DNA from: a virus
Virus record (IMG/VR): IMGVR_UViG_3300005253_002057
Coordinates: 24,158-88,157 of that record
Direction: 5' to 3' (one strand)
Length of the DNA stretch: 64,000 bases
Within the stretch, counting starts at the first letter, position 1; each line of letters begins with the position of its first letter. Position numbers and translations under genes: made by a program. Positions 1 through 64,000 of the stretch are shown here, in pieces. The notes beneath the pieces were generated by a model, which made no database searches, was not told where the DNA came from, and was given only the letters and a program-made list of their open reading frames with translations.

Positions 1-40
1 TTGTAGTTGCTGCAGCTGTATATGCAAGCTTCACTAAGTG

Positions 41-208
41 ATGGATGCACTAATTTATCTTATAGACTTACTTCCCTTTAATCCAGCTGTTTTTCTTATC
101 TTTGGATTTATATTCTTAATAGTAGTAAGGATTTTATTAATTAAGCTAGTAATTGGTATATTCAAATTAGCCATAGGTGTAATAGGGGCTTTCTTTGGTA
201 GAATTTAA
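41..208 (+). CDS. small membrane protein (55 aa, not in ORF track)
   Basis: ATG overlaps the upstream TGA (TGATG); MDALIYLIDLLPFNPAVFLIFGFIFLIVVRILLIKLVIG..., hydrophobic. Confidence 0.6.
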   Translation: MDALIYLIDLLPFNPAVFLIFGFIFLIVVRILLIKLVIGIFKLAIGVIGAFFGRI

Positions 209-330
209 TTCTTTAGATACTGCATTTAGGCTACTGGGCACTATATTTAGTTTCCCCCCTGTATTCTTAGGTATTATGTTACTTATTATATTCTTTGCTA
301 TAAGAGGACGAACTAGTTAAGGCTGTGAAC

Positions 331-359
331 TTGACATTTATACCACATTCATATACAAT
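331..359 (+). promoter_or_regulatory. sigma70-type promoter
   Basis: TTGACA(331-336)-17 bp-TACAAT(354-359), upstream of the replication/recombination operon. Confidence 0.8.
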
Positions 360-387
360 GTATGGACAGTCGAAATTGGAGAAATAG

Positions 388-1425
388 ATGACCAGCCCTG
401 CACCAAAGCCTCCCGCTATCAAAAAGGCCCCAGCAAAAGCAACTTCCCTGGAAGAACTCATAACCCCCAATGATGAAGTGGAGTTTGCCCCTCGTTTACT
501 TATGGCTAACTTTGGAGGCCCTGGCTCTTTCAAAACTAGAATATTTGCTACGGCTTGTGAAGTAGAAGAAACCTCCCCCCTCCTTTATATCCCCTATGAA
601 CCTATACCTACTAGCATTCCAGATTTACTTGCAAGAGATGACTTTGATGTTCTTGAGCCAAGATTAAAGGCTGGTACTAAGAGTCTCTATAAATTTACTA
701 TAGAGGATATACTTCCTTTAATTGCGAAGTCTCAAGGAAAGTATAGAGCTTACTTCTTTGATGGTGTCTGCTCCTTAATGATGGACAGTGCTTTTGCTGA
801 TGCTAGAAGAGAATGTCATATAGCTGATTTATCTGCAGCATCTAGAAATTCAAAGCCCCCCACTCATTCTGAGGACTATCCTTGTAGACAGTGCTATAAC
901 AGACTTGTTCTTAAGGCTCAGATATTTATTTCTGGGATACGAGATTTATGGAAGTCAAATCCTGATGGTGCTGCACACATACTTATGTCCTTTAGAGAGA
1001 AGAACCATCAGACTGTTGAAGGAAAGGGCGACGCAGCTATTACTATAAGTACCTTCAAGGCTGATCTCCCAGCAGCTACTCTGAGAATGATGACTCATGA
1101 TATTCAGACATACTTTAGATTACAGTCAAGCTGGGGACCTGTTAAAGATGAGAAAGGGCAGCCTGTAAGGGGGGAAGGTGGAAGAGGCTTTGTGAGTGAT
1201 TATAGACTTAATATTACTGCTGCTAGAAGTGATGCAGTTGATGCAAGGGATAACTCAGGAAAACTTAAAGGGGCTGTTAATCTAGGAGGAAGGGATATAC
1301 ACTTCTTCGAGATATATAATAGAATGTATCCAGGACAAGGAACTAGAAAAGTAAAGGCAGAAGGGTTTGAGTTTTCAGTATTAGAAGAACCTGACTCAAA
1401 GGATAAGGCTGAGGCTACAGTTTAA
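388..1425 (+). CDS. Sak4/AAA_24-like P-loop ATPase (phage recombination/annealing)
   Basis: Walker A-like GGPGSFKT, Walker B-like YFFDG; next to SSB-like gene; GGAG RBS. Confidence 0.6.
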   Translation: MTSPAPKPPAIKKAPAKATSLEELITPNDEVEFAPRLLMANFGGPGSFKTRIFATACEVEETSPLLYIPYEPIPTSIPDLLARDDFDVLEPRLKAGTKSLYKFTIEDILPLIAKSQGKYRAYFFDGVCSLMMDSAFADARRECHIADLSAASRNSKPPTHSEDYPCRQCYNRLVLKAQIFISGIRDLWKSNPDGAAHILMSFREKNHQTVEGKGDAAITISTFKADLPAATLRMMTHDIQTYFRLQSSWGPVKDEKGQPVRGEGGRGFVSDYRLNITAARSDAVDARDNSGKLKGAVNLGGRDIHFFEIYNRMYPGQGTRKVKAEGFEFSVLEEPDSKDKAEATV

Positions 1426-1452
1426 CCCCAAGAATTGTTACAAGGAGGTAAC

Positions 1453-1875
1453 ATGCTTTCACGAGACCAGATGAAAGGACTTCCCCCAATACCTCAGGGG
1501 GAACATAGGTTCACAGTTTTGAGGGCTCAGAAAAGGCCCTCTTCCACAGGAAATCCCTCAGTTGAGGTAATCTTGGCTGTACCAGAGGACACGGAGACTC
1601 TAGGTCCAGAGTTCGTAGCAAGGGATACAAAGGTTACACTCTCACTTCAGGAGCAGGCGGCTTTCACCTTCGGAAACTTCGTAGCAGCAGTGAGTGGCTA
1701 TGCCACTGTTGACGAGTACTTCGACGGAGAAGATATCGAGGACTTCGATGCTAGCGCCTGGGATCCTGAGCCAGTAGTAGGTATGCAGATCATCGGGGTG
1801 GTCTCGCATCAGCTCTTCCAGGGTAGGACGACTCACCAGATCAGAGTCTTTAAGCCTGTCCCTGTCCCCGCCTAA
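1453..1875 (+). CDS. DUF669-like ssDNA-binding protein
   Basis: PIPQGEHRFTV...SSTGNP...VGMQIIGVV pattern; GGAGG RBS before ATG 1453; follows Sak4-like gene. Confidence 0.6.
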   Translation: MLSRDQMKGLPPIPQGEHRFTVLRAQKRPSSTGNPSVEVILAVPEDTETLGPEFVARDTKVTLSLQEQAAFTFGNFVAAVSGYATVDEYFDGEDIEDFDASAWDPEPVVGMQIIGVVSHQLFQGRTTHQIRVFKPVPVPA

Positions 1876-1931
1876 AGTTTAACACCGGTGCTGTAGCCTC
1901 AGCCCTATCTTTTGATTTAGGATAAAATTAA

Positions 1932-2648
1932 GTGAAAAGTCTTGTAATGTTAAGTGGAGGACTAGATTCAAGTACTAGTCTTGCTCGAGCTATTAGTCTT
2001 GGAGATAAGTGTGAAGCACTTTTTATTGACTATGGACAGCGCTCCTTAGTTGAGTATGAGTCTGCTGAGCTTATAGCTGAATACTATAAAGTAAGACTTG
2101 TTCCTGTAGAGTGCAGAGGGATGCTGCTTAAGTCATCTCTTATAAAGTCTGACAGTAATGAACTAAAGGAATTCTCAGTAGATGATGAGTTTACTGCTGA
2201 GGGTGATGCTTATGTACCAGGTAGAAACTTGATGCTAGTAGGTATAGGCTTAGCCTATGCAGAGTCAAGAAAGATGGATAGATTACTACTAGGTATAATG
2301 GGTGTTGAAGAAGAAGATGAAGACGACCCTATCTTAAAAGATCAACACCCTAAGTTTCTAAAAGCAGTTGAACAAGCTGCACTCTTTGCTAAAGATCCAG
2401 TTAAAGTAGATAGTTTATTACTTGATCTTACTTGGAGAAGGCAAGTTATAACTTTAGCAGCTGAACTAAAAGTTCCTCTAGGTTATACTTATTCTTGTTA
2501 CTGGGGAAAGCTAGCACACTGTGGTACTTGTGAGGCATGTGTAATTAGAATTTTATCTTTTAAGAGGGCTGGATATAAAGATCCATCCAGATACTCAGAA
2601 GAACAGGAATGGGAAGGATGTAAAGAATGGCCAATAGAGCTACAGTAA
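1932..2648 (+). CDS. queC: 7-cyano-7-deazaguanine synthase
   Basis: SGGLDS, DYGQR, YVPGRN, YSCY..HCGTCEAC motifs. Confidence 0.95.
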   Translation: MKSLVMLSGGLDSSTSLARAISLGDKCEALFIDYGQRSLVEYESAELIAEYYKVRLVPVECRGMLLKSSLIKSDSNELKEFSVDDEFTAEGDAYVPGRNLMLVGIGLAYAESRKMDRLLLGIMGVEEEDEDDPILKDQHPKFLKAVEQAALFAKDPVKVDSLLLDLTWRRQVITLAAELKVPLGYTYSCYWGKLAHCGTCEACVIRILSFKRAGYKDPSRYSEEQEWEGCKEWPIELQ

Positions 2649-3067
2649 GTTATAGCTGGGAATTCTCAGCAGCTCATAGACTGATGAATCACCCTGGTAA
2701 GTGTAAGAGACTTCATGGTCATAACTATTATGTCACCATAGAAGTAGAAGGAGCTATGGATAGAGAAACTGGAATGGTGATTGACTTCTCTATACTTAAA
2801 GACGCATCCAGGCATGTAGACGAGATTATGGATCATATGACTCTTCTACAAAGTACAGATCCTGTAGCAGAAGCCCTTGCTACTATTCAGCTAGAGGGAG
2901 ATATAGTCTTCTTTTCAGTTCCTCCTACAGTCGAGGCTATATGTGTACTAGTAGGAGAAGAGATTAAAATTGCCTTATCTAAGTACTCCCCTGCAACTAC
3001 TTATCCTCGACTTACTAAGGTCATTATAAAGGAAACAGAGACTGGAGTAGCAAGCATAACATTATGA
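2627..3067 (+). CDS. queD: 6-carboxy-5,6,7,8-tetrahydropterin synthase
   Basis: FSAAHRL, CKRLHGHNY, GMVIDF, DH, PTVE, ETET motifs. Confidence 0.95.
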   Translation: MANRATVSYSWEFSAAHRLMNHPGKCKRLHGHNYYVTIEVEGAMDRETGMVIDFSILKDASRHVDEIMDHMTLLQSTDPVAEALATIQLEGDIVFFSVPPTVEAICVLVGEEIKIALSKYSPATTYPRLTKVIIKETETGVASITL

Positions 3068-4404
3068 GTTTAACAAGAACAAGATTAACATTTCTTATGG
3101 TTTTCGGTGTTCTCAGTCTAGTATTACTTACTGCATGTACTACTGATGCTAGTAGAATTCGTGAGGCTAATAAAGCCTTTCGAGGGATAACAATTCCTGT
3201 TATTTCTACCCCTTCTATTCCTACCCCTTTTATTGTACCTTCTACTGGATCCTCATATGTTGAAGCTTATCCTGTATTTGACAATCCTCAGTTTCCGACT
3301 ATAGCTCCTTCAACCTCTATTCCTATTCCTACATCTTCCCCTACTAGTATTCCTACATCTTCTCCTACCAGCATCCCTACACCTTTCCCTACTTCTACTA
3401 GTGTTCCTACTTTAACTCCGCCTACAGCTACTTCAGTTCCTTCTACACCTACACCTCCTCCTATAGAAGCGGATATATCTGCTACTAGTTTGGAGGATGG
3501 AGACTGTGCTCGTAGTAACTTTACTGATGATGAAATACTTAGTGGTAATACTGTTAAGTTTTATGACTTCGTGCTTCTACCGTGTGACGGTCCTTGGCAA
3601 TTTCGAGTAGTTTCGTCGTTTCTAGTAGAATTAGATGCTGGTTATATTGGTTATCCGAGCGACGAGAAGTTTATGAGTCTAGCCCAGGATAACTGCAAGC
3701 GTACGTATACGCTTCCCTTTTTCCCATTGTTTGAGAGCTGGAGGCTTGGTGATAGAACAGTTCATTGTATACAGATGGATATGGGTATAGCTCATTCTGA
3801 CTTTGCTAGACTAGATAATATTATTGACCCCTACTTAGTTAAAGTAGAAGAATGCTTTAATGAGCTAGATGAGGGACTGGCTTATGAAATTCTATCGTGT
3901 GCTGGAGAATGGCAGTATCGTATAGTAGAAATTATAAGTCTAGCCTTGCTAGAAGAATTTCCAGGTGATGAGTATATTTGGACCAGAACACTTCAAGACT
4001 GTGATCGAAGAAGTTCTATGTATTTTCTTCCTACCCACGAGACTTGGATAGATGAGGGTGCTCGTCTTATCTATTGTGCTCAGGGAGGGCAAGGTCTAAG
4101 TGGCTATAGCCTGGAGCGAATAGATCGTATTGTTGGCGAGTATAAGCTTAATGCTGGAGAGTGCTATAATGAGGATACCAGCTATGCTTCTCCCTTAGTT
4201 GAAATAGTAGCGTGTGATGGCCCTTGGGAATATAAAATTCTAGATAGGCTTATACTAGATAGAGATGGACTGTATCCGGAAGATTTATACTTTGATACTG
4301 AAGTATTTAATCGTTGTAACCGTTTCTATGACTACTCTTTGTCCCCTACTCAAGAACGCTGGGAAGCAGGAATTAAGTATATTCTATGTATTCAAGAAAG
4401 ATAA
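3064..4404 (+). CDS. lipoprotein with Pro/Thr/Ser linker and repeated Cys-containing (septum-formation-like) domains
   Basis: Lipobox LLTAC; PTSSPTSIPT repeats; three repeats of C-x-G-x-W-x-(F/Y)...(Y/F)P...C...P-x-x-E-x-W. Confidence 0.75.
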   Translation: MSLTRTRLTFLMVFGVLSLVLLTACTTDASRIREANKAFRGITIPVISTPSIPTPFIVPSTGSSYVEAYPVFDNPQFPTIAPSTSIPIPTSSPTSIPTSSPTSIPTPFPTSTSVPTLTPPTATSVPSTPTPPPIEADISATSLEDGDCARSNFTDDEILSGNTVKFYDFVLLPCDGPWQFRVVSSFLVELDAGYIGYPSDEKFMSLAQDNCKRTYTLPFFPLFESWRLGDRTVHCIQMDMGIAHSDFARLDNIIDPYLVKVEECFNELDEGLAYEILSCAGEWQYRIVEIISLALLEEFPGDEYIWTRTLQDCDRRSSMYFLPTHETWIDEGARLIYCAQGGQGLSGYSLERIDRIVGEYKLNAGECYNEDTSYASPLVEIVACDGPWEYKILDRLILDRDGLYPEDLYFDTEVFNRCNRFYDYSLSPTQERWEAGIKYILCIQER

Positions 4405-4408
4405 CGCT

Positions 4409-5086
4409 ATGACTCTTATAGACACTGAGATTAAGGTAAGCGAGTTATTTACTTCTATACAAGGGGAAGGTAACTATGCTGGCTTTCCTACAACTTTTAT
4501 TCGATTATTTGGGTGTCCTCTTCGCTGTTCTTGGTGTGATAGCAAATATACTTGGGATAATAAAAGTAGATGGGAGCTATATTCTTTACAGGATATACTA
4601 AGGTATACACTCAGACAAAAGTCTAAATATGTATGCTTAACTGGTGGTGAGCCACTAGCAGACTATAATCTAGAACCTAGTAGATTAATTTGTGAAAGAA
4701 TTAGTCCGCACCGCAGTATTTCTGTAGAAACTTCTGGCTGCTTCATGTTACCTGGGTGGAGAAACTTGGTAGAGAGCTGGGTCTGGGATGTTAAACTTCC
4801 TGGGTCTGGTATGTTTGAAGAGAATGAATTAGATGAATTATCTAAGCTAGGTTTTAAGGATCAAGTTAAATTTATAGTAAAGGATTCCACTGACTTTGAG
4901 CAGGCTCTAGCTATATACAAAGAGTATAAGCTATCTTCAGTTAGTGGCTTGACAATACTATGGGCTCCGGTATATAATGAGTTAGATTTAAAGTGGTTTG
5001 CAGCTAAAGTGATTGCCCTGGGAGAAAATAATAGATTAAGCATACAAGTTCACAAATTAATTTGGAGAGAGAAAAGGGGAAAGTAA
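4409..5086 (+). CDS. queE: 7-carboxy-7-deazaguanine synthase (radical SAM)
   Basis: ELFTSIQGEG, CPLRCSWCDS, LTGGEP, VETSG, RLSIQVHK. Confidence 0.95.
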   Translation: MTLIDTEIKVSELFTSIQGEGNYAGFPTTFIRLFGCPLRCSWCDSKYTWDNKSRWELYSLQDILRYTLRQKSKYVCLTGGEPLADYNLEPSRLICERISPHRSISVETSGCFMLPGWRNLVESWVWDVKLPGSGMFEENELDELSKLGFKDQVKFIVKDSTDFEQALAIYKEYKLSSVSGLTILWAPVYNELDLKWFAAKVIALGENNRLSIQVHKLIWREKRGK

Positions 5087-5313
5087 TGTTAAGTTTGCTT
5101 CCAGTAGTAAGTTTTATAGGCTGGACAGTTATAGCCATAGCTGCAGTCTATACCTGGGGGAGAATGGTATCCAGACGTAGAAGGAATCCAGACTACGTAG
5201 AGTCTCTTAAAGCAGCTGGACAGTACCAGAGATATAAGCTAGGTCTATTCTTCGCCTTTATGCTGATGATGGTTGCGCTTGTATTTGCTGCAATCTCTTT
5301 ATCGTTCGTCTAG
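5086..5313 (+). CDS. small two-TM membrane protein
   Basis: TAATG coupling to queE; two hydrophobic segments. Confidence 0.6.
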   Translation: MLSLLPVVSFIGWTVIAIAAVYTWGRMVSRRRRNPDYVESLKAAGQYQRYKLGLFFAFMLMMVALVFAAISLSFV

Positions 5314-5316
5314 CCC

Positions 5317-5553
5317 TTGAGGGAGAAGTTAACTAGTTGGACCTGGTGGCGTGCATGGCTTAAACGCCAGCTTTCTTTCAAGGCTGGCGTTGAGGCCTTT
5401 TTAGCCTCCTTTGTCAAGGTTAGAACTAGACAAGAAAGAGGAATGAATAAAATAACCAAGGCATCTAAGATGTACTTAGGGATAGGACGTAGGGCTGAAA
5501 GGAGAAGGCTTGCTAGAAGAGGGCAAAGTAATAGAGGCACAGATAAAAAATGA
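5317..5553 (+). CDS. basic hypothetical protein (start uncertain)
   Basis: ORF fills the gap before folE. Confidence 0.35.
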   Translation: MREKLTSWTWWRAWLKRQLSFKAGVEAFLASFVKVRTRQERGMNKITKASKMYLGIGRRAERRRLARRGQSNRGTDKK

Positions 5554-6133
5554 GCAATTTGCTGATAGCTATGAGAAAATAAAAAGCTCTGTTCAAGGAC
5601 AATTAACTATAATGGGCTATGACTTAGCTAGTGATGGTCTAGTTGATACTCCTGATAGAGTTGCTAGAATGTTCTTTAGTGAGCTTTTTGTCACCGATAT
5701 AGATCTGAAAGACGTGTTATCTGTTACCTTTGACGAAGGTGATAGAGAAGGGACAGATGACTTAGTTGCTATGTCTAACATAAAGTTTAGTTCCTGGTGT
5801 GAACATCATATGCTACCTTTCTGGGGCGAAGCCTTTATAGCTTATGTTCCTAGGGAAAGGGTAGTAGGAATATCTAAGTTAGTTAGACTGGTAAGAGCTG
5901 CAGCTAGAGGGCTTAATATACAAGAGAGGATAACTCATAACGTAGCTGACTGCCTGGATGAGTACTTATCGGCTAAAGGAGTCTTGGTGGTTACAAGAGC
6001 AGTCCACTCCTGTATGATAGTTAGAGGAGTCAAGGGCTTTTCTGAGCAGCTTACTGTTTCTGCAGTTAAAGGACTTATGAAAGATTCTGGCACATTAAGA
6101 AGTGAGGCCCTTAGTTTATTAGGCTTGGCTTAA
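5510..6133 (+). CDS. folE: GTP cyclohydrolase I
   Basis: DTPDRVARM, CEHHMLPF, GISKLVR, IQERIT, HSCMIVRGV. Confidence 0.95.
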   Translation: MLEEGKVIEAQIKNEQFADSYEKIKSSVQGQLTIMGYDLASDGLVDTPDRVARMFFSELFVTDIDLKDVLSVTFDEGDREGTDDLVAMSNIKFSSWCEHHMLPFWGEAFIAYVPRERVVGISKLVRLVRAAARGLNIQERITHNVADCLDEYLSAKGVLVVTRAVHSCMIVRGVKGFSEQLTVSAVKGLMKDSGTLRSEALSLLGLA

Positions 6134-6135
6134 AC

Positions 6136-7152
6136 ATGGGCAGTATAGCAATAGCTACTAAAGAAAGGTTAATAGAAAAGCGGAAATCTTATAGATCAAG
6201 AAATCCTACTTCTTCCATAATATCTAGATGTGAGCGGTACATATGGTATAACATAACTGGCGCAACTCTTTATGGATGGCAGACTTTAGAACAGATGCTT
6301 ATTCTTAAAGAGGCTAAAGAAGTTCATGAAGACCATATGGTTGAAGTACTTAATGAGGCTGGATACCGTGTACATTCTAGAGAGGCTATATTAAAAAGAA
6401 CTGGCTCACGCTGGGATGGGCTTATCTTCTTTCAGAAGCAAGATTGGTTATTAGAGCTGAAGGCGTTAGGAGAATGGGCATTTACTCGTCTTAGAGAAAT
6501 GGGGCTAGAAAAAGGCTTTCCCCATTACTATGACCAGATACAAGATATGTTGCGCGAAGCCCCTTACTTACCTGGGGGAATACTTTTTGTTAAGCAAGTT
6601 TATCCTCCAGATTTTGAAGATGTTATAGTAAGACATGATCTTGATAGACAAGAAATTTTAGAAGAGAAAAGACAGAGAATTAAAGAATACTTAGCCCTAG
6701 AAGAGTCTCCCCCACGACCTTATAGTTATACTTCTTCTGAATGTCAAACTTGCCCAGCTATGTACACTTGCTGGGGTTCTATAGCCCAGACTGACGAAGG
6801 GGCAAAAATACTCACTCCTGGACTAGAACGTGAGGGTTCTGTTATAATGTCCGAGGAGGACAGAGGGGCTTTGAAGCAGCTAAGTGATGATTATATTCTT
6901 TACAAGGCACACGTATTCAAAGCTGAGAGTATGGAAAAGTCTATAAATGATAGAGTTATGGAGCTGCTGGAGAAATACTCATATAGAAGATTAAAGGGTT
7001 ATGGCTTCAGAGCCACCTTTAGTGCTAATGCTACTAAGACTAGGATAGATTATGCAAGACTTAAGCATGTAGTTAGTCCTAGATCACTAAAACTTACCAC
7101 TAGACTAGAGCCTAGTACTCGTTTAACAAAAGGACATGAGGTCTTTAAGTGA
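6136..7152 (+). CDS. Cas4-like PD-(D/E)XK exonuclease with Fe-S cysteines
   Basis: RCERYIWY, WDG..LELK, QIQDM, CQTCPAMYTC. Confidence 0.8.
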   Translation: MGSIAIATKERLIEKRKSYRSRNPTSSIISRCERYIWYNITGATLYGWQTLEQMLILKEAKEVHEDHMVEVLNEAGYRVHSREAILKRTGSRWDGLIFFQKQDWLLELKALGEWAFTRLREMGLEKGFPHYYDQIQDMLREAPYLPGGILFVKQVYPPDFEDVIVRHDLDRQEILEEKRQRIKEYLALEESPPRPYSYTSSECQTCPAMYTCWGSIAQTDEGAKILTPGLEREGSVIMSEEDRGALKQLSDDYILYKAHVFKAESMEKSINDRVMELLEKYSYRRLKGYGFRATFSANATKTRIDYARLKHVVSPRSLKLTTRLEPSTRLTKGHEVFK

Positions 7153-7979
7153 AAATTTGCATTATTAGTCCCATAGACTATCTAGAAGAGCTAAGTGTAC
7201 ATACTAATAGTCAGATGATGTTAGCCCATCTAGTGCTCAAGAGTCTTAAGTATAGAAACTTCTATAGGGCTATGGTCGAGCGTGGTGACTTCATAATGAT
7301 GGATAATAGCTTTCATGAGCTAAGAGAAGCCTTGCCTACTCTTGAGTTAGTTAAGGCAGTTGAATCCATAGGTAGAGTTGATGTAATGGTAGCCCCAGAT
7401 GTGTGGCCTAAGAGAACTGAAACAGAAATTCTCACTAAGATGTTTCTTGATGAGCCAAGAGTGCAAAGGCTTAGGTCAGAAGGTACAAGAATAATGTATG
7501 TAGCTCATGGAGGAACTATTGAAGCATTTAGCCTAGCTGCTCATTTTTGTAAGGCTCAAGACCTTGATTACATAGGTCTTAGTAGCGAGAATGCTAGTAG
7601 TGGGGGCTTATCCAGAGCAGAAGCTACTAGAGCTATATTAAAAGAAGGCTTTGAGGGAGATATACACTGGTTAGGTATAGGACAACCAGTTATGGCAGTT
7701 ATACAGGCTGCTTGTTCTGTAGGAGTGGCTAGTATAGATGGCTCTTCTCCTATAAAGATAGCAACCAGGGGATATCCTTTTGACTTCAGAGGCTCAGTAA
7801 AACCTACAATGGATTTAGAACAAGGTGAGTATACTGAGAGTATGATTATTAGATCAAAGGTTATTATCTCTCAGATGAAACAGATAGTTCTAGCTAAAGG
7901 TATTAGTAGTAAGGCTCAAACTGAGCATGAAAAAGTACTTAATAATCCTAGCCAGTGTGGAAGAGGAGATCCTCATTAA
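7149..7979 (+). CDS. dpdA: DpdA-like TGT-fold deazaguanine DNA transglycosylase
   Basis: MMDNSFHE, VAPDV, YVAHG, YIGLS, IHWLG, SIDGSSP match TGT-barrel motifs; sits between que/folE genes and DNA polymerase. Confidence 0.7.
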   Translation: MKICIISPIDYLEELSVHTNSQMMLAHLVLKSLKYRNFYRAMVERGDFIMMDNSFHELREALPTLELVKAVESIGRVDVMVAPDVWPKRTETEILTKMFLDEPRVQRLRSEGTRIMYVAHGGTIEAFSLAAHFCKAQDLDYIGLSSENASSGGLSRAEATRAILKEGFEGDIHWLGIGQPVMAVIQAACSVGVASIDGSSPIKIATRGYPFDFRGSVKPTMDLEQGEYTESMIIRSKVIISQMKQIVLAKGISSKAQTEHEKVLNNPSQCGRGDPH

Positions 7980-7982
7980 GTA

Positions 7983-10712
7983 ATGGCAAAAGCACAATGG
8001 GCTAGGCTAGATAAATCTTGGGCTTCTAGACTTGAGTTTTATGATCTTGATAAGCGAGATCAGAAAAAGCTTGCTGGAAAGCGTAAGCATCCTTTAGCTA
8101 AGTGTGAAGAATGTCCTCTTGAAAGAAAGGTATGTGTTCCTGGCTTTGGCACAAGAAAAGCACAGATAGTTTGGTGTGGTGAGTCTCCAGGGGCGCAAGA
8201 GTTATGGGCTAGGGAGCCTTATATAGGGCCTGCTGGAAAGCTACTAAAAGAAATACTCAAAGAGGAATCAATACCTATAGAGGACTGCTGGTTTACTAAC
8301 TCCACTCTTTGCTTAATGAGCGAAGATGAAGAATGGGCTGAGAAAGAAATACAAGCATGCTCAGATAGATTATTTGATGAGATAGCAGAAGTCAATCCTA
8401 AGTTGGTAGTTGCTTTAGGAGCAGATGCTTTCTACTCCCTTACTGGATTTGATGAAAAGATAACTTTAGTATCAGGTACTATGTTCAAAACAAAGGATGG
8501 AAAGTACGATGTACTACCTATAATCCATCCTGCTTATGTTCTTCATAATGAGGGAGAAGTGTCTAATTTTAGGCACTATGTACGTCAGGTATTTAGATTA
8601 GTTTATGCTCCCAGTCTTACCTCTAGACTTAAAGATCCAAATACTACATTAGTATTAGATGAAGATTGGGAAGATGCTTGTAACTTAGTTCATAAGAAGG
8701 CTAGTAAGACTGGGAAATTACTTATAGATATAGAGTCCACTGCCTATGATCCTTTAAGAGAGAATTTACTTATTGTAGGTGTTTCTCCTGATGGAATTAA
8801 CTCCTATCTTTTTCCTACTGCAGAATTTGATGAAGACGGAGAATGGTTAAGACCTATAGAGGAAAATGTTCCTGAAGAAAGTATTAAATTTAAGCAACTT
8901 AATAAGTTAATTTCTGAAAGAGAAGCCTTTGAGAGAGAAGGGCATAATGTAGACTTTGACCAGAAATGGTTGAAGAGTAGAGGCTTTGATGTATACTTTA
9001 CTAGAGATACTTTTCTTGCTGACTATACAATGCATGAACAAGCTGGAGGTCATGGACTTAAGTCATTAATAAATTATCACTTTGGAAATGATGACTGGGA
9101 GAAAACTCTAAAGAAGGGACTAGGAAAGATAAAGAACTACGCTGATATTCCAGTTATTTCAATGAACGAGTATGCTGGTAAAGATGTTGCTTGGAACTGG
9201 TCTCTAGGCGAGAGTCAGCGTAATGAGTTAATGACTGATGATGATAAGTTTGTACACGATGAGATACTCATAAAGTGTATGCACACATTCTCAGCTACTA
9301 CTTTAAGAGGCTATAAAGTAGATCTAAAGAAGTCTCTTGAGTTAGTAGAAGAGCTTACTGATAAACTGGATTATCATGCCTCCACTCTTAGGGATCTAGT
9401 TGAGGATACTAGCTTTAATCCCGGCTCCAGTATTAAGGTTTCTGCCTATCTATATGATGAGCTAGGGCTACCTACTATCCTTGGAAGAAACTCTCAGGCA
9501 AAAACTCTTAGGGCTGTACAATCTTATTGTATTGATAGAGTTACTAATGGGAATGATACAGACGGAACTCTTGCTCACGCTTTAGAGTTTATAGATTCTA
9601 AGTTGGAGTATGCTTCCCTTGCGAAAGAAGTAGGAACTTATGTAGTAGGAATAGTTAGAAAGCTAGGACCAGACTTAAGACTACATCCTAGAGTACGTTT
9701 AAGTGGGGCTGTTACTGGCCGTATTGCTATGGATGAGCCCTCTTTACTTAACTTCTTAAAGGGCTCAAGAGTTAGAGAGCAAATAGTTCCAGATAATGAT
9801 GAGTGGCTAATAGCTGAGGCTGATGCTAAACAGTTTGAGCTCCGCTACTATGCCGATTACATAAAAGATGAAACCTTAACTAAAGGATTGGCCAATCCAG
9901 ACTATGATCCTCATGATGAAGCTACTACTTTAATATTCAAGCAAGTAATAGAATTATGCAGAATTATAGCACGGGCTGAAGTTAAGGAGGTAGCTGAGAG
10001 AGCGTACGAGGACCTTAAGTTATTAGGTACTAAAACTGGTAGTTATCTTACTGAAGAAGCCAGAAGAGCAGTATTTTATTCAAAGCTCCCAGATAATATA
10101 TCAGCAATTCCTTTTGAACAAATAACGAAAGCCTTTTCTGACTGCTGTGATATATACAGAAGAATTGCAAAGACAGTAGTATTTGGACTTCTTTATAATA
10201 GAGGGGCTCAAGCTATAGCCAGGGCATTTAGAATTACATATGCTGATGCTTTATTATGGATAGAAGCTATAAAAGGTCCTTGGGAGGGAGTTCCTAGATA
10301 TGAGGACTATGTAAGAAAGTGTCTGGATGAAGATGGAAGAATAACTTCTCAGTTTAGACGTTGGCGTAGAGCCCCTTCAGTTAATGATACTAACTGGCAT
10401 GAATGGTTTAATGCTTTCATTAACTTTCCAATACAGTCTGCTTGCAATGATATAAATATGTTGAATATGAACTTGCTGTATAATAGGGAAGAGGAACTGG
10501 GAATCAAGGTAATGTGGCCTATTCATGACTCACAGATATTTCAAGTTAGAAAAGATGGATATAAAGAAAGATTAGCCTTTATTCAGACTTTACTAGAGGA
10601 AAATATACAAAAACTGGTAGGGGCAAAAGAAGTTAAGTTTGCAGTAGAGACAAAAGTGGGCCCTGACTGGTACAATGTTAAAGACGTATCAAAGTTTGAG
10701 CTGGTAGCCTAA
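7983..10712 (+). CDS. polA: family A DNA polymerase with N-terminal family-4 uracil-DNA glycosylase and 3'-5' exonuclease (SPO1-like architecture)
   Basis: UDG: CEECPL, GESPG, HPAY; exo: DIES, HNVDFD, YAGKD; pol: DAKQFELR, RRIAKTVVFGLLY, NFPIQS, IHDS. Confidence 0.93.
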   Translation: MAKAQWARLDKSWASRLEFYDLDKRDQKKLAGKRKHPLAKCEECPLERKVCVPGFGTRKAQIVWCGESPGAQELWAREPYIGPAGKLLKEILKEESIPIEDCWFTNSTLCLMSEDEEWAEKEIQACSDRLFDEIAEVNPKLVVALGADAFYSLTGFDEKITLVSGTMFKTKDGKYDVLPIIHPAYVLHNEGEVSNFRHYVRQVFRLVYAPSLTSRLKDPNTTLVLDEDWEDACNLVHKKASKTGKLLIDIESTAYDPLRENLLIVGVSPDGINSYLFPTAEFDEDGEWLRPIEENVPEESIKFKQLNKLISEREAFEREGHNVDFDQKWLKSRGFDVYFTRDTFLADYTMHEQAGGHGLKSLINYHFGNDDWEKTLKKGLGKIKNYADIPVISMNEYAGKDVAWNWSLGESQRNELMTDDDKFVHDEILIKCMHTFSATTLRGYKVDLKKSLELVEELTDKLDYHASTLRDLVEDTSFNPGSSIKVSAYLYDELGLPTILGRNSQAKTLRAVQSYCIDRVTNGNDTDGTLAHALEFIDSKLEYASLAKEVGTYVVGIVRKLGPDLRLHPRVRLSGAVTGRIAMDEPSLLNFLKGSRVREQIVPDNDEWLIAEADAKQFELRYYADYIKDETLTKGLANPDYDPHDEATTLIFKQVIELCRIIARAEVKEVAERAYEDLKLLGTKTGSYLTEEARRAVFYSKLPDNISAIPFEQITKAFSDCCDIYRRIAKTVVFGLLYNRGAQAIARAFRITYADALLWIEAIKGPWEGVPRYEDYVRKCLDEDGRITSQFRRWRRAPSVNDTNWHEWFNAFINFPIQSACNDINMLNMNLLYNREEELGIKVMWPIHDSQIFQVRKDGYKERLAFIQTLLEENIQKLVGAKEVKFAVETKVGPDWYNVKDVSKFELVA

Positions 10713-10733
10713 AGATCATAATTCATTAATTTT

Positions 10734-10774
10734 TAATGACCAAGGTTTACCATTGTCGCAGTTTCTCATATAAT
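10734..10774 (+). promoter_or_regulatory. promoter of capsid gene with conserved upstream box
   Basis: TTTACC(10746-51)-17 bp-TATAAT(10769-74); TAATGACCAAGGTTTA(10734-49) is repeated exactly at 20732-47. Confidence 0.65.
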
Positions 10775-10832
10775 CAGGGTGAGTTTAAGTGTGCAAGACA
10801 CTAATCTGGCTCAGAAAGTGAGGAACAGAACT

Positions 10833-11039
10833 ATGGAGATGGTAGGAGCGCTGATTGGCGTAGTTATAGCGATGGTAGTGGGAGTAGCCTTGCTTCCAGT
10901 CATTGTGAACACTATAGCCACCCTTAATACCGAGACCACAGATGCCTCGGTAATTTCCTTGGCGGGACTTCTTCCTATAATCCTGATTGCGATCGTGATT
11001 ATGGGAGCTGTGGCTTTCGTCGCCGGCGGTCTGGGCTAG
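10833..11039 (+). CDS. putative major capsid protein, spindle-shaped virus (fusellovirus VP1-like) two-helix type
   Basis: ALIGVVIAMVVGVALLPVIVNTIATL-loop-LAGLLPIILIAIVIMGAV; own promoter, GAGG RBS, more G/C-ending codons, structured 3' region. Confidence 0.75.
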   Translation: MEMVGALIGVVIAMVVGVALLPVIVNTIATLNTETTDASVISLAGLLPIILIAIVIMGAVAFVAGGLG

Positions 11040-11177
11040 TAGCTGTTACGAGAATTTTCTAGCCCAGACGATAATTAGTGAGTACGGTGCTACTAGCTAC
11101 GCCTAGCGTATCGGGGTACTTAATGGTGGTGATGCTTTACAAGCATCTAATGGATAGCGAGCCCACCAGCTAGTTAT
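11029..11177 (+). ncRNA. candidate structured RNA / 3' UTR downstream of the capsid gene
   Basis: 11-bp IR 11029-39/11059-69 plus nested stems (see findings). Confidence 0.45.
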
Positions 11178-11201
11178 GAATATGTCTTACAGGTTTTCCC
11201 T

Positions 11202-11426
11202 ATGTCAATAAGAATGTCTGCTAGAGGAAGTGCTTGGATAGAAAAGCAGCTTCTTCGAGAAGGACCAGGAACAGTTCCAGAACTGGTCGCTGCATTTATA
11301 GTCACCTCCAAGAATCCTATAGATTCTGTTGAAGATATACAGGTTGAGCTAACTGCGCTTGACCCTGACTTGGTTGAACGTTCCTTTATAGCCCTGTCAC
11401 AGCAGGGAATGGTACAGGTGACTTAG
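11202..11426 (+). CDS. small permuted winged-helix-like protein
   Basis: N-term IRMSARG, C-term VERSFIALSQQGMVQV. Confidence 0.55.
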   Translation: MSIRMSARGSAWIEKQLLREGPGTVPELVAAFIVTSKNPIDSVEDIQVELTALDPDLVERSFIALSQQGMVQVT

Positions 11427-11427
11427 C

Positions 11428-14340
11428 ATGTTTAATATTGAAGAAGAACAAGAAGAAGAAAAAATCTGGGTTCTTAGTAAGAGATCTGATCAGAGAAAGA
11501 AAGACAAAAAGGCAAGTAAAGCTGCAGTAAGGGCTAGAAGAGGCGAAAGAAGAGAAAAGAGACTAAGTCTTAAGAAGGAGAAGAAGAAGAAAAAGTCTAC
11601 TGCTATTCAAAGGCTTAGGGGTAAAGGGCCAAAGATAAGTTCCACTCAGATAGTAGCTGAGAAAGCCTCTACTAGGGCTACTGCTCCTCCTTCTCCTGCT
11701 ACAGCTAGTGCTAGGCCTAAGCGAGGTGTAGTAGCAAGGGAGACACAGGCTCAGTTTAAGGCTTTTCAGGCACGAGAACAATTAAAAGCGGCCCCAGCTC
11801 TTTTAGCTGCTTTTAATAAAAAGGTTGCGGACCAGAGGGCAGCTTCAGCTAAGAAGCGAGAACAAGCAGCTAAGAAGCAAGCACAAGCAGCCCTAGTAGT
11901 TAAACTTCGAGATCAAAAGAGAATAGATGATAAGAAGGCTAGAAGTACTAGGTTTACGGCTCCAGCCATTACTGGCTCTACAACCTTTGAAGACGACGCA
12001 CCTGATACTGGACCCGCTTTTGCTAGAGCAGCTACCGCTAAAAGAGGAAAAGTCGCAGGATTGGCTTCACTAAGTCTTGCTGCTGCTACTAGTACACTAG
12101 CTACAACTAGGCCAACCACTGTAGCACCTAGAGATTTTAGGGATGTAAAACCTAGAGTTACTAGACCACCAGAGACTGAACGTTTTAGAGATGAAAAGGG
12201 ACAAACAGTAATAGACTTTGCTATATCCAGATCACTAGGTAGATTTACTAAACCTAGGCCACGATCTATTACAAGAGTTGCTAGTAAAGGAGTTGTTAGT
12301 AAAGGAGTTGTTAGTACAGGAGAAAAAATAAGGAGAAGAGCTGTAGCTATATTCAGACCTAGTGACGAAGGTAGAGGTAGACAAGATCTAGGTACTGGTA
12401 GAGGGACTAGGTTCTTTACCAAGAGAGCTATTGATCTACGGCCTGATTTTGAAGAAAGCGGACTTAGCCCAAGGCAAGGAAGATTTGTGGCCCGAGGACT
12501 AGGAGAAGCAACTAAAAGGGCAAAAGAAGTAGCCCTTACAACTCGCAGAGTTGGAACCACTTCAGAGGATATTAGACAAATTAGACTACGTGTAGGAAGG
12601 ACTCTTGGAAAAGCAACAGAAATAACTGATGCTAACCGAGCAGCAATAGAACGAGGGGAAATAGAATTTTTAACTCCTGTACCTAGCACTTTTAAGAGAG
12701 CACTAATAGCTGCTGAGGTTGGTAGCCTAATACTTCCTGGAGGTGTAGTTGCTAGGCCTGCAGGCTTTGTACTTAAAACAGTAGCAAGACCAGTAATAAG
12801 TTTTGCTGCTCCTAAAGTGGCTAGACTTGCTACACCTGTAGTTACTAGAACCACTGGTTTACTAGCTAGAGGATTGGCTAGGGAAAGAGTTATAACTGGG
12901 GGAGTAAGAAGTACTAGAGGACTGTTTCAGTCAGCAGCTCAGAGGGCAAGAGAGCTAGGTTCTTCTACCATAAGAGTAACATCCCCAGTAGCTACAAGAA
13001 CAGCAGCCGTAGCTTCAAGAACTACAGCTGCTGCAGGTAGAGCAGCCACTTTAGCAGCCAAGCCTGTTAGAGCAACTGGAGAAGGACTATTTAGTGTTGT
13101 TAGAGCTACACCTAGAGTAGCTAGAACAGCAGGACAAACTGTAAAAACTCTAGCAAGAGGGGCAGATGAGGGAGTAAGAATTAGTGCTAAAGCCTCTCGT
13201 CAGTTAGCCCAAACTGCCCAGCTTCAGGCTCTAGCAGCTAAACAAGGTGGTAGTGTAGTAAGAGTAGCTACTAGAAATCCATTTGCTGCATTTGGTAGAG
13301 GAGTAGCAGGCGCTACTAAGCTAGCTGCTAAGTCTACAGCAAGAAAAGCAGCCTCTCCAGGTAGACGTTTAGCTGCTCCAGCAGCTAAGGTAATTAAAGG
13401 AGCTAAAACAGGAGCAAGAGTTGGTACAAAGGTAGTTAAACCTGTAGCAAAGCCTGTATTACGAGGATCTGGTAGACTACTTAGAAGTCCAGTAGGCTTA
13501 GTAGCTGGGGGGCTAGGTGCAGTAGTAGGAGGAGGTTTAATACTACAAGGACTTAAAGGTGCTCCCCTTGCTCCAGCTCAGCAAGCCCCAGCCCCAGCTG
13601 CGCCAGCTGCTCCTCAAGATACTAGAAGACCCCAGAGACAGCAGCAACAGCAGGCTGCACAAGCTGTACAAGCTGCTCCAGCCCCAGCTAGAGGACCTGC
13701 TAGGGTTACTACAGTTACTCCTGTTACTGCGCCTAGTACAGTAGTAATAGATGAAGGGGCTACATCAGCCCCAAGTAGAACCCCTGTACCTATAACTACT
13801 ACTCCTGGTAAGATAGCTCAGACTATAGCGGTGCCTACTATAGGTCCTGATGGTCAACCTATTATAGACCCTATTACTGGGGAAGTAGTTACTACTGTAG
13901 TGGATATAGTAGATGTTCCTCTTGTTGAAGGTGAGCCTGATGTAAGTCCTTTACCTGCTATAGTCCCACTAGTAGCAGCTGCTGCAGGTATAGCAACTGG
14001 TCTTCTTTCAAGAGGCAGAGGTGGAGGAAGCTCTAGTCAATCATTCTTTGGTGGAAGTAGTTCTTTTATAGGGCCAACTATATTTAGAACAGCTGAGGGA
14101 CAGACTGGAATAAGAATAGTGAAGGATGGTAAAGGCACTATAACACTAGAAGTAGAGAGAGTTCCAGTTAAGAGATTTACCATTTTAGGTAGACCTTTAG
14201 TAAAGAGACCTACCAGAATCTTAGGAGCAGCAGTACAAAGTAAAGCAATAGCTTCTGCTGGTCAATCACTGCTCAATCCTCCAGTTGTAGGAAGTACAAC
14301 TGTACTGGCTAAAAGAGCTTTACAAGGAAGGCTTAGATAG
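11428..14340 (+). CDS. large, very basic Ala/Arg/Lys-rich low-complexity protein (possible virion core protein)
   Basis: 970-aa ORF between the two capsid-like genes; poly-K N-terminus, amphipathic A/R/K/T repeats, hydrophobic GLVAGGLGAVVGGGLIL, P/Q/A linker. Confidence 0.7.
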   Translation: MFNIEEEQEEEKIWVLSKRSDQRKKDKKASKAAVRARRGERREKRLSLKKEKKKKKSTAIQRLRGKGPKISSTQIVAEKASTRATAPPSPATASARPKRGVVARETQAQFKAFQAREQLKAAPALLAAFNKKVADQRAASAKKREQAAKKQAQAALVVKLRDQKRIDDKKARSTRFTAPAITGSTTFEDDAPDTGPAFARAATAKRGKVAGLASLSLAAATSTLATTRPTTVAPRDFRDVKPRVTRPPETERFRDEKGQTVIDFAISRSLGRFTKPRPRSITRVASKGVVSKGVVSTGEKIRRRAVAIFRPSDEGRGRQDLGTGRGTRFFTKRAIDLRPDFEESGLSPRQGRFVARGLGEATKRAKEVALTTRRVGTTSEDIRQIRLRVGRTLGKATEITDANRAAIERGEIEFLTPVPSTFKRALIAAEVGSLILPGGVVARPAGFVLKTVARPVISFAAPKVARLATPVVTRTTGLLARGLARERVITGGVRSTRGLFQSAAQRARELGSSTIRVTSPVATRTAAVASRTTAAAGRAATLAAKPVRATGEGLFSVVRATPRVARTAGQTVKTLARGADEGVRISAKASRQLAQTAQLQALAAKQGGSVVRVATRNPFAAFGRGVAGATKLAAKSTARKAASPGRRLAAPAAKVIKGAKTGARVGTKVVKPVAKPVLRGSGRLLRSPVGLVAGGLGAVVGGGLILQGLKGAPLAPAQQAPAPAAPAAPQDTRRPQRQQQQQAAQAVQAAPAPARGPARVTTVTPVTAPSTVVIDEGATSAPSRTPVPITTTPGKIAQTIAVPTIGPDGQPIIDPITGEVVTTVVDIVDVPLVEGEPDVSPLPAIVPLVAAAAGIATGLLSRGRGGGSSSQSFFGGSSSFIGPTIFRTAEGQTGIRIVKDGKGTITLEVERVPVKRFTILGRPLVKRPTRILGAAVQSKAIASAGQSLLNPPVVGSTTVLAKRALQGRLR

Positions 14341-14341
14341 A

Positions 14342-14563
14342 TTGGGAATTGTAAAAACCTTCGGAGCCTTTATAGGCACAGCCATAACACTAGTTTTGCT
14401 CTGGGAGTTTCTTCCAGTTATTCAGACTTTGTTTGATGGAGTTTCTGATAACTCAGTTCTGAGTGATAGGGAACTAGGGACTATAAGTCTACTACCTTTA
14501 ATAATAGTAATAATAATACTGCTGGGCTCTGCAGCTATAATAAGATCCAAACTAAAGAGATGA
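14342..14563 (+). CDS. minor capsid protein paralogue (VP3-like)
   Basis: FIGTAITLVLLWEFLPVIQTL...ISLLPLIIVIIILLGSA aligns by eye with 10833-11039 (LPVI and LLP motifs). Confidence 0.65.
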   Translation: MGIVKTFGAFIGTAITLVLLWEFLPVIQTLFDGVSDNSVLSDRELGTISLLPLIIVIIILLGSAAIIRSKLKR

Positions 14564-14676
14564 AAGTCCTTGCCTTGTTAAAAACTCATTATATAGGTCT
14601 AAGTAGCTCCTTCTCCATAGTTGGAGCTTTTATGATCTGGTGGGCCTCAAATGGTTGGGACTGTCCCTTAGGTTAA
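14560..14676 (+). CDS. small membrane peptide (38 aa, not in ORF track)
   Basis: ATGA coupling; MKVLALLKTHYIGLSSSFSIVGAFMIWWASNGWDCPLG. Confidence 0.45.
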   Translation: MKVLALLKTHYIGLSSSFSIVGAFMIWWASNGWDCPLG

Positions 14677-14687
14677 GGAGGAAATAT

Positions 14688-15770
14688 ATGCCTTACTCTC
14701 ATTCTTGGATAAAGCAGTTAGGACTTTCTATTGGGCTTGCTATAGTATTTATAGCAGGCTTTGTATATCTTACAGCCCCTCCCTGTGCCTTTGGAGCAGC
14801 TGAGTGTCCTGTAGGTTCAACTTCTGTATTCTCTGAGAATATAGGAATACAAGGTGGAACTACTTTTACTACAACTATAGATAGTACTCCTACAGGAGAT
14901 AGAACATATACTATACCTGCTACAGGAGCAAATGATACTTTTGCCCTACTTGGTACAAGTAATGTGTTTTCTGGTAGTGGGGCTCTACTAGATAAGTTTG
15001 TCAACTCTGGAGATGGTATAACTATTACAGTTGAGAATACTAATGGAACTCCAACTGGATTTAGTGTAGTAGATATAATTGGCCCTTCAAGCACCGCAAA
15101 CTATGAACTTCTTACTATATCTAATGATGGGGTAGATGAATCAGGAGATGTGCTTAAGATCACAGGTAATGGAGTCGTAGATGTTACCAGTGCTCAATTT
15201 AGCGTAAGTACCGCAGTAGGGGGATCTAGTGCTGGTGCAACTATAGCTATTCCAGCTAGTGGAACCGGAGATGCTGTAACCCTATTTAGTCAGGGCGCAG
15301 CAGATGGATCTGCTAATAATATGGGATATATAATGGGTTATGATGGTGGTGCAGGATATTTGAAGTTAGCAAGTACAGATACTGATGGAGCCTCTACTGA
15401 CGCAGATATCTGGAGAGTTCTAGATAGTCAGCTATCTATAGATGCTAACACTACTTGGGACGAGAATGTCTTTGACAGCTATAGAGATGCAGAACTATTA
15501 GCCGCTTCTATTAGTCCTTCAGCCCCTTCTTATCAGTTTGAAAATGGAAAAGTTTTAAGAGGAAGAGATGTTCTTATAGAAGTAGGTATTCTTAAGTCTT
15601 ATGATGATGAATTCGTAGGTTATAATGACCAGCGGATGGCAGCTTTGCTGGCAGGAGGCATATATCAATCAGCTGAACTTATAGAACGAAACATGGTGCT
15701 AATAGAAGAGTTAATAAATAAAGTAAATCTTTTAGAGAATGAGATCTGTGAACTTAAAGAAGCTTGTTAA
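14688..15770 (+). CDS. secreted/anchored beta-rich fibre-like virion protein with C-terminal coiled coil
   Basis: GGAGG RBS; N-terminal TM/signal; G/T/S/D-rich body; C-terminus LIEELINKVNLLENEICELK resembles fibre chaperone coils. Confidence 0.6.
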   Translation: MPYSHSWIKQLGLSIGLAIVFIAGFVYLTAPPCAFGAAECPVGSTSVFSENIGIQGGTTFTTTIDSTPTGDRTYTIPATGANDTFALLGTSNVFSGSGALLDKFVNSGDGITITVENTNGTPTGFSVVDIIGPSSTANYELLTISNDGVDESGDVLKITGNGVVDVTSAQFSVSTAVGGSSAGATIAIPASGTGDAVTLFSQGAADGSANNMGYIMGYDGGAGYLKLASTDTDGASTDADIWRVLDSQLSIDANTTWDENVFDSYRDAELLAASISPSAPSYQFENGKVLRGRDVLIEVGILKSYDDEFVGYNDQRMAALLAGGIYQSAELIERNMVLIEELINKVNLLENEICELKEAC

Positions 15771-18261
15771 CAAGCGATATCCTATTGCCTGGGCTATAGT
15801 ATTAGTTTTTGCTTTATTATTTATAAATGTCTTTGATTCTATAAGTAATAAAGCTTGTAAGACTTATGCTAATCACGTAGTAACTGACTTCTGTAGACAA
15901 ACTGACATATTTGTTACTAAGGTAAGTCCTGGAAATCTTAGTAACTATCCAGTAGCAGTTCCTATAGATCTTAGAGCCTATGTAGATGGAAATACTCTCT
16001 CTGAATTTGGCTGGGACATTCTTCCTGTACAAGGGGCTGAAGTTCCAGCTATGATACAAGATATAGACCCTGGAGATGTAGAGAGTATCTTTTGGATTCA
16101 GGGAGACTTATTAGGCAGTGAAGCCACTGTTACCTTTAATGTCTATACAGGTAATGCAGATTTTAAGCGAGATCAGGGAATTCTCTTACATCAAGCTTCT
16201 GGCGCCGACTCTTTATCAGTACTTGCCGATGCAGTCTTTAATATAACAGACAATATTGAAGTTATAGTACATGCAGATACTGATACACCAGATCAGAATG
16301 GAATTCTACTAGATAAGTTAAATGGAAATAATGGTTACCAGTTAGAAGTAACTACTACAGGAGCTGGTAGTATACTTGCCACAGTAGGGAGTGGTGCAGC
16401 TACTGATACTTTAGAAGTAGCTTGGACTGGTGATGAAACTATAAGAATGACCTTTGATGCAGGGGCTGTTAACGATTTAGATATATCATTTCTTAATGCT
16501 GCTGGAGTATGGGTATCTCAAGGAGATACAAATACAACCTTTGCTAGCTTAGGAACACATGGTAATGATCTTCTCATAGGCACTGGCTTTGATGGAGTTA
16601 TACAAGAAGTTGAAATAAGAGATGATGTAGGTTTAGGCTCCTATGCTAAAGTAGCCCAGTGGTCTTTTGATGCTAGAGATATAACTGAGACTCAAACTGG
16701 AACTGATGCAAATAGTTGGACTTATATAGGAACTGTAGAAGAACTTATATCAACGCACGACGCTACTTATACCTTAATAAATGACCAGTCAGGACTTAGC
16801 GTAGCTATAGGAACTGCTCCTTTAGTAAGTGGAGCCAGTTCGAGTATACAAGGAGTTGCTTTCGCACTCTCAGCCTTAGATTCTATAGCTGGACTAGCTG
16901 GGGCTACTAATGCAGTAGAAGCTTGGCAAAGAAATACTAATACATGGTATATAGGAGTAGTATACGATGTTGCTCCTTTTTTCTCAATACTAGAGTGGAA
17001 TGGAGATGCTCTATCAGTAAAGTCTACTGCTGGAGTAGGACTCATAACTGGACAAGGAAATGCTATATCTTCCTGGCCGTCTAGAACTGTAGTAAGTGAT
17101 AGAATTATAGCAATAGGGCATAACACAGCGCCCTTTCTAACATTATTAAGATGGGATGACAGTGCTCAAGCTATAATAGGGGAAGATACTCCAGCTTTAG
17201 CCCCTCAGGGTAATACTTTAGATCTTGTCCACTGGACTAATCCTAGAGTGAGCACTGTAACAATAGCTGTAGCCAACGTAGTTGATGTAGAATTTTACTC
17301 CTATTCAGAACGAGAATCCAATCTTAGCTTTAAAGGAAGTCCTACAATACCTATCCCAGAGCTAACTGCAATTACTTCTATATCCATACCTCAGGAATTT
17401 AGAAAGAGAACAGTAAATACTAATTTAGATGTAGAGGACACAAGCGTATTTATAACTCAAGCCCAGGCTTTTGGTGCTGATGTTCTTAGTTGGTTATGGA
17501 TAGATAGCTCTAACGCTGACGAAGATGTAGCAGATGACGACTTTAGCCTTACTGATGACACTACTGATATAATAGTCTGGAATGATCGAGAGGGTGATGC
17601 TTCTGAGCACTTAATACTTATTGCTTATTCTTCAGGCAGTGAGTTAAGAGTACTAAGAACTAGTCATGAAAAAGGTAGTATATTATCTCAAGCCACTATA
17701 AACTCTGCTGGAACTAGTACAGCGGTAGATAGCTGGAGTACAGAAGTTGTGGCTAGCAGACTAATTGCCTCTACTTATATTACTACAGCTAGAGTAGACT
17801 TACTAACATGGAATGAGCAAGCTTTAGGAACAGTAGCTACCTTAGGTTTAGCCACCTCTCCAACTCATCTTACTTCTTGGAAAGAACCTGCAGACACTGT
17901 AGTAGCTGCAGTAGAAAGTCAAATATTAGCCATAAGCTGTGGCTCATGTAATGGAGTGTCTATAGTAAGAGCTTCAGTATCACTGGAGGAAATAATAGTA
18001 AGAGAAGAAGGGCTAGACTTTATAGAAACCTTTGCAGCTCAAGTAGGTTTAGACTCAGTGGCTGCAGCTGGTATAGTAATACTCCTTTCTTTTGTAGGTA
18101 TATATATAATAGAAGGAAATCTAATAGGTTCAGGGCTAGTTACGTCTGGCCTGCTAATATACTTTTTAGTAACAGGACTTATAGGTTTCTGGGTTGCTAT
18201 ACCTATAGTATTTCTAGGACTATTTGCACTGTATAGTAGATATAGAGGAGCCTGGGAATAG
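15739..18261 (+). CDS. membrane-anchored surface/spike protein (LamG-like plus beta-repeat region)
   Basis: N-terminal signal; LLIGTGFDGVIQEVEI LamG-like strand; three C-terminal TM helices. Confidence 0.65.
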   Translation: MRSVNLKKLVNKRYPIAWAIVLVFALLFINVFDSISNKACKTYANHVVTDFCRQTDIFVTKVSPGNLSNYPVAVPIDLRAYVDGNTLSEFGWDILPVQGAEVPAMIQDIDPGDVESIFWIQGDLLGSEATVTFNVYTGNADFKRDQGILLHQASGADSLSVLADAVFNITDNIEVIVHADTDTPDQNGILLDKLNGNNGYQLEVTTTGAGSILATVGSGAATDTLEVAWTGDETIRMTFDAGAVNDLDISFLNAAGVWVSQGDTNTTFASLGTHGNDLLIGTGFDGVIQEVEIRDDVGLGSYAKVAQWSFDARDITETQTGTDANSWTYIGTVEELISTHDATYTLINDQSGLSVAIGTAPLVSGASSSIQGVAFALSALDSIAGLAGATNAVEAWQRNTNTWYIGVVYDVAPFFSILEWNGDALSVKSTAGVGLITGQGNAISSWPSRTVVSDRIIAIGHNTAPFLTLLRWDDSAQAIIGEDTPALAPQGNTLDLVHWTNPRVSTVTIAVANVVDVEFYSYSERESNLSFKGSPTIPIPELTAITSISIPQEFRKRTVNTNLDVEDTSVFITQAQAFGADVLSWLWIDSSNADEDVADDDFSLTDDTTDIIVWNDREGDASEHLILIAYSSGSELRVLRTSHEKGSILSQATINSAGTSTAVDSWSTEVVASRLIASTYITTARVDLLTWNEQALGTVATLGLATSPTHLTSWKEPADTVVAAVESQILAISCGSCNGVSIVRASVSLEEIIVREEGLDFIETFAAQVGLDSVAAAGIVILLSFVGIYIIEGNLIGSGLVTSGLLIYFLVTGLIGFWVAIPIVFLGLFALYSRYRGAWE

Positions 18262-18265
18262 TAAT

Positions 18266-18595
18266 ATGAGAGCTGTAATAATATTTACATTACTTTTTTA
18301 CTCCTTGGTTGGCTTTATAATAACTAAGCTTCCTACTCCTGACCAAGCAGAGGGCTTCAATATAATAACTGAAGCTGACATAGAAGAAACTGTAGTAGTA
18401 AAAGCTTCTGAGCAGCCTAGCCCAGCTACTGCCATAGTAGTGGCAGGACTAAATCTCTTTGCAGTAATAAAGACTATATATCTATTACTTAGCTTTCAAT
18501 TAAGTGGAGTTCCATTTCTTATAAATCTATTGTTCTTAGTCCCAGCAAATATAACAGTCTATATGGTAGCAGTCCAGTTGGTTAGAGGGGGCTAG
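18266..18595 (+). CDS. membrane protein of virion module
   Basis: Three hydrophobic segments; lies between two spike-like genes. Confidence 0.65.
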   Translation: MRAVIIFTLLFYSLVGFIITKLPTPDQAEGFNIITEADIEETVVVKASEQPSPATAIVVAGLNLFAVIKTIYLLLSFQLSGVPFLINLLFLVPANITVYMVAVQLVRGG

Positions 18596-20734
18596 ATGAC
18601 TAAGAAACTAGCAGGGCTAGTTCTAGTCTTTATATTCTTTCTAAGTAGCTTTACTTCAGTACCAGTATCTGAAGCTTCGCATTTAGGAATAGAGTTTCTG
18701 TTTGATAATGGAGACCATTTTATAGCTGGAGAACCTGTAAGAATTAGATTGAGAATAGACTTTACAGTAGGAGCTCTTTTCACAATACAGTTAGTAAGAC
18801 TTGATACCTCGGAAGTAAAAAACATACAAACCTTTGTAGTTCCAGCAGCTATAAATGGCTTTAGTACTATAAATTATGAGTATAAGTCTGAGGCTACTGA
18901 TTTCTTTCCCTTCTCTTTAGTAGCTACTGATTTAGATGCTATATCTAGAATAGCCTTTATAGCTATTCTTCCTAATAGCATAGCTAGTTCTCAAGGTGCT
19001 TTCGATAACTTAGCTCTTGATACAGTCTATATAGTTGATGCAAGCCCAGATTTTGAGCTTAGATTAAATGACTATACTTTTAAGCAGGGGGAGTACATAG
19101 TAGTCTGGCATAGATTAGAAACAGTTGCAGAATCAGTAGCCCCTGATATAGTAGAGCATGTATCTAATCAAGATGTTAGATCGGAACTTCAGCTTTATGA
19201 CGTAGCCTTTAACTCAAATGGAGTAGTACTACCAATAAATAAGCCTCCAGAGGCTACTGATAATCCACGTTATACCTTACTTGTTCCTGTGTTCGAAGGA
19301 GAAACTAGTACCCCTTTCACTGATAATACTCACGCTATCCCTAACAGTGGACTATTTGTAATTGGATTAGATAAGTCAGATCAATCTATAGATAGATTTA
19401 CTGGAGGATCTGGCACTATGGCTGCTAGGACTCCAGATAAATCTAGTGTCTTAGGAGCAACATGGACTAACCAAGTAGGAACTTGGTCAGTAGATGGTAG
19501 CGGAAAAGCTTCTCCTACTGCATCTGCTGCTTCTGGACCTTATACCTTTAGCGCAGTAACTACATTACAAGATGGAGCTACTGCATTTAGTAATAAGACC
19601 TTTTCTGCAGCCATAGACATAGATACAGTAGCAGCTGCTGGTAGTGTTGGGATAGTTACTAACTGGACAGATTCAAATAATCATTGGCGCTTTATAATTA
19701 CTTGGGATGCTACTCCAGCTGACGCTACATTTTCTATAGGTAATTATAATGCTGGGGTGTTGTCTGAAGTAGCTTCTGGAGCTATTACTCTTGCAGTAGA
19801 TGACGTAGTTAATCTTTTTGTTAGTGTGGATAAAGAAGGAACACAAGGAAACTGGACTATACTGGCTTTAAAAGGAGACCAGTCCCCTACGTTAGGAGAT
19901 AATGTAACTGTAGTCGAGCCTTTATTAGAGTTCTCCTTTGCAGATAATACTTTATTAGATGCTGATGGCCCAGATACTTGGGGTCTAATAGCTACAAGTG
20001 CAGTGGATGCAGCTAATGTACTTAACAGATCTGTAGAGTATATAGCCTGGACTGCATTACTACCCTCTGTGCTAGCAGTAAATGAGCCTGACCATGCTCA
20101 AAACTTTGTAGATCAATATGGGCTAGAAAATCCAGTAGTAGGTATAGCTATATCAGGAAAGTCTTTCGAGGTTATAGAACAGTTTAATGTAGTATCACTT
20201 AACTCAGAGCAACTAGTAAAACTAGCCCATCCAGATGCTAAAGTATTTACCAGCTTTAATAGTAAGGTACTGCAAGATACTGGAACTGCTACTAGACAAG
20301 AATTAGCCTATTCTTATAGGGATTCCAGAACTTTGAATCTAGGTACAGTTGTATGCTGCTCAGATGATACTCATCATATATCACTGGAGCTAGCATCTAC
20401 TAGAGTAAATTCTAGAACTGGTAGTACTTATGTCTGGATATTAGCAACTGAGTATACTGTAGGGCAAGTAAGAAGTGTAGTGGGGGGATTAAACAGACTA
20501 TCTGGAAGCTTTGGGATGGGCGATACTAAAGGACATATTGCTTTTGCTTTTATACTTTCTCTTTTAGTTACCATACTTATGCTACACTTTTCCCTAACAG
20601 GATCTATTATAGCTGGGACTACACTATGGATAGGACTTGTAGTAATAGGTTATGTACCACCTTGGACGCTGATGTTTCTAGTACTAATAGGAGGATTACT
20701 AAATGTAACAGGGCTCCTAAGTAGGGAAGTATAA
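18596..20734 (+). CDS. secreted beta-rich virion protein with C-terminal TM anchors
   Basis: Signal peptide ending SEA-S; lectin-like middle region; three C-terminal hydrophobic helices. Confidence 0.65.
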   Translation: MTKKLAGLVLVFIFFLSSFTSVPVSEASHLGIEFLFDNGDHFIAGEPVRIRLRIDFTVGALFTIQLVRLDTSEVKNIQTFVVPAAINGFSTINYEYKSEATDFFPFSLVATDLDAISRIAFIAILPNSIASSQGAFDNLALDTVYIVDASPDFELRLNDYTFKQGEYIVVWHRLETVAESVAPDIVEHVSNQDVRSELQLYDVAFNSNGVVLPINKPPEATDNPRYTLLVPVFEGETSTPFTDNTHAIPNSGLFVIGLDKSDQSIDRFTGGSGTMAARTPDKSSVLGATWTNQVGTWSVDGSGKASPTASAASGPYTFSAVTTLQDGATAFSNKTFSAAIDIDTVAAAGSVGIVTNWTDSNNHWRFIITWDATPADATFSIGNYNAGVLSEVASGAITLAVDDVVNLFVSVDKEGTQGNWTILALKGDQSPTLGDNVTVVEPLLEFSFADNTLLDADGPDTWGLIATSAVDAANVLNRSVEYIAWTALLPSVLAVNEPDHAQNFVDQYGLENPVVGIAISGKSFEVIEQFNVVSLNSEQLVKLAHPDAKVFTSFNSKVLQDTGTATRQELAYSYRDSRTLNLGTVVCCSDDTHHISLELASTRVNSRTGSTYVWILATEYTVGQVRSVVGGLNRLSGSFGMGDTKGHIAFAFILSLLVTILMLHFSLTGSIIAGTTLWIGLVVIGYVPPWTLMFLVLIGGLLNVTGLLSREV

Positions 20735-20795
20735 TGACCAAGGTTTATCCCTGCCACAGCCAAGACTTGACACTTGGCGCAATCTGATGTATAAT
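20732..20795 (+). promoter_or_regulatory. consensus sigma70 promoter with operator-like boxes
   Basis: TTGACA(20767-72)-17-TATAAT(20790-95); -35 flanked by inverted GCCAAG/CTTGGC; upstream TAATGACCAAGGTTTA. Confidence 0.9.
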
Positions 20796-20804
20796 TAATA
20801 TATA

Positions 20805-21347
20805 ATGATTTTAACTAATAATCCAGCTGCTATACAACTACTCCTTGTGATAAGTGTACTCTTTACTGCAGGATTAATTCTAGCCTTATACTTTGGCTTT
20901 AGAAGATGGATAGCAGCTAGAATGTTAGTATGGGTAATACACCCAGATAGAAGACTAAGCAAACATATGGTTAGACCAGAATCTGACGGTAATATAAGAA
21001 TACCTAAGATAGGGTCTAGATTTCTTTTCACTCCTGCTGATGTATTCTACTCCAGTCTTCCTTTAGTAGGGGAACCAATTCCAGCAATAATGTGTCACAT
21101 AGATAAACCTGAGGCGCTGGATATAATAGGGCTAGTTCCCAAAGAAGGTATAACTTCTACTGAGTTATCAAGTGCTTTCGATAATAGAATGTTAGAGCAG
21201 TGGGTAAGAGCTACTAAAGAGCCAGGATTGGCTAGATTAAGGTCTACTTTGGTAATAGGATTAGCAGCCGTGCTGCTTGCAGTACTAGGTTCTACATACT
21301 TTATTGCTACCTCAGTATTAGGTCCTATAAGCCTACTGGAAAGATAA
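20805..21347 (+). CDS. two-TM membrane protein (assembly operon)
   Basis: N- and C-terminal TM helices; first gene after the promoter; co-operonic with ATPase. Confidence 0.7.
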   Translation: MILTNNPAAIQLLLVISVLFTAGLILALYFGFRRWIAARMLVWVIHPDRRLSKHMVRPESDGNIRIPKIGSRFLFTPADVFYSSLPLVGEPIPAIMCHIDKPEALDIIGLVPKEGITSTELSSAFDNRMLEQWVRATKEPGLARLRSTLVIGLAAVLLAVLGSTYFIATSVLGPISLLER

Positions 21348-21350
21348 AAA

Positions 21351-21830
21351 ATGGAATTCTTTTCTAAGCAAAAGACTAAGTCATCTAATAATGGAGCCAC
21401 TCCTAGTGAGAACTCTTCTAGCAATAATAAAGTAGAAGCTGGGGATAATAACTTTAGAAGCGCCTTTTGGCAGAGTCTAGCTGGACAGGCACCTACTACA
21501 GAAGGGGGCCAAGGTTTAGCCTCTCTATTAGGTATAGGAGGTCTTGGCGGAGACGATAATCAAAATGCTTTAGAGTTATTTGACATTCCTACAGACTTTG
21601 GTGATCTTCATGAGCTTAGAAGACTAATAGCAAAGTCTGATATTCCAGCTGAGTTGGTACAACCACTAATGACTTTACTAGGATTGGCTGAAAGATTTGC
21701 ATCCAAGCTAGTTCCAAGCCTAGTAGGTTGGTACTTGGTAGGTAGAATAGGAAAGAATAGACTTGGACGGGAAGAGTTTATCAGAGCAACTCAACGGCAA
21801 GCCTTAGTACAGAAGGACGATGATGACTAA
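21351..21830 (+). CDS. hypothetical protein (assembly operon)
   Basis: Abuts the ATPase gene. Confidence 0.65.
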   Translation: MEFFSKQKTKSSNNGATPSENSSSNNKVEAGDNNFRSAFWQSLAGQAPTTEGGQGLASLLGIGGLGGDDNQNALELFDIPTDFGDLHELRRLIAKSDIPAELVQPLMTLLGLAERFASKLVPSLVGWYLVGRIGKNRLGREEFIRATQRQALVQKDDDD

Positions 21831-22367
21831 GTGGCTATAACAGTGATAACTGGCCCTATGGGAAGTGGAAAGACTACTCTTATGACTGCAGTAGGAGTAC
21901 TGGCCCATGAACTAGATGGAGTTAGGATATTCTGTAACTATCGCTTGACTGGTATAGAACATACCTTTTTTAGACCTACTGAGTTTGCCGACTTGATGGA
22001 GGCTGAGGAATTAAATAATTGCATAGTTCTATTAGACGAGGCATATCTTCTTATGGATTCCCGTACTTCTGGTGCTAGGATAAATAGATTATTTTCCGCT
22101 TTTACTTACCAAGCAAGAAAAAGAGGAGTAGACTTACTAGTAGTTACTCATCATACAGATCATATAGATAAGCGAATAAGAAGAGCCATGTCTTATAGAT
22201 GGAGGCCTAGATTTAATCCAACTACTCATGTAATAACTGTATACTCAAAGGCTGAAGAAGTAGGGCATAGGTCTAGATTCAAGATACAAGCAGATAAGTT
22301 CTGGCCTTACTTTGACACTAATGAGATTCCTATTATAAGCAAGCAGTTAAAGAGGGTAGTATTTTAA
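21831..22367 (+). CDS. Zot/inovirus pI-like morphogenesis ATPase (no TM)
   Basis: ITGPMGSGKT, IFCNY, LLDEAYLLMDSR, QARKRGVDLLVVTH, IDKRIR. Confidence 0.85.
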   Translation: MAITVITGPMGSGKTTLMTAVGVLAHELDGVRIFCNYRLTGIEHTFFRPTEFADLMEAEELNNCIVLLDEAYLLMDSRTSGARINRLFSAFTYQARKRGVDLLVVTHHTDHIDKRIRRAMSYRWRPRFNPTTHVITVYSKAEEVGHRSRFKIQADKFWPYFDTNEIPIISKQLKRVVF

Positions 22368-22541
22368 TCAAGAAGCTGTTCCAGTACAGCTTAGTAGGGG
22401 ATTGTGCTTCTGTACTGTGTAGCTAACTGCTAAGAAGGAGGTTGTCATGAGCTTTGGCCCTGGCGTAAAGATTTAGGCTATAGGCTAACTGAAAAAGATC
22501 CGGTTGAGGAAGCGTGAGATATAGGCGATCAAGTTACTACT

Positions 22542-23240
22542 GTGGTGGACTCCCCTACTAAGGAAAAGTCCCTAGATGAAATTAGGACTAACCTAGCAAA
22601 GTCCTATGTTGAGAACAGTGGTGGCTTGGTCGCTGTATATAATAGGGAAGAAATAACATTTCTATTAAGTATTCTAACTAGAGCTCTAGAAGGTAGTACT
22701 TTTCCAGGTCAGCAAAGAATAGTTAATGAAACTAGACAACTTCTAAGTAAATGGGACTGGAGCAAGCTTCCAGCTGAACTAGAGGGTAACTTAAAGCTTT
22801 ACGTCTTTAATAGACTTAAGTTAGAAAAATCAAAGACCTACACTTTTAGAAGAGTAGAGGCTTTAATATTTGCTGACCAGAATAAGGAGAAGGGTTTGAA
22901 TCAAGAAAATCAAGGAAGTAGTAGCCTAGAACAGTACGCAGAGTCTCAAGATGAAGACTCAGAAGTAATAGATTTGCAGAAAGCGGATGACGAAGAGTTC
23001 ACCTACTATGTAGTTAGGGCTGAGGAATTCTCCCGCTTTGAGCTAGCTACTATTTTAATTTCGATGGGAAATCAGTCGGAAGAAGATCTACAAGTAAGAC
23101 TTCACGAAGAATTACTTATAGTATCTGATGACCCTGACTTAGAAGATCATCAAGAAGAAAGTCTTGCTGTCTATATACTTGACCTAGAAAAGGATGGAGG
23201 TATTTTAGATAAGAAGGCTCTAGATGAACAAAAAGACTAG
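22542..23240 (+). CDS. acidic hypothetical protein
   Basis: 232-aa ORF with genome-typical codon usage. Confidence 0.6.
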   Translation: MVDSPTKEKSLDEIRTNLAKSYVENSGGLVAVYNREEITFLLSILTRALEGSTFPGQQRIVNETRQLLSKWDWSKLPAELEGNLKLYVFNRLKLEKSKTYTFRRVEALIFADQNKEKGLNQENQGSSSLEQYAESQDEDSEVIDLQKADDEEFTYYVVRAEEFSRFELATILISMGNQSEEDLQVRLHEELLIVSDDPDLEDHQEESLAVYILDLEKDGGILDKKALDEQKD

Positions 23241-23246
23241 TCTGTA

Positions 23247-23561
23247 ATGAATAAGGTTCAATATATCTTATCTCTATGGTATTATATACTAGGAGATATA
23301 ACTAAAGAAATAGTAGAGTTGCTAAATTCAATAGCTATACACTATGCTCCTGAGCCCCCTCTAGATATATCTGACAAAGGTAATCTTAATCTATTCGACT
23401 TATTACTACTAGGCACTTACGAAGGAGGCAAGATAATGGCTGGGCTTCTTAGAAAAGGCCTAGTAGCATATAGAAAAGGTATGATAATAGGGGGAAAAGC
23501 CTTAATAGCATACTCTAAAAAGAAACGCAGGGAGAAAAAGCAAAGACAGGGAGTGGGATGA
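23247..23561 (+). CDS. hypothetical protein with basic C-terminus (internal start 23436 with GGAGG possible)
   Basis: ORF track; RBS before MAGLLRKG. Confidence 0.5.
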   Translation: MNKVQYILSLWYYILGDITKEIVELLNSIAIHYAPEPPLDISDKGNLNLFDLLLLGTYEGGKIMAGLLRKGLVAYRKGMIIGGKALIAYSKKKRREKKQRQGVG

Positions 23562-23752
23562 CTAAGAAAGCAGCTACTCTAGGGGACATAAAAAAGGCGG
23601 CTAACTCCTATCATAAAGGGGTAAAGGAGGCTAGCAAAAGCTTTCATGGTACCTATGGAGGGGGCATAAAAGACTTAACTAAGCATCTAGGTAGAAAAAA
23701 GACTTCTATAAAGGGAAGAAAGGTAAGGGCTAGAAACAGTCTAAAATTCTAG
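23558..23752 (+). CDS. small basic protein
   Basis: Lys-rich 64 aa; ATGA coupling. Confidence 0.6.
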   Translation: MTKKAATLGDIKKAANSYHKGVKEASKSFHGTYGGGIKDLTKHLGRKKTSIKGRKVRARNSLKF

Positions 23753-23769
23753 CGCTTAATTAATGCTTA

Positions 23770-24012
23770 ATGAGTGAAGAATCTGAGACTGAGGATGAAA
23801 ACTCTGTAGAATCTGTAGTATTGAGGTTTGCAGGTTTTATAGCTGGTTTATTCATATTCCTTCATTTCTTACAGAGAATGGAGACTAACCAGCTTTTTCT
23901 TTTTCTAGCCTTTATAGGGCTGGGCCTAGGACTGCATGTAGGATTTACTGCTTGGCAAGGATTTGGGGCAGTAAGAAAAAAGAGGGATGAGGCTAAGGAG
24001 CGTTATAAATGA
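23770..24012 (+). CDS. two-TM membrane protein
   Basis: Acidic N-terminus, two TMs, basic C-terminus. Confidence 0.65.
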   Translation: MSEESETEDENSVESVVLRFAGFIAGLFIFLHFLQRMETNQLFLFLAFIGLGLGLHVGFTAWQGFGAVRKKRDEAKERYK

Positions 24013-27000
24013 AGAATCAAATGGCTTTAGTACTTATAATAATAGCAGTAGCTGTAGGACTGGTATCTTTAGGTGGGGGAATTACATCACTGGGTGTAGT
24101 TGCCCCAATCTCTTCTACAGGAGGTACAGCTCCTACACTTAGTATAGCCGCTTGTCCTGATGGAGAAACTTATACCTTTGATTCAGGTACTAGCACCTGG
24201 ACTTGTGGAAATGCTGGACATACTATACAAGATGAGGCTGTAAGTCTAGCTACAGAACCAACTCTAAACTTCACTGGAGCTGGTGTAGTCTGTGCGGATA
24301 ATCCAGGTAATACTAGAACAGACTGTACTATAACAGGAGTAGCAGGTTCAGGAGTACAGCTAGACTTAGGTAATGATGATGTAATAGAATCCACAGGCAT
24401 TACAGAAATAAATGTAGATAATGACACTAATTCTATATTTACAGAAACTCCAGCAGATCAACTATTAATAGATGCTAGTCTTAATTGGCCTATATCAGAT
24501 GACGTAAGCTGTACAGACTGTCTAAATGCCACAGAGATAGAAGATATCTATGTTCTTATTGTTGGAGACACAGTAACAGGGAATATAGACTTCGATGATG
24601 GAGTAGGGGAAAGTCCTCGTGTTCTCTTTTCCCCTCAAACAGGGACAGTCTGGGATATCTACGCAGAAGACGCAACAGATGACTTACAGATAGAAGTTAC
24701 TACTGCTGTTGCTGAAGGTCTTGATATTGTAAACACTGGTGCAGGTATTGTAGTTTTAAGTCTTGATTCTTTAGCCACAGGTGGGGCTTCTGAATGTGTA
24801 GAGGCAGACACTAATGGAGTATTAGCTCTAGCTGGTTCTGCTTGTGCATCAGGAGGTGGAGATTCAATAGAAGTAGAGGACGGAGATAATACTGGTACCT
24901 TTTCTACTATTGATACTACAGCTAGATTTGAAGACTCAGCAGATATTAACTTTTCTTTAGCAGATGGTGGGCCTGGAGGTCCTGACGATATCACTGGAAC
25001 TGTTAGGGCAAATGCAGTAGCCCTAGCTACAGATACTACTGGTGCCTTTGTTGCTACAGTAGCAGATTCTGGAAACACTAATATAACAGTAGCAGGCTCA
25101 GGAGCTGAGAATGCTGCTGTTACTTTAGATGTTATAGACGTTAACTGTACTAACTGTCTTGATGCCACTGAGATTGCAGATATCTATGTTCTAGTTGCCG
25201 GAGATGTTATGACAGGCAACCTAGATATGGATGATGGAACCACAGATTCTCCTAGAATTCTCTTCACTGTTCAAACAGGTACAGTTTGGGATATCTATGC
25301 TGAAGACACAAGTGATGATCTTCAAATAGAAGTAACTACTGGAGTAGCTGAGAATCTAGATATAGTAAATACTGGTGCTGGAACTGTAGTTCTTACATTG
25401 GACTCACTTGCTACTGGTGGGGCTTCAGAGTGTGTTCAAACTGATACAAATGGAGTCTTCTCTAATACAGGAGGAGCCTGTGGTGGGGGCAGTGTTGATC
25501 TTCAAGGAGCTTACGATAACGAAGTTAATCCAGCTCTTATTACCCTTGATAATACTATAGGAGGTATTATCTTTGATGGCGATGCTGAGCTTTCTGACCC
25601 CACCTTTACAATTAGAGATGATGGAGGATCTGTAGGAATACTTATAGATAATGATGATGAAGCAGGAAATGAGGCAAGTCCTCCTTTAAGAATAGCAAAC
25701 TCAACAGCAGCTGCTGGAGACACACAGTTTTCTTTTATAGTTACAGCAACAAGTGAGTTGGAGATAAGAGGAGATGATGACGCTGCAGACTTAACGATAG
25801 AAGCTGATGGGGATCTAGATCTGGCGGCCAATTTGACTTGCTCTAGTTGTATAGATCTAGGTGGAGAGTCAGCTGGGGCTTACGTGGCTACTGTAGCTGA
25901 TTCTGGTAATACTAATATTACTGTAGCAGGCTCTGGAGGAGAAACAGCAGCAGTTACTTTGGATGTAATAGGTGTTAACTGTACCGACTGTCTTGGAGCT
26001 ACAGAGATAACTGATATATACGTCTTAGTTGCTGGCGATGTAATGGCTGGTAACTTAGACTTTGATGATGGCACTACAGATTCTCCTAGGGTTCTATTTA
26101 GACCACAAACTGGAACTCTTTGGAATCTTTATGCAGCTGATTCTGATGATGATTTTCAAATTGAAGTAAATACTGCAGTAACAGAAGTAGTTGAGTTAAC
26201 TAATTTAGGCATAGGAGACGTAGACCTAACTCTAGATGGGGATATAAACTGTACAAACTGCATAACTTTAGCCACTGAAACTGTAGGTGCATTCGTAAAT
26301 GATATCACAGGTGGAGATGGAATATCCTCAACTGGTGGAGGTGCAGAAGACTCCACACCTACTATAGCAATAGACCTGACAGATGATGCAGATGGAACTA
26401 GTGCTACAACTGCAGCTGAAAGTGGGCTGGAGTTTCTTACCAGTGAGTTATCTTTACTTAGAGGTTGTTCCAACGGGGAGATACTAAAGTGGACTCTCGG
26501 AACTGAAGACTGGGGTTGTTCAGCAGATAGTACAGGAGGCTCCCCTACCTTTGATACTATAGCTTCAGGTACAAATACCACAGCTACAATGACCATAGAC
26601 GAAGGGGCTGAGATTATTCTAGCAACGGGGGGAATAAATGAAGCTTCTGAAGTTCTTAATACTGTACATAATGACTCAGGTGCTACACTCTTCCAGTGTA
26701 CAGCCGTTTACCTAAACGGGTTTGATATTCCAGCTGACCTTCCAGATGTTTTAATTGCTGATTCTGATGTCTCAGGAGCTGCTATAGGTCTAATATTTTC
26801 TGATGCAGTTACAGGGTCTGACGTTTTAATCGTAGTTTCAGGTCAGATGGATGACCTAGACACAGTAACGGGGGAAGGTTGGACTGTAGGAGATACATTA
26901 TATCTCAATGACTCTGGTACTTCAGCCGATAATGATTGTGGTAACACTTTAACCAATGTGCGCCCTGCCAACACTGATGACATAGTACAGGCTATAGCTA

Positions 27001-28934
27001 AAGTAGAAAGAGTTCATGCTACTAAAGGAAGATTAGAAGTCGTAGGTGCGGGTAGAGGAAATGATGTTCCTAATCTCCCTGACGATCAAGTTTGGGTAGG
27101 TAGTGCAACTAATGTAGCTACAGGAGTAACTGTTACTGACTCAGATGCAGCAACGGAGAAGCTTCAGTACGATCAAGCTACTAATACATTTATTACTGGA
27201 ACTGATGATACTGTACCGAAAGCTGGGGACTTTGCTAATGCAACCGATCTAGATCTTAATGGAGCTATCAATTGCACTGATTGCCTTAATGCTACAGAGA
27301 TTGAAGACATCTACGTTCTTATAGCTGGAGATGTTATTGAAGGCGATCTGGATTTTGATGATGGAGTCACAGACTCTCCCAAGGTACTATTCAGAGTACA
27401 AACTGGTGTAGTTTGGAGCGTCTATGCTGAAGATGGGGCTGATGATCTACAGTTTGAAGTTAACTCAGGTACTGCGGAGACTATAGACTTTATAAATCTT
27501 GGGGCTGGTGTCATAGACATTACTGTAGATGGAACTATTACTGGAACTACTGCAGTAGCTGGACCTAATGTTACTTCGGGAGCAGACCCAGGTCACACTC
27601 ACACTGGAGGTTCTCTAGGTGGCATAGACATATCTGATGATACGAATCTGACTTGTGGAACTAACTGTACCTTAACTGACGACGAGATTTCAGTAGATGA
27701 TGTCTTCGTCTTAACAGCTGGTGATACGATAGCTGGTGATCTATCGTTTGACGATGGGGTAGGTGATACACCAAAGCTTAACTTCACTCCAGCTACAGGC
27801 GATGTTTGGAATATCTATGTTGATGATGCTTCTGGTGATCTGCAGTTCGAAACTAATACAGGTGGGCAAACTAGTTTCGATTTTGTAAATCTTGGACTCG
27901 GTACTATGGCTCTGTTTCTTGATGGGGATATTGATGCTGGGAATCCCAGTGGTGGCAATTCGACTATAAGGTCATCGTCGTTTCTTATTACATCGACATG
28001 GACTAACTTCGATGACCAGGGGGAGATTCGTCTTAGTGAGCCTGATGGAGCTGGCACAGAATACATATCAATACAGGCTCCAGCAACCTTAGCATCCAAT
28101 AGACTGTGTGTTCTTGAGGATGATGCAACTCCTTTTGACCCTTGCGTCTCAGGTGCTGGCGGCGGAGATATAACAGCAGTAGGACCAGGATATTCTTCAG
28201 GAGCAGCCTTTACTGATACAGTAGTTTCTGTAGGTACAGAGATGCTGGTTTGGGAAGGAACAGCTTCTGATGCTAATGAGCTAACAATTAGTGCACCTGC
28301 TAACCCTGCTGTAGATCAAAACTTTGCATTTCCTGACGATCAGCTGGCTGATGACGACTTAATTATTGCTAACGGGGCTGGTACCTTTGAGTACAAGGCT
28401 ACTCCAGACTGCGATGCAACTAATATAAGTAGACTTCAGTATGATACTACTACTAATCTCTTTATCTGTGACACAGATCCAGTAGCCGCAGGAGAGTACG
28501 CAGCCGCATCTATAGATGGAGATGATGTAAATAGTAATATAGCAGGAGCACATCTAACCTTAACAGCAGCAGCTCCTGATACTTTAGATCTAGATGTTGA
28601 AATATTCACTAATACTACGGGAATCTGGTTTGAAGATCCTACAGCTGCTGATGACTTTGAATCTATATGGGTAGTAAATGGATTCGCAGTAACTATAACA
28701 AAGATCTGGTGCGAGTCTGATCAGACTGTAAATATGGATCTACAGATAGATGATGGTACACCAGCAGATGTCAATGGAACAGATCTTGTATGCGATGGAA
28801 CACCTGCATTTGACGAAGCAATGGGCGGAGATGCCACTATGGCTGACGGAGATAGACTAGATCTTGTTATTACATCAGTGTCAGGAACTCCTACTTGGGT
28901 AAGTATTATGTGGACTTATACAAAGGATGACTAG
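24009..28934 (+). CDS. giant acidic repeat fibre/adhesin with signal peptide
   Basis: 1641 aa; N-terminal hydrophobic signal; five copies of the ...YVLxxGDxxxGxxDFDDGxxxSP...WxxYxxDxxxDLQxE unit; D/T/G-rich. Confidence 0.8.
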   Translation: MKNQMALVLIIIAVAVGLVSLGGGITSLGVVAPISSTGGTAPTLSIAACPDGETYTFDSGTSTWTCGNAGHTIQDEAVSLATEPTLNFTGAGVVCADNPGNTRTDCTITGVAGSGVQLDLGNDDVIESTGITEINVDNDTNSIFTETPADQLLIDASLNWPISDDVSCTDCLNATEIEDIYVLIVGDTVTGNIDFDDGVGESPRVLFSPQTGTVWDIYAEDATDDLQIEVTTAVAEGLDIVNTGAGIVVLSLDSLATGGASECVEADTNGVLALAGSACASGGGDSIEVEDGDNTGTFSTIDTTARFEDSADINFSLADGGPGGPDDITGTVRANAVALATDTTGAFVATVADSGNTNITVAGSGAENAAVTLDVIDVNCTNCLDATEIADIYVLVAGDVMTGNLDMDDGTTDSPRILFTVQTGTVWDIYAEDTSDDLQIEVTTGVAENLDIVNTGAGTVVLTLDSLATGGASECVQTDTNGVFSNTGGACGGGSVDLQGAYDNEVNPALITLDNTIGGIIFDGDAELSDPTFTIRDDGGSVGILIDNDDEAGNEASPPLRIANSTAAAGDTQFSFIVTATSELEIRGDDDAADLTIEADGDLDLAANLTCSSCIDLGGESAGAYVATVADSGNTNITVAGSGGETAAVTLDVIGVNCTDCLGATEITDIYVLVAGDVMAGNLDFDDGTTDSPRVLFRPQTGTLWNLYAADSDDDFQIEVNTAVTEVVELTNLGIGDVDLTLDGDINCTNCITLATETVGAFVNDITGGDGISSTGGGAEDSTPTIAIDLTDDADGTSATTAAESGLEFLTSELSLLRGCSNGEILKWTLGTEDWGCSADSTGGSPTFDTIASGTNTTATMTIDEGAEIILATGGINEASEVLNTVHNDSGATLFQCTAVYLNGFDIPADLPDVLIADSDVSGAAIGLIFSDAVTGSDVLIVVSGQMDDLDTVTGEGWTVGDTLYLNDSGTSADNDCGNTLTNVRPANTDDIVQAIAKVERVHATKGRLEVVGAGRGNDVPNLPDDQVWVGSATNVATGVTVTDSDAATEKLQYDQATNTFITGTDDTVPKAGDFANATDLDLNGAINCTDCLNATEIEDIYVLIAGDVIEGDLDFDDGVTDSPKVLFRVQTGVVWSVYAEDGADDLQFEVNSGTAETIDFINLGAGVIDITVDGTITGTTAVAGPNVTSGADPGHTHTGGSLGGIDISDDTNLTCGTNCTLTDDEISVDDVFVLTAGDTIAGDLSFDDGVGDTPKLNFTPATGDVWNIYVDDASGDLQFETNTGGQTSFDFVNLGLGTMALFLDGDIDAGNPSGGNSTIRSSSFLITSTWTNFDDQGEIRLSEPDGAGTEYISIQAPATLASNRLCVLEDDATPFDPCVSGAGGGDITAVGPGYSSGAAFTDTVVSVGTEMLVWEGTASDANELTISAPANPAVDQNFAFPDDQLADDDLIIANGAGTFEYKATPDCDATNISRLQYDTTTNLFICDTDPVAAGEYAAASIDGDDVNSNIAGAHLTLTAAAPDTLDLDVEIFTNTTGIWFEDPTAADDFESIWVVNGFAVTITKIWCESDQTVNMDLQIDDGTPADVNGTDLVCDGTPAFDEAMGGDATMADGDRLDLVITSVSGTPTWVSIMWTYTKDD

Positions 28935-30341
28935 ATGACTAGATTGATTTTACTCGCAATTGCTCTCATTACTCTTGCCTTAACTGCAAATAGTGCTTCT
29001 GCATATGAGTCGATTCAAGCTCAAGCTAAGGTACCAGCTAATATATGTCTCATTAATTGGGAGTGGGCAACAGAGGGAGACCTTTCATTCTGGCGCATTC
29101 CTAATGCTAGCAACGCTTTAGGTACGATTGACCTTCGTTCTAGGCCTCAGTACGAGCAGAAAGGAGGTCCTCCAGAAGGCTACGCTTTGGTATCTTACGA
29201 TACTAGTGGACTATGCGTTGGGCCTACTATGCTCGTATCTCTCGGAAGTAGTCTTGATAGAGGTCTTCGCCCCGATGAGAAGATAGCCCTTGAGATAGGG
29301 ATGGGTTATGAGTTAGGAGCAATCACTTCATTAACAACTAGAGATGCTCTCTGGGAGATGTTTACTACCTTAAGTGATCCAACTGGACTAACTGGACCTA
29401 AGCCCGTTCGGAAGGAGAGCACAGGAGTTGTTCGGCTGATTCTGGGAGGCTATGGCGATATTCACTCTGAATCCTATAAAGATGATCCCATACACGTCGA
29501 TAATATTATTGCAGTATTTCAAGCAGATTATCGACGCCATAAGATTGATGGTATTACATCCTTAACGTCTCTCCAGAAATGGACTGGACATACTATGAAG
29601 TCCATTGAGGAAACCAGTGCATCGAAAGTCCTTCCTCCAGAGTATGTTACTGATGGATCGAAGGATCCTAGTACGACAGCTGGAGATACCTTCGTAGAGG
29701 CAGGAGATACAGATCTTAGTGCTCATACTGCAACAGGACCTAATGGAGGCTTCAGTTGGGATGATACCATAACTGGGGCTGGCGGAATGACTGTCATTGG
29801 CGCCAGCGATGATATTGATTCTGATAGTAATAGTACACAGGCTGCCAGAGCAGAGTCAGATTTATCTACAGATGATATGACGGTGATCTTCGATTGGGTT
29901 GCTGATGGTGGGGGTACAGGTAACTATCAAGGTGCTCTAGCCCGTCATAATAGCGCAAATCGTGAAGCCTATCTCGGGATCTATAAGCTATTCGATGGTT
30001 GGGAAGTCTATAGAATAAGTACAATTGGAGGATACACCCAACTCGGTGCAGATTTAAGTGCTGCTGATGTGCCAGACTCTACCTTACAGCTAAAGGTTGA
30101 TGGCAGTAGTATTGAGCTCTTTAGAGATGGTGTAAGCCAAGGTACGCGTACAGATACGAACATAACAGGCAATCTGAGATCTGGTATTGAAATGTCTGAG
30201 ACCGGATTTACTATGGACAATTTCGAAGCAGTGGATCTTGGGGTCGCTGCGCCTAGAAGAGTAATAAGATTAACTAAACTTTATAACGATTACTTAGAGA
30301 GACACATACAAAGAATCAGGGAACTTATAAAGCCCTCTTAA
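28935..30341 (+). CDS. secreted virion/receptor-binding protein with C-terminal lectin-like beta sandwich
   Basis: Signal peptide ASA-Y; LQLKVDGSSIELFRDG...TDT..SGI...MDNFEA pattern. Confidence 0.65.
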   Translation: MTRLILLAIALITLALTANSASAYESIQAQAKVPANICLINWEWATEGDLSFWRIPNASNALGTIDLRSRPQYEQKGGPPEGYALVSYDTSGLCVGPTMLVSLGSSLDRGLRPDEKIALEIGMGYELGAITSLTTRDALWEMFTTLSDPTGLTGPKPVRKESTGVVRLILGGYGDIHSESYKDDPIHVDNIIAVFQADYRRHKIDGITSLTSLQKWTGHTMKSIEETSASKVLPPEYVTDGSKDPSTTAGDTFVEAGDTDLSAHTATGPNGGFSWDDTITGAGGMTVIGASDDIDSDSNSTQAARAESDLSTDDMTVIFDWVADGGGTGNYQGALARHNSANREAYLGIYKLFDGWEVYRISTIGGYTQLGADLSAADVPDSTLQLKVDGSSIELFRDGVSQGTRTDTNITGNLRSGIEMSETGFTMDNFEAVDLGVAAPRRVIRLTKLYNDYLERHIQRIRELIKPS

Positions 30342-30399
30342 TGAACAAGGTATCATAACAGGCTAGAATGCTGATAAACTGACCAAGGAGAGATGTAAC

Positions 30400-30660
30400 A
30401 TGGTCGAAGCAATCAGTACTACTGGAAAAGTAAAAGCAGAAGCTAAGGTGGCTAGACACACAGTAGGAGACGTAGTTAGGGCCAGAAATCTTAGAGTAGG
30501 TGATGTAGTAAGTGTAATAGATACTAACTACAAGTTCCAAGTAGTTACCAAGACCTTCTTTGAGATAATAGCAGTACCTATTATCGAAAAGCAAACTGAC
30601 CACAGACATCGAATTCAGTTACTAAGCTTTACACAAGTTGTGTTACTAGAGAGACTCTAA
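30400..30660 (+). CDS. small beta-barrel (SH3/KOW-like) protein
   Basis: VRARNLRVGDVV; AAGGAG RBS. Confidence 0.55.
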   Translation: MVEAISTTGKVKAEAKVARHTVGDVVRARNLRVGDVVSVIDTNYKFQVVTKTFFEIIAVPIIEKQTDHRHRIQLLSFTQVVLLERL

Positions 30661-32148
30661 ATGGCTATACAGATAGTCCTTCCAAGACAAGTAGTATTTA
30701 CTATTGAGTCTAATAAAGGGCTAATACAACAGTTCGAGAAAGCTGGGCGCCCTGAGTTCGCAGAGCCTTTTCTTGATGCTATAGAAGAAAATCCTAATGC
30801 TCAATCATTCATCGTAGAACTTGAGCCAACTATGGTTCTAAGACTAAGAGACTTTCTATCCTCTAGAAGGTCTGAATCTTTTACAGTTCTCAAGACTGCA
30901 CTCAAAAGTCTAGAAGCAGGGGCAAAGCCCATAAGGCAACAAGATGTTCTTAGAGTGGCACTTGCTCAATTAGGATTTAATAGACTCGAGCAGATACAGT
31001 CAGAAGCTGATAGGGAACAATTAGCCATAGCCTTATCTAATCAAGGGGCTAAGCCACAACAAGTTACTAGAGCGCTGCAAAGGGCAGTGCAGAGAACTAG
31101 GCTCAAAGGAGACACAGATTCTAGGCAAAATATAATAGCTATAGCTAGATCCTTAAGAACCTTTGAGATAATTGGTCGAGAAGCTAAAGGACAAACTAGC
31201 CTTTTTCCTTCGTCAGAAAGAGCTGCTTCCAGACCCTTGATAGCGCCTGAAGTAGCTTCAGCCTTTACTAGTAAGAAGGATCGTCTACAGTCTATATTCG
31301 ATCAAAAGCGTGCCGAATTTGCTGGAAGAACAGCTGGAATAATAGAAGGAGCCATATCACAGTCTGAGAGAGAAGTTAGAAGAGCGGGAAAAGCCACTGC
31401 TAGAGGAGCTGGAAAAGGAGCTCTAATAGCAGGTAAAGGTGTGCTTATAGGTAGTAAAGCAGCTGTTAGAGTAGGATTACCTGCAGCAAAAAGAGGGGCT
31501 AGAAAAGGGCATGCTCTAGCCAGACAAGCTGCTGCTGCTACAAGACCTCAATTAGCCCTAGCTGCAAAATTTACGAGGGAAGAAGCTATACCAGCCGCTA
31601 AACAAGTAGCTAGTGATATAGCCACTACTATAGCAACTTCTACATCCATAGCTGCTGATAGGGCCATAACAAAGGCAAGAGAGATCGGAAGAGGAATACA
31701 GTCAAGGGACAGAATAGCCATAGGTAGATTCCAAGCAGTAGAAGCAGGAAGAGAAGATAAAGCTACTAAAATTGCTAATCTTCTGTTTGAAGTAGGTATA
31801 GGGCCTAAAGAATGGAATCCCCTTAAGCCAGAAGAAAGAAGTAAATTACTTAAAGAAGCTGTTACAGATGAGGAGTTTATACAGTTAACAAGACTTATAG
31901 ACTTCCGCTTCAGTATTCCTTTTTCCCCCTTAACTAGAATAGAAGAACTTAATATACCAGAGCCAATACAAGTAGAGCCTAGTAAGACTCCTTCTAGATT
32001 AGCAGTAGGAGAGAGGCCTAGTCCTAGCTTAATAAAAGAGGCTAAGGAAAGAGCTCTGGAACTTGGAGCTTCTGAAGAGGTATCTGATAGTCTTGTAGCC
32101 TTTAATCAAGGCGTAAAAGAAAGACTAGAAAAGTTGGCAGAAAAGTAA
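30661..32148 (+). CDS. basic Ala/Arg-rich helical protein
   Basis: 495 aa; KGALIAGKGVLIG segment resembles stretches of 11428-14340 and 23436-23561. Confidence 0.7.
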   Translation: MAIQIVLPRQVVFTIESNKGLIQQFEKAGRPEFAEPFLDAIEENPNAQSFIVELEPTMVLRLRDFLSSRRSESFTVLKTALKSLEAGAKPIRQQDVLRVALAQLGFNRLEQIQSEADREQLAIALSNQGAKPQQVTRALQRAVQRTRLKGDTDSRQNIIAIARSLRTFEIIGREAKGQTSLFPSSERAASRPLIAPEVASAFTSKKDRLQSIFDQKRAEFAGRTAGIIEGAISQSEREVRRAGKATARGAGKGALIAGKGVLIGSKAAVRVGLPAAKRGARKGHALARQAAAATRPQLALAAKFTREEAIPAAKQVASDIATTIATSTSIAADRAITKAREIGRGIQSRDRIAIGRFQAVEAGREDKATKIANLLFEVGIGPKEWNPLKPEERSKLLKEAVTDEEFIQLTRLIDFRFSIPFSPLTRIEELNIPEPIQVEPSKTPSRLAVGERPSPSLIKEAKERALELGASEEVSDSLVAFNQGVKERLEKLAEK

Positions 32149-32711
32149 TGGCCAGACGATTTAGAAACTTTGAGCGAAGTGGAAGAGTATTTTCCTTTGA
32201 ACCTGGAGTAAAGGAAAGAAAAGGCAAGGGTGCCTTAGCCAGTATTCGTATTACTCAATCTCAGCTTACTAATAGATACAGGCTAGAAAAAGAAGAATTT
32301 GGAAGAGCTGGTTCTGGTTTAACTGAGTTAATAAAGTTAGCCCTTTTTGACAAAGCTGGGGGGCTAGCACCAATTGATGAAGTATTTGTAGAAGAACCTG
32401 CAGATATAATTCTACGATTGCAAGAGGCCAATGACTTCGCCCAGGCTCAACCAGATCTAATTCAGGAAGAGAAACGAATAAGAAGTTTACCAGTAAGAAA
32501 GACTGGTAGAGTTATTGAGACCCTAGGAAGTAACCCCAGCCAAGCGACTTTGGAGCAATTCAAGAAACAAAAGCTTTCTAGTAGACCAGATCTCCGAGCA
32601 AGACAGCTTCAAATCAGAGCCAGAGTAGCAAAGCTTGCAGAACGAGAGAGACGAGAAGCCTTAACCAATCCCAGGCTCAAAAGAATACTAGAGGCTCAGC
32701 AAGATGGCTAG
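32148..32711 (+). CDS. basic hypothetical protein
   Basis: TAATG coupling; Arg-rich. Confidence 0.65.
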   Translation: MARRFRNFERSGRVFSFEPGVKERKGKGALASIRITQSQLTNRYRLEKEEFGRAGSGLTELIKLALFDKAGGLAPIDEVFVEEPADIILRLQEANDFAQAQPDLIQEEKRIRSLPVRKTGRVIETLGSNPSQATLEQFKKQKLSSRPDLRARQLQIRARVAKLAERERREALTNPRLKRILEAQQDG

Positions 32712-32940
32712 ATTTCTTAAGGTCCCAGGTAGAAATAGGGGAGTAGTAATCAATACCAGCATACCTATAGGACTGGATGAAGATACTGCTGAGCAACTAC
32801 GTAATCTCATAACAAAGAATGATGGAACTATATTAGGTGTTGTAGAAAGTGGTGGAGGATTAGTTATTCAAAGCAGCTTTCCTGATAGTTCTAGTGCCAA
32901 CGCCTTCGTATTAGAAGCAGAAGAGTTTGGATTAGGGTAA
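32704..32940 (+). CDS. small alpha/beta protein (possible paralogue of 36775-37032)
   Basis: SSFPDSSSANAFV vs FEFPSRGRALGFF. Confidence 0.55.
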   Translation: MARFLKVPGRNRGVVINTSIPIGLDEDTAEQLRNLITKNDGTILGVVESGGGLVIQSSFPDSSSANAFVLEAEEFGLG

Positions 32941-33149
32941 TGTTTAAGTTTAATGATGCAGAAACAGTTTCAGCCACAGGCTTCGCAGACGCAGTTATGA
33001 TAAGAGATTTAAGAGGTGAGCTTAACCTAGAAATTGGGGAGACCTTTTCTATGAGTCAAGCCATGACTGCTCTCCAGTCAATAATAGGGTTTCGTGCAAA
33101 GAATACATTCAACAGCCTACTCCGCTCCAATCTCATAATAGAAGTTTAA
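32940..33149 (+). CDS. permuted wHTH-like protein
   Basis: N-term FKFND, C-term AKNTFNSLLRSNLIIEV. Confidence 0.55.
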   Translation: MFKFNDAETVSATGFADAVMIRDLRGELNLEIGETFSMSQAMTALQSIIGFRAKNTFNSLLRSNLIIEV

Positions 33150-33185
33150 CAGACCATCAACTTTATGAAAGGAGGTCCCGCTTAA

Positions 33186-33296
33186 ATGATTCTATCAAGA
33201 GTCTGGTCACTTCACACCAAGATGAAGGGTAAGAGAATTAAGTCTCACAAACACCCTCATGGCGGCTCGAAGCGCAAAAAGCGTAGGAAGAAGTAA
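33186..33296 (+). CDS. protamine-like basic peptide (36 aa, not in ORF track)
   Basis: GAAAGGAGG RBS; MILSRVWSLHTKMKGKRIKSHKHPHGGSKRKKRRKK. Confidence 0.6.
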   Translation: MILSRVWSLHTKMKGKRIKSHKHPHGGSKRKKRRKK

Positions 33297-33419
33297 GCAG
33301 GGTTTACGAGCGTTTTGAAAGCGCCGTAGGCACCGCCTACATTGAAGGGAGAGGTACCTTTATAAGGTTGCTTGAAACGTCTTATAAAGGCTACTAGGGA
33401 GGGACTGAAATGGACTCAT

Positions 33420-33506
33420 ATGGTTAAAAAGGCCCCTGCTAAGGGAAAGAAATAGCGAGCAAAGCGTAAGAAGATGAAGAACAGAAAGAAGAAGTATCAA
33501 AAGTAA
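33420..33506 (+). pseudogene. Lys-rich peptide frame interrupted by in-frame TAG
   Basis: MVKKAPAKGKK*RAKRKKMKNRKKKYQK; final TAA overlaps ATG 33506. Confidence 0.4.
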
Positions 33507-33787
33507 TGGCTGGACGATTCAATAATGTCAGAGACTTTTTTATGGTTACCGATAAAGGAGTTGACTGGATACTTGAAACTGCAGATGAGCAATCTGCGCC
33601 ATCCATCTCAGCATTTAGACTCTTCGACTTTTTAGCCTTTGGAGTAGGGAGGGAAGTCTTTGAAAATAGAAGGCCCTTTAACTTAACCCTAGTTAAGCAC
33701 AATTTAGTTAATGGGCCTAATGATGATGCCAGTCTAGAAAAGATGATAAGTGAAGCCTTAAACAGAGGTTTCGTGGCAAGACTTTAA
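33506..33787 (+). CDS. permuted wHTH-like protein
   Basis: FMVTDKG near N-terminus; LEKMISEALNRGFVARL at C-terminus. Confidence 0.6.
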   Translation: MAGRFNNVRDFFMVTDKGVDWILETADEQSAPSISAFRLFDFLAFGVGREVFENRRPFNLTLVKHNLVNGPNDDASLEKMISEALNRGFVARL

Positions 33788-33788
33788 G

Positions 33789-34175
33789 ATGGCTCATCAA
33801 CCCTTAAATTTACTTGATAGAGAAGTAGCTGAAACCTTTTTTGACATAGCCCAAGGACAGGAAGTTGAAATAGATTCAGTATCAAGAGAGATAGCTGACA
33901 TACTTGGCATAACTAAAGGAGAAGCGACTAGATCTATTTCAAGACTAGTAAATGCAAAGATACTCACAGTCTTTGGAGTAGTAGGAATGGTAATGGTATC
34001 AGCAGCTGGTACAGCAAATGTACTAAGTATTCCTACCAAGGAGTTTGACCAAATAGAAATAAGTAAGATGAGAATTCTAGGCAGCATGAAAGAGGGAAGG
34101 GCGCCTAGAATTGCTAAGGGAAACAAAGGAAACTTTACTGAGTTAACTGACCCTAGTACAGGATATAGGCAGTAA
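33789..34175 (+). CDS. winged-helix DNA-binding protein
   Basis: SREIADILGITKGEATRSISRLVNAKIL. Confidence 0.7.
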   Translation: MAHQPLNLLDREVAETFFDIAQGQEVEIDSVSREIADILGITKGEATRSISRLVNAKILTVFGVVGMVMVSAAGTANVLSIPTKEFDQIEISKMRILGSMKEGRAPRIAKGNKGNFTELTDPSTGYRQ

Positions 34176-34176
34176 T

Positions 34177-34479
34177 ATGACATCACAAAGAATAGTATCT
34201 AGAGAAGAAGCCATTATAATAGTAGCAGAAGAACTAGAGTTAGATCCTGATAGACTATTCTTTTTCGGAGCCCTACAAAGCCCTGGACAATATGCTAGAA
34301 TAGTAACAGATGGAGTAGCAGCTAGTAGAAGTAAAGGCTTTGATGCAGATAGTAGGGCAACTGCTTTCATAAATCGGGCCTTATTTTCATTAACCAATAA
34401 CAACCCAGTAGACTTAAGTAAGCAAGAAGTAGGAGAAGCAAGAAGAAGGGCCAAGGCTAGAATAACTTTTCCAGAATAA
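34177..34479 (+). CDS. hypothetical protein
   Basis: ORF in tightly packed + strand array. Confidence 0.6.
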   Translation: MTSQRIVSREEAIIIVAEELELDPDRLFFFGALQSPGQYARIVTDGVAASRSKGFDADSRATAFINRALFSLTNNNPVDLSKQEVGEARRRAKARITFPE

Positions 34480-34548
34480 GAAGTACAAAAGAAAAGAGCG
34501 GTAACATGGTAATAGCCAGAAAAGAAAAAGTGAGCTAGGTCTCCAGTA

Positions 34549-34980
34549 ATGGCAGAACCTAAATTAAAACTTACCCCTGAAGCTAGTCACTTTAATAGAG
34601 TGATGCGTAACAAATTTGGGTGGGTGCCAGGAAGTCCCCCAGATACTATCCCTAAGGCTGTACTAGAGCAAATGATGACTGTAAATGCTATGAGAGGAGC
34701 TAGCTTTGGCTCCTCAGGAGTAACTGAAGCAGAGATAAGAAAATCTATTAGATCTATAGCTGAAGAAATGAGGGAAGCAAGACCTCTAGACACAAACATC
34801 TTTGAAGGTCTATTAAAAGAAGGCCAACTTAGAAGAGTATTAAGGCTACTCTTTGAGCAAGGAATTATTGAAGGTGCTGATTCTGAGGACGATGATGAAT
34901 TAGAGGCTAGAAATGAAAGAGCCTCTAGTAGAATGCCTCAATCAATGAGGGCTGAGCTAAAGGACATTAGAGGCTTCTAG
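34549..34980 (+). CDS. permuted wHTH-like protein
   Basis: LKLTPEA ... LRRVLRLLFEQGIIEG. Confidence 0.6.
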   Translation: MAEPKLKLTPEASHFNRVMRNKFGWVPGSPPDTIPKAVLEQMMTVNAMRGASFGSSGVTEAEIRKSIRSIAEEMREARPLDTNIFEGLLKEGQLRRVLRLLFEQGIIEGADSEDDDELEARNERASSRMPQSMRAELKDIRGF

Positions 34981-35312
34981 TGGCTCAAGCATTTAGATTA
35001 AATCAGGTGCAAGGGAAAAAGCTATTTAATAGTCTATCCAGTAGGCAGAAAGTACTAGTAAATATAATAGCTAATCTTGAAGTAAATAGAGGGTCACCTT
35101 CTTCCCTAGAAGATATAGCAGATACAATAGATGCTTCTAATATAATTCTCAATACTGAAAGTCCTATGCTAGGAGTTACAAGAAGAAAAGATCCATCAGC
35201 CCCTAGATTCTCTATAGAAGTAGAGGAACTAACAGATGTATCAGTACTAAGAAGAGAACTAAAAGGGCTATTCGAAGCTAGAGTACTAGATCAAGTAGAA
35301 AACGATGGCTAA
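34980..35312 (+). CDS. permuted wHTH-like protein
   Basis: FRLNQVQG ... SLEDIAD ... LRRELKGLFEARVLDQV. Confidence 0.6.
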   Translation: MAQAFRLNQVQGKKLFNSLSSRQKVLVNIIANLEVNRGSPSSLEDIADTIDASNIILNTESPMLGVTRRKDPSAPRFSIEVEELTDVSVLRRELKGLFEARVLDQVENDG

Positions 35313-35556
35313 AAGAAAAAGAAAACGTCCTCCCTTAAACATAACTGCCGAAAGAGCCCTCGATGAAGGTATCAAGTTTACTAAGAATGTTGTAGACTAT
35401 AGACAAGCAGGAAGATCAAGAAGACGTTGCTACAACTGCATATATTTTGAAGAAGGACCTAACAGAAGCGCTGTTGGTACTTGCGAAGTAGTAGAAGGAC
35501 CGATAAAGGGCTACATGGTAAGCGATATCTTTGAAGCAAGACAGGAGTTGATGTAA
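35305..35556 (+). CDS. basic protein with HiPIP-like Cys pattern
   Basis: YRQ..RRCYNCIYF...GTCEVVEGPI. Confidence 0.55.
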   Translation: MAKRKRKRPPLNITAERALDEGIKFTKNVVDYRQAGRSRRRCYNCIYFEEGPNRSAVGTCEVVEGPIKGYMVSDIFEARQELM

Positions 35557-35714
35557 TGGCTTCCCTTGAACTAGAACCTGTTCAAGTAGGTATTATACTA
35601 GAAGTACTAGAGCAGAGCCTACAGTCTAATAAAGTTAAAAGACAGCTTGGTACCCACTTCTTTGCAATGATTCCAGAGTTAATAGCTAATATAAAGACTC
35701 AGTCTAGGCAGTAA
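35556..35714 (+). CDS. hypothetical protein (52 aa, not in ORF track)
   Basis: TAATG coupling; MASLELEPVQVGIILEVLEQSL... Confidence 0.55.
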   Translation: MASLELEPVQVGIILEVLEQSLQSNKVKRQLGTHFFAMIPELIANIKTQSRQ

Positions 35715-35717
35715 CTA

Positions 35718-35930
35718 ATGGCCAAAAAATCATTTCTTACCATTGCTAAAGAACAAGGAAAGGCTACGTTCTCCATCAGAGGAAGTAAAGCAGCTAAGAG
35801 TATAGCAAAGAAAAGACCCTCTGTAAATCTTAGGGATAATCGCTTTCTTAGAAGTATGGGGGAAGGATTCATAGACGTCTTCAGTGGAAAGAGCAGGGAC
35901 AGAACCAAGAAAAGGCTTGTAAGAAAGTAG
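35718..35930 (+). CDS. small basic protein
   Basis: K/R-rich 70 aa. Confidence 0.6.
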   Translation: MAKKSFLTIAKEQGKATFSIRGSKAAKSIAKKRPSVNLRDNRFLRSMGEGFIDVFSGKSRDRTKKRLVRK

Positions 35931-36313
35931 TGTCTAAGAAATTTAGATTAACAGAGAGTGGCTTAGATGCAGCTAGCGATTTAGCCATAAGATTTGATAA
36001 CTTTCTAAAGGCTGGAAAACACGCAAATATTCTAAATGCTACTCAAGAAGATCAAGACATGGTAGGACTAGCCGCTCTACTAGCTACAATAGAAGTAAAA
36101 GACCCCGAAACTTCGTCTGATAGAGGATTAACTTTTAGAACTATAATTAGATCTATGGGAGCAGATTCAAAGATCTCGTTATGGAAAGAAAATGATATAC
36201 GAAGATTCATGAGGCTAGCCGCAGAGGCTGGCTGGCTAGTGGAATCAGATGATGATGAAGATTTAGCCCCTAGACCAAGAAGAAGATCAGGCAGAAGGTT
36301 GTTTACAAGATGA
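35930..36313 (+). CDS. permuted wHTH-like protein
   Basis: KFRLTESG ... IRRFMRLAAEAGWLVES. Confidence 0.65.
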   Translation: MSKKFRLTESGLDAASDLAIRFDNFLKAGKHANILNATQEDQDMVGLAALLATIEVKDPETSSDRGLTFRTIIRSMGADSKISLWKENDIRRFMRLAAEAGWLVESDDDEDLAPRPRRRSGRRLFTR

Positions 36314-36516
36314 TGGGAAGAAGTCCTAAAAGACGTACAAAAAGAAAGTCCATGAGACCCAAGAAGCTTAGCATGAAAAATGCCTTCAAGGGAATCAGAA
36401 CTGTAGGAGCACCTTCTGGTAGGGCAATGAAGAGAGTAGGAGATGCTATGGCGGCTGGTACTAGAATAAGAAAAAAGAAGGGCTCCAAGATGATGAAGAC
36501 TCCTAGGTTCATATAG
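36310..36516 (+). CDS. small very basic protein
   Basis: K/R/M-rich, a single acidic residue. Confidence 0.6.
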   Translation: MMGRSPKRRTKRKSMRPKKLSMKNAFKGIRTVGAPSGRAMKRVGDAMAAGTRIRKKKGSKMMKTPRFI

Positions 36517-36531
36517 AAAGGATTATCTAAG

Positions 36532-36765
36532 ATGAAATTCTATCGACTAACTGGAAAAACAGAGACTAAGAGCCCTACAGATCCTGGAGTAGCTGCAGTA
36601 GTAGGGGCAGTAATAGCTGATGGACTGGCTCACGGAGAAGACAGTGTAAGCTTCAGTGATGTCTCTAAACAGCTGCGACACCATGATCTTAGCGACACTG
36701 AAATAAGAAGGCTACTAAATCTAGCTGACAAGCAAGGTTTTATCTATGAAGACGACAATGATTAG
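36532..36765 (+). CDS. permuted wHTH-like protein
   Basis: FYRLTGK ... VSFSDV ... IRRLLNLADKQGFIYE; AAAGGA RBS. Confidence 0.65.
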   Translation: MKFYRLTGKTETKSPTDPGVAAVVGAVIADGLAHGEDSVSFSDVSKQLRHHDLSDTEIRRLLNLADKQGFIYEDDND

Positions 36766-36774
36766 GTTAATCTA

Positions 36775-37032
36775 ATGCCAGAAGTTACGGCAGAAGTTTT
36801 CTACAGAGGAACAATAAATCAGGAAAAAGATAACCAGCTTCTAGCCATAGCCAAACGCTTCAGTGGGGAATGGATAGGGTCTGGAGTTGACACCCCTATG
36901 AAAGGAAAGCAACAAGACAGGAACAATCAGTTTGAGTTCCCTTCTAGAGGTAGGGCCTTAGGATTCTTTAAGGCTGTAAGAAAGAAAATAAAAGGCATAG
37001 GAAAAATGTTCGTAAGGAAAGATAATGGCTGA
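36775..37032 (+). CDS. small alpha/beta protein
   Basis: Possible paralogue of 32704-32940. Confidence 0.55.
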   Translation: MPEVTAEVFYRGTINQEKDNQLLAIAKRFSGEWIGSGVDTPMKGKQQDRNNQFEFPSRGRALGFFKAVRKKIKGIGKMFVRKDNG

Positions 37033-37237
37033 GCCAGTATTTAGACTAGCCACAGAAGTGGACGTAGGAAACGTTCAAGGTAACATAAAGTCTGTTGACT
37101 TTGAGTCAATAAATAGGCTAGAGAATGCCTTCGGACGAGAAGCTTTCACGTTAACCGAAGCCTTAGATATGACTGGGGATAGACAGTCTATAAGAAGGCT
37201 TAGAAACGTAAGGCTTATAATTTCTGCTGAGAAGTGA
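37025..37237 (+). CDS. permuted wHTH-like protein
   Basis: VFRLATE ... FTLTEALD ... IRRLRNVRLII. Confidence 0.55.
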   Translation: MAEPVFRLATEVDVGNVQGNIKSVDFESINRLENAFGREAFTLTEALDMTGDRQSIRRLRNVRLIISAEK

Positions 37238-37238
37238 A

Positions 37239-37886
37239 ATGGGAAGAAAAAGAAAGCCCCCATCACCTGTAGAAGAAGAAGTACTAAGAAGAGAAAGATT
37301 TAGAGAAATAAAGGCTCTAAAAGCAAAGCTTTCTCGTCTAGTAACTAAGGAAGATAGAGTAGACTTTCTAGATGATACTCTTAGAGAGGTACTTAAGGGA
37401 GCTACACCTGACGATGACGTACAGGTACTTCAAATAGTGGCAAAAGAATTTAGATTACTTCCTGAGCTAAGTGAGTTAGTATCTAGATTTGACAGAGAGG
37501 CACAAAGATTAGTAAGGACTGGAAACCTCACTATACTAGAAGGAGTAAGGGAAGGAGAACTTAGACCTGAACCTTTAACTTCTTCTCAGACAAAGACTAG
37601 AGCCCAAGCTTTAGAAGACAGAAAAGCGTTCTTGCGTAGGTTACAGGAAAATCCTAGACTCAAGAGAGAGTTAGCCGAAGCTGCAGGGGCACCTAAAGTA
37701 GATATAGACAATCCTGTATCTGATATAGCAAGAATAATGACTGAGAGAAGAATAATAGAAGAACTAAGAAAGAAAGAAAAAAGACCTGTAGGTCCACTAA
37801 CTGGAGTAGATGTGGAAGGAATAAAAGAAAGGGTAAGAAAACTAAGAGGTCTAAGAACATTTAGAAAGGGACCTTTCGATAAGTAA
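37239..37886 (+). CDS. charged helical hypothetical protein
   Basis: R/E/K-rich 215 aa. Confidence 0.65.
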   Translation: MGRKRKPPSPVEEEVLRRERFREIKALKAKLSRLVTKEDRVDFLDDTLREVLKGATPDDDVQVLQIVAKEFRLLPELSELVSRFDREAQRLVRTGNLTILEGVREGELRPEPLTSSQTKTRAQALEDRKAFLRRLQENPRLKRELAEAAGAPKVDIDNPVSDIARIMTERRIIEELRKKEKRPVGPLTGVDVEGIKERVRKLRGLRTFRKGPFDK

Positions 37887-37887
37887 C

Positions 37888-37916
37888 TTGACATTATCAT
37901 CAAGATGATGTATAAT
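37888..37916 (+). promoter_or_regulatory. consensus sigma70 promoter
   Basis: TTGACA(37888-93)-17-TATAAT(37911-16); spacer palindrome ATCATC-AA-GATGAT. Confidence 0.9.
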
Positions 37917-37922
37917 GTAATT

Positions 37923-38195
37923 ATGAACATTTTCACATCCGTAAGCAAAATAGAATCAGCCACAGGGCTATGGAATGAGGTAAGAAATTCTAGTAAGTGG
38001 TACAGCTTTATAGTACTAGGGGAAGAAACCACAGCATTTTCTCAAACCATAAAATATTCCCCTCTAGTAAGATTGGAGTTTAGTTGTGAGGCTGCAGATC
38101 TAACCAGCATCATAGTAAGCAAACAGCTAGGAAGTCAAATAGACTGTGAGCTGTATGCAAAACGTCTATTGTATCATTACACCAGAAAAGACTAG
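37923..38195 (+). CDS. hypothetical protein, probably leaderless
   Basis: ATG 6 nt after the -10 box. Confidence 0.55.
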   Translation: MNIFTSVSKIESATGLWNEVRNSSKWYSFIVLGEETTAFSQTIKYSPLVRLEFSCEAADLTSIIVSKQLGSQIDCELYAKRLLYHYTRKD

Positions 38196-38206
38196 GAGGA
38201 GAAGAT

Positions 38207-38434
38207 ATGGCCAAGCTCAAGAGAAATACACTAGCACGACCAGCCCCTAACTCTGTAGTGGGAAGCTCCTTCAGAGCAGCAGGCAATGCTCTTCAGCCCA
38301 AGAAAATGAAGACTGGGACCGGCTCCAATAGGGGCTCCTTAACCAAAGCAAACAAATTAATAGTGAACTCCTTCGGAAACGCTGGAAAGCATGCTTTCAA
38401 GCCTGTTAAAAAGGTTAAGATGGGAAGAAAGTAG
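38207..38434 (+). CDS. small basic protein
   Basis: GGAG RBS; no acidic residues. Confidence 0.65.
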   Translation: MAKLKRNTLARPAPNSVVGSSFRAAGNALQPKKMKTGTGSNRGSLTKANKLIVNSFGNAGKHAFKPVKKVKMGRK

Positions 38435-38438
38435 TGCT

Positions 38439-38963
38439 ATGGCCCAGCTACTAAGAGGAAGTCCCAGTAATAAAGGCTTTGCCTCAGTACAACCCTTCTT
38501 CCCCACAGAAGGATCTGGAGATCGCTTTGCTCAATGGGCTGTAGAAGTATCTGACTTTCTAATAGCATCAGGGGCACAAGAATTAGGGCAAGTAAGATCT
38601 GGTAAGACTATAGAGTCTTCCTTTGACTTTCAAGGGGGACTAATTAAAATAAAGGCTAGTCTTCCAGAAGCTGAGGCAGAGTTTGCTGAAGTTCTAATAG
38701 CTACTAAGCATCCAAACAAGAGAGCAGTGGCTGAAAGATTAGCCTCTCTTGCCAACCCTGCTAGCGCACTCACTACTACTAGTACAGAAGCCATACCTCT
38801 TCCAGCTACTAATCTAGAGCCTACCTTAGATGAACTAGAGACTGATATAGATTCTCAAGAGTTAGAACTAGAACCCGCACAAGCAGGTCCTACTAGAAGA
38901 GGGTTCTTCAGTCTTTCAGGCTTTAGTAGCGGAAGGGGATTTAGCGTTGCTCCGAGACAGTAG
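38439..38963 (+). CDS. hypothetical protein
   Basis: ORF track; likely start MAQLLRG. Confidence 0.6.
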   Translation: MAQLLRGSPSNKGFASVQPFFPTEGSGDRFAQWAVEVSDFLIASGAQELGQVRSGKTIESSFDFQGGLIKIKASLPEAEAEFAEVLIATKHPNKRAVAERLASLANPASALTTTSTEAIPLPATNLEPTLDELETDIDSQELELEPAQAGPTRRGFFSLSGFSSGRGFSVAPRQ

Positions 38964-38973
38964 GGTCTTCTAA

Positions 38974-39171
38974 GTGCGTCACTGCAACAACAAAGACTGT
39001 AGACACATATTCGCAAAACCCAATATAGTACTAGACAAGCTATCCGTAGCCATACGTGGTCCTGTCCCCTTAGAAGATTCTACTGCCGAACTAGAACTCT
39101 TACCTAAAGATAAACAGCAATTTTGCTCCTCTAGATGCCTAATAACTGAGCTAGAAAGGGCTATATGTTAG
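38974..39171 (+). CDS. small zinc-finger protein
   Basis: CNNKDC ... FCSSRC. Confidence 0.6.
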   Translation: MRHCNNKDCRHIFAKPNIVLDKLSVAIRGPVPLEDSTAELELLPKDKQQFCSSRCLITELERAIC

Positions 39172-39500
39172 AACTGCCTAGGCTAATGAGGGGGGAAACT
39201 ACAGTAGAAAGAACCGGACACGGTAATGCTTATATAGTAGTATCCTTTATAGATAAAAGTAACTACCCTATAAAAATACATTGCTATATGGGAAAGACTA
39301 GTTCCTGCGATAGAGCTAATTCTGAGGCTATATCAATAATAGTAAGTATTCTACTACAGAATAAAGCTGACCCTAGTGAAATACTAGCCCACTTAGTAGG
39401 TATAGAGTGCTGTCCAGTAGCTGGAGGGGCTAAGTCAGTTCCAGATGCTATGGGTAGAGTACTAAGGAAATACTTACAGCCTTTTATAGACAAGCAGTAA
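39165..39500 (+). CDS. stand-alone TSCPD domain (class II RNR C-terminal-like)
   Basis: GETTVERTGHGNAYIVV...MGK...EAISIIVSILLQ...LVGIEC...KSVPDAMG. Confidence 0.8.
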   Translation: MLELPRLMRGETTVERTGHGNAYIVVSFIDKSNYPIKIHCYMGKTSSCDRANSEAISIIVSILLQNKADPSEILAHLVGIECCPVAGGAKSVPDAMGRVLRKYLQPFIDKQ

Positions 39501-39504
39501 GATA

Positions 39505-40377
39505 ATGAATATTCTTCTGGAAGACAACGAAGTAAGTAACAGTGTAGTTTCTTTTCTACGACAACAAGGCTACACTGTATTCAATAAGCTTCCTAAAGCT
39601 ACTAGACTAGACTATGCTATATCTACTAATGGAATAAGTACTCTATACAAATGGAGTCCTAGAAGAAACTTATTCAAGAAGACACCTATAGCTAACAAGA
39701 TAATACTTTGGCAAACTAAAGAACTAATAAAGAATATAAGCAAGTTGGATAAGTTAGATGATGTATGGTACATAACTCATCCAGCTCAACTAGAAGGAGT
39801 TTTACCCCTATCTCCTAAAGTATTACCCTTACTTCTAAAGGATCTACCTGCTGTATCTATAGGAGATGAAGAGAAAAGGCTAAGAAAAGTAATAGTAATA
39901 GGTGAAGAGCGAAGTAAGCATATACAGATGACTAAAGATGCTTGTCAAAGCATTGATGTAGACTTTGAAATCTTCGACCCTATAAAAAGGGCAAGAAGCT
40001 GGGGATTAGGTGAAGAACAAGTGGCTAGAGAGTTACAAGAACTACTGTCCATAGCTGCTATATCTGTGGCCCTATACTCCCCTAATGAAGATAAGAGCTT
40101 TTACTACTCGGATCCAAAAAGAATAAAACAATCCCTAGCCTTTGGAGTGCCAGTAATAACCACTCCTATACCACCTATATGGGAAGAAATAGAGCAATTC
40201 TCAGCTGGAGTAGTTATAAAAGACTTTTATCTTGATTCCTTAAAACTTGCTCTTGAAGTAGTACTAGATAATTGGCAAGTAATGGCCATAAATGCCAGAA
40301 CCTTGGCAGAAAAATATGTAGTATCCTCAGACTGGATAAATCTAATGGAGGAAGTAGAGAGAGTTGAATCAAACTAG
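39505..40377 (+). CDS. GT-B (GT4-like) glycosyltransferase
   Basis: YYSDPKRIKQSLAFGVPVITT...AGVVI. Confidence 0.7.
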   Translation: MNILLEDNEVSNSVVSFLRQQGYTVFNKLPKATRLDYAISTNGISTLYKWSPRRNLFKKTPIANKIILWQTKELIKNISKLDKLDDVWYITHPAQLEGVLPLSPKVLPLLLKDLPAVSIGDEEKRLRKVIVIGEERSKHIQMTKDACQSIDVDFEIFDPIKRARSWGLGEEQVARELQELLSIAAISVALYSPNEDKSFYYSDPKRIKQSLAFGVPVITTPIPPIWEEIEQFSAGVVIKDFYLDSLKLALEVVLDNWQVMAINARTLAEKYVVSSDWINLMEEVERVESN

Positions 40378-41518
40378 CATAGGAGTAATAGGACTAGGTA
40401 GACTAGGACTTCCAGTAGCATCTTTGCTAAGTAGATATTATCCAACTGTAGGGCTAGATATAGATCAAGCAAAGATAGACTCACTTAACAAGGGTACATT
40501 CACAACCAGTGAGCCTAACTGTACTACTTCTGGGGCAGCCTACTATACTACAGACTACGATAGCTTAGTATCCTCTTCAGATATAGTAGTGGTCTGTGTT
40601 AATACTCCTACAGATGCAAATGGCAACATGGACTCTACTCAGTTAAAAGAATGCTTCAAAAGTCTAGACAAGGCACTGGCTAGTACTAGCAAGAATATAA
40701 AGATACTAGTGCTTAGCACTCTAATGCCAGAACATGGAGAATGGCTAGCCTCCTTCTTCTCCGAGCGCAAGTGGCCTCCCCAGATAGTAATTAATCCAGT
40801 CTGGATTGCTATAGGTAGCGTAATAAAAGATCTGCAGAATCCTCCAATGCAAGTATACGGAGGTGATTCAGATAAGCCAATTCTATGGGCTATAAAGTTA
40901 TGGGCAGATATTCCGTCAGTTGAGTATCATACGCCTATAATAACTGACACACGTACAGCAAGTTTCTTAAAGCTAGCCCATAACGCTTGGTGTACTATGA
41001 AGATGTCATTTATAGGAGAGCTGGGGGACAAAGCAGCGCAGTTAGGAATAGACATAAATACCACGTCAGAGTTCTTCAGGCGAGGGGGAGAGAGGCCTGG
41101 AGCGTTCTGGCAGTATGGACCTTCATTCGGAGGACCTTGTTTTCCCAGAGACTTAGACTTCTTCAACCAATTCACTGACTCAGGTCTAGGCAGGCGAGTA
41201 CAGCTAATAAATTTTAGTAGACTACATAACATAGCTGCACAAGTTAAGTCTAAGAACACAGTTCTTATAGTAGGTAAGACCTATAAAGAGGGAGTAGACA
41301 TAACTGAGTCTTCTATATCACTTAAGCTGGAGCAGCTACTACTGAAAAAGAGCTGTGTAGTAGACTTTCTAGATGAAGATCTTAATGAACTACCTGGCTC
41401 AGACGTATCAGCCTACGATACAGTAATAGTACTTCATAGAGGATACGATAGACTAATATCCGAAGCCAGAGAGACTAGCAATCTACAAGTAATAGACTTA
41501 TGGTCAACCAAGGAGTAG
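40364..41518 (+). CDS. UDP-glucose/GDP-mannose dehydrogenase family
   Basis: GLGRLGLP, VCVNTP, KLAHNA, FGGPCFPRD. Confidence 0.9.
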   Translation: MNQTSIGVIGLGRLGLPVASLLSRYYPTVGLDIDQAKIDSLNKGTFTTSEPNCTTSGAAYYTTDYDSLVSSSDIVVVCVNTPTDANGNMDSTQLKECFKSLDKALASTSKNIKILVLSTLMPEHGEWLASFFSERKWPPQIVINPVWIAIGSVIKDLQNPPMQVYGGDSDKPILWAIKLWADIPSVEYHTPIITDTRTASFLKLAHNAWCTMKMSFIGELGDKAAQLGIDINTTSEFFRRGGERPGAFWQYGPSFGGPCFPRDLDFFNQFTDSGLGRRVQLINFSRLHNIAAQVKSKNTVLIVGKTYKEGVDITESSISLKLEQLLLKKSCVVDFLDEDLNELPGSDVSAYDTVIVLHRGYDRLISEARETSNLQVIDLWSTKE

Positions 41519-41520
41519 TA

Positions 41521-42594
41521 GTGAAAATAGTTGTAACTGGTGGAGCATCATTCATAGGTTCTCATCTAGTAGAAAAACTAGATGAACTAAATCACGAAGT
41601 AACCATAATAGATGATCTTTCAAGTGGAAGCAGAGAGAATCTAAAAGCTGTTTCTTATAGAAGACTTCTAACCTGGGATCTTCGTTGGGCCAGTCTGCAC
41701 AATCTTACTAATGAACTCAAGAGAGCGGATGTAGTCTTCCATCTAGCTGCAGATCACGGAGGGAGAGGATACGTAGAACTAGAGCAAGTAGCCTGCAGTA
41801 ATAACTTTGCTATAGATAACAATGTACTTCAAGCCTGTATAGAGGCTAAAGTACCTAGACTAATCTTTGCTTCAAGTGGCTGCATCTATCCAATGTTCAT
41901 GCAGAATGATACTAGTAGAAGCGTCTATCTAAAAGAGGACTGGGCCTCCTTAAAAGGACCTAGACACGCAGAAGTATCTGAATCAGCTAGTCTAGATGGA
42001 CTAATTCAACCTGATGGTCTCTATGGATTAGCTAAGCTAACTATGGAAATGTCTCTACAAGCAGCATACAAAGAAAAAGGGCTCAATTCCGTATCCTGCC
42101 GTTTCTTCACTGTATATGGACCTAGGGCAAAAGAAAATCACGCAATAATATCATTTATAGCAAGAACTCTAGTAAAACAAGATCCTTTCACTGTATGGGG
42201 CGATGGAACTCAAATACGAAACTGGACTCACGTAGATGATATAGTTAAAGGAATGATTCTAGCCATGGAGCATTCCTCTCTACAAGAAGGAGCCCACGCT
42301 CTTAACCTAGGTACTATGGAGAAGATAACTGTATCCGAAGCAATCTCTCGTACAATTGTCCTAGCTAGGGCTGCACACGGTTGGGAGTACAACCCTCAGA
42401 TCGAACACCAGCTAAACAAGCCAATAGGCCCTCTTAATAGAGTGGCTGATAACTCTAAACTCCTAAGCCTAGGGGGGGATGAACCAGTGCCATTCAAAGA
42501 GGGACTAAAGAGTACTCTAGATTGGTACTTCTCTACCAAAGATCAAAGCTATGTAAAGGAAAATCTTGAAAGATTGCTGGTATCCAGAAAGTAA
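41521..42594 (+). CDS. NAD-dependent sugar epimerase/dehydratase
   Basis: VTGGASFIGSHL, YGLAK, VYGPR, WGDGTQIRNWTHVDD. Confidence 0.92.
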   Translation: MKIVVTGGASFIGSHLVEKLDELNHEVTIIDDLSSGSRENLKAVSYRRLLTWDLRWASLHNLTNELKRADVVFHLAADHGGRGYVELEQVACSNNFAIDNNVLQACIEAKVPRLIFASSGCIYPMFMQNDTSRSVYLKEDWASLKGPRHAEVSESASLDGLIQPDGLYGLAKLTMEMSLQAAYKEKGLNSVSCRFFTVYGPRAKENHAIISFIARTLVKQDPFTVWGDGTQIRNWTHVDDIVKGMILAMEHSSLQEGAHALNLGTMEKITVSEAISRTIVLARAAHGWEYNPQIEHQLNKPIGPLNRVADNSKLLSLGGDEPVPFKEGLKSTLDWYFSTKDQSYVKENLERLLVSRK

Positions 42595-43550
42595 TGGACA
42601 TACTAGTAATCTCATACAATATCCCAGGCTATGCTCCCAACCTACTTATAAAATGGCTCAAGCCTCAAATTGGCTATAGAACAGGAGCAATAAGACTCCC
42701 AAGTAGAATAGATAAAAACTTCGCCCCTATACTAGGTCATCTACTTAACTTTCTAAGTCTAGTAAAGAGATGGGGTAGATATGATCTAGTAGTAACACCA
42801 GATCCCTTAACTACTCTTGCCGTACACTACTCTAAAGTAAAAACTAAGCGTCTTTGTTACTGGCGCTTAGACTATCACCCTAAGAAATTTGGACACTTCA
42901 ACTTCGTCTATCAATGGATAGAAACAAAAGCCTTAAAAGTTGCCGATGAAGTATGGTCTATGGCTGATCCTACTGATACTAGAGTACAAAGACAGCTAAT
43001 GTATAAAGTTAACTTAGAAAGGCATAGCAAAGTAAAGCACGTACCTTACATGCTATCCAAGCTACCACCAGTTCATCCAATAGAAGAAAGACTTAAAAGA
43101 GTCTTATGGATGGGACCAGATAAAAGTAGGGCTAGGGAAGTATTTAAGTCCATAGCTCCTGACTTGGCTAAACTTGGATTCATGATTACGATAGTAGACT
43201 ACTCAGTAGAAGACTTAAGAGTAAATACTCAGGCTCTAGACCAAATACTAGCTACATCAAAAGTAGGAGTAGCCCTCTATGACCCTAATAATAGAGAAGG
43301 AAAATATTACTCAGACCCAGCCAGAATAAGACATTATCTTGCTAATGGAATTCCAGTAGTAGTTACAAGAGTTCCTCCAGTTTGGAAGGACATAGTTGCT
43401 TATGGAGCTGGAGTAGCTATAGAACTGGATAAAGTAGAATTACTAGGAGCCATAAAGCACTGCCTAAATAACTTTGAGACAATGTCTAAACAAGCCCTAC
43501 TACTAGCAAAGATGAATGTAATGACAGAGGAACGCTTTGGACTGGTATAA
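42594..43550 (+). CDS. GT-B (GT4-like) glycosyltransferase
   Basis: YWRLDYHP; YYSDPARIRHYLANGIPVVVT. Confidence 0.75.
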   Translation: MDILVISYNIPGYAPNLLIKWLKPQIGYRTGAIRLPSRIDKNFAPILGHLLNFLSLVKRWGRYDLVVTPDPLTTLAVHYSKVKTKRLCYWRLDYHPKKFGHFNFVYQWIETKALKVADEVWSMADPTDTRVQRQLMYKVNLERHSKVKHVPYMLSKLPPVHPIEERLKRVLWMGPDKSRAREVFKSIAPDLAKLGFMITIVDYSVEDLRVNTQALDQILATSKVGVALYDPNNREGKYYSDPARIRHYLANGIPVVVTRVPPVWKDIVAYGAGVAIELDKVELLGAIKHCLNNFETMSKQALLLAKMNVMTEERFGLV

Positions 43551-44238
43551 GAAGGCAAGAGCCTATGCAAGAAGACTAAGATACAGCTCTAGAATAGAAG
43601 ATGGGCTCTGTGGACTGGCTAATATAGATTTCAAAACTGTTCTAGACATAGGAGCGGCAGATGGAAGATCTGCAAAGAAGTATCTAGGAATATTTCCAAA
43701 TGCAACAATACATTCTTTTGAGCCTCAGATAAAAGAATATAATAAGTTACGTCTACTGGAAGAAAAAGAACCTAGATTAGTAGCTCACAACTTAGCCTTA
43801 GTACAGAACGATAACTTATCAATAGGTACATTACTTAGATATAAAAATCAAAGTACAAGTACAGCTTCTATACTACAACCTACTGCAGTTTTAGGAGATT
43901 CAGCCCGCACTCCAAAAGTTAGGGAAACAGTTAACTTAATGACTCTAGATCATTGGGCAAATAATTTCAGTCTACAAGGCCCTATACTAGTAAAGATGGA
44001 CGTACAAGGCTATGAGATGTCTGTAATACTAGGAGGGCAAGATCTTCTTAGAAGAGCCAAGGCTGTAATAACTGAAGTTTGCTTTGAAGAATACTATGAA
44101 GGACAAGCAAACTTCTGGCAACTTTATTATAGCCTAGGCTTTCCAGAACTAGGTTTTGATTACATAGGAAATCTAGACCAAGTAGCTGCTTCAGATGGAA
44201 AGATAAAGTTCATAGACGCATGTTTCTTACGACAGTAA
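43537..44238 (+). CDS. FkbM family methyltransferase
   Basis: VLDIGA, HSFEP, TLD, KMDVQGYE. Confidence 0.9.
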   Translation: MDWYKKARAYARRLRYSSRIEDGLCGLANIDFKTVLDIGAADGRSAKKYLGIFPNATIHSFEPQIKEYNKLRLLEEKEPRLVAHNLALVQNDNLSIGTLLRYKNQSTSTASILQPTAVLGDSARTPKVRETVNLMTLDHWANNFSLQGPILVKMDVQGYEMSVILGGQDLLRRAKAVITEVCFEEYYEGQANFWQLYYSLGFPELGFDYIGNLDQVAASDGKIKFIDACFLRQ

Positions 44239-45380
44239 AGTTAGCCCTCTCCAAGTCTACTAGAATACTAGTATATGTACTACTAGGAATTCTATTTAAC
44301 ATAGGGGAACAAACAGATGAATTCTTTTTAGCCTATTCACTTGCCACTTTTGTAGTAACAGTAGTTACTGTATCAGAATCATATCTACTAAAATACACTA
44401 GTCAGATGTTAGGAGCCTTTATACTAATACTAACCCCAATAGTAATAGTACTAGCAACTGCTATATTCTTCATAGGAAACAGTCCTCTAGTATATATGTT
44501 ACTTCCTTACATAATACTAGCCACTTTGGCTAGTGTACTAACTGGTACAGTAAACAGTAAAAAACAATACACCATAACTTTATACTCATCTATAGCATAC
44601 ATACTAATACTCCCAATAGTATTTACAGCCAAGTTATTAGAGACAGAATACATACTAGAAGTAATAATACTACTAATAACTTTACCAGAATTAATAAGGC
44701 TAGTACTCTTGATAAAGCTAAGCACAAGTCCTCTAAATACTTTAACTAAGATAGAATTTCCTAGTAAAGTAATGTTACTCTTAATAGCAGCTCCTATACT
44801 AGTAACTATATCAGTAGTACTGGAAAGAATAGTAATAACCACTACACTACCAATAGGCTCAATAACTATCTGGTCCTACATTTTTGGCTTAGTAGGAGTA
44901 ATAGGTGGAGTAGTAAACTATGGAAGAATAGTACACTACACTAACGAGGATGACGAGAATATAAGTATAGTACCAAGCCTAAAACTAGGACTAATAATGA
45001 TTTTAGTTCTAATAATACCAGTCGGTATAGTTTCTCAACTACCCCCTATAGAAATAAACTTTACTCTTGTATCCCTTAGTCTACATGTCTCAGCAGCAAA
45101 CATATTAGTACTACTATTCATAGCCTCGCTTTCCCTTCCAATAAGATACACTATAGCAAGACTTGTAGTAGTATTAATAAAGTATGAGAAGACAAAGACA
45201 CTAATACTTGCATCTATAACCCTACTAATAGCCAAGCTACTGTTAGTGGGGATTCTTAGTCTAATAAGTATAGAAGCCGCAGCTGTAGGTGTTGTATGCT
45301 CAGAACTAGTGTATCTAATTATAGTATACATATCAGTAAAGCGCACTTTCTTGTCCCCTCAATCCTCCTATTCTTATTAG
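44220..45380 (+). CDS. MOP-superfamily (MurJ/Wzx-like) flippase
   Basis: About 11-12 TMs; TDEFFLAYSL; ERIVITTTLPIGSITIWSY. Confidence 0.6.
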   Translation: MFLTTVKLALSKSTRILVYVLLGILFNIGEQTDEFFLAYSLATFVVTVVTVSESYLLKYTSQMLGAFILILTPIVIVLATAIFFIGNSPLVYMLLPYIILATLASVLTGTVNSKKQYTITLYSSIAYILILPIVFTAKLLETEYILEVIILLITLPELIRLVLLIKLSTSPLNTLTKIEFPSKVMLLLIAAPILVTISVVLERIVITTTLPIGSITIWSYIFGLVGVIGGVVNYGRIVHYTNEDDENISIVPSLKLGLIMILVLIIPVGIVSQLPPIEINFTLVSLSLHVSAANILVLLFIASLSLPIRYTIARLVVVLIKYEKTKTLILASITLLIAKLLLVGILSLISIEAAAVGVVCSELVYLIIVYISVKRTFLSPQSSYSY

Positions 45381-47083
45381 TAGTACATGTAACTATATAC
45401 ATAGTACTAAATTTCTACATAAGACAAGGAGTATTAGAGCATCCAGATAGTCCATTCTATCACGCAATAGCTCTAACACTTGCGAGGGATTGGGGAGAAG
45501 GCTATATACACTTCGCAAAATACCCAGAGTATACTAACATACTTGCCTTACCTTACTACATTTTAGGCCCAAGTAGAATCTGGGGAGAGTTACTAAATAT
45601 AGCAGCTCATCTAGGCACTGCCCTGATAGCATATAAGACTGTAAAGAACTTAGGTTTTCTACCCAAGCAAGCTCCTATACTAGCCTTATTAATAATAGGA
45701 TTAAATCCTTATGAACTCTACATGTCTACTCAGTTACTTAAAGATACACTAATAATCTTTGGAGTCTCACTATCATTACTAGCCTTTACTAGAAGACCTA
45801 GACTTTCAACTAGTCTAATACTTCTAGCAGGTTCTAGCATAGTAATGTTTTTAAGACAAGAATTTGGTATAGCAGTATTCGCAGTATTAAGCTTATATAC
45901 TATTCTACTCTTGATAAGAGTAAAGAGACCAGCTAGTAAAGAAATAGGGCTTATCATCCTTCCTGCAGCAATAATTCTTGTACCTCTTATTTCTATGCAG
46001 TATATAATTAAGTACACTCACTTTCCAGCCCTAGACAGCGAAGAAATAAGAGCTGAGGCTAAACTCAAAGCTGAGCAAGTAAAAAAGAGAGTAAACTGGA
46101 TACCAGGGCAGCCTCATATAGAATTCTTTGACACTAGAAATCCAGTAGCGCAAGCGACACATTGCAGAACACCTTTACTATACTCTAAGAATATAACTTA
46201 TTGCTCTACTATATTAATAAAAAATGCTCTGGAGACGGTATTCTTTCCATATCCTTGGACAGCAAATACTATAGTAGAGCTAGGATTCGCTGTATATATG
46301 TCAGGTTGGTATCTCTTATTAGCTATAGGAACAATAACTCTTGCAGTAAATAGGCCCAAGATAGTATTAGTTTTACTAGTAGTATCATTTCTACTACTAC
46401 TACCTCTATCAATGCACATAATAAAGCAATCTGGTTTTGTACGCTGGAGGCTACCAGTCTTTTACTTACTGGAGCTAGGGCTTATAATAAGTGTATCACA
46501 GCTATTTATCTACAAGTATGCAAAAAGATTACTGGATATAATTCTCTCTTTAACTTTTCTAATTTTAACTGCCCCAGTAGCTTTTGCTATAATTTTAAGT
46601 AATATGTACTTACTAGTTCCTGTATTCTATTCTCAGATAAGAGCAGGAAAGTTAGGCATTCAAATAACAGTCTATAAGTTCACAACCCTTATCAAATCAG
46701 ATAATGTGGATGAGTCCCCTCCTGGATTAGCCCCTTCAGCAAGTGGAATGAAGTATACAGCTATAGGAAAGTTATTAAGAAGTCTTGCCTTAGATGAGAT
46801 ACCCCAGCTAGTAAGTATCCTTAAAGGAGATATATCCCTAGTAGGGCCTAGAACGCTAGACTGGGAGCTACATACCCACTGTAAAGAAACCATACCTAAT
46901 TGGACTACCAGAAACAAGGTAATACCAGGAGTAACTGGCCTAGCACAGTTAAATACTGACAGACTTGACAATTTCAAGCGACTGTATTATGATATACAAT
47001 ATGTAAACAATCCAAGTATGATCCTCGATCTAAAACTTATAGCGAAGGGATTAATAAGAAGCATTAAAAGGAAGTGGCATTGA
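45296..47083 (+). CDS. fusion: GT-C/polymerase-like multi-TM domain plus phosphoglycosyl transferase (Bac_transf)
   Basis: N-term HPDSPFY, LLKDTL, RWRLP; C-term KRLLD, YKFTT, LDEIPQLVSILKGDISLVGPR, PGVTGLAQ. Confidence 0.8.
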   Translation: MLRTSVSNYSIHISKAHFLVPSILLFLLVVHVTIYIVLNFYIRQGVLEHPDSPFYHAIALTLARDWGEGYIHFAKYPEYTNILALPYYILGPSRIWGELLNIAAHLGTALIAYKTVKNLGFLPKQAPILALLIIGLNPYELYMSTQLLKDTLIIFGVSLSLLAFTRRPRLSTSLILLAGSSIVMFLRQEFGIAVFAVLSLYTILLLIRVKRPASKEIGLIILPAAIILVPLISMQYIIKYTHFPALDSEEIRAEAKLKAEQVKKRVNWIPGQPHIEFFDTRNPVAQATHCRTPLLYSKNITYCSTILIKNALETVFFPYPWTANTIVELGFAVYMSGWYLLLAIGTITLAVNRPKIVLVLLVVSFLLLLPLSMHIIKQSGFVRWRLPVFYLLELGLIISVSQLFIYKYAKRLLDIILSLTFLILTAPVAFAIILSNMYLLVPVFYSQIRAGKLGIQITVYKFTTLIKSDNVDESPPGLAPSASGMKYTAIGKLLRSLALDEIPQLVSILKGDISLVGPRTLDWELHTHCKETIPNWTTRNKVIPGVTGLAQLNTDRLDNFKRLYYDIQYVNNPSMILDLKLIAKGLIRSIKRKWH

Positions 47084-48339
47084 ACTGGACAAAGGCACTA
47101 GAAGGACTTAGAAACATAGGTATACTTTTATATGGACTAGCCGCTGCACTAGCTTATCTACCAATATTTGACTCTCCATTCTACACTCCCTATGAATTAT
47201 CAAACTATGCAAGATTCACTGGAATAAGCATATCCTTATCAGATATAACCTTTGTATTTGCACTAGTACTAACTCTATTTACAACTATAATTCTAGACCT
47301 TACTAAAGTATTACTAACTAAACAACAGACATTAATACTAGTTGCCATATTATTTCCTTTAGGAGTAAGTATAGGAAACAATCCAGAATTAGCAACACTA
47401 GCAAGGGTATTAAGATTAGTAATATATACTACACTACCCTTATTGCTGCTAAATAATAAAAAAGACTTACGCATGTTTGCACTAGGATATATAAGTCTAA
47501 CAGTGCCACAACTAGCAGCAGTATTAGGGCAAAGACTAGATGGAGCCCAGATGATAGGGCTAACTCTTAATCCTAACTTAGTTGCTAGTTATGGATTAAC
47601 CAGCCTAATTATATGGATATACGCTTGGTTTCCAGCAAACTATAGGACTAAATCAATAAAAGTAATAATTCTACAAATACTACCAGTAATACTAGCCTCC
47701 TTTCTTATAGTATTACCTGTTAGCAGGGGCTCAATTATAGCCGTACTTTCCCTACTAATAGTACTAGTAGTAATATACAGAGGAGGGCTAACAAGATTTA
47801 CTTTAATACTACAAGTAGCAGGACCAGCACTCGTAGTTGTAATTATAGTAATAACCACAGGTCCTAGATTAGACCATCTTATAAGATCTCACTCCTTTGA
47901 AGAAGCAACTCTAATAGGAAAAGTAGACTCCTTCACATCTGGAAGAGTAAGTAGTACTCAAAGACATATAGATAAGATAACAGAGGATGGAGTATGGACT
48001 AAGGGATATGGGGCTGGAAGATATACAGAGGCTACTGGAAAAGCCCCACCTAACAATCTATATCTTACAACTATAGGGGAGCTGGGAGTCATATTAGCTA
48101 TACTTTACCTCTCAGCCTTTATAGCATTAGTAATACTAAGACCTCAGCTAATACTACCCTTAGCAATACTAGGGCTAGTATCATATCTAACACACTCAGC
48201 AGAAGGAACTCTGATAACCTATACTCTTATAGGAGTAGCAATTGCAAGCCTTACTTATATTACTGAAACCAGCAGCACTATTGTTAAGCATATTCATAAA
48301 GAAACCAAGGTCCCTACTAGCCAAGAGTCTACTATATAG
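47074..48339 (+). CDS. O-antigen ligase/Wzy_C-like (possible oligosaccharyltransferase)
   Basis: Multi-TM; NPNLVA, SRGS, SGR, GYGAG, PNNLYLTTIGELG. Confidence 0.75.
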   Translation: MALNWTKALEGLRNIGILLYGLAAALAYLPIFDSPFYTPYELSNYARFTGISISLSDITFVFALVLTLFTTIILDLTKVLLTKQQTLILVAILFPLGVSIGNNPELATLARVLRLVIYTTLPLLLLNNKKDLRMFALGYISLTVPQLAAVLGQRLDGAQMIGLTLNPNLVASYGLTSLIIWIYAWFPANYRTKSIKVIILQILPVILASFLIVLPVSRGSIIAVLSLLIVLVVIYRGGLTRFTLILQVAGPALVVVIIVITTGPRLDHLIRSHSFEEATLIGKVDSFTSGRVSSTQRHIDKITEDGVWTKGYGAGRYTEATGKAPPNNLYLTTIGELGVILAILYLSAFIALVILRPQLILPLAILGLVSYLTHSAEGTLITYTLIGVAIASLTYITETSSTIVKHIHKETKVPTSQESTI

Positions 48340-49090
48340 AATACGTAGACTACTAGGAGTGCACAAAGCTTTTAATAAGCTGGATAAAGACATAGAAAGA
48401 ATAGCCTTAAAACTAAATACAGAAGCTCTAACAATGCCTAGTGTTCTGACTATCACGAATAGTACTATTACAAATAAGTTAGCCATACTACTACATGGAA
48501 CAGACACAGTACCTAACGACTTTTTCAACAGGGCAACATACTTAAACAATCTAGGAAATAGACTAACTGCATACGACTATGTAGTATCTGCCCCTTATAT
48601 AGTAAGAGAGGCAAAGACACTACAAAGAATACGATCACTGAGTGAAAGAATAAAGTGTACATCCTTTGAAAGAGACCTAGCTCTAGGTATAGCAAGTAGC
48701 ATACCATTTTATTTTGATGTAGTTATATATGGAATAAGCTGGGGGGCAGAAGTTGCTATAAGTCTAGCTAGAATAATGAAGCCTAGATTACTTATTCTCT
48801 CAGGGCTAGATCCTGACCCAGTAGATACTTTACAACATAAGTTCAGTCTGGGCAAAAAACTAGACCCTATGTACGTTCCAGCAAGACCATCACTCTATGC
48901 AACACTACAAGAACTAGAAACAACTACTATACTTGAGTATGGAAACCAAGATATAGACCCTAGTGGGCTAGACAGCCTTGGGCCTTGGCCAGACAACGTA
49001 CTAGAACTAAGATTCCAGGGAGGCCATGAGATAAATCCTACAGACACTACCTTAAAAGCTATGGAGAGATTACTTGAGCAAACGAATTAG
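48242..49090 (+). CDS. alpha/beta hydrolase
   Basis: LLHG, YGISWG, EYGNQD, GGHEI. Confidence 0.7.
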   Translation: MQALLILLKPAALLLSIFIKKPRSLLAKSLLYRIRRLLGVHKAFNKLDKDIERIALKLNTEALTMPSVLTITNSTITNKLAILLHGTDTVPNDFFNRATYLNNLGNRLTAYDYVVSAPYIVREAKTLQRIRSLSERIKCTSFERDLALGIASSIPFYFDVVIYGISWGAEVAISLARIMKPRLLILSGLDPDPVDTLQHKFSLGKKLDPMYVPARPSLYATLQELETTTILEYGNQDIDPSGLDSLGPWPDNVLELRFQGGHEINPTDTTLKAMERLLEQTN

Positions 49091-50099
49091 GTTCATATTC
49101 GCTTTACCTGTGCTACTAGTAACAGTAGCCTTATTAGTATTACTGCTAACCTCAGCAGACACACCCCCTGCAGAACAGACAAGGGGCAGATATACTCAGG
49201 CACTAGACCAGCTCTATCTTAATATGCCCAGCATAATAGGATGTAATACCTCTCTGACCATAGAAAGTATGCTTAATAGTAGTCCTAGATCAGTAAAGCA
49301 GTGGGGAAGAAATCTAGAACAGGAGTTCAGTTTTATAATAGATGAACCTAAGAACAAGTATACACTACTCACAGCAGACTATACTTCAAGATTCATACGT
49401 CTAGCAGTACTATCAAAGATAGCAGTTCCACACTCTGCTACTAGGGAAAGTAAAAAGCCTTTAGTAGTATTCATCCACGGATTAGCAACTAATCCAGACA
49501 GGGCCTTCGAAGGACCAAGATTAGATTATCTAAACAACATAGGTCATAGACTAGCTAGTAACGACTTTATAGTAGTAGTACCTTTCATCTACAATGACTT
49601 AAGATGGAACTCGTTAGCAAATAGCCTATATCCAGTGCTAGAACTCAACGTAGCAGCTATACAAGCTTCTATAGATCTAATGCTCCATGAGTTTCCTGTA
49701 GACGAAGATAAAATAGTCCTATATGGAATCTCAGAGGGGGCTGACATAGCTAGAAGAGTGGCTTCTCTAGATGAGCGAATCGATCTAGTAGTACTTAATG
49801 GAAGACATAACGACCCAACAGGATTTCTGCTAGATCAAGGAATAGATACAGCAAATATAGATCCCACTGCTTTCTCGGACAAAGATCCTTGTTCTTCAAG
49901 TATTCTAGCCGAGTATAAAGAAATAAAGGTACCTATAATACTAGAATACGGAGGAGACGATCAACAAGATTTCAATCTAGAAAAGACGGTAGAACTTCTA
50001 GGGGAAAAGGATTTAGAAGTTGTACGATATAAAGGGGGACATGCTATAAATCCAGACAACGAAACAATCAACTTAATTAAGAAAAGGCTGGGACAATAG
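49074..50099 (+). CDS. membrane-anchored alpha/beta hydrolase (paralogue of previous)
   Basis: N-terminal TM; FIHG, YGISEG, EYGGDD, GGHAI. Confidence 0.75.
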   Translation: MSKRIRFIFALPVLLVTVALLVLLLTSADTPPAEQTRGRYTQALDQLYLNMPSIIGCNTSLTIESMLNSSPRSVKQWGRNLEQEFSFIIDEPKNKYTLLTADYTSRFIRLAVLSKIAVPHSATRESKKPLVVFIHGLATNPDRAFEGPRLDYLNNIGHRLASNDFIVVVPFIYNDLRWNSLANSLYPVLELNVAAIQASIDLMLHEFPVDEDKIVLYGISEGADIARRVASLDERIDLVVLNGRHNDPTGFLLDQGIDTANIDPTAFSDKDPCSSSILAEYKEIKVPIILEYGGDDQQDFNLEKTVELLGEKDLEVVRYKGGHAINPDNETINLIKKRLGQ

Positions 50100-50893
50100 T
50101 GCTTAGCTGGCCACAGAAAAAAGCAATAGCAGACATATCTTACTCTAGCCTCCCTAAAACTAAAATACTAGAAGTAGGCTTTGGAAATGCTGAAGTCCTA
50201 GACCGATTATCCCTACATACTGAGTACGAACTAGTAGCTGGGATAGAAATATCTGAAGAAGCAGTAAAAGCAGCTAGAAAAAGACTAGGCTATAGAAGAA
50301 ATATACTACTAATGAATGAAGAGGGCTCAGGACTAGGAAACGTACCAGGCTATGACATTGCGCTGGCCTTTGAAGTAATAGAACATCAAAAGAATCCCTT
50401 AGAATTTCTACAGCGCCTTCCAGGACATATATTATATCTAAGCACCCCAAATGTAAGAAGATGGTACGTAGAAAAATTCAAAGACTACGAGTACTGGGAC
50501 TGGCCTCCAAATCACCTATGGCGTTTCTGTGACTGTCCAGCCTCTACTAGTGCTAGAACTTATTGCTCTGAAGCATGTACATGCTGTATGATAGACGAGA
50601 AAGTACCAACAGTACATATAGAGACACTTCTTAAGGAAGCTGGTTATAATGTAGTAAATGTACAGGCTGGACCTGTACAAGCAATAGATATAGTTAGGAG
50701 TATCTCTGGAAGAATAAGGCCCAAGAAGTTAAGTGCAGATTACGATGAAATGAGATCTGAATCCAGCTTAATAAGAACTATAGCCAGAAACATACTACTA
50801 CCCCCCTCAGCACTTTATGCTAAGTACTTATCAGCTAAGGGATATCAAGGGGGTAACTTATACATAAAGGCAGTAAGAGACTACCCTGTATAG
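50099..50893 (+). CDS. class I SAM methyltransferase
   Basis: ILEVGFG, FEVIEH, LSTPN, PPNHL. Confidence 0.85.
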   Translation: MLSWPQKKAIADISYSSLPKTKILEVGFGNAEVLDRLSLHTEYELVAGIEISEEAVKAARKRLGYRRNILLMNEEGSGLGNVPGYDIALAFEVIEHQKNPLEFLQRLPGHILYLSTPNVRRWYVEKFKDYEYWDWPPNHLWRFCDCPASTSARTYCSEACTCCMIDEKVPTVHIETLLKEAGYNVVNVQAGPVQAIDIVRSISGRIRPKKLSADYDEMRSESSLIRTIARNILLPPSALYAKYLSAKGYQGGNLYIKAVRDYPV

Positions 50894-50894
50894 C

Positions 50895-50945
50895 TTTACC
50901 AAGCCTTGGTAAAAACTTGACATTACTGTCACAATGATGTATAAT
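50895..50945 (+). promoter_or_regulatory. consensus sigma70 promoter with upstream palindromic operator
   Basis: TTTACCAAG-C-CTTGGTAAA(50895-913); TTGACA(50917-22)-17-TATAAT(50940-45). Confidence 0.9.
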
Positions 50946-50952
50946 AACCAAG

Positions 50953-51294
50953 ATGAGTATTGAAGTCGACATATTAGACGTAGCAGATGCTAAAGCTTCT
51001 TCCCTTATATTCATAAGTAACCATCAAGATTTATTAACTATATATACAGAAGACGATGCAGAATTTCTAGAATCTGTACTAGGCTTTAGAAGTGAGTTCG
51101 GTTACATAGCACCTTTACTAGACATCTATCAGGCTAAAGTTTTACTAAGAAAGTTCAACTGGACTATTCTTCCAGAAGAGATACCAAACCATCTAGCTTA
51201 TTATCTCTTCAGAGTATTAAAAATCAAGTGCAGAAAGTACAGACAGCATAAATACAGAAAAGTTATGCAGATGATAAGGGAAGAAAGTAGATGA
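50953..51294 (+). CDS. hypothetical protein, leaderless
   Basis: ATG 7 nt after the -10 box. Confidence 0.6.
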   Translation: MSIEVDILDVADAKASSLIFISNHQDLLTIYTEDDAEFLESVLGFRSEFGYIAPLLDIYQAKVLLRKFNWTILPEEIPNHLAYYLFRVLKIKCRKYRQHKYRKVMQMIREESR

Positions 51295-51626
51295 CTAGCC
51301 CTAAAAGAAGAAAGTCTATAAAAAGACAACGTTTCGAGCGAAGAGTAAGAATGGCTGGACTTATAAAAGATGGCTTTGACCCTGGAGAGGCTGAATTTCT
51401 AGCCCAGCTTAACTGGAAGCTAGGAGATAGTCCATTAAAAGAAAGACGAGTAGTACGTAGAAGAGAGGTAAGGGAGCTAAAGAAAAGGGGCTGGAGTAAT
51501 ACAAGAATAGAAGAATTCTTCTTTCAGCAGTGGGTAGCTATAAATGAGTCAGAACTTGTTAGCCAATTAATAGATGAAAAGTATCAACAATCAAGAAGAA
51601 CAGGAAGAAGAGCCAGAGCGGCTTAA
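51291..51626 (+). CDS. basic protein preceding PolB
   Basis: Arg-rich; coupled to PolB by TAATG. Confidence 0.65.
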   Translation: MTSPKRRKSIKRQRFERRVRMAGLIKDGFDPGEAEFLAQLNWKLGDSPLKERRVVRRREVRELKKRGWSNTRIEEFFFQQWVAINESELVSQLIDEKYQQSRRTGRRARAA

Positions 51627-53584
51627 TGAGAAGCAAGAAACAAGTAAGAAGGCCAAAGCCAGAACCTACACAGAAGTACTCTGAGATAGTAACTGGTACT
51701 GAGTTCGAGAGAACACCTTGGGAAGACCTTGATTTTTCTTTAGACATAAAAGGCTATAGTCCTGAAGTAGAAAGACCTATATTTTTAGCAGTAGGATTAG
51801 CTATTGCAACTAACATAGCCGGTGATGTACTAGCAGTAGGAGACACCAGAAACAATATCACATATACGATAGCATCATTACTAGATCTTCACGAGCACAT
51901 AACTACCAACAGACTTGATATAGACATAGAAGAGACAACTGGCTACTTCTTATATAGTGAATCAGACTTTGATTGTCTACTAAGACTACTTCCATTCGAC
52001 CAGGCTGAAGATTTAGCCATAAACAGAAAAATAGCAATTCCAGAACTTCAGATATGGTACACACCAAATTCCAAGCTTACACTAAAAAGCAAAGGGGCTA
52101 CAATAAGAATATATGCTCTACAAAATATACTACCAGCATATAATCTAGAAGAGGCAGTAACAAAGTATGGATTTTCTGATAAGCATGGGAACAGCTTTCG
52201 TGTCAGCACTAATAATCTTCATAACGATAGCAGCAGCTATAATCTACTGGAAGAAGCAAAAACCCACCAAGAATTAGCCATCTTTGCAAAGGATAGGCTA
52301 AAACAAGTAATAGACTTACAGAAAGATGAACTAAAGAATCCTAGCACCTGGGTAGATAGGGACATAAGAATGTCCCAACTAGCCATAGATAGATCATCAA
52401 TACCAGAAGAAGTATACTCTGAGTACTATAGAGGAATACATGCCCCTTGGGTAGAGACATTTCAGAAAGGATACTTTCCCACAGCCTACGACTATGATAT
52501 CAATAAAGCATACGCCTGGGCAGTAGGTAATCTAATAAATGTAGATTCACACTCAGGATCTTGGATTTATTCAGAAGAGTATGAGCCAGATGCAGCATAT
52601 GGAATAGTAATGTGCTACATAAGATTAAATCCAAGTTCAGTATCTCCAATCTTTTTACGTCTAGATAGCTGGGTGGCATCAGTATCAGGAACCTTTATAG
52701 AGAGATTAACCAAATCAGAAATAGACTTCATCTACAAACATCGACTTGGAATAGTAAGAATACTATATGGGTACTGGTTCAAACCAGAAACTATAGAATA
52801 TCCATTTTACCACAAGATGAGAAAAAGGCTTGCCCAGTATGAACTAGCGGCAAAAGACAATCAAGTACTAAGAGTGGTCTTGAGATTGATGTACACTCGC
52901 ATAGTAGGAAAGTTTCTTGCAAGATATGAAGATTTAGAGACAGGAAGATGGAAGCCAGGCCCCTTCTTCAATCCTATATACTATGTAGAAGCTGCAACCA
53001 CAGTAAAGCTAAAGGTAGCAGAAGCAGCACTACTAAATCCTAAGAGTGTAATATCAATAGCCACCGACGGAGTGCTAACATCCAGTCCCTTACACTTCAA
53101 GCAGAGTAGAAACCAAAAGAAGGCTAACCCAAGATTAATAACAAGCACAGCCCCAGGAGAATTCAAGTTATCCACTACAGGCCCTGCAGTAGTAATATCA
53201 GCAAACATAGCTGAGGTACATGGAAAGGATAGCTTCTTCCCTCTAATAGAAACTATATTAGACAAGCCAGAAGACACCATATATAAGTTTGAAGTAGGGG
53301 AAAGAATAAAACTTTGCACAGCTCTAAGAGGAAAGAATCTAGCCAGGACAGGAAACCTTAACTTGGAAGCAGTTCATGTAAATATAAGGGCAGACAATAA
53401 GAGATTCTGGCCAAAGCTTCCATTTGTAGGAAAAGATTTACTAGTAGATAGATTCGGTTCAGCTATACTAAGTGTAGAAGAAGCTCTACTACAATCAAAC
53501 TATAGATACAATCAGCAAGAAGATTGGCTGGGCAAAGCTAATAGAGAATTAAGAAAGAAGCTGAGTGTTGAAAGAGCTGTTTAA
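51626..53584 (+). CDS. polB: divergent protein-primed-type family B DNA polymerase
   Basis: Motif A YDYDINKAY; about 130-aa A-B spacing (TPR1-like); degenerate motif B RLMYTRIVGKF; motif C SIATDGV. Confidence 0.7.
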   Translation: MRSKKQVRRPKPEPTQKYSEIVTGTEFERTPWEDLDFSLDIKGYSPEVERPIFLAVGLAIATNIAGDVLAVGDTRNNITYTIASLLDLHEHITTNRLDIDIEETTGYFLYSESDFDCLLRLLPFDQAEDLAINRKIAIPELQIWYTPNSKLTLKSKGATIRIYALQNILPAYNLEEAVTKYGFSDKHGNSFRVSTNNLHNDSSSYNLLEEAKTHQELAIFAKDRLKQVIDLQKDELKNPSTWVDRDIRMSQLAIDRSSIPEEVYSEYYRGIHAPWVETFQKGYFPTAYDYDINKAYAWAVGNLINVDSHSGSWIYSEEYEPDAAYGIVMCYIRLNPSSVSPIFLRLDSWVASVSGTFIERLTKSEIDFIYKHRLGIVRILYGYWFKPETIEYPFYHKMRKRLAQYELAAKDNQVLRVVLRLMYTRIVGKFLARYEDLETGRWKPGPFFNPIYYVEAATTVKLKVAEAALLNPKSVISIATDGVLTSSPLHFKQSRNQKKANPRLITSTAPGEFKLSTTGPAVVISANIAEVHGKDSFFPLIETILDKPEDTIYKFEVGERIKLCTALRGKNLARTGNLNLEAVHVNIRADNKRFWPKLPFVGKDLLVDRFGSAILSVEEALLQSNYRYNQQEDWLGKANRELRKKLSVERAV

Positions 53585-54008
53585 TAAAGATCTCTGGGAG
53601 TTCTATGACAAAGGAAATTGGATAGCTATAACTACTAACAACGTAGTAAAGACTAATGGAGAGGCTGTAATGGGAAAAGGAGTAGCCTTAGAAGCGGCTA
53701 ATAAATTCCCTACTCTTGCACAAGAACTAGGTCGCTATCTTCGTCTACTAGGAGATAATATACCTTATATTTTTCCCCACTTCAACCTAATAACCTTTCC
53801 TACTAAACATCACTATCGAGAAGATTCTAGCCTAGAATTAATAAAGTCAAGCACAGAATTTCTAATAAAGTGGTTAAAAGGGCACCCAGAAATAAAGACT
53901 ATCTATATGCCAAGACCAGGCTGTGGTAATGGAAATCTACACTGGGCTGATGTAAAAGCTTTGCTAGAACCTAGTTTAGATGATAGATTCATAGTAGTGA
54001 GTCTCTAA
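53565..54008 (+). CDS. macrodomain (DarG/Poa1-like ADP-ribose hydrolase)
   Basis: ITTN...VMGKGVAL, ITFPTKHHY, MPRPGCGNGNL. Confidence 0.88.
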   Translation: MLKELFNKDLWEFYDKGNWIAITTNNVVKTNGEAVMGKGVALEAANKFPTLAQELGRYLRLLGDNIPYIFPHFNLITFPTKHHYREDSSLELIKSSTEFLIKWLKGHPEIKTIYMPRPGCGNGNLHWADVKALLEPSLDDRFIVVSL

Positions 54009-54009
54009 G

Positions 54010-54549
54010 ATGAGAGGAACTCAACAAGAATTTTTAATACTAGAAGGCCCTCTACTAGATTATAATATTAATACAATAGTAGAAATACTTAATATACAAT
54101 TAAAGAGGGCAGTAGCTTCAGATATAAAACTAAAGAGGCCTAGTACTTATTTACTGGAAGAGGCAGTAAATACAACTATAGAAATACACCCTCTCACACT
54201 AGTAAAAGGAATAGTCTACTGCAAAGAGCAAATTATTACACTTTATCCAAGCGTGCTAAAGTTACTATATATTTTAGCCCAAGCCCAAGGAACTATAGTA
54301 TTAAACAGAACCCTAGCAAGACTTTTATGGCCAGACGATCTACGAGATGATACTAAATACAGTATAAAGAAAAATATAAGTAATCTACGAAAGGCTCTTA
54401 GCCCTTTTATAGAACCAAAAGAATATATAAAGACTATACCTGGACTGGGCTATATACTAGTAACACAAGAGGAAGTAAGCTCAAATGGAGTTAGCAATAA
54501 TGACTCCCTGTCCCAGCTCTCCCCTGTGCAACTGGAGAATAAGACATAA
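54010..54549 (+). CDS. OmpR/PhoB-type winged-helix regulator (no intact receiver domain)
   Basis: ITLYPSVLKLLYILA..LW..IKKNISNLRKAL..YIKTIPGLGY. Confidence 0.8.
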   Translation: MRGTQQEFLILEGPLLDYNINTIVEILNIQLKRAVASDIKLKRPSTYLLEEAVNTTIEIHPLTLVKGIVYCKEQIITLYPSVLKLLYILAQAQGTIVLNRTLARLLWPDDLRDDTKYSIKKNISNLRKALSPFIEPKEYIKTIPGLGYILVTQEEVSSNGVSNNDSLSQLSPVQLENKT

Positions 54550-54772
54550 CTGGAGTAAAGAAAAAGTATATAAAGTAACTGGAGGCTTTGCGATAGTGGA
54601 TTGCTTCACATGCAAAGCTCCTATGATAGTATGGCTATACTGTAAAGAACCAGGGCCAAGAAGCAAGCTTAGGGCACTAAAAGAAATGCACTCTCTATTC
54701 GGAGCAAATTCTGTAATAAGGGGAACAAGAACAAAGTATGACCACCCTCACGAACATATCCTACTTACATAG
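54485..54772 (+). CDS. small Cys/His-rich protein
   Basis: CFTC, HPHEH. Confidence 0.5.
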   Translation: MELAIMTPCPSSPLCNWRIRHNWSKEKVYKVTGGFAIVDCFTCKAPMIVWLYCKEPGPRSKLRALKEMHSLFGANSVIRGTRTKYDHPHEHILLT

Positions 54773-56000
54773 TAGAATCAAGCAAAACCTTGAGACTGAG
54801 ATAATAGTAGCAGGCCTGGGTTACGTGGGAAATCCTCTAGCCAAGCTACTTATGAAACACTATCCTAGAGTATCAGGAGTAGACCCTAACCCAAAAAGAG
54901 TAGAAGGAGTTGGAGTAGAGGCACATATAGACTATGACTACTTAAGAACAACTTCAGTTAACGTAGTAATAGTCTGTGTACCTACTCCATTAAGTAAAAC
55001 ACACGAGCCAGACTTATCTTACATAGTAAGTGCTACAGAAGATGTGGCTCAGTACATAATCAAGAGAGCAGGATCTCCTGTATTAGTAGTAATTGAAAGC
55101 ACTACTTACCCAGGAACTACAGAGGAGCTTATTTTACCTATACTACAAAAGGTAGGGGTCCTGGGCAAAGACTTTTTCCTAGCCTATTCACCAGAGCGTC
55201 TTGACCCTGGAAACGAAGAGTGGAACATAGGAAACACTCCTAAGATAATAAGTGGAGTTACAGAAGACTGTCTCACACTAGTAGAAGCCCTTTATGAACC
55301 AGTAGTACCTGTAGTAAAAGTGAGTTCTCCAAAGGTAGCAGAAATGACAAAGCTGCTAGAAAATACCTTTAGAGCAACCAACGTAGCTCTAGTTAATGAG
55401 ATAGCAATAGTTTGTGACAAGCTAGAGATAGATGTATGGGAGGTAGTAAAAGCAGCAGCTACCAAGCCTTTCGGCTTCATGCCTTTCAGACCAGGCCCTG
55501 GGCTAGGAGGACATTGCCTTCCAGTAGATCCTCAGTACCTAGCTTGGAAGCTAAAAACATTAAATTACAATACTAGATTCATACAAACTGCAACAGAGAT
55601 AAACTCAGAGATGCCTGCATACTGGGTATCCAAAGTACAAGATGCCCTCAATGAAAAACAGAGATCAATAAAAAGTGAAAGCATCTTAGTTCTAGGAGTG
55701 GGATACAAGCCAGACACCGACGACATAAGAGAGTCTCCAGCACTAGACATAATAAAGTTGCTACAGGATAAAGGAGCAGTAGTATACTATCACGACCCAC
55801 TAGTTAAAGACCTTAGTCCCTTACTAGAGATGAAGTCAGTAGCCGACTCCGAGCTCAACTATGATGGAATATTCGGCTATGGCGCAGTAATTCTAGCCAC
55901 AGACCACTCAGTATACTTTGACCAAGTACCAGGTATACTAGATACACTAAAGTACCCACCAGAACATCTATGCGTAGTTGATACAAGGGGAGTCTTATGA
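54738..56000 (+). CDS. UDP-N-acetylhexosamine dehydrogenase (WbpA/WecC-like)
   Basis: GLGYVG, CVPTP, ESTTYPGTT, SPERLDPG, KLLENTFR, GLGGHCLPVDP. Confidence 0.93.
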   Translation: MTTLTNISYLHSRIKQNLETEIIVAGLGYVGNPLAKLLMKHYPRVSGVDPNPKRVEGVGVEAHIDYDYLRTTSVNVVIVCVPTPLSKTHEPDLSYIVSATEDVAQYIIKRAGSPVLVVIESTTYPGTTEELILPILQKVGVLGKDFFLAYSPERLDPGNEEWNIGNTPKIISGVTEDCLTLVEALYEPVVPVVKVSSPKVAEMTKLLENTFRATNVALVNEIAIVCDKLEIDVWEVVKAAATKPFGFMPFRPGPGLGGHCLPVDPQYLAWKLKTLNYNTRFIQTATEINSEMPAYWVSKVQDALNEKQRSIKSESILVLGVGYKPDTDDIRESPALDIIKLLQDKGAVVYYHDPLVKDLSPLLEMKSVADSELNYDGIFGYGAVILATDHSVYFDQVPGILDTLKYPPEHLCVVDTRGVL

Positions 56001-56080
56001 GCAAGTTAAGGCTAATAGGTCTAGCAGTAATAGTAGGTGGAGCACTAGCCCTAGTAATAACATTTCTAGCACAGCAATGA
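55997..56080 (+). CDS. single-TM peptide (27 aa, not in ORF track)
   Basis: ATGA overlaps at both ends; MSKLRLIGLAVIVGGALALVITFLAQQ. Confidence 0.5.
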   Translation: MSKLRLIGLAVIVGGALALVITFLAQQ

Positions 56081-56301
56081 CCACTAGAGAAGAAAGAATA
56101 ACCAGAGCTGCTAAAGCTTTAGCCTATACCTATGCTGACACCGGAAAAGCTATAGAGTGTAAAGTCTGTAACAGCTGGATATATACTCATAAAAGAGGAG
56201 CCTCAGCGGAGTATGATGCTCTAGCAGTGCACTTAGAGAACGATCACCCAGAGCTGCACAAAGAACTAGAAAAAGACTTTTACAGATTGAATCTAGGATA
56301 A
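56077..56301 (+). CDS. C2H2-like zinc-finger protein
   Basis: ECKVC ... HLENDH. Confidence 0.55.
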   Translation: MTTREERITRAAKALAYTYADTGKAIECKVCNSWIYTHKRGASAEYDALAVHLENDHPELHKELEKDFYRLNLG

Positions 56302-56311
56302 GGAGTAAAAC

Positions 56312-56698
56312 ATGGAATTCTTAGAAGGAAAATTCATAACCATAACACGAACCAATCCTTTCGAGGAGCTAAAGCTGACAGACTCCTATAGAGAGTGGTA
56401 TGACTCCTTGGACGAAGCCATAAAGAAGCTGGAAGAAGAAGAGGCTAGCTCCACGTTCCCAGTAAGATACGAGGAGACAGTAATACTAAAAGTAGAAAAG
56501 GTGATAATAAACATAGACAATACCAAAATAGACATCAAGGCCTATAGAATTGAAGACGCAAAGAAAAAGATCCAAGAGCTAGAAAATATAGACTGGAGAA
56601 CCCTAACTCTTAATGAAGTAAAGTATATAGCCGCATTAAGGGACTACATAGACGGCAGACGAGATGAGTACCCTAAGAGGACTAGAGGCATAGGTTAA
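56312..56698 (+). CDS. hypothetical protein
   Basis: AAGGAG RBS. Confidence 0.65.
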   Translation: MEFLEGKFITITRTNPFEELKLTDSYREWYDSLDEAIKKLEEEEASSTFPVRYEETVILKVEKVIINIDNTKIDIKAYRIEDAKKKIQELENIDWRTLTLNEVKYIAALRDYIDGRRDEYPKRTRGIG

Positions 56699-56700
56699 AA

Positions 56701-56898
56701 GTGGAGAACCAGAAAACTTCTATACAACTAGAAGTAGAAGATGCTAATGGAATAGCTATATACAAGTCTCTACTAGGAGGAGAGGCCCACCACTGGATAG
56801 CAGAAGCTTATCTAGAGAACCCAGATCGCCATGGAGTAGGCTATGGAAAGACTATGCCTGAAGCACTAGAAGAAGCCATAGCTAACGTGGAAGAATAA
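56701..56898 (+). CDS. small HicB-N-like protein
   Basis: WIAE...GYGKTMPEALEEAI. Confidence 0.45.
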   Translation: MENQKTSIQLEVEDANGIAIYKSLLGGEAHHWIAEAYLENPDRHGVGYGKTMPEALEEAIANVEE

Positions 56899-56900
56899 GA

Positions 56901-57734
56901 ATGAAAACGCTACTTAAAAATCTCTGGTTTAGGTTACCATACAATCTAAGCATACCTGCTCCCTTACCATACAAAATAGCAGGGACAAGACCTTGGATAC
57001 CAGCGCATCCAGATGAAACAGGGATAGCCATAGCCCAGCGCTGGCCCTTTCCTAACTATAACTACGAAAATAGACTCTGGGACTTTATACAAAAGTTAGA
57101 ATTCAAGCCTAGAAAGGTTGCCATAGACGCAGGAGCAGGACAGGGATTTTATACCCTCATGCTTGCAGACAAGTTTGAGACAGTACTAGCCGTAGAACCT
57201 AATCCCATAGAGGCAGAAATTCTACATAATAATCTAGATAAGTATGGAGTAAAAAACACTGTCATACTAAAGCAGCCCCTATCATCAAGAATAGAAACAG
57301 TAGACTTTCGTTGGATACAACACCATGAGTCAAGATCCTCTTTCGCCCCAGTCTTTCAAGAGGACGTGGTTAAGTTCAAGAGGGGAAATAATAAAAAGAG
57401 GAAAGTTCAACTAGAAACAACTACTCTAGACATAATACTAGACGGAATGAACTGGATAGAAGACGTAGCGTTTATAAAGCTAGACATAGAAGGGGCTGAG
57501 CTTGAAGCTCTATCAGGAATGAAGAGAACGATACTAATAAACAGACCAATAATAGTTTGTGAGCTAGCAGACATAGCAACAGATTCTTTCAATTACTGGG
57601 CATCAGAAATAATTAGTAGACTAACTAGCTATGGATACAAAGGATTCACCTTTGACTCAAATAGAAAATTACAAAGTCTAGATGAACATGTAGGTCCTTT
57701 AAGAACAGAAGGAATATTCTTACCTAATGATTAG
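56901..57734 (+). CDS. FkbM family methyltransferase
   Basis: IDAGAGQG, AVEPNP, TTLD, IKLDIEGAE. Confidence 0.9.
   Translation: MKTLLKNLWFRLPYNLSIPAPLPYKIAGTRPWIPAHPDETGIAIAQRWPFPNYNYENRLWDFIQKLEFKPRKVAIDAGAGQGFYTLMLADKFETVLAVEPNPIEAEILHNNLDKYGVKNTVILKQPLSSRIETVDFRWIQHHESRSSFAPVFQEDVVKFKRGNNKKRKVQLETTTLDIILDGMNWIEDVAFIKLDIEGAELEALSGMKRTILINRPIIVCELADIATDSFNYWASEIISRLTSYGYKGFTFDSNRKLQSLDEHVGPLRTEGIFLPND

Positions 57735-64000: not shown

Follow-up and report, generated by a model that had tools for sequence, protein, structure and literature searches.

To our knowledge, all described viruses with a major capsid protein (MCP) of the VP1/His1 type, IME1 excepted, infect archaea. The Fuselloviridae (SSV1, SSV19; PDB 7xdi) infect hyperthermophilic archaea and have circular genomes of 15–24 kb with an integrase, a VP1/VP3-like pair, a basic-protein gene adjoining the MCP gene and a DnaA-like B251 ATPase instead of a Zot-type ATPase. 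His1 (Halspiviridae), which has a haloarchaeal host, carries a hairpin MCP (PF25665) on a 14.5-kb linear genome with inverted terminal repeats (ITRs) and a protein-primed PolB. In the wyrdviruses of Asgard archaea, found in marine sediment, one or two His1-like hairpin MCPs are followed by an adhesin, a block of membrane proteins and a pI-like ATPase without a transmembrane (TM) domain; some encode ThyX and pPolB (bioRxiv 10.1101/2021.07.29.453957). Their genomes do not exceed 20 kb and carry a TFB gene, and their hosts are archaea linked by CRISPR. The ANME-1 spindle viruses of the Itzamnaviridae and Tepeuviridae (bioRxiv 10.1101/2022.07.04.498658) reach 72.6 kb, with two MCPs, separate structural and enzymatic arms, ThyX, radical SAM, QueCDEF and an RNA-primed PolB, and have CRISPR-assigned archaeal hosts. 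The bacterial precedent is formed by the IME1 elements of Dehalococcoides and Dehalogenimonas, described in a preprint of October 2026 as a proposed budding or filamentous dsDNA virus (bioRxiv 10.64898/2026.09.15.751708). These elements of 21–28 kb are circular or integrated, and encode a pI-like ATPase, small hydrophobic VP1-like proteins (phrog_11172, the SSV1 VP1 family according to that preprint), signal/TM proteins, a tyrosine recombinase and a primase-helicase, without tailed-phage genes. The Inoviridae/Tubulavirales, which are extruded without lysis, likewise use a Zot/pI-type morphogenesis ATPase and membrane-inserted coat proteins that are small and hydrophobic. They differ in their circular ssDNA genomes of 4–11 kb, in a pI that includes a TM domain, and in pVIII, a one-helix protein made with a signal peptide.

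The window analyzed here is a stretch of 64,000 nt from an uncultured virus of marine sediment (positions 24,158–88,157 of IMG/VR record IMGVR_UViG_3300005253_002057). The record length of 88 kb is a lower bound on the genome, and the relatives measure 88–110 kb. We consider it likely that the region from 10.7 to 30.3 kb of the window is the block of genes that builds the virion of a large linear dsDNA virus without a tail, most probably one infecting a bacterium, although CheckV estimated the completeness of the record at 55%, so that genes are still unseen. The locus shares with the wyrdviruses the module layout given above, but its genome, at 88 kb or more, is far larger and differs further in sigma-70 promoters of bacterial type, in a PolA of the SPO1 type and in an extensive glycan pathway. 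With the fuselloviruses it has in common a homologous MCP (only 31% identical), the pair and the adjoining basic-protein gene; with His1, the hairpin family and, in a relative, the ITRs. The Itzamnaviridae/Tepeuviridae, compared by description, resemble it in genome size, MCP number, two-arm organization and the genes for ThyX, radical SAM and Que proteins. IME1, likewise compared by description, has the same coat-plus-ATPase pair, and this virus is thus not wholly new; the preliminary description, which had proposed an undescribed lineage, overstated the case in view of IME1 and the wyrdvirus layout. Compared with IME1, the present genome is 4–5 times larger, has linear relatives, and carries its own PolA, nucleotide-modification genes and glycan genes.

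The block, all of whose genes lie on the plus strand, opens with a 68-aa protein (10833–11039) in which two hydrophobic helices (residues 1–33 and 35–68) were confirmed. Its gene has the promoter of its own that had been noted earlier, a promoter-like site (TTTACC-17-TATAAT, 10746–10774, plus strand) found by sequence scan, and a GAGGA Shine-Dalgarno sequence (at about 10820) 8 nt ahead of the ATG. By profile and by predicted fold, this MCP candidate is a homologue of the fusellovirus VP1/His1 capsid family (SSV19 VP1, His1 VP21), as the preliminary description had supposed. When a 47-sequence family profile was searched against the whole PDB, SSV19 VP1 (7xdi_A) was the only meaningful match (E 3.2e-8; runner-up E 1.3), and its E-value dropped from 1.3e-3 through 2.5e-6 to that value as the profile was deepened. 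The AF2 model (pLDDT 91) gave the same best match in a Foldseek search of the PDB (TM 0.78, rmsd 2.0 Å, 31% identity), although with an E-value of only 0.09, as expected for a helical hairpin of 68 residues. PHROG families of VP3/VP1 type also matched (E ~1e-3). The Pfam family His1_capsid (PF25665) aligned across 61 of the 68 residues (E 7.6e-4), but its 19.8 bits fall below the curated cut-off of 27; subthreshold matches were also obtained in the E. coli and Haloferax controls, so hydrophobic bias contributes to the score. The coat family comprises 240 clusters at E ≤ 1e-3, and 11 of the 47 profiled members matched PF25665 individually. A pilin, pVIII or holin identity was rejected in favor of the capsid family, and neither the PDB profile search nor Foldseek matched the protein to pVIII. 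The predicted paralogue of 73 aa (14342–14563), whose start abuts the stop of the preceding gene, was found to be a second, divergent family member (30% identity; hhalign probability 93.4%, E 2.5e-7 against the coat-family profile).

Between the two coat genes lie a 74-aa soluble protein (11202–11426; weak winged-helix hint, HTH_9 E 0.0048, under the cut-off) and a very basic, low-complexity protein of 970 aa (11428–14340; K+R 18%, TM 687–707 and 838–857), which matched no Pfam or PHROGs family. Genes of 1053 aa and 759 aa occupy the same place after the MCP in two relatives (G001 and G002, respectively). The 970-aa protein may condense DNA or be an internal virion protein, and by position only it is an analogue of the basic SSV1 VP2. 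The expected five large surface proteins were all recovered, each with an N-terminal signal or anchor, and none of the first four matched a known family. They are an acidic 376-aa candidate virion surface protein (14640–15770; TM 23–54) with a coiled-coil-like C-terminal tail; an 840-aa candidate spike (15739–18261; N-terminal anchor) and a 712-aa candidate spike or adhesin (18596–20734; signal peptide), the two with C-terminal TM clusters; an acidic 1641-aa candidate fiber or adhesin (24009–28934; TM 1–32), in whose translation at least 5 copies of a ~230-aa repeat (NCTDCL.ATEI.DIYVL.AGD...) were read; and a 468-aa secreted protein (28935–30341; signal ...ANSASA/YE). The C-terminal half of the last resembles a concanavalin/LamG-type beta-sandwich, a lead taken from ESM Atlas structure rows with PF06439/Laminin_G_3. 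A 123-aa polytopic membrane protein (18224–18595), a 180-aa protein with predicted TM helices at both termini (20805–21347) and a 159-aa soluble protein without a Pfam match (21351–21830) precede the morphogenesis ATPase. This 178-aa P-loop protein (21831–22367) has no TM domain and is of Zot/pI type, as first described: it matched AAA (E 7.7e-9) and Zot (PF05707, 25.9 bits against a cut-off of 20.3) in Pfam, phrog_1979, phrog_197 (Zot-like) and phrog_1675 (M13 protein I) in PHROGs, and 2r2a_A best in the PDB (E 3.4e-6). Four small genes follow at 22542–24012, encoding 232 aa (acidic), 104 aa, 64 aa (very basic) and 80 aa (two predicted TM helices).

Coat gene and ATPase co-occur in every relative examined. 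They were found together in G001 (110 kb) and in the 13-kb stretch L023 of the 48-kb contig G002, in which gene order is kept; G004 (87.8 kb), recovered via an MCP-family query, carries the ATPase, which is 42–45% identical in the three genomes. CheckV puts G004 at 96% completeness; it carries a terminal inverted repeat of 96 nt and, in keeping with the comparison to His1, encodes a phrog_1907 polymerase.

A working model can be proposed from these genes. The strongly signaled hairpin protein at the head of the block would insert into the cytoplasmic membrane and polymerize around DNA condensed by the 970-aa protein, while the ATPase, like pI of filamentous phages, would power the loading of DNA or its extrusion. 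In the finished particle the anchored giant proteins would serve as terminal or surface adhesins, which, or the envelope, the virus-encoded glycan pathway would decorate. Release would be by budding or extrusion, without lysis. The transcription signals are sigma-70 promoters of perfect bacterial consensus, a number of which stand where they would yield leaderless mRNAs. A spindle morphology, like extrusion through the membrane and a non-lytic life style, is suggested by homology, with filamentous or pleomorphic particles equally possible; sequence does not tell whether the particle is a lemon, a filament or pleomorphic.

The claim of consensus promoters held for perfect sites and not for promoter-like sites overall. 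Seven perfect TTGACA-17/18-TATAAT sites were found where chance predicts 0.08 (never more than 2 in 400 simulations), whereas all promoter-like sites together numbered 37 against 43 in shuffles. All seven are co-oriented with genes and placed in intergenic gaps: 4949–4978, 20767–20795 (plus strand; 17-nt spacer; ATG of the 180-aa gene 9 nt on), 37888–37916, 50917–50945 (plus strand; ATG 7 nt past the −10 box), and genome positions equivalent to window −700, −1126 and −13892. In five of the seven the ATG lies 6–9 nt past the −10 box, a spacing that fits leaderless transcripts of bacteria and does not fit an archaeal TATA box, which would sit at −26. In an independent relative, both hexamers and the spacing of the 20767 site are kept within a 68-nt stretch 94% identical (overall, about 80–84%). 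Against this, perfect sites are few in the relatives (G001, 0; G004, 1). AGGAG-type Shine-Dalgarno sequences precede 44% of genes (18% in the control). The PolA, OmpR (Trans_reg_C), LuxR/GerE, Bac_transf and lipobox features were all present by scan. As bacterial-host evidence, Bac_transf and Trans_reg_C stood, being matched in 9 and 10 bacterial control genomes, respectively, and in no archaeal control; LuxR/GerE was rejected, as it was also matched in three archaeal controls. The SPO1-type PolA and the lipobox protein count on the same side. Expression signals and several domains are bacterial in character, and from these sequence features the host is most likely a bacterium, a reading that now has firmer support than the preliminary description could give it and that the IME1 precedent supports by analogy. 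Neither the MCP nor the ATPase had a match in scans of about 185,000 species genomes. Coat homology combined with bacterial promoters indicates that a virion design regarded as archaeal only probably exists in bacteria too.

The same MCP family, two-MCP set, TM-less pI-like ATPase and module order, the gene content shared with the ANME-1 viruses and the marine sediment would also suit a giant archaeal relative of the wyrdviruses or of the Itzamna-/Tepeuviridae, in which bacterial-looking signals are coincidental or acquired. We regard this as unlikely given the number, spacing and conservation of the perfect sigma-70 sites, the two domains missing from archaeal controls and the SPO1-type PolA; moreover, no TFB, PCNA, MCM or Orc1 was found among the Pfam matches of roughly 60 proteins scanned.

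Rather less probable than an archaeal virus is that the record covers part of a conventional phage, tailed or other, with head and packaging genes in the missing ~45% and the hairpin a membrane accessory such as a holin, superinfection-exclusion or pilin-like protein. The genome does carry typical large-phage genes (PolA, SNF2, Que and one for a collagen-repeat protein), and BFVD fold matches of the hairpin include small phage membrane proteins (E>0.5). The reported lack of terminase, portal and HK97 capsid genes was nevertheless borne out on the large proteins (Pfam/PHROGs) and when the full 88-kb record was searched in six frames (PF03354, PF03237, PF04466, PF04860, PF05065), and these families were equally absent from G001 and from the nearly complete G004. 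In addition, the hairpin protein has SSV19 VP1 as its only PDB match, is tandemly duplicated in relatives and heads a module with a pI-type ATPase. Least probable of all, and to our minds very improbable, is a plasmid or vesicle-forming element whose hairpin and ATPase serve secretion or vesicle formation. In its favor, no virion has been seen, and plasmid and virus modules of this kind are exchanged in archaea; against it stand the linear, ITR-bearing relative, extensive nucleotide-metabolism and DNA-modification genes, homology to a proven capsid protein and the absence of conjugation genes among the matches.

Scanning found no tRNA genes and no Rfam matches. Immediately 5′ of the module lies the SPO1-type family A DNA polymerase (7983–10712, plus strand; UDG-like, 3′-5′ exonuclease and polymerase domains by Pfam), nearest in the phage collection to those of Bacillus phages Nachito and SP-10 (23–27% identity). 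The glycan pathway (39505–50893, plus strand; Pfam) comprises a nucleotide-sugar dehydrogenase, an epimerase, FkbM methyltransferases, the Bac_transf phosphoglycosyl transferase and a Wzy_C-type polymerase/ligase, and may act on the virion or on the host envelope. The GerE/LuxR domain was located at 60186–60344, and the lipobox protein (LLTAC), which has a Septum_form domain, at 3064–4404.

The ORF at 10833-11039 encodes a protein of 68 amino acid residues, and its two hydrophobic helices, pointed out in the preliminary description, were recovered as TM segments at residues 1-33 and 35-68. The gene carries a GAGGA Shine-Dalgarno sequence 8 nt upstream of the ATG and the promoter-like site TTTACC-17-TATAAT at 10746-10774; the 162-nt gap downstream of it (z = +2.0) is neither a structured RNA nor a terminator. 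In the AlphaFold2 model (pLDDT 91.2), the protein folds as a helical hairpin with helices at residues 2-29 and 38-64, and its size and architecture are those of the hairpin MCP family (60-90 aa, two hydrophobic helices and a short polar loop).

The 68-aa protein was compared with four different reference sets (Pfam, PHROG, PDB sequences and folds), all of which agreed on a spindle-virus capsid protein. The Pfam profile His1_capsid (PF25665) was matched at E = 7.6e-4, with residues 2-62 aligned to positions 6-66 of the 73 in the profile; the scores of 19.8 and 21.4 bits lie below the gathering threshold of 27, with the caveat that subthreshold matches to this profile also occur in the E. coli and Haloferax control genomes. 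PF25665 was matched independently by 11 of 47 members of the MCP family. Two PHROG families annotated as 'virion structural protein', phrog_5402 and phrog_11172, were matched at E ∼1e-3, the latter of which includes SSV1 VP1 (bioRxiv 10.64898/2026.09.15.751708, the preprint on the IME1 elements of Dehalococcoides). When the single coat sequence was searched against the PDB, SSV19 VP1 (7xdi_A) was found at E = 1.3e-3; with a profile of 8 coat sequences it was the sole match up to E = 10 (E = 2.5e-6), and with a profile of 47 sequences it reached E = 3.2e-8, the next match standing at E = 1.3. A rise in significance with the depth of the profile is what true homology, and not composition alone, should give. 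The same chain was the top Foldseek match of the model in the PDB (TM-score 0.78/0.77, rmsd 2.0 Å over 65 columns, 31% identity), at an E-value of only 0.09 because the protein is so short. A pilin, pVIII or holin, the alternatives against which the candidate was to be held, was not present among the Foldseek PDB matches. Based on these results, there is little doubt that the 68-aa protein belongs to the hairpin MCP family of spindle viruses (SSV VP1/VP3, His1 VP21). The paralogue expected at 14342 was also confirmed: the gene at 14342-14563 encodes 73 residues with 30% identity to the coat protein, and it aligned with the family profile in hhalign (probability 93%, E = 2.5e-7). No match to the MCP was found by tblastn in 50,697 phage records.

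The MCP family is a large one: in a set of 1.8 billion representatives it accounted for 240 clusters (E ≤ 1e-3), and many of its members bear C-terminal extensions. About 17 family genes (P0020, P0030, P0035, P0040, P0041, P0049, P0055, P0074, P0076, P0086, P0092, P0100, P0107, P0124, P0138, P0143 and P0147) contain an in-frame insertion of 60-85 aa with the shared translated motif IRG.LN ... GNPELS ... KCVETR. The insertion usually lies in helix 2 after 'YVFVAV', with the MCP resuming behind it, and in P0100 it lies in helix 1. It has the look of a small mobile RNA element (possibly an intron of group I type) that is being read through; when DNA was sought for the insertion-bearing genes, only intact MCP genes were found.

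The morphogenesis module (∼10.7-30.3 kb) begins with the MCP gene, followed by the gene for a very basic protein of 970 aa, whose stop codon is abutted by the second MCP gene. Downstream of the latter lie the genes for membrane-anchored giant proteins, and a perfect internal promoter from which two small genes and the ATPase gene are driven. The assignment of the ATPase (21831-22367, 178 aa, with a P-loop) as Zot/pI-like held, with an AAA match at E = 7.7e-9, a Zot match (PF05707) of 25.9 bits against a cut-off of 20.3, and PHROG matches to the 'Zot-like' family phrog_197 and to phrog_1675, 'protein I of M13'. The best PDB chain for the ATPase family profile was 2r2a_A (E = 3.4e-6), listed as an 'uncharacterized protein'; 2r2a corresponds to the N-terminal domain of a Zot protein from Neisseria. 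No TM segment was detected in the 178 residues, the C-terminal TM domain of inovirus pI being absent. Each of the five large proteins read as surface proteins (376, 840, 712, 1641 and 468 aa) indeed has an N-terminal signal or anchor, and clusters of C-terminal TM helices were seen in the 840-aa and 712-aa proteins. None of the five matched a Pfam, PHROG or NCBIfam family, and no module protein had an NCBIfam match. In the 1641-aa protein, a long repeat read from the translation occurs at least five times; in the 468-aa protein, the C-terminal half showed a likeness to LamG/concanavalin-type sandwiches in the ESM Atlas, which serves as a lead only.

The MCP and the ATPase occur together in two related IMG/VR virus records, G001 (109.6 kb, 82% complete) and G002 (13.2 kb), and two MCP copies stand in tandem on a 9-kb contig (L004). 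A third related record, G004 (87.8 kb, 96% complete), was recovered with the MCP-family query P0049 and has the ATPase. The ATPases of these three records are 42-45% identical to that of the window. Those of G001 and G002 (genes at L014:6704-7372 and L009:3286-3978, both on the minus strand) contain a Cys-rich insertion of ∼50 aa with CxxCxGxG repeats and the look of a DnaJ-type zinc finger, which the ATPase of the window lacks. The gene order of G002, namely two MCPs, a 759-aa protein, signal-peptide proteins of 335 and 764 aa, TM proteins and the ATPase, mirrors the window from 10.8 to 22.4 kb. The IMG/VR label of G002 (= L009) as a provirus was rejected as an artefact, since its flanks in the parent contig Ga0209323_10000104 (L023:13445-19844) are virus-like. 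Its 'host' flank has genes for proteins rich in Lys and Arg and for a family B DNA polymerase (YCNTDS), and from this gene content the whole 48-kb parent contig is probably viral. The ends of G004 (L035-L039) form a perfect terminal inverted repeat of 96 nt, one end being 112 nt longer, and G004 is therefore regarded as a nearly complete linear genome. The repeat suggests protein-primed replication, although G004 also encodes PolA. Outside the module, the large proteins of G004 are a helicase, a Cas4-like nuclease, a ribonucleotide reductase, a DNA polymerase and a lipoprotein.

Tailed-phage genes elsewhere on the contig would have argued against this reading, and they were searched for in this record and its relatives. 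The profiles PF03354, PF03237, PF04466, PF04860 and PF05065 (TerL_ATPase, Terminase_6N, Terminase_3, Phage_portal and Phage_capsid) gave no match in six-frame translations of the 88,157-bp record, G001 and G004, while the control genomes did respond, and no PHROG or Pfam match to TerL, portal or HK97 was found among the large proteins scanned. The hallmarks of Caudoviricetes (TerL, portal and an HK97-fold MCP) were thus not detected by sequence profiles in this record or in the near-complete G004; very divergent versions might still be encoded.

The crux of the reading is the domain of the host. Viruses described with this MCP have archaeal hosts in all but one group (PMC10848233). Archaeal hosts are common to all described spindle-shaped viruses; in this genome, bacterial sigma-70 sites and domains confined to bacterial controls were found instead, and these bacterial signals set it apart from the archaeal groups with this MCP. 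The consensus promoters cited in the preliminary description stood in part. A generic scan gave 37 sites vs 43 in shuffles, and since neither promoter-like nor terminator-like totals exceeded the shuffles, only the perfect sites are informative. Perfect TTGACA-(17 or 18)-TATAAT sites occur far above chance: 7 were found in 88 kb against 0.08 expected, the maximum being 2 in 400 first-order Markov simulations. All seven are co-directional with the local genes, six lie in intergenic gaps and the only ORF to overlap the seventh is a spurious antisense one; their shared flanks read aacTTGACA ... gRTG-TATAAT. In five of the seven (20767-20795, 37888-37916 and 50917-50945, and two upstream of the window at -700 and -13892), an ATG follows 6-9 nt past the -10 hexamer, which implies bacterial leaderless mRNAs. 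An archaeal TATA box would need to stand ∼26 nt upstream of the start, and the spacers of these sites, where such a box would fall, are not TATA-like. The module site at 20767-20795 retains both hexamers and their spacing in a relative from an independent assembly, with which overall identity is only ∼80-84%, and the alignment with this relative begins exactly at the -35 element. The sites at -700 (+) and -739 (-) stand back to back where the gene orientation flips.

Among the domains first taken as bacterial, Bac_transf (E = 4e-42) was found in 9 bacterial control genomes and the OmpR-type Trans_reg_C (E = 1e-13) in 10, neither of them in an archaeal one; the LuxR-type domain (GerE, 60186-60344) is present but was also detected in archaeal controls and no longer counts. 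The lipobox protein proved genuine, with a classical LLTAC (3064-4404). The DNA polymerase, in which a UDG-like domain and an exonuclease accompany PolA, belongs to the SPO1 type; its closest relatives among phages are those of Bacillus phages. Ribosome-binding sites of the AGGAG type precede 44% of genes vs 18% of control positions, and in G001 AAGGAGG precedes 18% of genes vs 0.2% of control positions. No archaeal signature protein was seen among the Pfam matches of ∼60 proteins scanned. Taken as a whole, these signals indicate that the host is very probably a bacterium. A scan of genome contigs from ∼185,000 species genomes with the MCP and ATPase alignments gave no match. Among the nearest cellular homologues of the UDP-sugar dehydrogenase, only three proteins carried an organism name (two Anaerolineae and one unclassified 'bacterium'), too thin a basis for naming the host; Chloroflexota would be a guess at the phylum, from these homologues and the Dehalococcoides precedent.

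The layout of the module is that of the wyrdviruses, with a His1-like MCP pair, an adhesin, a conserved block of membrane proteins and a pI-like ATPase without a TM domain (bioRxiv 10.1101/2021.07.29.453957). Spindle-type viruses of ANME-1 have two MCPs and an 'enzymatic arm', the largest reaching 72.6 kb (bioRxiv 10.1101/2022.07.04.498658). The IME1 elements, described in October 2026, are bacterial, 21-28 kb in size, and encode a pI-like ATPase and SSV1-VP1-like proteins; filaments and not lemons were seen, and these are not yet tied to the element (bioRxiv 10.64898/2026.09.15.751708). Compared by description, IME1 shares with this genome the pI-like ATPase, the small hydrophobic VP1-like proteins, the bacterial setting and the lack of tailed-phage genes. 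IME1 is an integrative/episomal circle with a tyrosine recombinase, an SSR resolvase and an archaeal-type primase-helicase, whereas the present genome is four- to five-fold larger (at least 88 kb), has its own polymerase and its own nucleotide-modification and glycan genes, and has a linear relative with inverted terminal repeats (G004). No recombinase was found among the proteins scanned, a subset of the ORFs.

By analogy with fuselloviruses, wyrdviruses and inoviruses, the hairpin protein would gather in the cytoplasmic membrane and polymerise around DNA condensed by the basic 970-aa protein, with the ATPase powering the delivery or extrusion of the DNA. The membrane-anchored proteins may become end or surface adhesins, possibly glycosylated by the viral pathway, and the particles would be released without lysis. 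The homology of the MCP and the bacterial type of host are well supported; spindle shape and non-lytic extrusion are inferred from the same analogies, and the particles may be lemon-shaped, filamentous or pleomorphic. The full picture, in which a lineage of linear dsDNA viruses of ∼90-110 kb infects sediment bacteria (possibly Chloroflexota) and builds lemon-shaped or helical-lattice capsids from a VP1/His1-type hairpin with a pI-type ATPase, is proposed tentatively, at slightly less than even chances.

Given the statistically solid homology of the capsid protein and the conserved perfect sigma-70 promoters in the module, the spindle virion type would extend to bacteria, at 88-110 kb vs the known <75 kb, as a large-genome counterpart to the newly described IME1 elements. 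If this is true, the spindle-virus morphogenesis module regarded as 'archaea-specific' occurs in both prokaryotic domains, is either older than the split between bacteria and archaea or has crossed between them, and can package genomes several times the size of that of any spindle virus described so far. This bears on whether the virus group dates to the last universal cellular ancestor, on how a lattice of 68-residue hairpins scales to 100 kb of DNA, and on the reading of a sizeable fraction of 'non-tailed, unclassifiable' virus contigs from sediments.

The 88,157-bp IMG/VR record, of which the window covers bases 24158-88157, is classed as 'linear', with a completeness of 55% (CheckV), and its genes lie on the minus strand over the first 23.4 kb and on the plus strand thereafter. 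All sequencing runs that contain most of the window come from a single marine sediment metagenome, which is probably the source sample, and other runs contain small shares. No tRNA was found in any of the records searched, nor any Rfam family across the 88 kb. QueC, QueD (PTPS) and GTP cyclohydrolase I (1932-2648, 2627-3067 and 5510-6133) were confirmed by Pfam, a set that would fit a pathway for 7-deazaguanine modification of DNA, here in a non-tailed virus; QueE and a TGT-fold gene were not confirmed in the scans made. The predicted lipoprotein at 3064-4404 (446 aa) also carries Septum_form (PF13845, E = 3.4e-9), which is unusual in a virus. Downstream of the module lies a glycan pathway with sugar dehydrogenases, an epimerase, FkbM methyltransferases, the Bac_transf phosphoglycosyl transferase and a Wzy_C protein. 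The 652-aa protein at 51626-53584 matched no Pfam or NCBIfam family. The UDP-N-acetylglucosamine-dehydrogenase-like gene at 54738-56000 is 82-88% identical to two close viral-type relatives and 50-55% identical to cellular homologues. In the minus-strand arm, far from the module, a 325-aa protein (L002:11394-12371, minus strand) contains collagen triple-helix repeats (E = 1.6e-13).

Follow-up and report, generated by a model that had tools for sequence, protein, structure and literature searches.

A membrane protein, a small soluble partner and a helix-free pI-like ATPase form a candidate virion-assembly unit in a large tailless virus

The sequence analyzed here derives from a marine sediment metagenome, and the virus is known here from its genes alone. 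The window, that is, the whole stretch of 64,000 nt that was analyzed, is a portion of a genome that measures 88,157 nt or more, which goes beyond the "more than 64 kb" of the original prediction. Its structural genes lead into three closely packed genes, referred to below as the trio. The relevant features are the following:

10734 to 10749, + strand: 16-mer TAATGACCAAGGTTTA, copy 1, overlapping the weak −35 element of the coat-gene promoter
10833 to 11039, + strand: major coat protein, 68 aa, two-helix hairpin (phrog_11172; phmmer)
14342 to 14563, + strand: second two-helix hydrophobic protein, 73 aa (read from the translation)
15739 to 20734, + strand: two spike-like proteins (840 and 712 aa) with C-terminal membrane anchors and, between them, a 123-aa membrane protein (translations)
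20732 to 20747, + strand: 16-mer TAATGACCAAGGTTTA, copy 2, an exact repeat of 10734–10749
20767 to 20795, + strand: sigma-70-type promoter, TTGACA–17 nt–TATAAT, 12/12 consensus match (−35 TTGACA at 20767–20772; −10 TATAAT at 20790–20795)
20805 to 21347, + strand: membrane protein with two predicted transmembrane segments (2-TM protein), 180 aa (ORF; hydropathy)
21351 to 21830, + strand: soluble partner, 159 aa (ORF; hydropathy)
21831 to 22367, + strand: predicted Zot/pI-fold ATPase, 178 aa, GTG start (ORF; Pfam; PDB profile and fold)

A 70-nt gap follows the stop of the 712-aa gene (20734) and extends to the ATG at 20805; the promoter of the trio sits in this gap. Nine nucleotides separate its −10 box from the ATG, so the mRNA would be leaderless or nearly leaderless. 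Perfect sigma-70 sites of this kind number seven in the whole 88-kb genome, as compared to a mean of 0.093 and a maximum of one in 300 dinucleotide-preserving shuffles of the genome; all seven point in the same direction as the genes, and four lie 6–9 nt upstream of an ATG. The 16-mer occurs exactly twice, and its second copy overlaps the TAA stop of the 712-aa gene, with its centre ~62 nt before the inferred transcription start. The coat-gene promoter, at which the first copy resides, combines a weak −35 element (TTTACC) with a −10 box TATAAT at 10769–10774. Both the separate consensus promoter attributed to the trio by the original prediction and the 16-bp box that it was said to have in common with the coat promoter are thus confirmed, the former as a 12/12 match and the latter as an exact repeat.

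The view of the trio as a three-gene operon holds in part. Its own promoter and its tight packing speak for it: the intergenic gaps are 3 nt and 0 nt, the GTG start of the ATPase gene abutting the stop codon of the partner. Its 3′ end, on the other hand, is not bounded. The next gene starts at 22542, after a gap of 174 nt, and a search between 22367 and 22542 returned no terminator, no RNA family (Rfam) and no promoter with at least 9/12 matches; on this evidence, the operon is bounded only at its 5′ end. The trio may instead not be a dedicated operon at all, the 20767 promoter being an internal booster in one long structural transcription unit, which would run from the coat promoter (near 10770) past 22367 into the genes for 232-aa and 1641-aa proteins and beyond. 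Besides the absence of any terminator-like hairpin, Rfam match or promoter of at least 9/12 in the 22367–22542 interval, this proposal is favored by the lack of a visible terminator between 20734 and 20767, by the next perfect promoter on the + strand being as far away as 37888, and by three relatives (L001, L005 and L006) in which the spike genes run into the trio without a break. It is harder to reconcile with a perfect promoter, preceded by its own 16-mer, sitting exactly in the 70-nt gap, with the length of the gap 3′ of the ATPase as compared to those inside the trio, and with the genes after 22542, homologues of which do not follow the ATPase in relatives. We would give such a long unit slightly less than an even chance; it concerns the extent of transcription only and is compatible with the trio being an assembly module.

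Judging from profile searches and from its structural model, the product of the third gene belongs to the P-loop ATPases of Zot/pI type and has both Walker motifs intact. Pfam AAA scores 36.5 bits and Zot (PF05707) 25.9 bits, the latter above its cut-off of 20.3, and 22 of 24 homologues carry a precomputed PF05707 match; the PHROG matches are phrog_1979 and phrog_197 ("Zot-like"). When the family profile is compared with PDB sequences, the N-domain of Zot (2r2a) comes out best (E 6.9e-11), the next matches, to AAA+ proteins, being at ~5e-4. Foldseek with the ATPase model (pLDDT 86) likewise ranks 2r2a first (E 8.9e-10, TM 0.68/0.64), with RecA/RAD51 at ~4e-7, and the top match in BFVD is an Inoviridae Zot (E 8.9e-14). 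Walker A (GPMGSGKT, residues 8–15) and Walker B (LLDE, 66–70) are both present, with G8, G11, G13, K14, D69 and E70 invariant across 22 sequences. The assignment as Zot-like, made in the original prediction, is therefore upheld by the Pfam Zot score above cut-off and by 2r2a ranking best in both profile and fold searches. Hydropathy reveals no hydrophobic segment in the 178 residues, which also bears out the predicted lack of the C-terminal transmembrane helix of inovirus pI; for comparison, M13 pI measures 348 aa and an inovirus Zot 398 aa, with a hydrophobic segment at 187–211. Three of 85 family members display a hydrophobic stretch, at the N-terminus only, which we read as the result of an ORF called too far upstream. 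The lack of a membrane helix in the pI-like ATPases of the archaeal spindle viruses WyrdV1, Muninn and His1 has already been published (Medvedeva et al., bioRxiv 10.1101/2021.07.29.453957).

By tblastn, the ATPase finds Muninn at 1e-10, WyrdV1 at 1e-8 and an inovirus at 4e-5, while the family profile matches WyrdV1 (2.2e-34), Muninn (4.6e-27) and His1 ORF16 (2.2e-7), but nothing in SSV1 up to an E-value of 0.1. The tree places the window clade within a clade of 47 rows (SH-aLRT 92), all of them ATPases encoded at metagenome loci, of which some lie on large contigs. This larger clade is sister to WyrdV1 plus Muninn (SH-aLRT 87), with inovirus pI outside (96). By these comparisons, the nearest ATPases are the helix-free pI-like enzymes of the spindle viruses WyrdV1, Muninn and His1, not inovirus pI.

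Hydropathy detects no hydrophobic segment in the 159-aa partner either. Its residues 1–75 are low in complexity, and its conserved part is a C-terminal helical domain of ~80 aa. HMM comparison with the gene before the WyrdV1 and Muninn ATPases yields E-values of 2.4e-4 and 0.042, respectively, and hhalign against the wyrdvirus gene gives P 3.2e-5 over 81 columns, as compared to 0.8–0.9 for controls; on this alignment evidence, the partner is homologous to the gene directly upstream of the wyrdvirus ATPase. The 2-TM protein has hydrophobic segments at about 6–33 and 141–175 (hydropathy), and is organized as an N-terminal membrane helix, a beta-rich centre of ~65 aa, a short helix and a C-terminal membrane helix. 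Its AlphaFold2 model has a pLDDT of 67.7 overall and of ~80 in the beta domain, and this central domain is predicted to be cytoplasmic because it is flanked by positive charges. The 2-TM family comprises 167 clusters at 50% identity, nearly all of 160–210 aa, and its comparison with the tail-anchored proteins of WyrdV1 and Muninn gives no significant homology (P 0.05–0.07). The original prediction had described the trio as a split pI, in which the 20805 protein supplies the membrane anchor. Taken as an evolutionary fission, this is not borne out, as fused forms were found neither among the 167 clusters nor in a search for longer relatives of the ATPase. That the 20805 protein anchors the ATPase is nevertheless plausible from its topology and from synteny.

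Relatives of the locus are found in sediment metagenomes, where they number at least 113, some of them on contigs as long as 119 kb. In about 80 loci, the structural block consistently closes with the ATPase gene. Of 57 loci, 51 have a homologue of the partner upstream of this gene and on the same strand, directly abutting it in 30, and the 2-TM gene is found upstream in 17 of the 21 loci for which 6 kb or more of upstream sequence is available. The 2-TM and ATPase genes are not neighbours in every case, being 290 nt to 9.4 kb apart among relatives; the trio is contiguous in L005 and L017. The order in L017 is two coat genes, two small genes, the 2-TM gene, the partner and the ATPase, and that in L001, L005 and L006 is a large anchored protein, a membrane protein of ~115–120 aa, the 2-TM gene, the partner and the ATPase. 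Two of the checks suggested by the original prediction, phylogeny and synteny, have been run: the ATPase does not group with non-morphogenetic ATPases, and the trio, as judged by homology and gene order, is conserved and lies beside coat-protein homologues in relatives (L017). A layout of an anchored beta-domain protein, a soluble protein of ~110 aa and a helix-free ATPase is also present in WyrdV1, Muninn and the Moorella phage MCACPph1.

The coat gene likely starts at the ATG at 10833, the ORF finder having placed a GTG start at 10779. Its product matches phrog_11172, the SSV1 VP1 family (E 4.9e-5), and phmmer in a set of 2203 ORFs retrieves SSV1 VP1 (E 2.7e-4) and His1 ORF21, i.e., VP21 (E 8.5e-4); the coat proteins of L017 are matched at E 3e-19. 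The 73-aa protein encoded at 14342, for which the family sweep returned no match, is possibly a minor coat paralogue. With the spike genes directly upstream of the trio, the order of coat gene, anchored spike-like proteins and trio corresponds to that of WyrdV1. No terminase, portal, HK97, tail or lysin family is present among the listed Pfam and PHROG matches of the 75 window ORFs and 25 left-arm ORFs, and no jelly-roll or HK97 shell protein was found in the same sweeps. The listed Pfam matches contain no integrase, and those of the 75 window ORFs (25 of 28 families) no secretin family. Other genome content includes a preQ0-type pathway and a glycan gene cluster, as well as PolA and PolB-like replication genes placed away from the ATPase gene. 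The virus is tailless, with a hairpin coat protein of the His1/SSV1 type. The setting is thus unlike that of an inovirus, since the coat is a hairpin of the SSV1 VP1/His1 VP21 type and the nearest ATPases come from archaeal spindle viruses.

Comparison with known systems delineates what is shared. The window ATPase has in common with inovirus pI/Zot (PF05707; M13 gene I; PDB 2r2a) the N-terminal ATPase fold and its Walker motifs, but inovirus pI continues into a membrane helix and a periplasmic C-terminal domain, whereas the window protein is the domain alone, at 178 aa. In filamentous phages, pXI is made from an internal start of pI, which works with the pIV secretin to extrude small ssDNA genomes. 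The inovirus setting, with its small ssDNA genome and single-helix pVIII-type coat, thus differs from that of a large genome with PolA and a two-helix hairpin coat. In SSV1 (Fuselloviridae), whose coat protein VP1 is related to that of the window, the B277–C102–A153–B251 series resembles our locus in that the structural genes are followed by several small ones, the last of which encodes an ATPase, but the ATPase family profile gives no match to B251. His1 (Halspiviridae) shares ORF16 as ATPase (E 2.2e-7) and ORF21 as coat (E 8.5e-4), with small membrane proteins preceding ORF16; it differs by its 14.5-kb genome, its haloarchaeal host and the 308 aa of ORF16, which has an annotated helix-turn-helix, and the similarity is distant. 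WyrdV1 (Lokiarchaeota) and Muninn (Odinarchaeum) resemble the window in that a helix-free homologous ATPase ends a block begun by His1-like coats and an adhesin, the gene before it is homologous to the partner, and a membrane-anchored beta-domain protein, annotated as B277-like in WyrdV1, comes before that. The WyrdV1 record labels its ATPase as "related to morphogenesis (pI) proteins" and has it last in a block of coat, adhesin and five small genes, as also described in the literature (bioRxiv 10.1101/2021.07.29.453957). These archaeal genomes measure 12.7–15.6 kb, however, as compared to at least 88 kb with bacterial-type promoters, PolA, a preQ0-type pathway and a glycan gene cluster for the virus studied here, and their membrane protein has a C-terminal anchor only, with no significant similarity to the 20805 protein.

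Two bacterial systems are also comparable. The Moorella phage MCACPph1 (OR602863; 20 kb, with an integrase) has the same order, with a tail-anchored protein of 118 aa, then a soluble one of 115 aa and finally a Zot-like ATPase of 212 aa that lacks a membrane helix, but sequence similarity is confined to the ATPase (tblastn E 4e-3), which sits on a long branch in the tree. The Dehalococcoides element IME1 encodes a pI-like ATPase together with small hydrophobic proteins of phrog_11172 (SSV1 VP1), lacks tailed-phage hallmark genes and has been put forward as a dsDNA virus of the budding or filamentous kind (Nesbo et al., bioRxiv 10.64898/2026.09.15.751708). By this description, it resembles the window in combining both protein types in a bacterial element (the promoters of the window being of bacterial type), but it is 21–28 kb long and host-integrated, with membrane and coat genes downstream of the ATPase.

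We propose, with modest confidence, that the trio is the ATPase end of a virion-assembly gene block in a large tailless virus and acts at the membrane. The proposal builds on the observed promoter match, gene layout and gene order, on the partner homology and on the fold and family of the helix-free ATPase. Transcription would proceed from the bacterial sigma-70-type promoter, probably yielding a nearly leaderless mRNA from which the three ORFs would be translated in a coupled manner. The 2-TM protein would expose a small beta domain on the cytoplasmic side between its two membrane helices, the partner would be a small cytoplasmic helical protein and the ATPase, of Zot/pI fold, would be soluble. 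We infer that the three proteins form a complex, the partner and/or the membrane protein most likely bringing the ATPase to the cytoplasmic side of the cell membrane, where coat hairpins and anchored spikes would already be inserted. By hydrolyzing ATP, the ATPase may then feed viral DNA into the coat lattice as the latter grows and expel the particle from an unlysed cell, the egress role of this ATPase clade being carried over by analogy from inovirus pI. Such a machine would be functionally analogous to pI/pXI of filamentous phages, but made of separate polypeptides.

The trio could alternatively be a genome-packaging motor, in which the ATPase docks on small membrane proteins that mark a single, unique position of a preformed membrane-and-coat container and pumps in the 88-kb dsDNA. 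PRD1 packages its genome in a comparable manner, its ATPase P9 operating together with P20 and P22, which are membrane proteins. Both models accommodate a soluble ATPase next to small membrane proteins, and 88 kb of dsDNA is far above any size known for inovirus-type extrusion. The fold search also returns the STIV/STIV2 packaging NTPase B204 (E ~2e-6) and A32-like packaging ATPases, but Zot/pI matches are better than those to packaging NTPases by 3–7 orders of magnitude, and the listed Pfam/PHROG matches contain no shell protein of jelly-roll or HK97 type. Moreover, the closest relatives of the ATPase reside in spindle viruses, which, according to the paper on Asgard viruses, leave the cell in a budding-like manner and without lysing it (bioRxiv 10.1101/2021.07.29.453957). 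Overall, we consider packaging an unlikely function of the trio. Replication initiation, DNA handling, or defence/counter-defence is a highly improbable function for the ATPase: the partial agreement of its residues 52–123 with mad8, a defence model of PADLOC (E 8e-11), the higher score of Pfam AAA than of Zot for the single sequence and the analogous position in SSV1 of B251, which we take to be a DnaA-like AAA+ protein and for which a role in replication initiation or DNA handling is assumed, stand against the SSV1-blind family profile, the absence of any other PADLOC-scoring defence component in the neighbourhood, the fixed place of the gene at the end of the structural block and the location of the PolA and PolB-like genes elsewhere.

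Returning to the trio as an assembly unit acting at the membrane, a unit of this type is already known from small archaeal spindle viruses, and what is new here is the genome size and the seven perfect sigma-70 promoters. The latter, with 0.09 expected, point to a bacterial host; two relatives are found in archaeal MAG bins, binning being weak evidence. We tentatively envisage, at rather less than even confidence, a lineage of tailless viruses of 80–120 kb with His1/SSV1-type coats, of which this member, with its sigma-70 promoters and leaderless mRNAs, infects a bacterium and is assembled and released by an ancient three-part counterpart of pI shared with Asgard-archaeal viruses. The host could then be, as one guess, a wall-less or S-layer bacterium of marine sediment, for example among the Dehalococcoidia. 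Viruses with a hairpin coat (spindle-type) and a pI-like ATPase have so far been treated as archaea-specific and small in genome, whereas here the same assembly unit occurs in a genome of at least 88 kb with perfect bacterial promoters. If this scenario is true, a virion architecture and egress motor thought to be specific to archaea would reach bacteria, with genomes five to six times larger than those of any His1-type spindle virus. The recurring unit defined here, an anchored membrane protein, a small partner and a soluble ATPase, offers a testable answer to how a helix-free ATPase could work at the membrane, and would connect the extrusion of filamentous phages to the budding of spindle viruses.

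The window covers the right 64 kb of one virus contig of 88,157 nt, which comes from a marine sediment metagenome; nearly all genes in the window lie on the + strand. The trio consists of ORFs of 180, 159 and 178 aa separated by gaps of 3 and 0 nt. Hydrophobic segments are found at both ends of the 180-aa protein (the 2-TM protein) and are absent from the 159-aa partner and the 178-aa ATPase.

Features of the window used in the analysis
10833-11039: coat protein of 68 aa with two hydrophobic helices, matching phrog_11172
20767-20795, + strand: sigma-70 promoter TTGACA-17-TATAAT, a perfect consensus match, in the gap that separates a 712-aa gene (stop at 20734) from the ATG at 20805
20805-21347: 2-TM protein
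21351-21830: partner
21831-22367: ATPase
4949-4978, 20767-20795, 37888-37916 and 50917-50945, plus three left of the window: perfect sigma-70 sites

The best reading of these genes places them at the ATPase end of the block of assembly genes in a His1/SSV1-type virus. In Pfam the ATPase scores 36.5 bits with AAA and 25.9 bits with Zot (cut-off 20.3). It also matches phrog_1979 and phrog_197 ('Zot-like toxin'), and a 22-homologue profile searched against PDB sequences retrieves 2r2a (E 6.9e-11), with AAA+ proteins next at ~5e-4. The AlphaFold2 model (pLDDT 86) has the same entry, described as 'N-terminal domain of zonular occludens toxin', as its top fold match (E 8.9e-10, TM 0.68), followed by RecA/RAD51 (~4e-7) and the STIV packaging NTPase B204 (~2e-6). 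A PRD1-like packaging motor is a rival, less probable reading of the trio. BFVD puts Inoviridae Zot proteins first; next come a protein from an acid-mine-drainage virus, ATV ORF286 and a protein of Acholeplasma phage L2. NCBIfam yielded only Walker-A-level ABC matches far under the cut-offs, and both Walker motifs keep invariant residues in the 22 sequences compared. The Pfam, PHROG, profile and fold evidence thus identifies the protein as a Zot/pI ATPase domain and nothing further, in keeping with the original prediction of a 178-aa Zot-like ATPase devoid of a membrane helix. A defence reading is unlikely: the PADLOC mad8 match is partial and has no other system component nearby.

Searches with tblastn against phage records recovered Muninn virus of Odinarchaeum (1e-10), Lokiarchaeota virus WyrdV1 (1e-8) and an inovirus Zot (4e-5), and the family profile matched WyrdV1 (2.2e-34), Muninn (4.6e-27) and His1 ORF16 (2.2e-7) and nothing in SSV1. 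No match was returned by blastn of the region against phages or by a single-protein search of viral contigs. In a tree with M13 pI and an inovirus Zot as its root, the window ATPase groups with two 67%-identical proteins (support 100) inside a 47-row metagenomic clade (92), which is the sister of WyrdV1 plus Muninn (87). The WyrdV1 record annotates its ATPase as pI-related, and the paper on Asgard viruses describes this protein as lacking a membrane helix, with five conserved genes between adhesin and ATPase (bioRxiv 10.1101/2021.07.29.453957). A helix-free ATPase in viruses of this type is therefore already published, and lacking a membrane helix is a rule of the clade rather than a local oddity. 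Only one longer relative was found, a 331-aa protein with an insertion and no membrane helix, and a hydrophobic stretch occurs in 3 of 85 family members, always N-terminal, which we read as an ORF called too far upstream.

In most members of the broad family alignment (A1), the core and the C-terminal strand are separated by a CxxC-rich insertion of ~50 aa, which resembles a zinc ribbon, has a DnaJ-type PF00684 match in one member and is missing from the subclade of the window protein and its homologues P0002 and P0003. The Muninn gene (L008 3983-4672; OM716000 ~8031-8720, minus strand) has no CDS in its GenBank record. Its open frame spans 230 aa; because the first standard start, a TTG, comes only after Walker A, translation may begin at a non-canonical codon. 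In a 109.6-kb relative (L002), the ATPase gene is directly preceded by a degenerate 61-aa copy of the ATPase N-terminus (9787-9972; GSGMT for GSGKT), and a second, remote profile match lies ~32 kb off (G001:C1:54288-54536).

Scans for ATPase relatives gave 4 viral, 2 genome and 113 metagenome loci (80 kept), some on contigs of 88-119 kb, in which partner and 2-TM genes were located with HMMs of each family. Of 57 loci with 400 nt or more of upstream sequence, 51 have the partner upstream of the ATPase and on its strand; in 30 of those 51 the two genes abut (<=60 nt). Where the upstream sequence reaches 6 kb or more (21 loci), the 2-TM gene precedes the ATPase in 17, at distances from 290 nt to 9.4 kb, and the trio is contiguous in loci L005 and L017. 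Two coat genes stand ~1 kb upstream of the trio in L017. A role of the ATPase unrelated to assembly is unlikely. The gene that directly precedes the ATPase in WyrdV1 and Muninn is a homologue of the partner family (HMM E 2.4e-4 and 0.042), with an hhalign P of 3.2e-5 over 81 columns for the wyrdvirus gene versus 0.8-0.9 for negative controls.

The 2-TM protein is modeled as a helix (7-37), a beta domain (40-105, pLDDT ~80), a second helix (125-137) and a membrane helix (142-171). Positive charges flank its central part in all homologues, which is therefore predicted to face the cytoplasm. A search of 1.84 billion representatives with its profile yielded 167 clusters, nearly all of them 160-210 aa long, and no fused form turned up among them. 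Two long matches of a six-sequence profile of this family each scored on six repeated stretches; one of them, P0141, is a repetitive protein and a spurious match. A fold search with the whole model returned only single-helix or coiled-coil matches (Z <=5.2). In WyrdV1, Muninn and Moorella phage MCACPph1, the gene before the partner position encodes a beta-rich protein with a C-terminal anchor, sharing position and architecture with the 2-TM protein minus its N-terminal helix; the sequence similarity to these three tail-anchored proteins is not significant (P 0.05-0.46).

The separate promoter of the original prediction is borne out by the perfect consensus at 20767-20795. Genome-wide, seven perfect sites are observed against a mean of 0.093, and never more than one, in 300 dinucleotide-preserving shuffles, so that this promoter is no accident. 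All seven are co-oriented with the genes: the right arm has five, all + strand, and the left arm has two, both - strand. An ATG follows four of the seven at 6-9 nt, implying leaderless mRNAs. The 16-bp box said to be shared with the capsid promoter is indeed present as exact copies of TAATGACCAAGGTTTA at 10734 and 20732, centred at ~-40 and ~-62, respectively, from the starts deduced from the -10 boxes. Activators of class II and class I, respectively, classically bind at such positions, which makes the 16-mer a candidate activator site. Both copies begin with TAATG and open short MTKVY ORFs of 22 and 17 codons (10734-10802 and 20732-20787), and 3-mismatch variants at 23245 and 30339 likewise read TAATGA..AAGG at a stop/start junction; on these grounds the box could instead be a translation-level or coding element.

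At the other end, no terminator and no promoter of at least 9/12 was found between 22367 and the next gene at 22542, the RNA fold of 22365-22475 is not better than shuffles (z 0.66), and Rfam has no match within 20000-24000. A transcription unit longer than the three genes is thus a serious possibility, though not the favoured one. The gap after the ATPase gene also holds a strong Shine-Dalgarno sequence, AAGGAGG, with an ATG 5 nt on, at 22448, opening a 9-codon ORF (22436-22477).

The coat protein indicates the virus type. Its family, phrog_11172, is that of SSV1 VP1 according to a 2026 preprint (bioRxiv 10.64898/2026.09.15.751708), and phmmer in a 2203-ORF set matches SSV1 VP1 (2.7e-4) and His1 ORF21 (8.5e-4). 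Downstream genes encode large proteins that carry a membrane anchor at the C-terminus, along with small membrane proteins. Among the Pfam and PHROG matches listed for 75 window and 25 left-arm ORFs there is no terminase, portal, HK97, tail or lysin; the sweeps detect PolA, preQ0-type enzymes, ThyX, dUTPase and a glycan gene cluster. This cluster (39505-50893) encodes a UDP-sugar dehydrogenase, an NAD-dependent epimerase, an FkbM-type methyltransferase, a 595-aa bacterial-type sugar transferase, a Wzy-type polymerase/ligase and a further methyltransferase, and may decorate spikes or coat. The 970-aa protein encoded at 11428-14340, between the coat gene and a second hairpin gene, has no family match, and phmmer found no homologue of it in the related loci; in L005 an 877-aa protein is encoded a few genes before the anchored spike-like genes. 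No terminal repeats were found in the contig, whose last 30 nt (63971-64000, CTGTCTCTTATACACATCTCCGAGCCCACG) are Nextera transposase adapter, library sequence rather than virus.

In 508 kb of related loci, perfect sigma-70 sites are absent and sites matching 11/12 number just seven, which sets the window virus apart by its bacterial-type promoters. Two relatives fall, by bin assignment, in archaeal MAGs (Bathyarchaeia and Thermoplasmatales). The window virus itself encodes OmpR-type and LuxR-type regulators, a bacterial sugar transferase and a family A polymerase only 22-24% identical to bacteriophage polymerases; a Pfam sweep of the left arm found no marker specific to bacteria or archaea. 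Bacterial precedent exists in the Dehalococcoides IME1 elements (21-28 kb), which combine a pI-like ATPase with VP1-like proteins (bioRxiv 10.64898/2026.09.15.751708). MCACPph1 (L098, OR602863; 20 kb, bacterial host) matches the layout of the trio, with a tail-anchored protein, a soluble protein and a helix-free Zot-like ATPase at 5285-6639; its partner shows no significant similarity to the partner family (P 0.27). This phage, of which a literature search found no mention, also has several small hydrophobic proteins. Since its 'Hoc-like' and 'tail fiber J' labels appear questionable, it could be a virus without a tail that assembles at a membrane.

The original prediction of a split, inovirus-like extrusion machine holds in part. 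Its inovirus frame is unsupported, the ATPase clade being sister to WyrdV1 plus Muninn and the coat related to SSV1 VP1/His1, as is the split origin, searches of the 2-TM family and the ATPase having returned no longer or fused forms beyond the 331-aa protein. The functional idea is reasonable, since the trio is best read as a soluble pI-like ATPase that would act at the membrane by way of its constant partner and, probably, of the anchored protein too.
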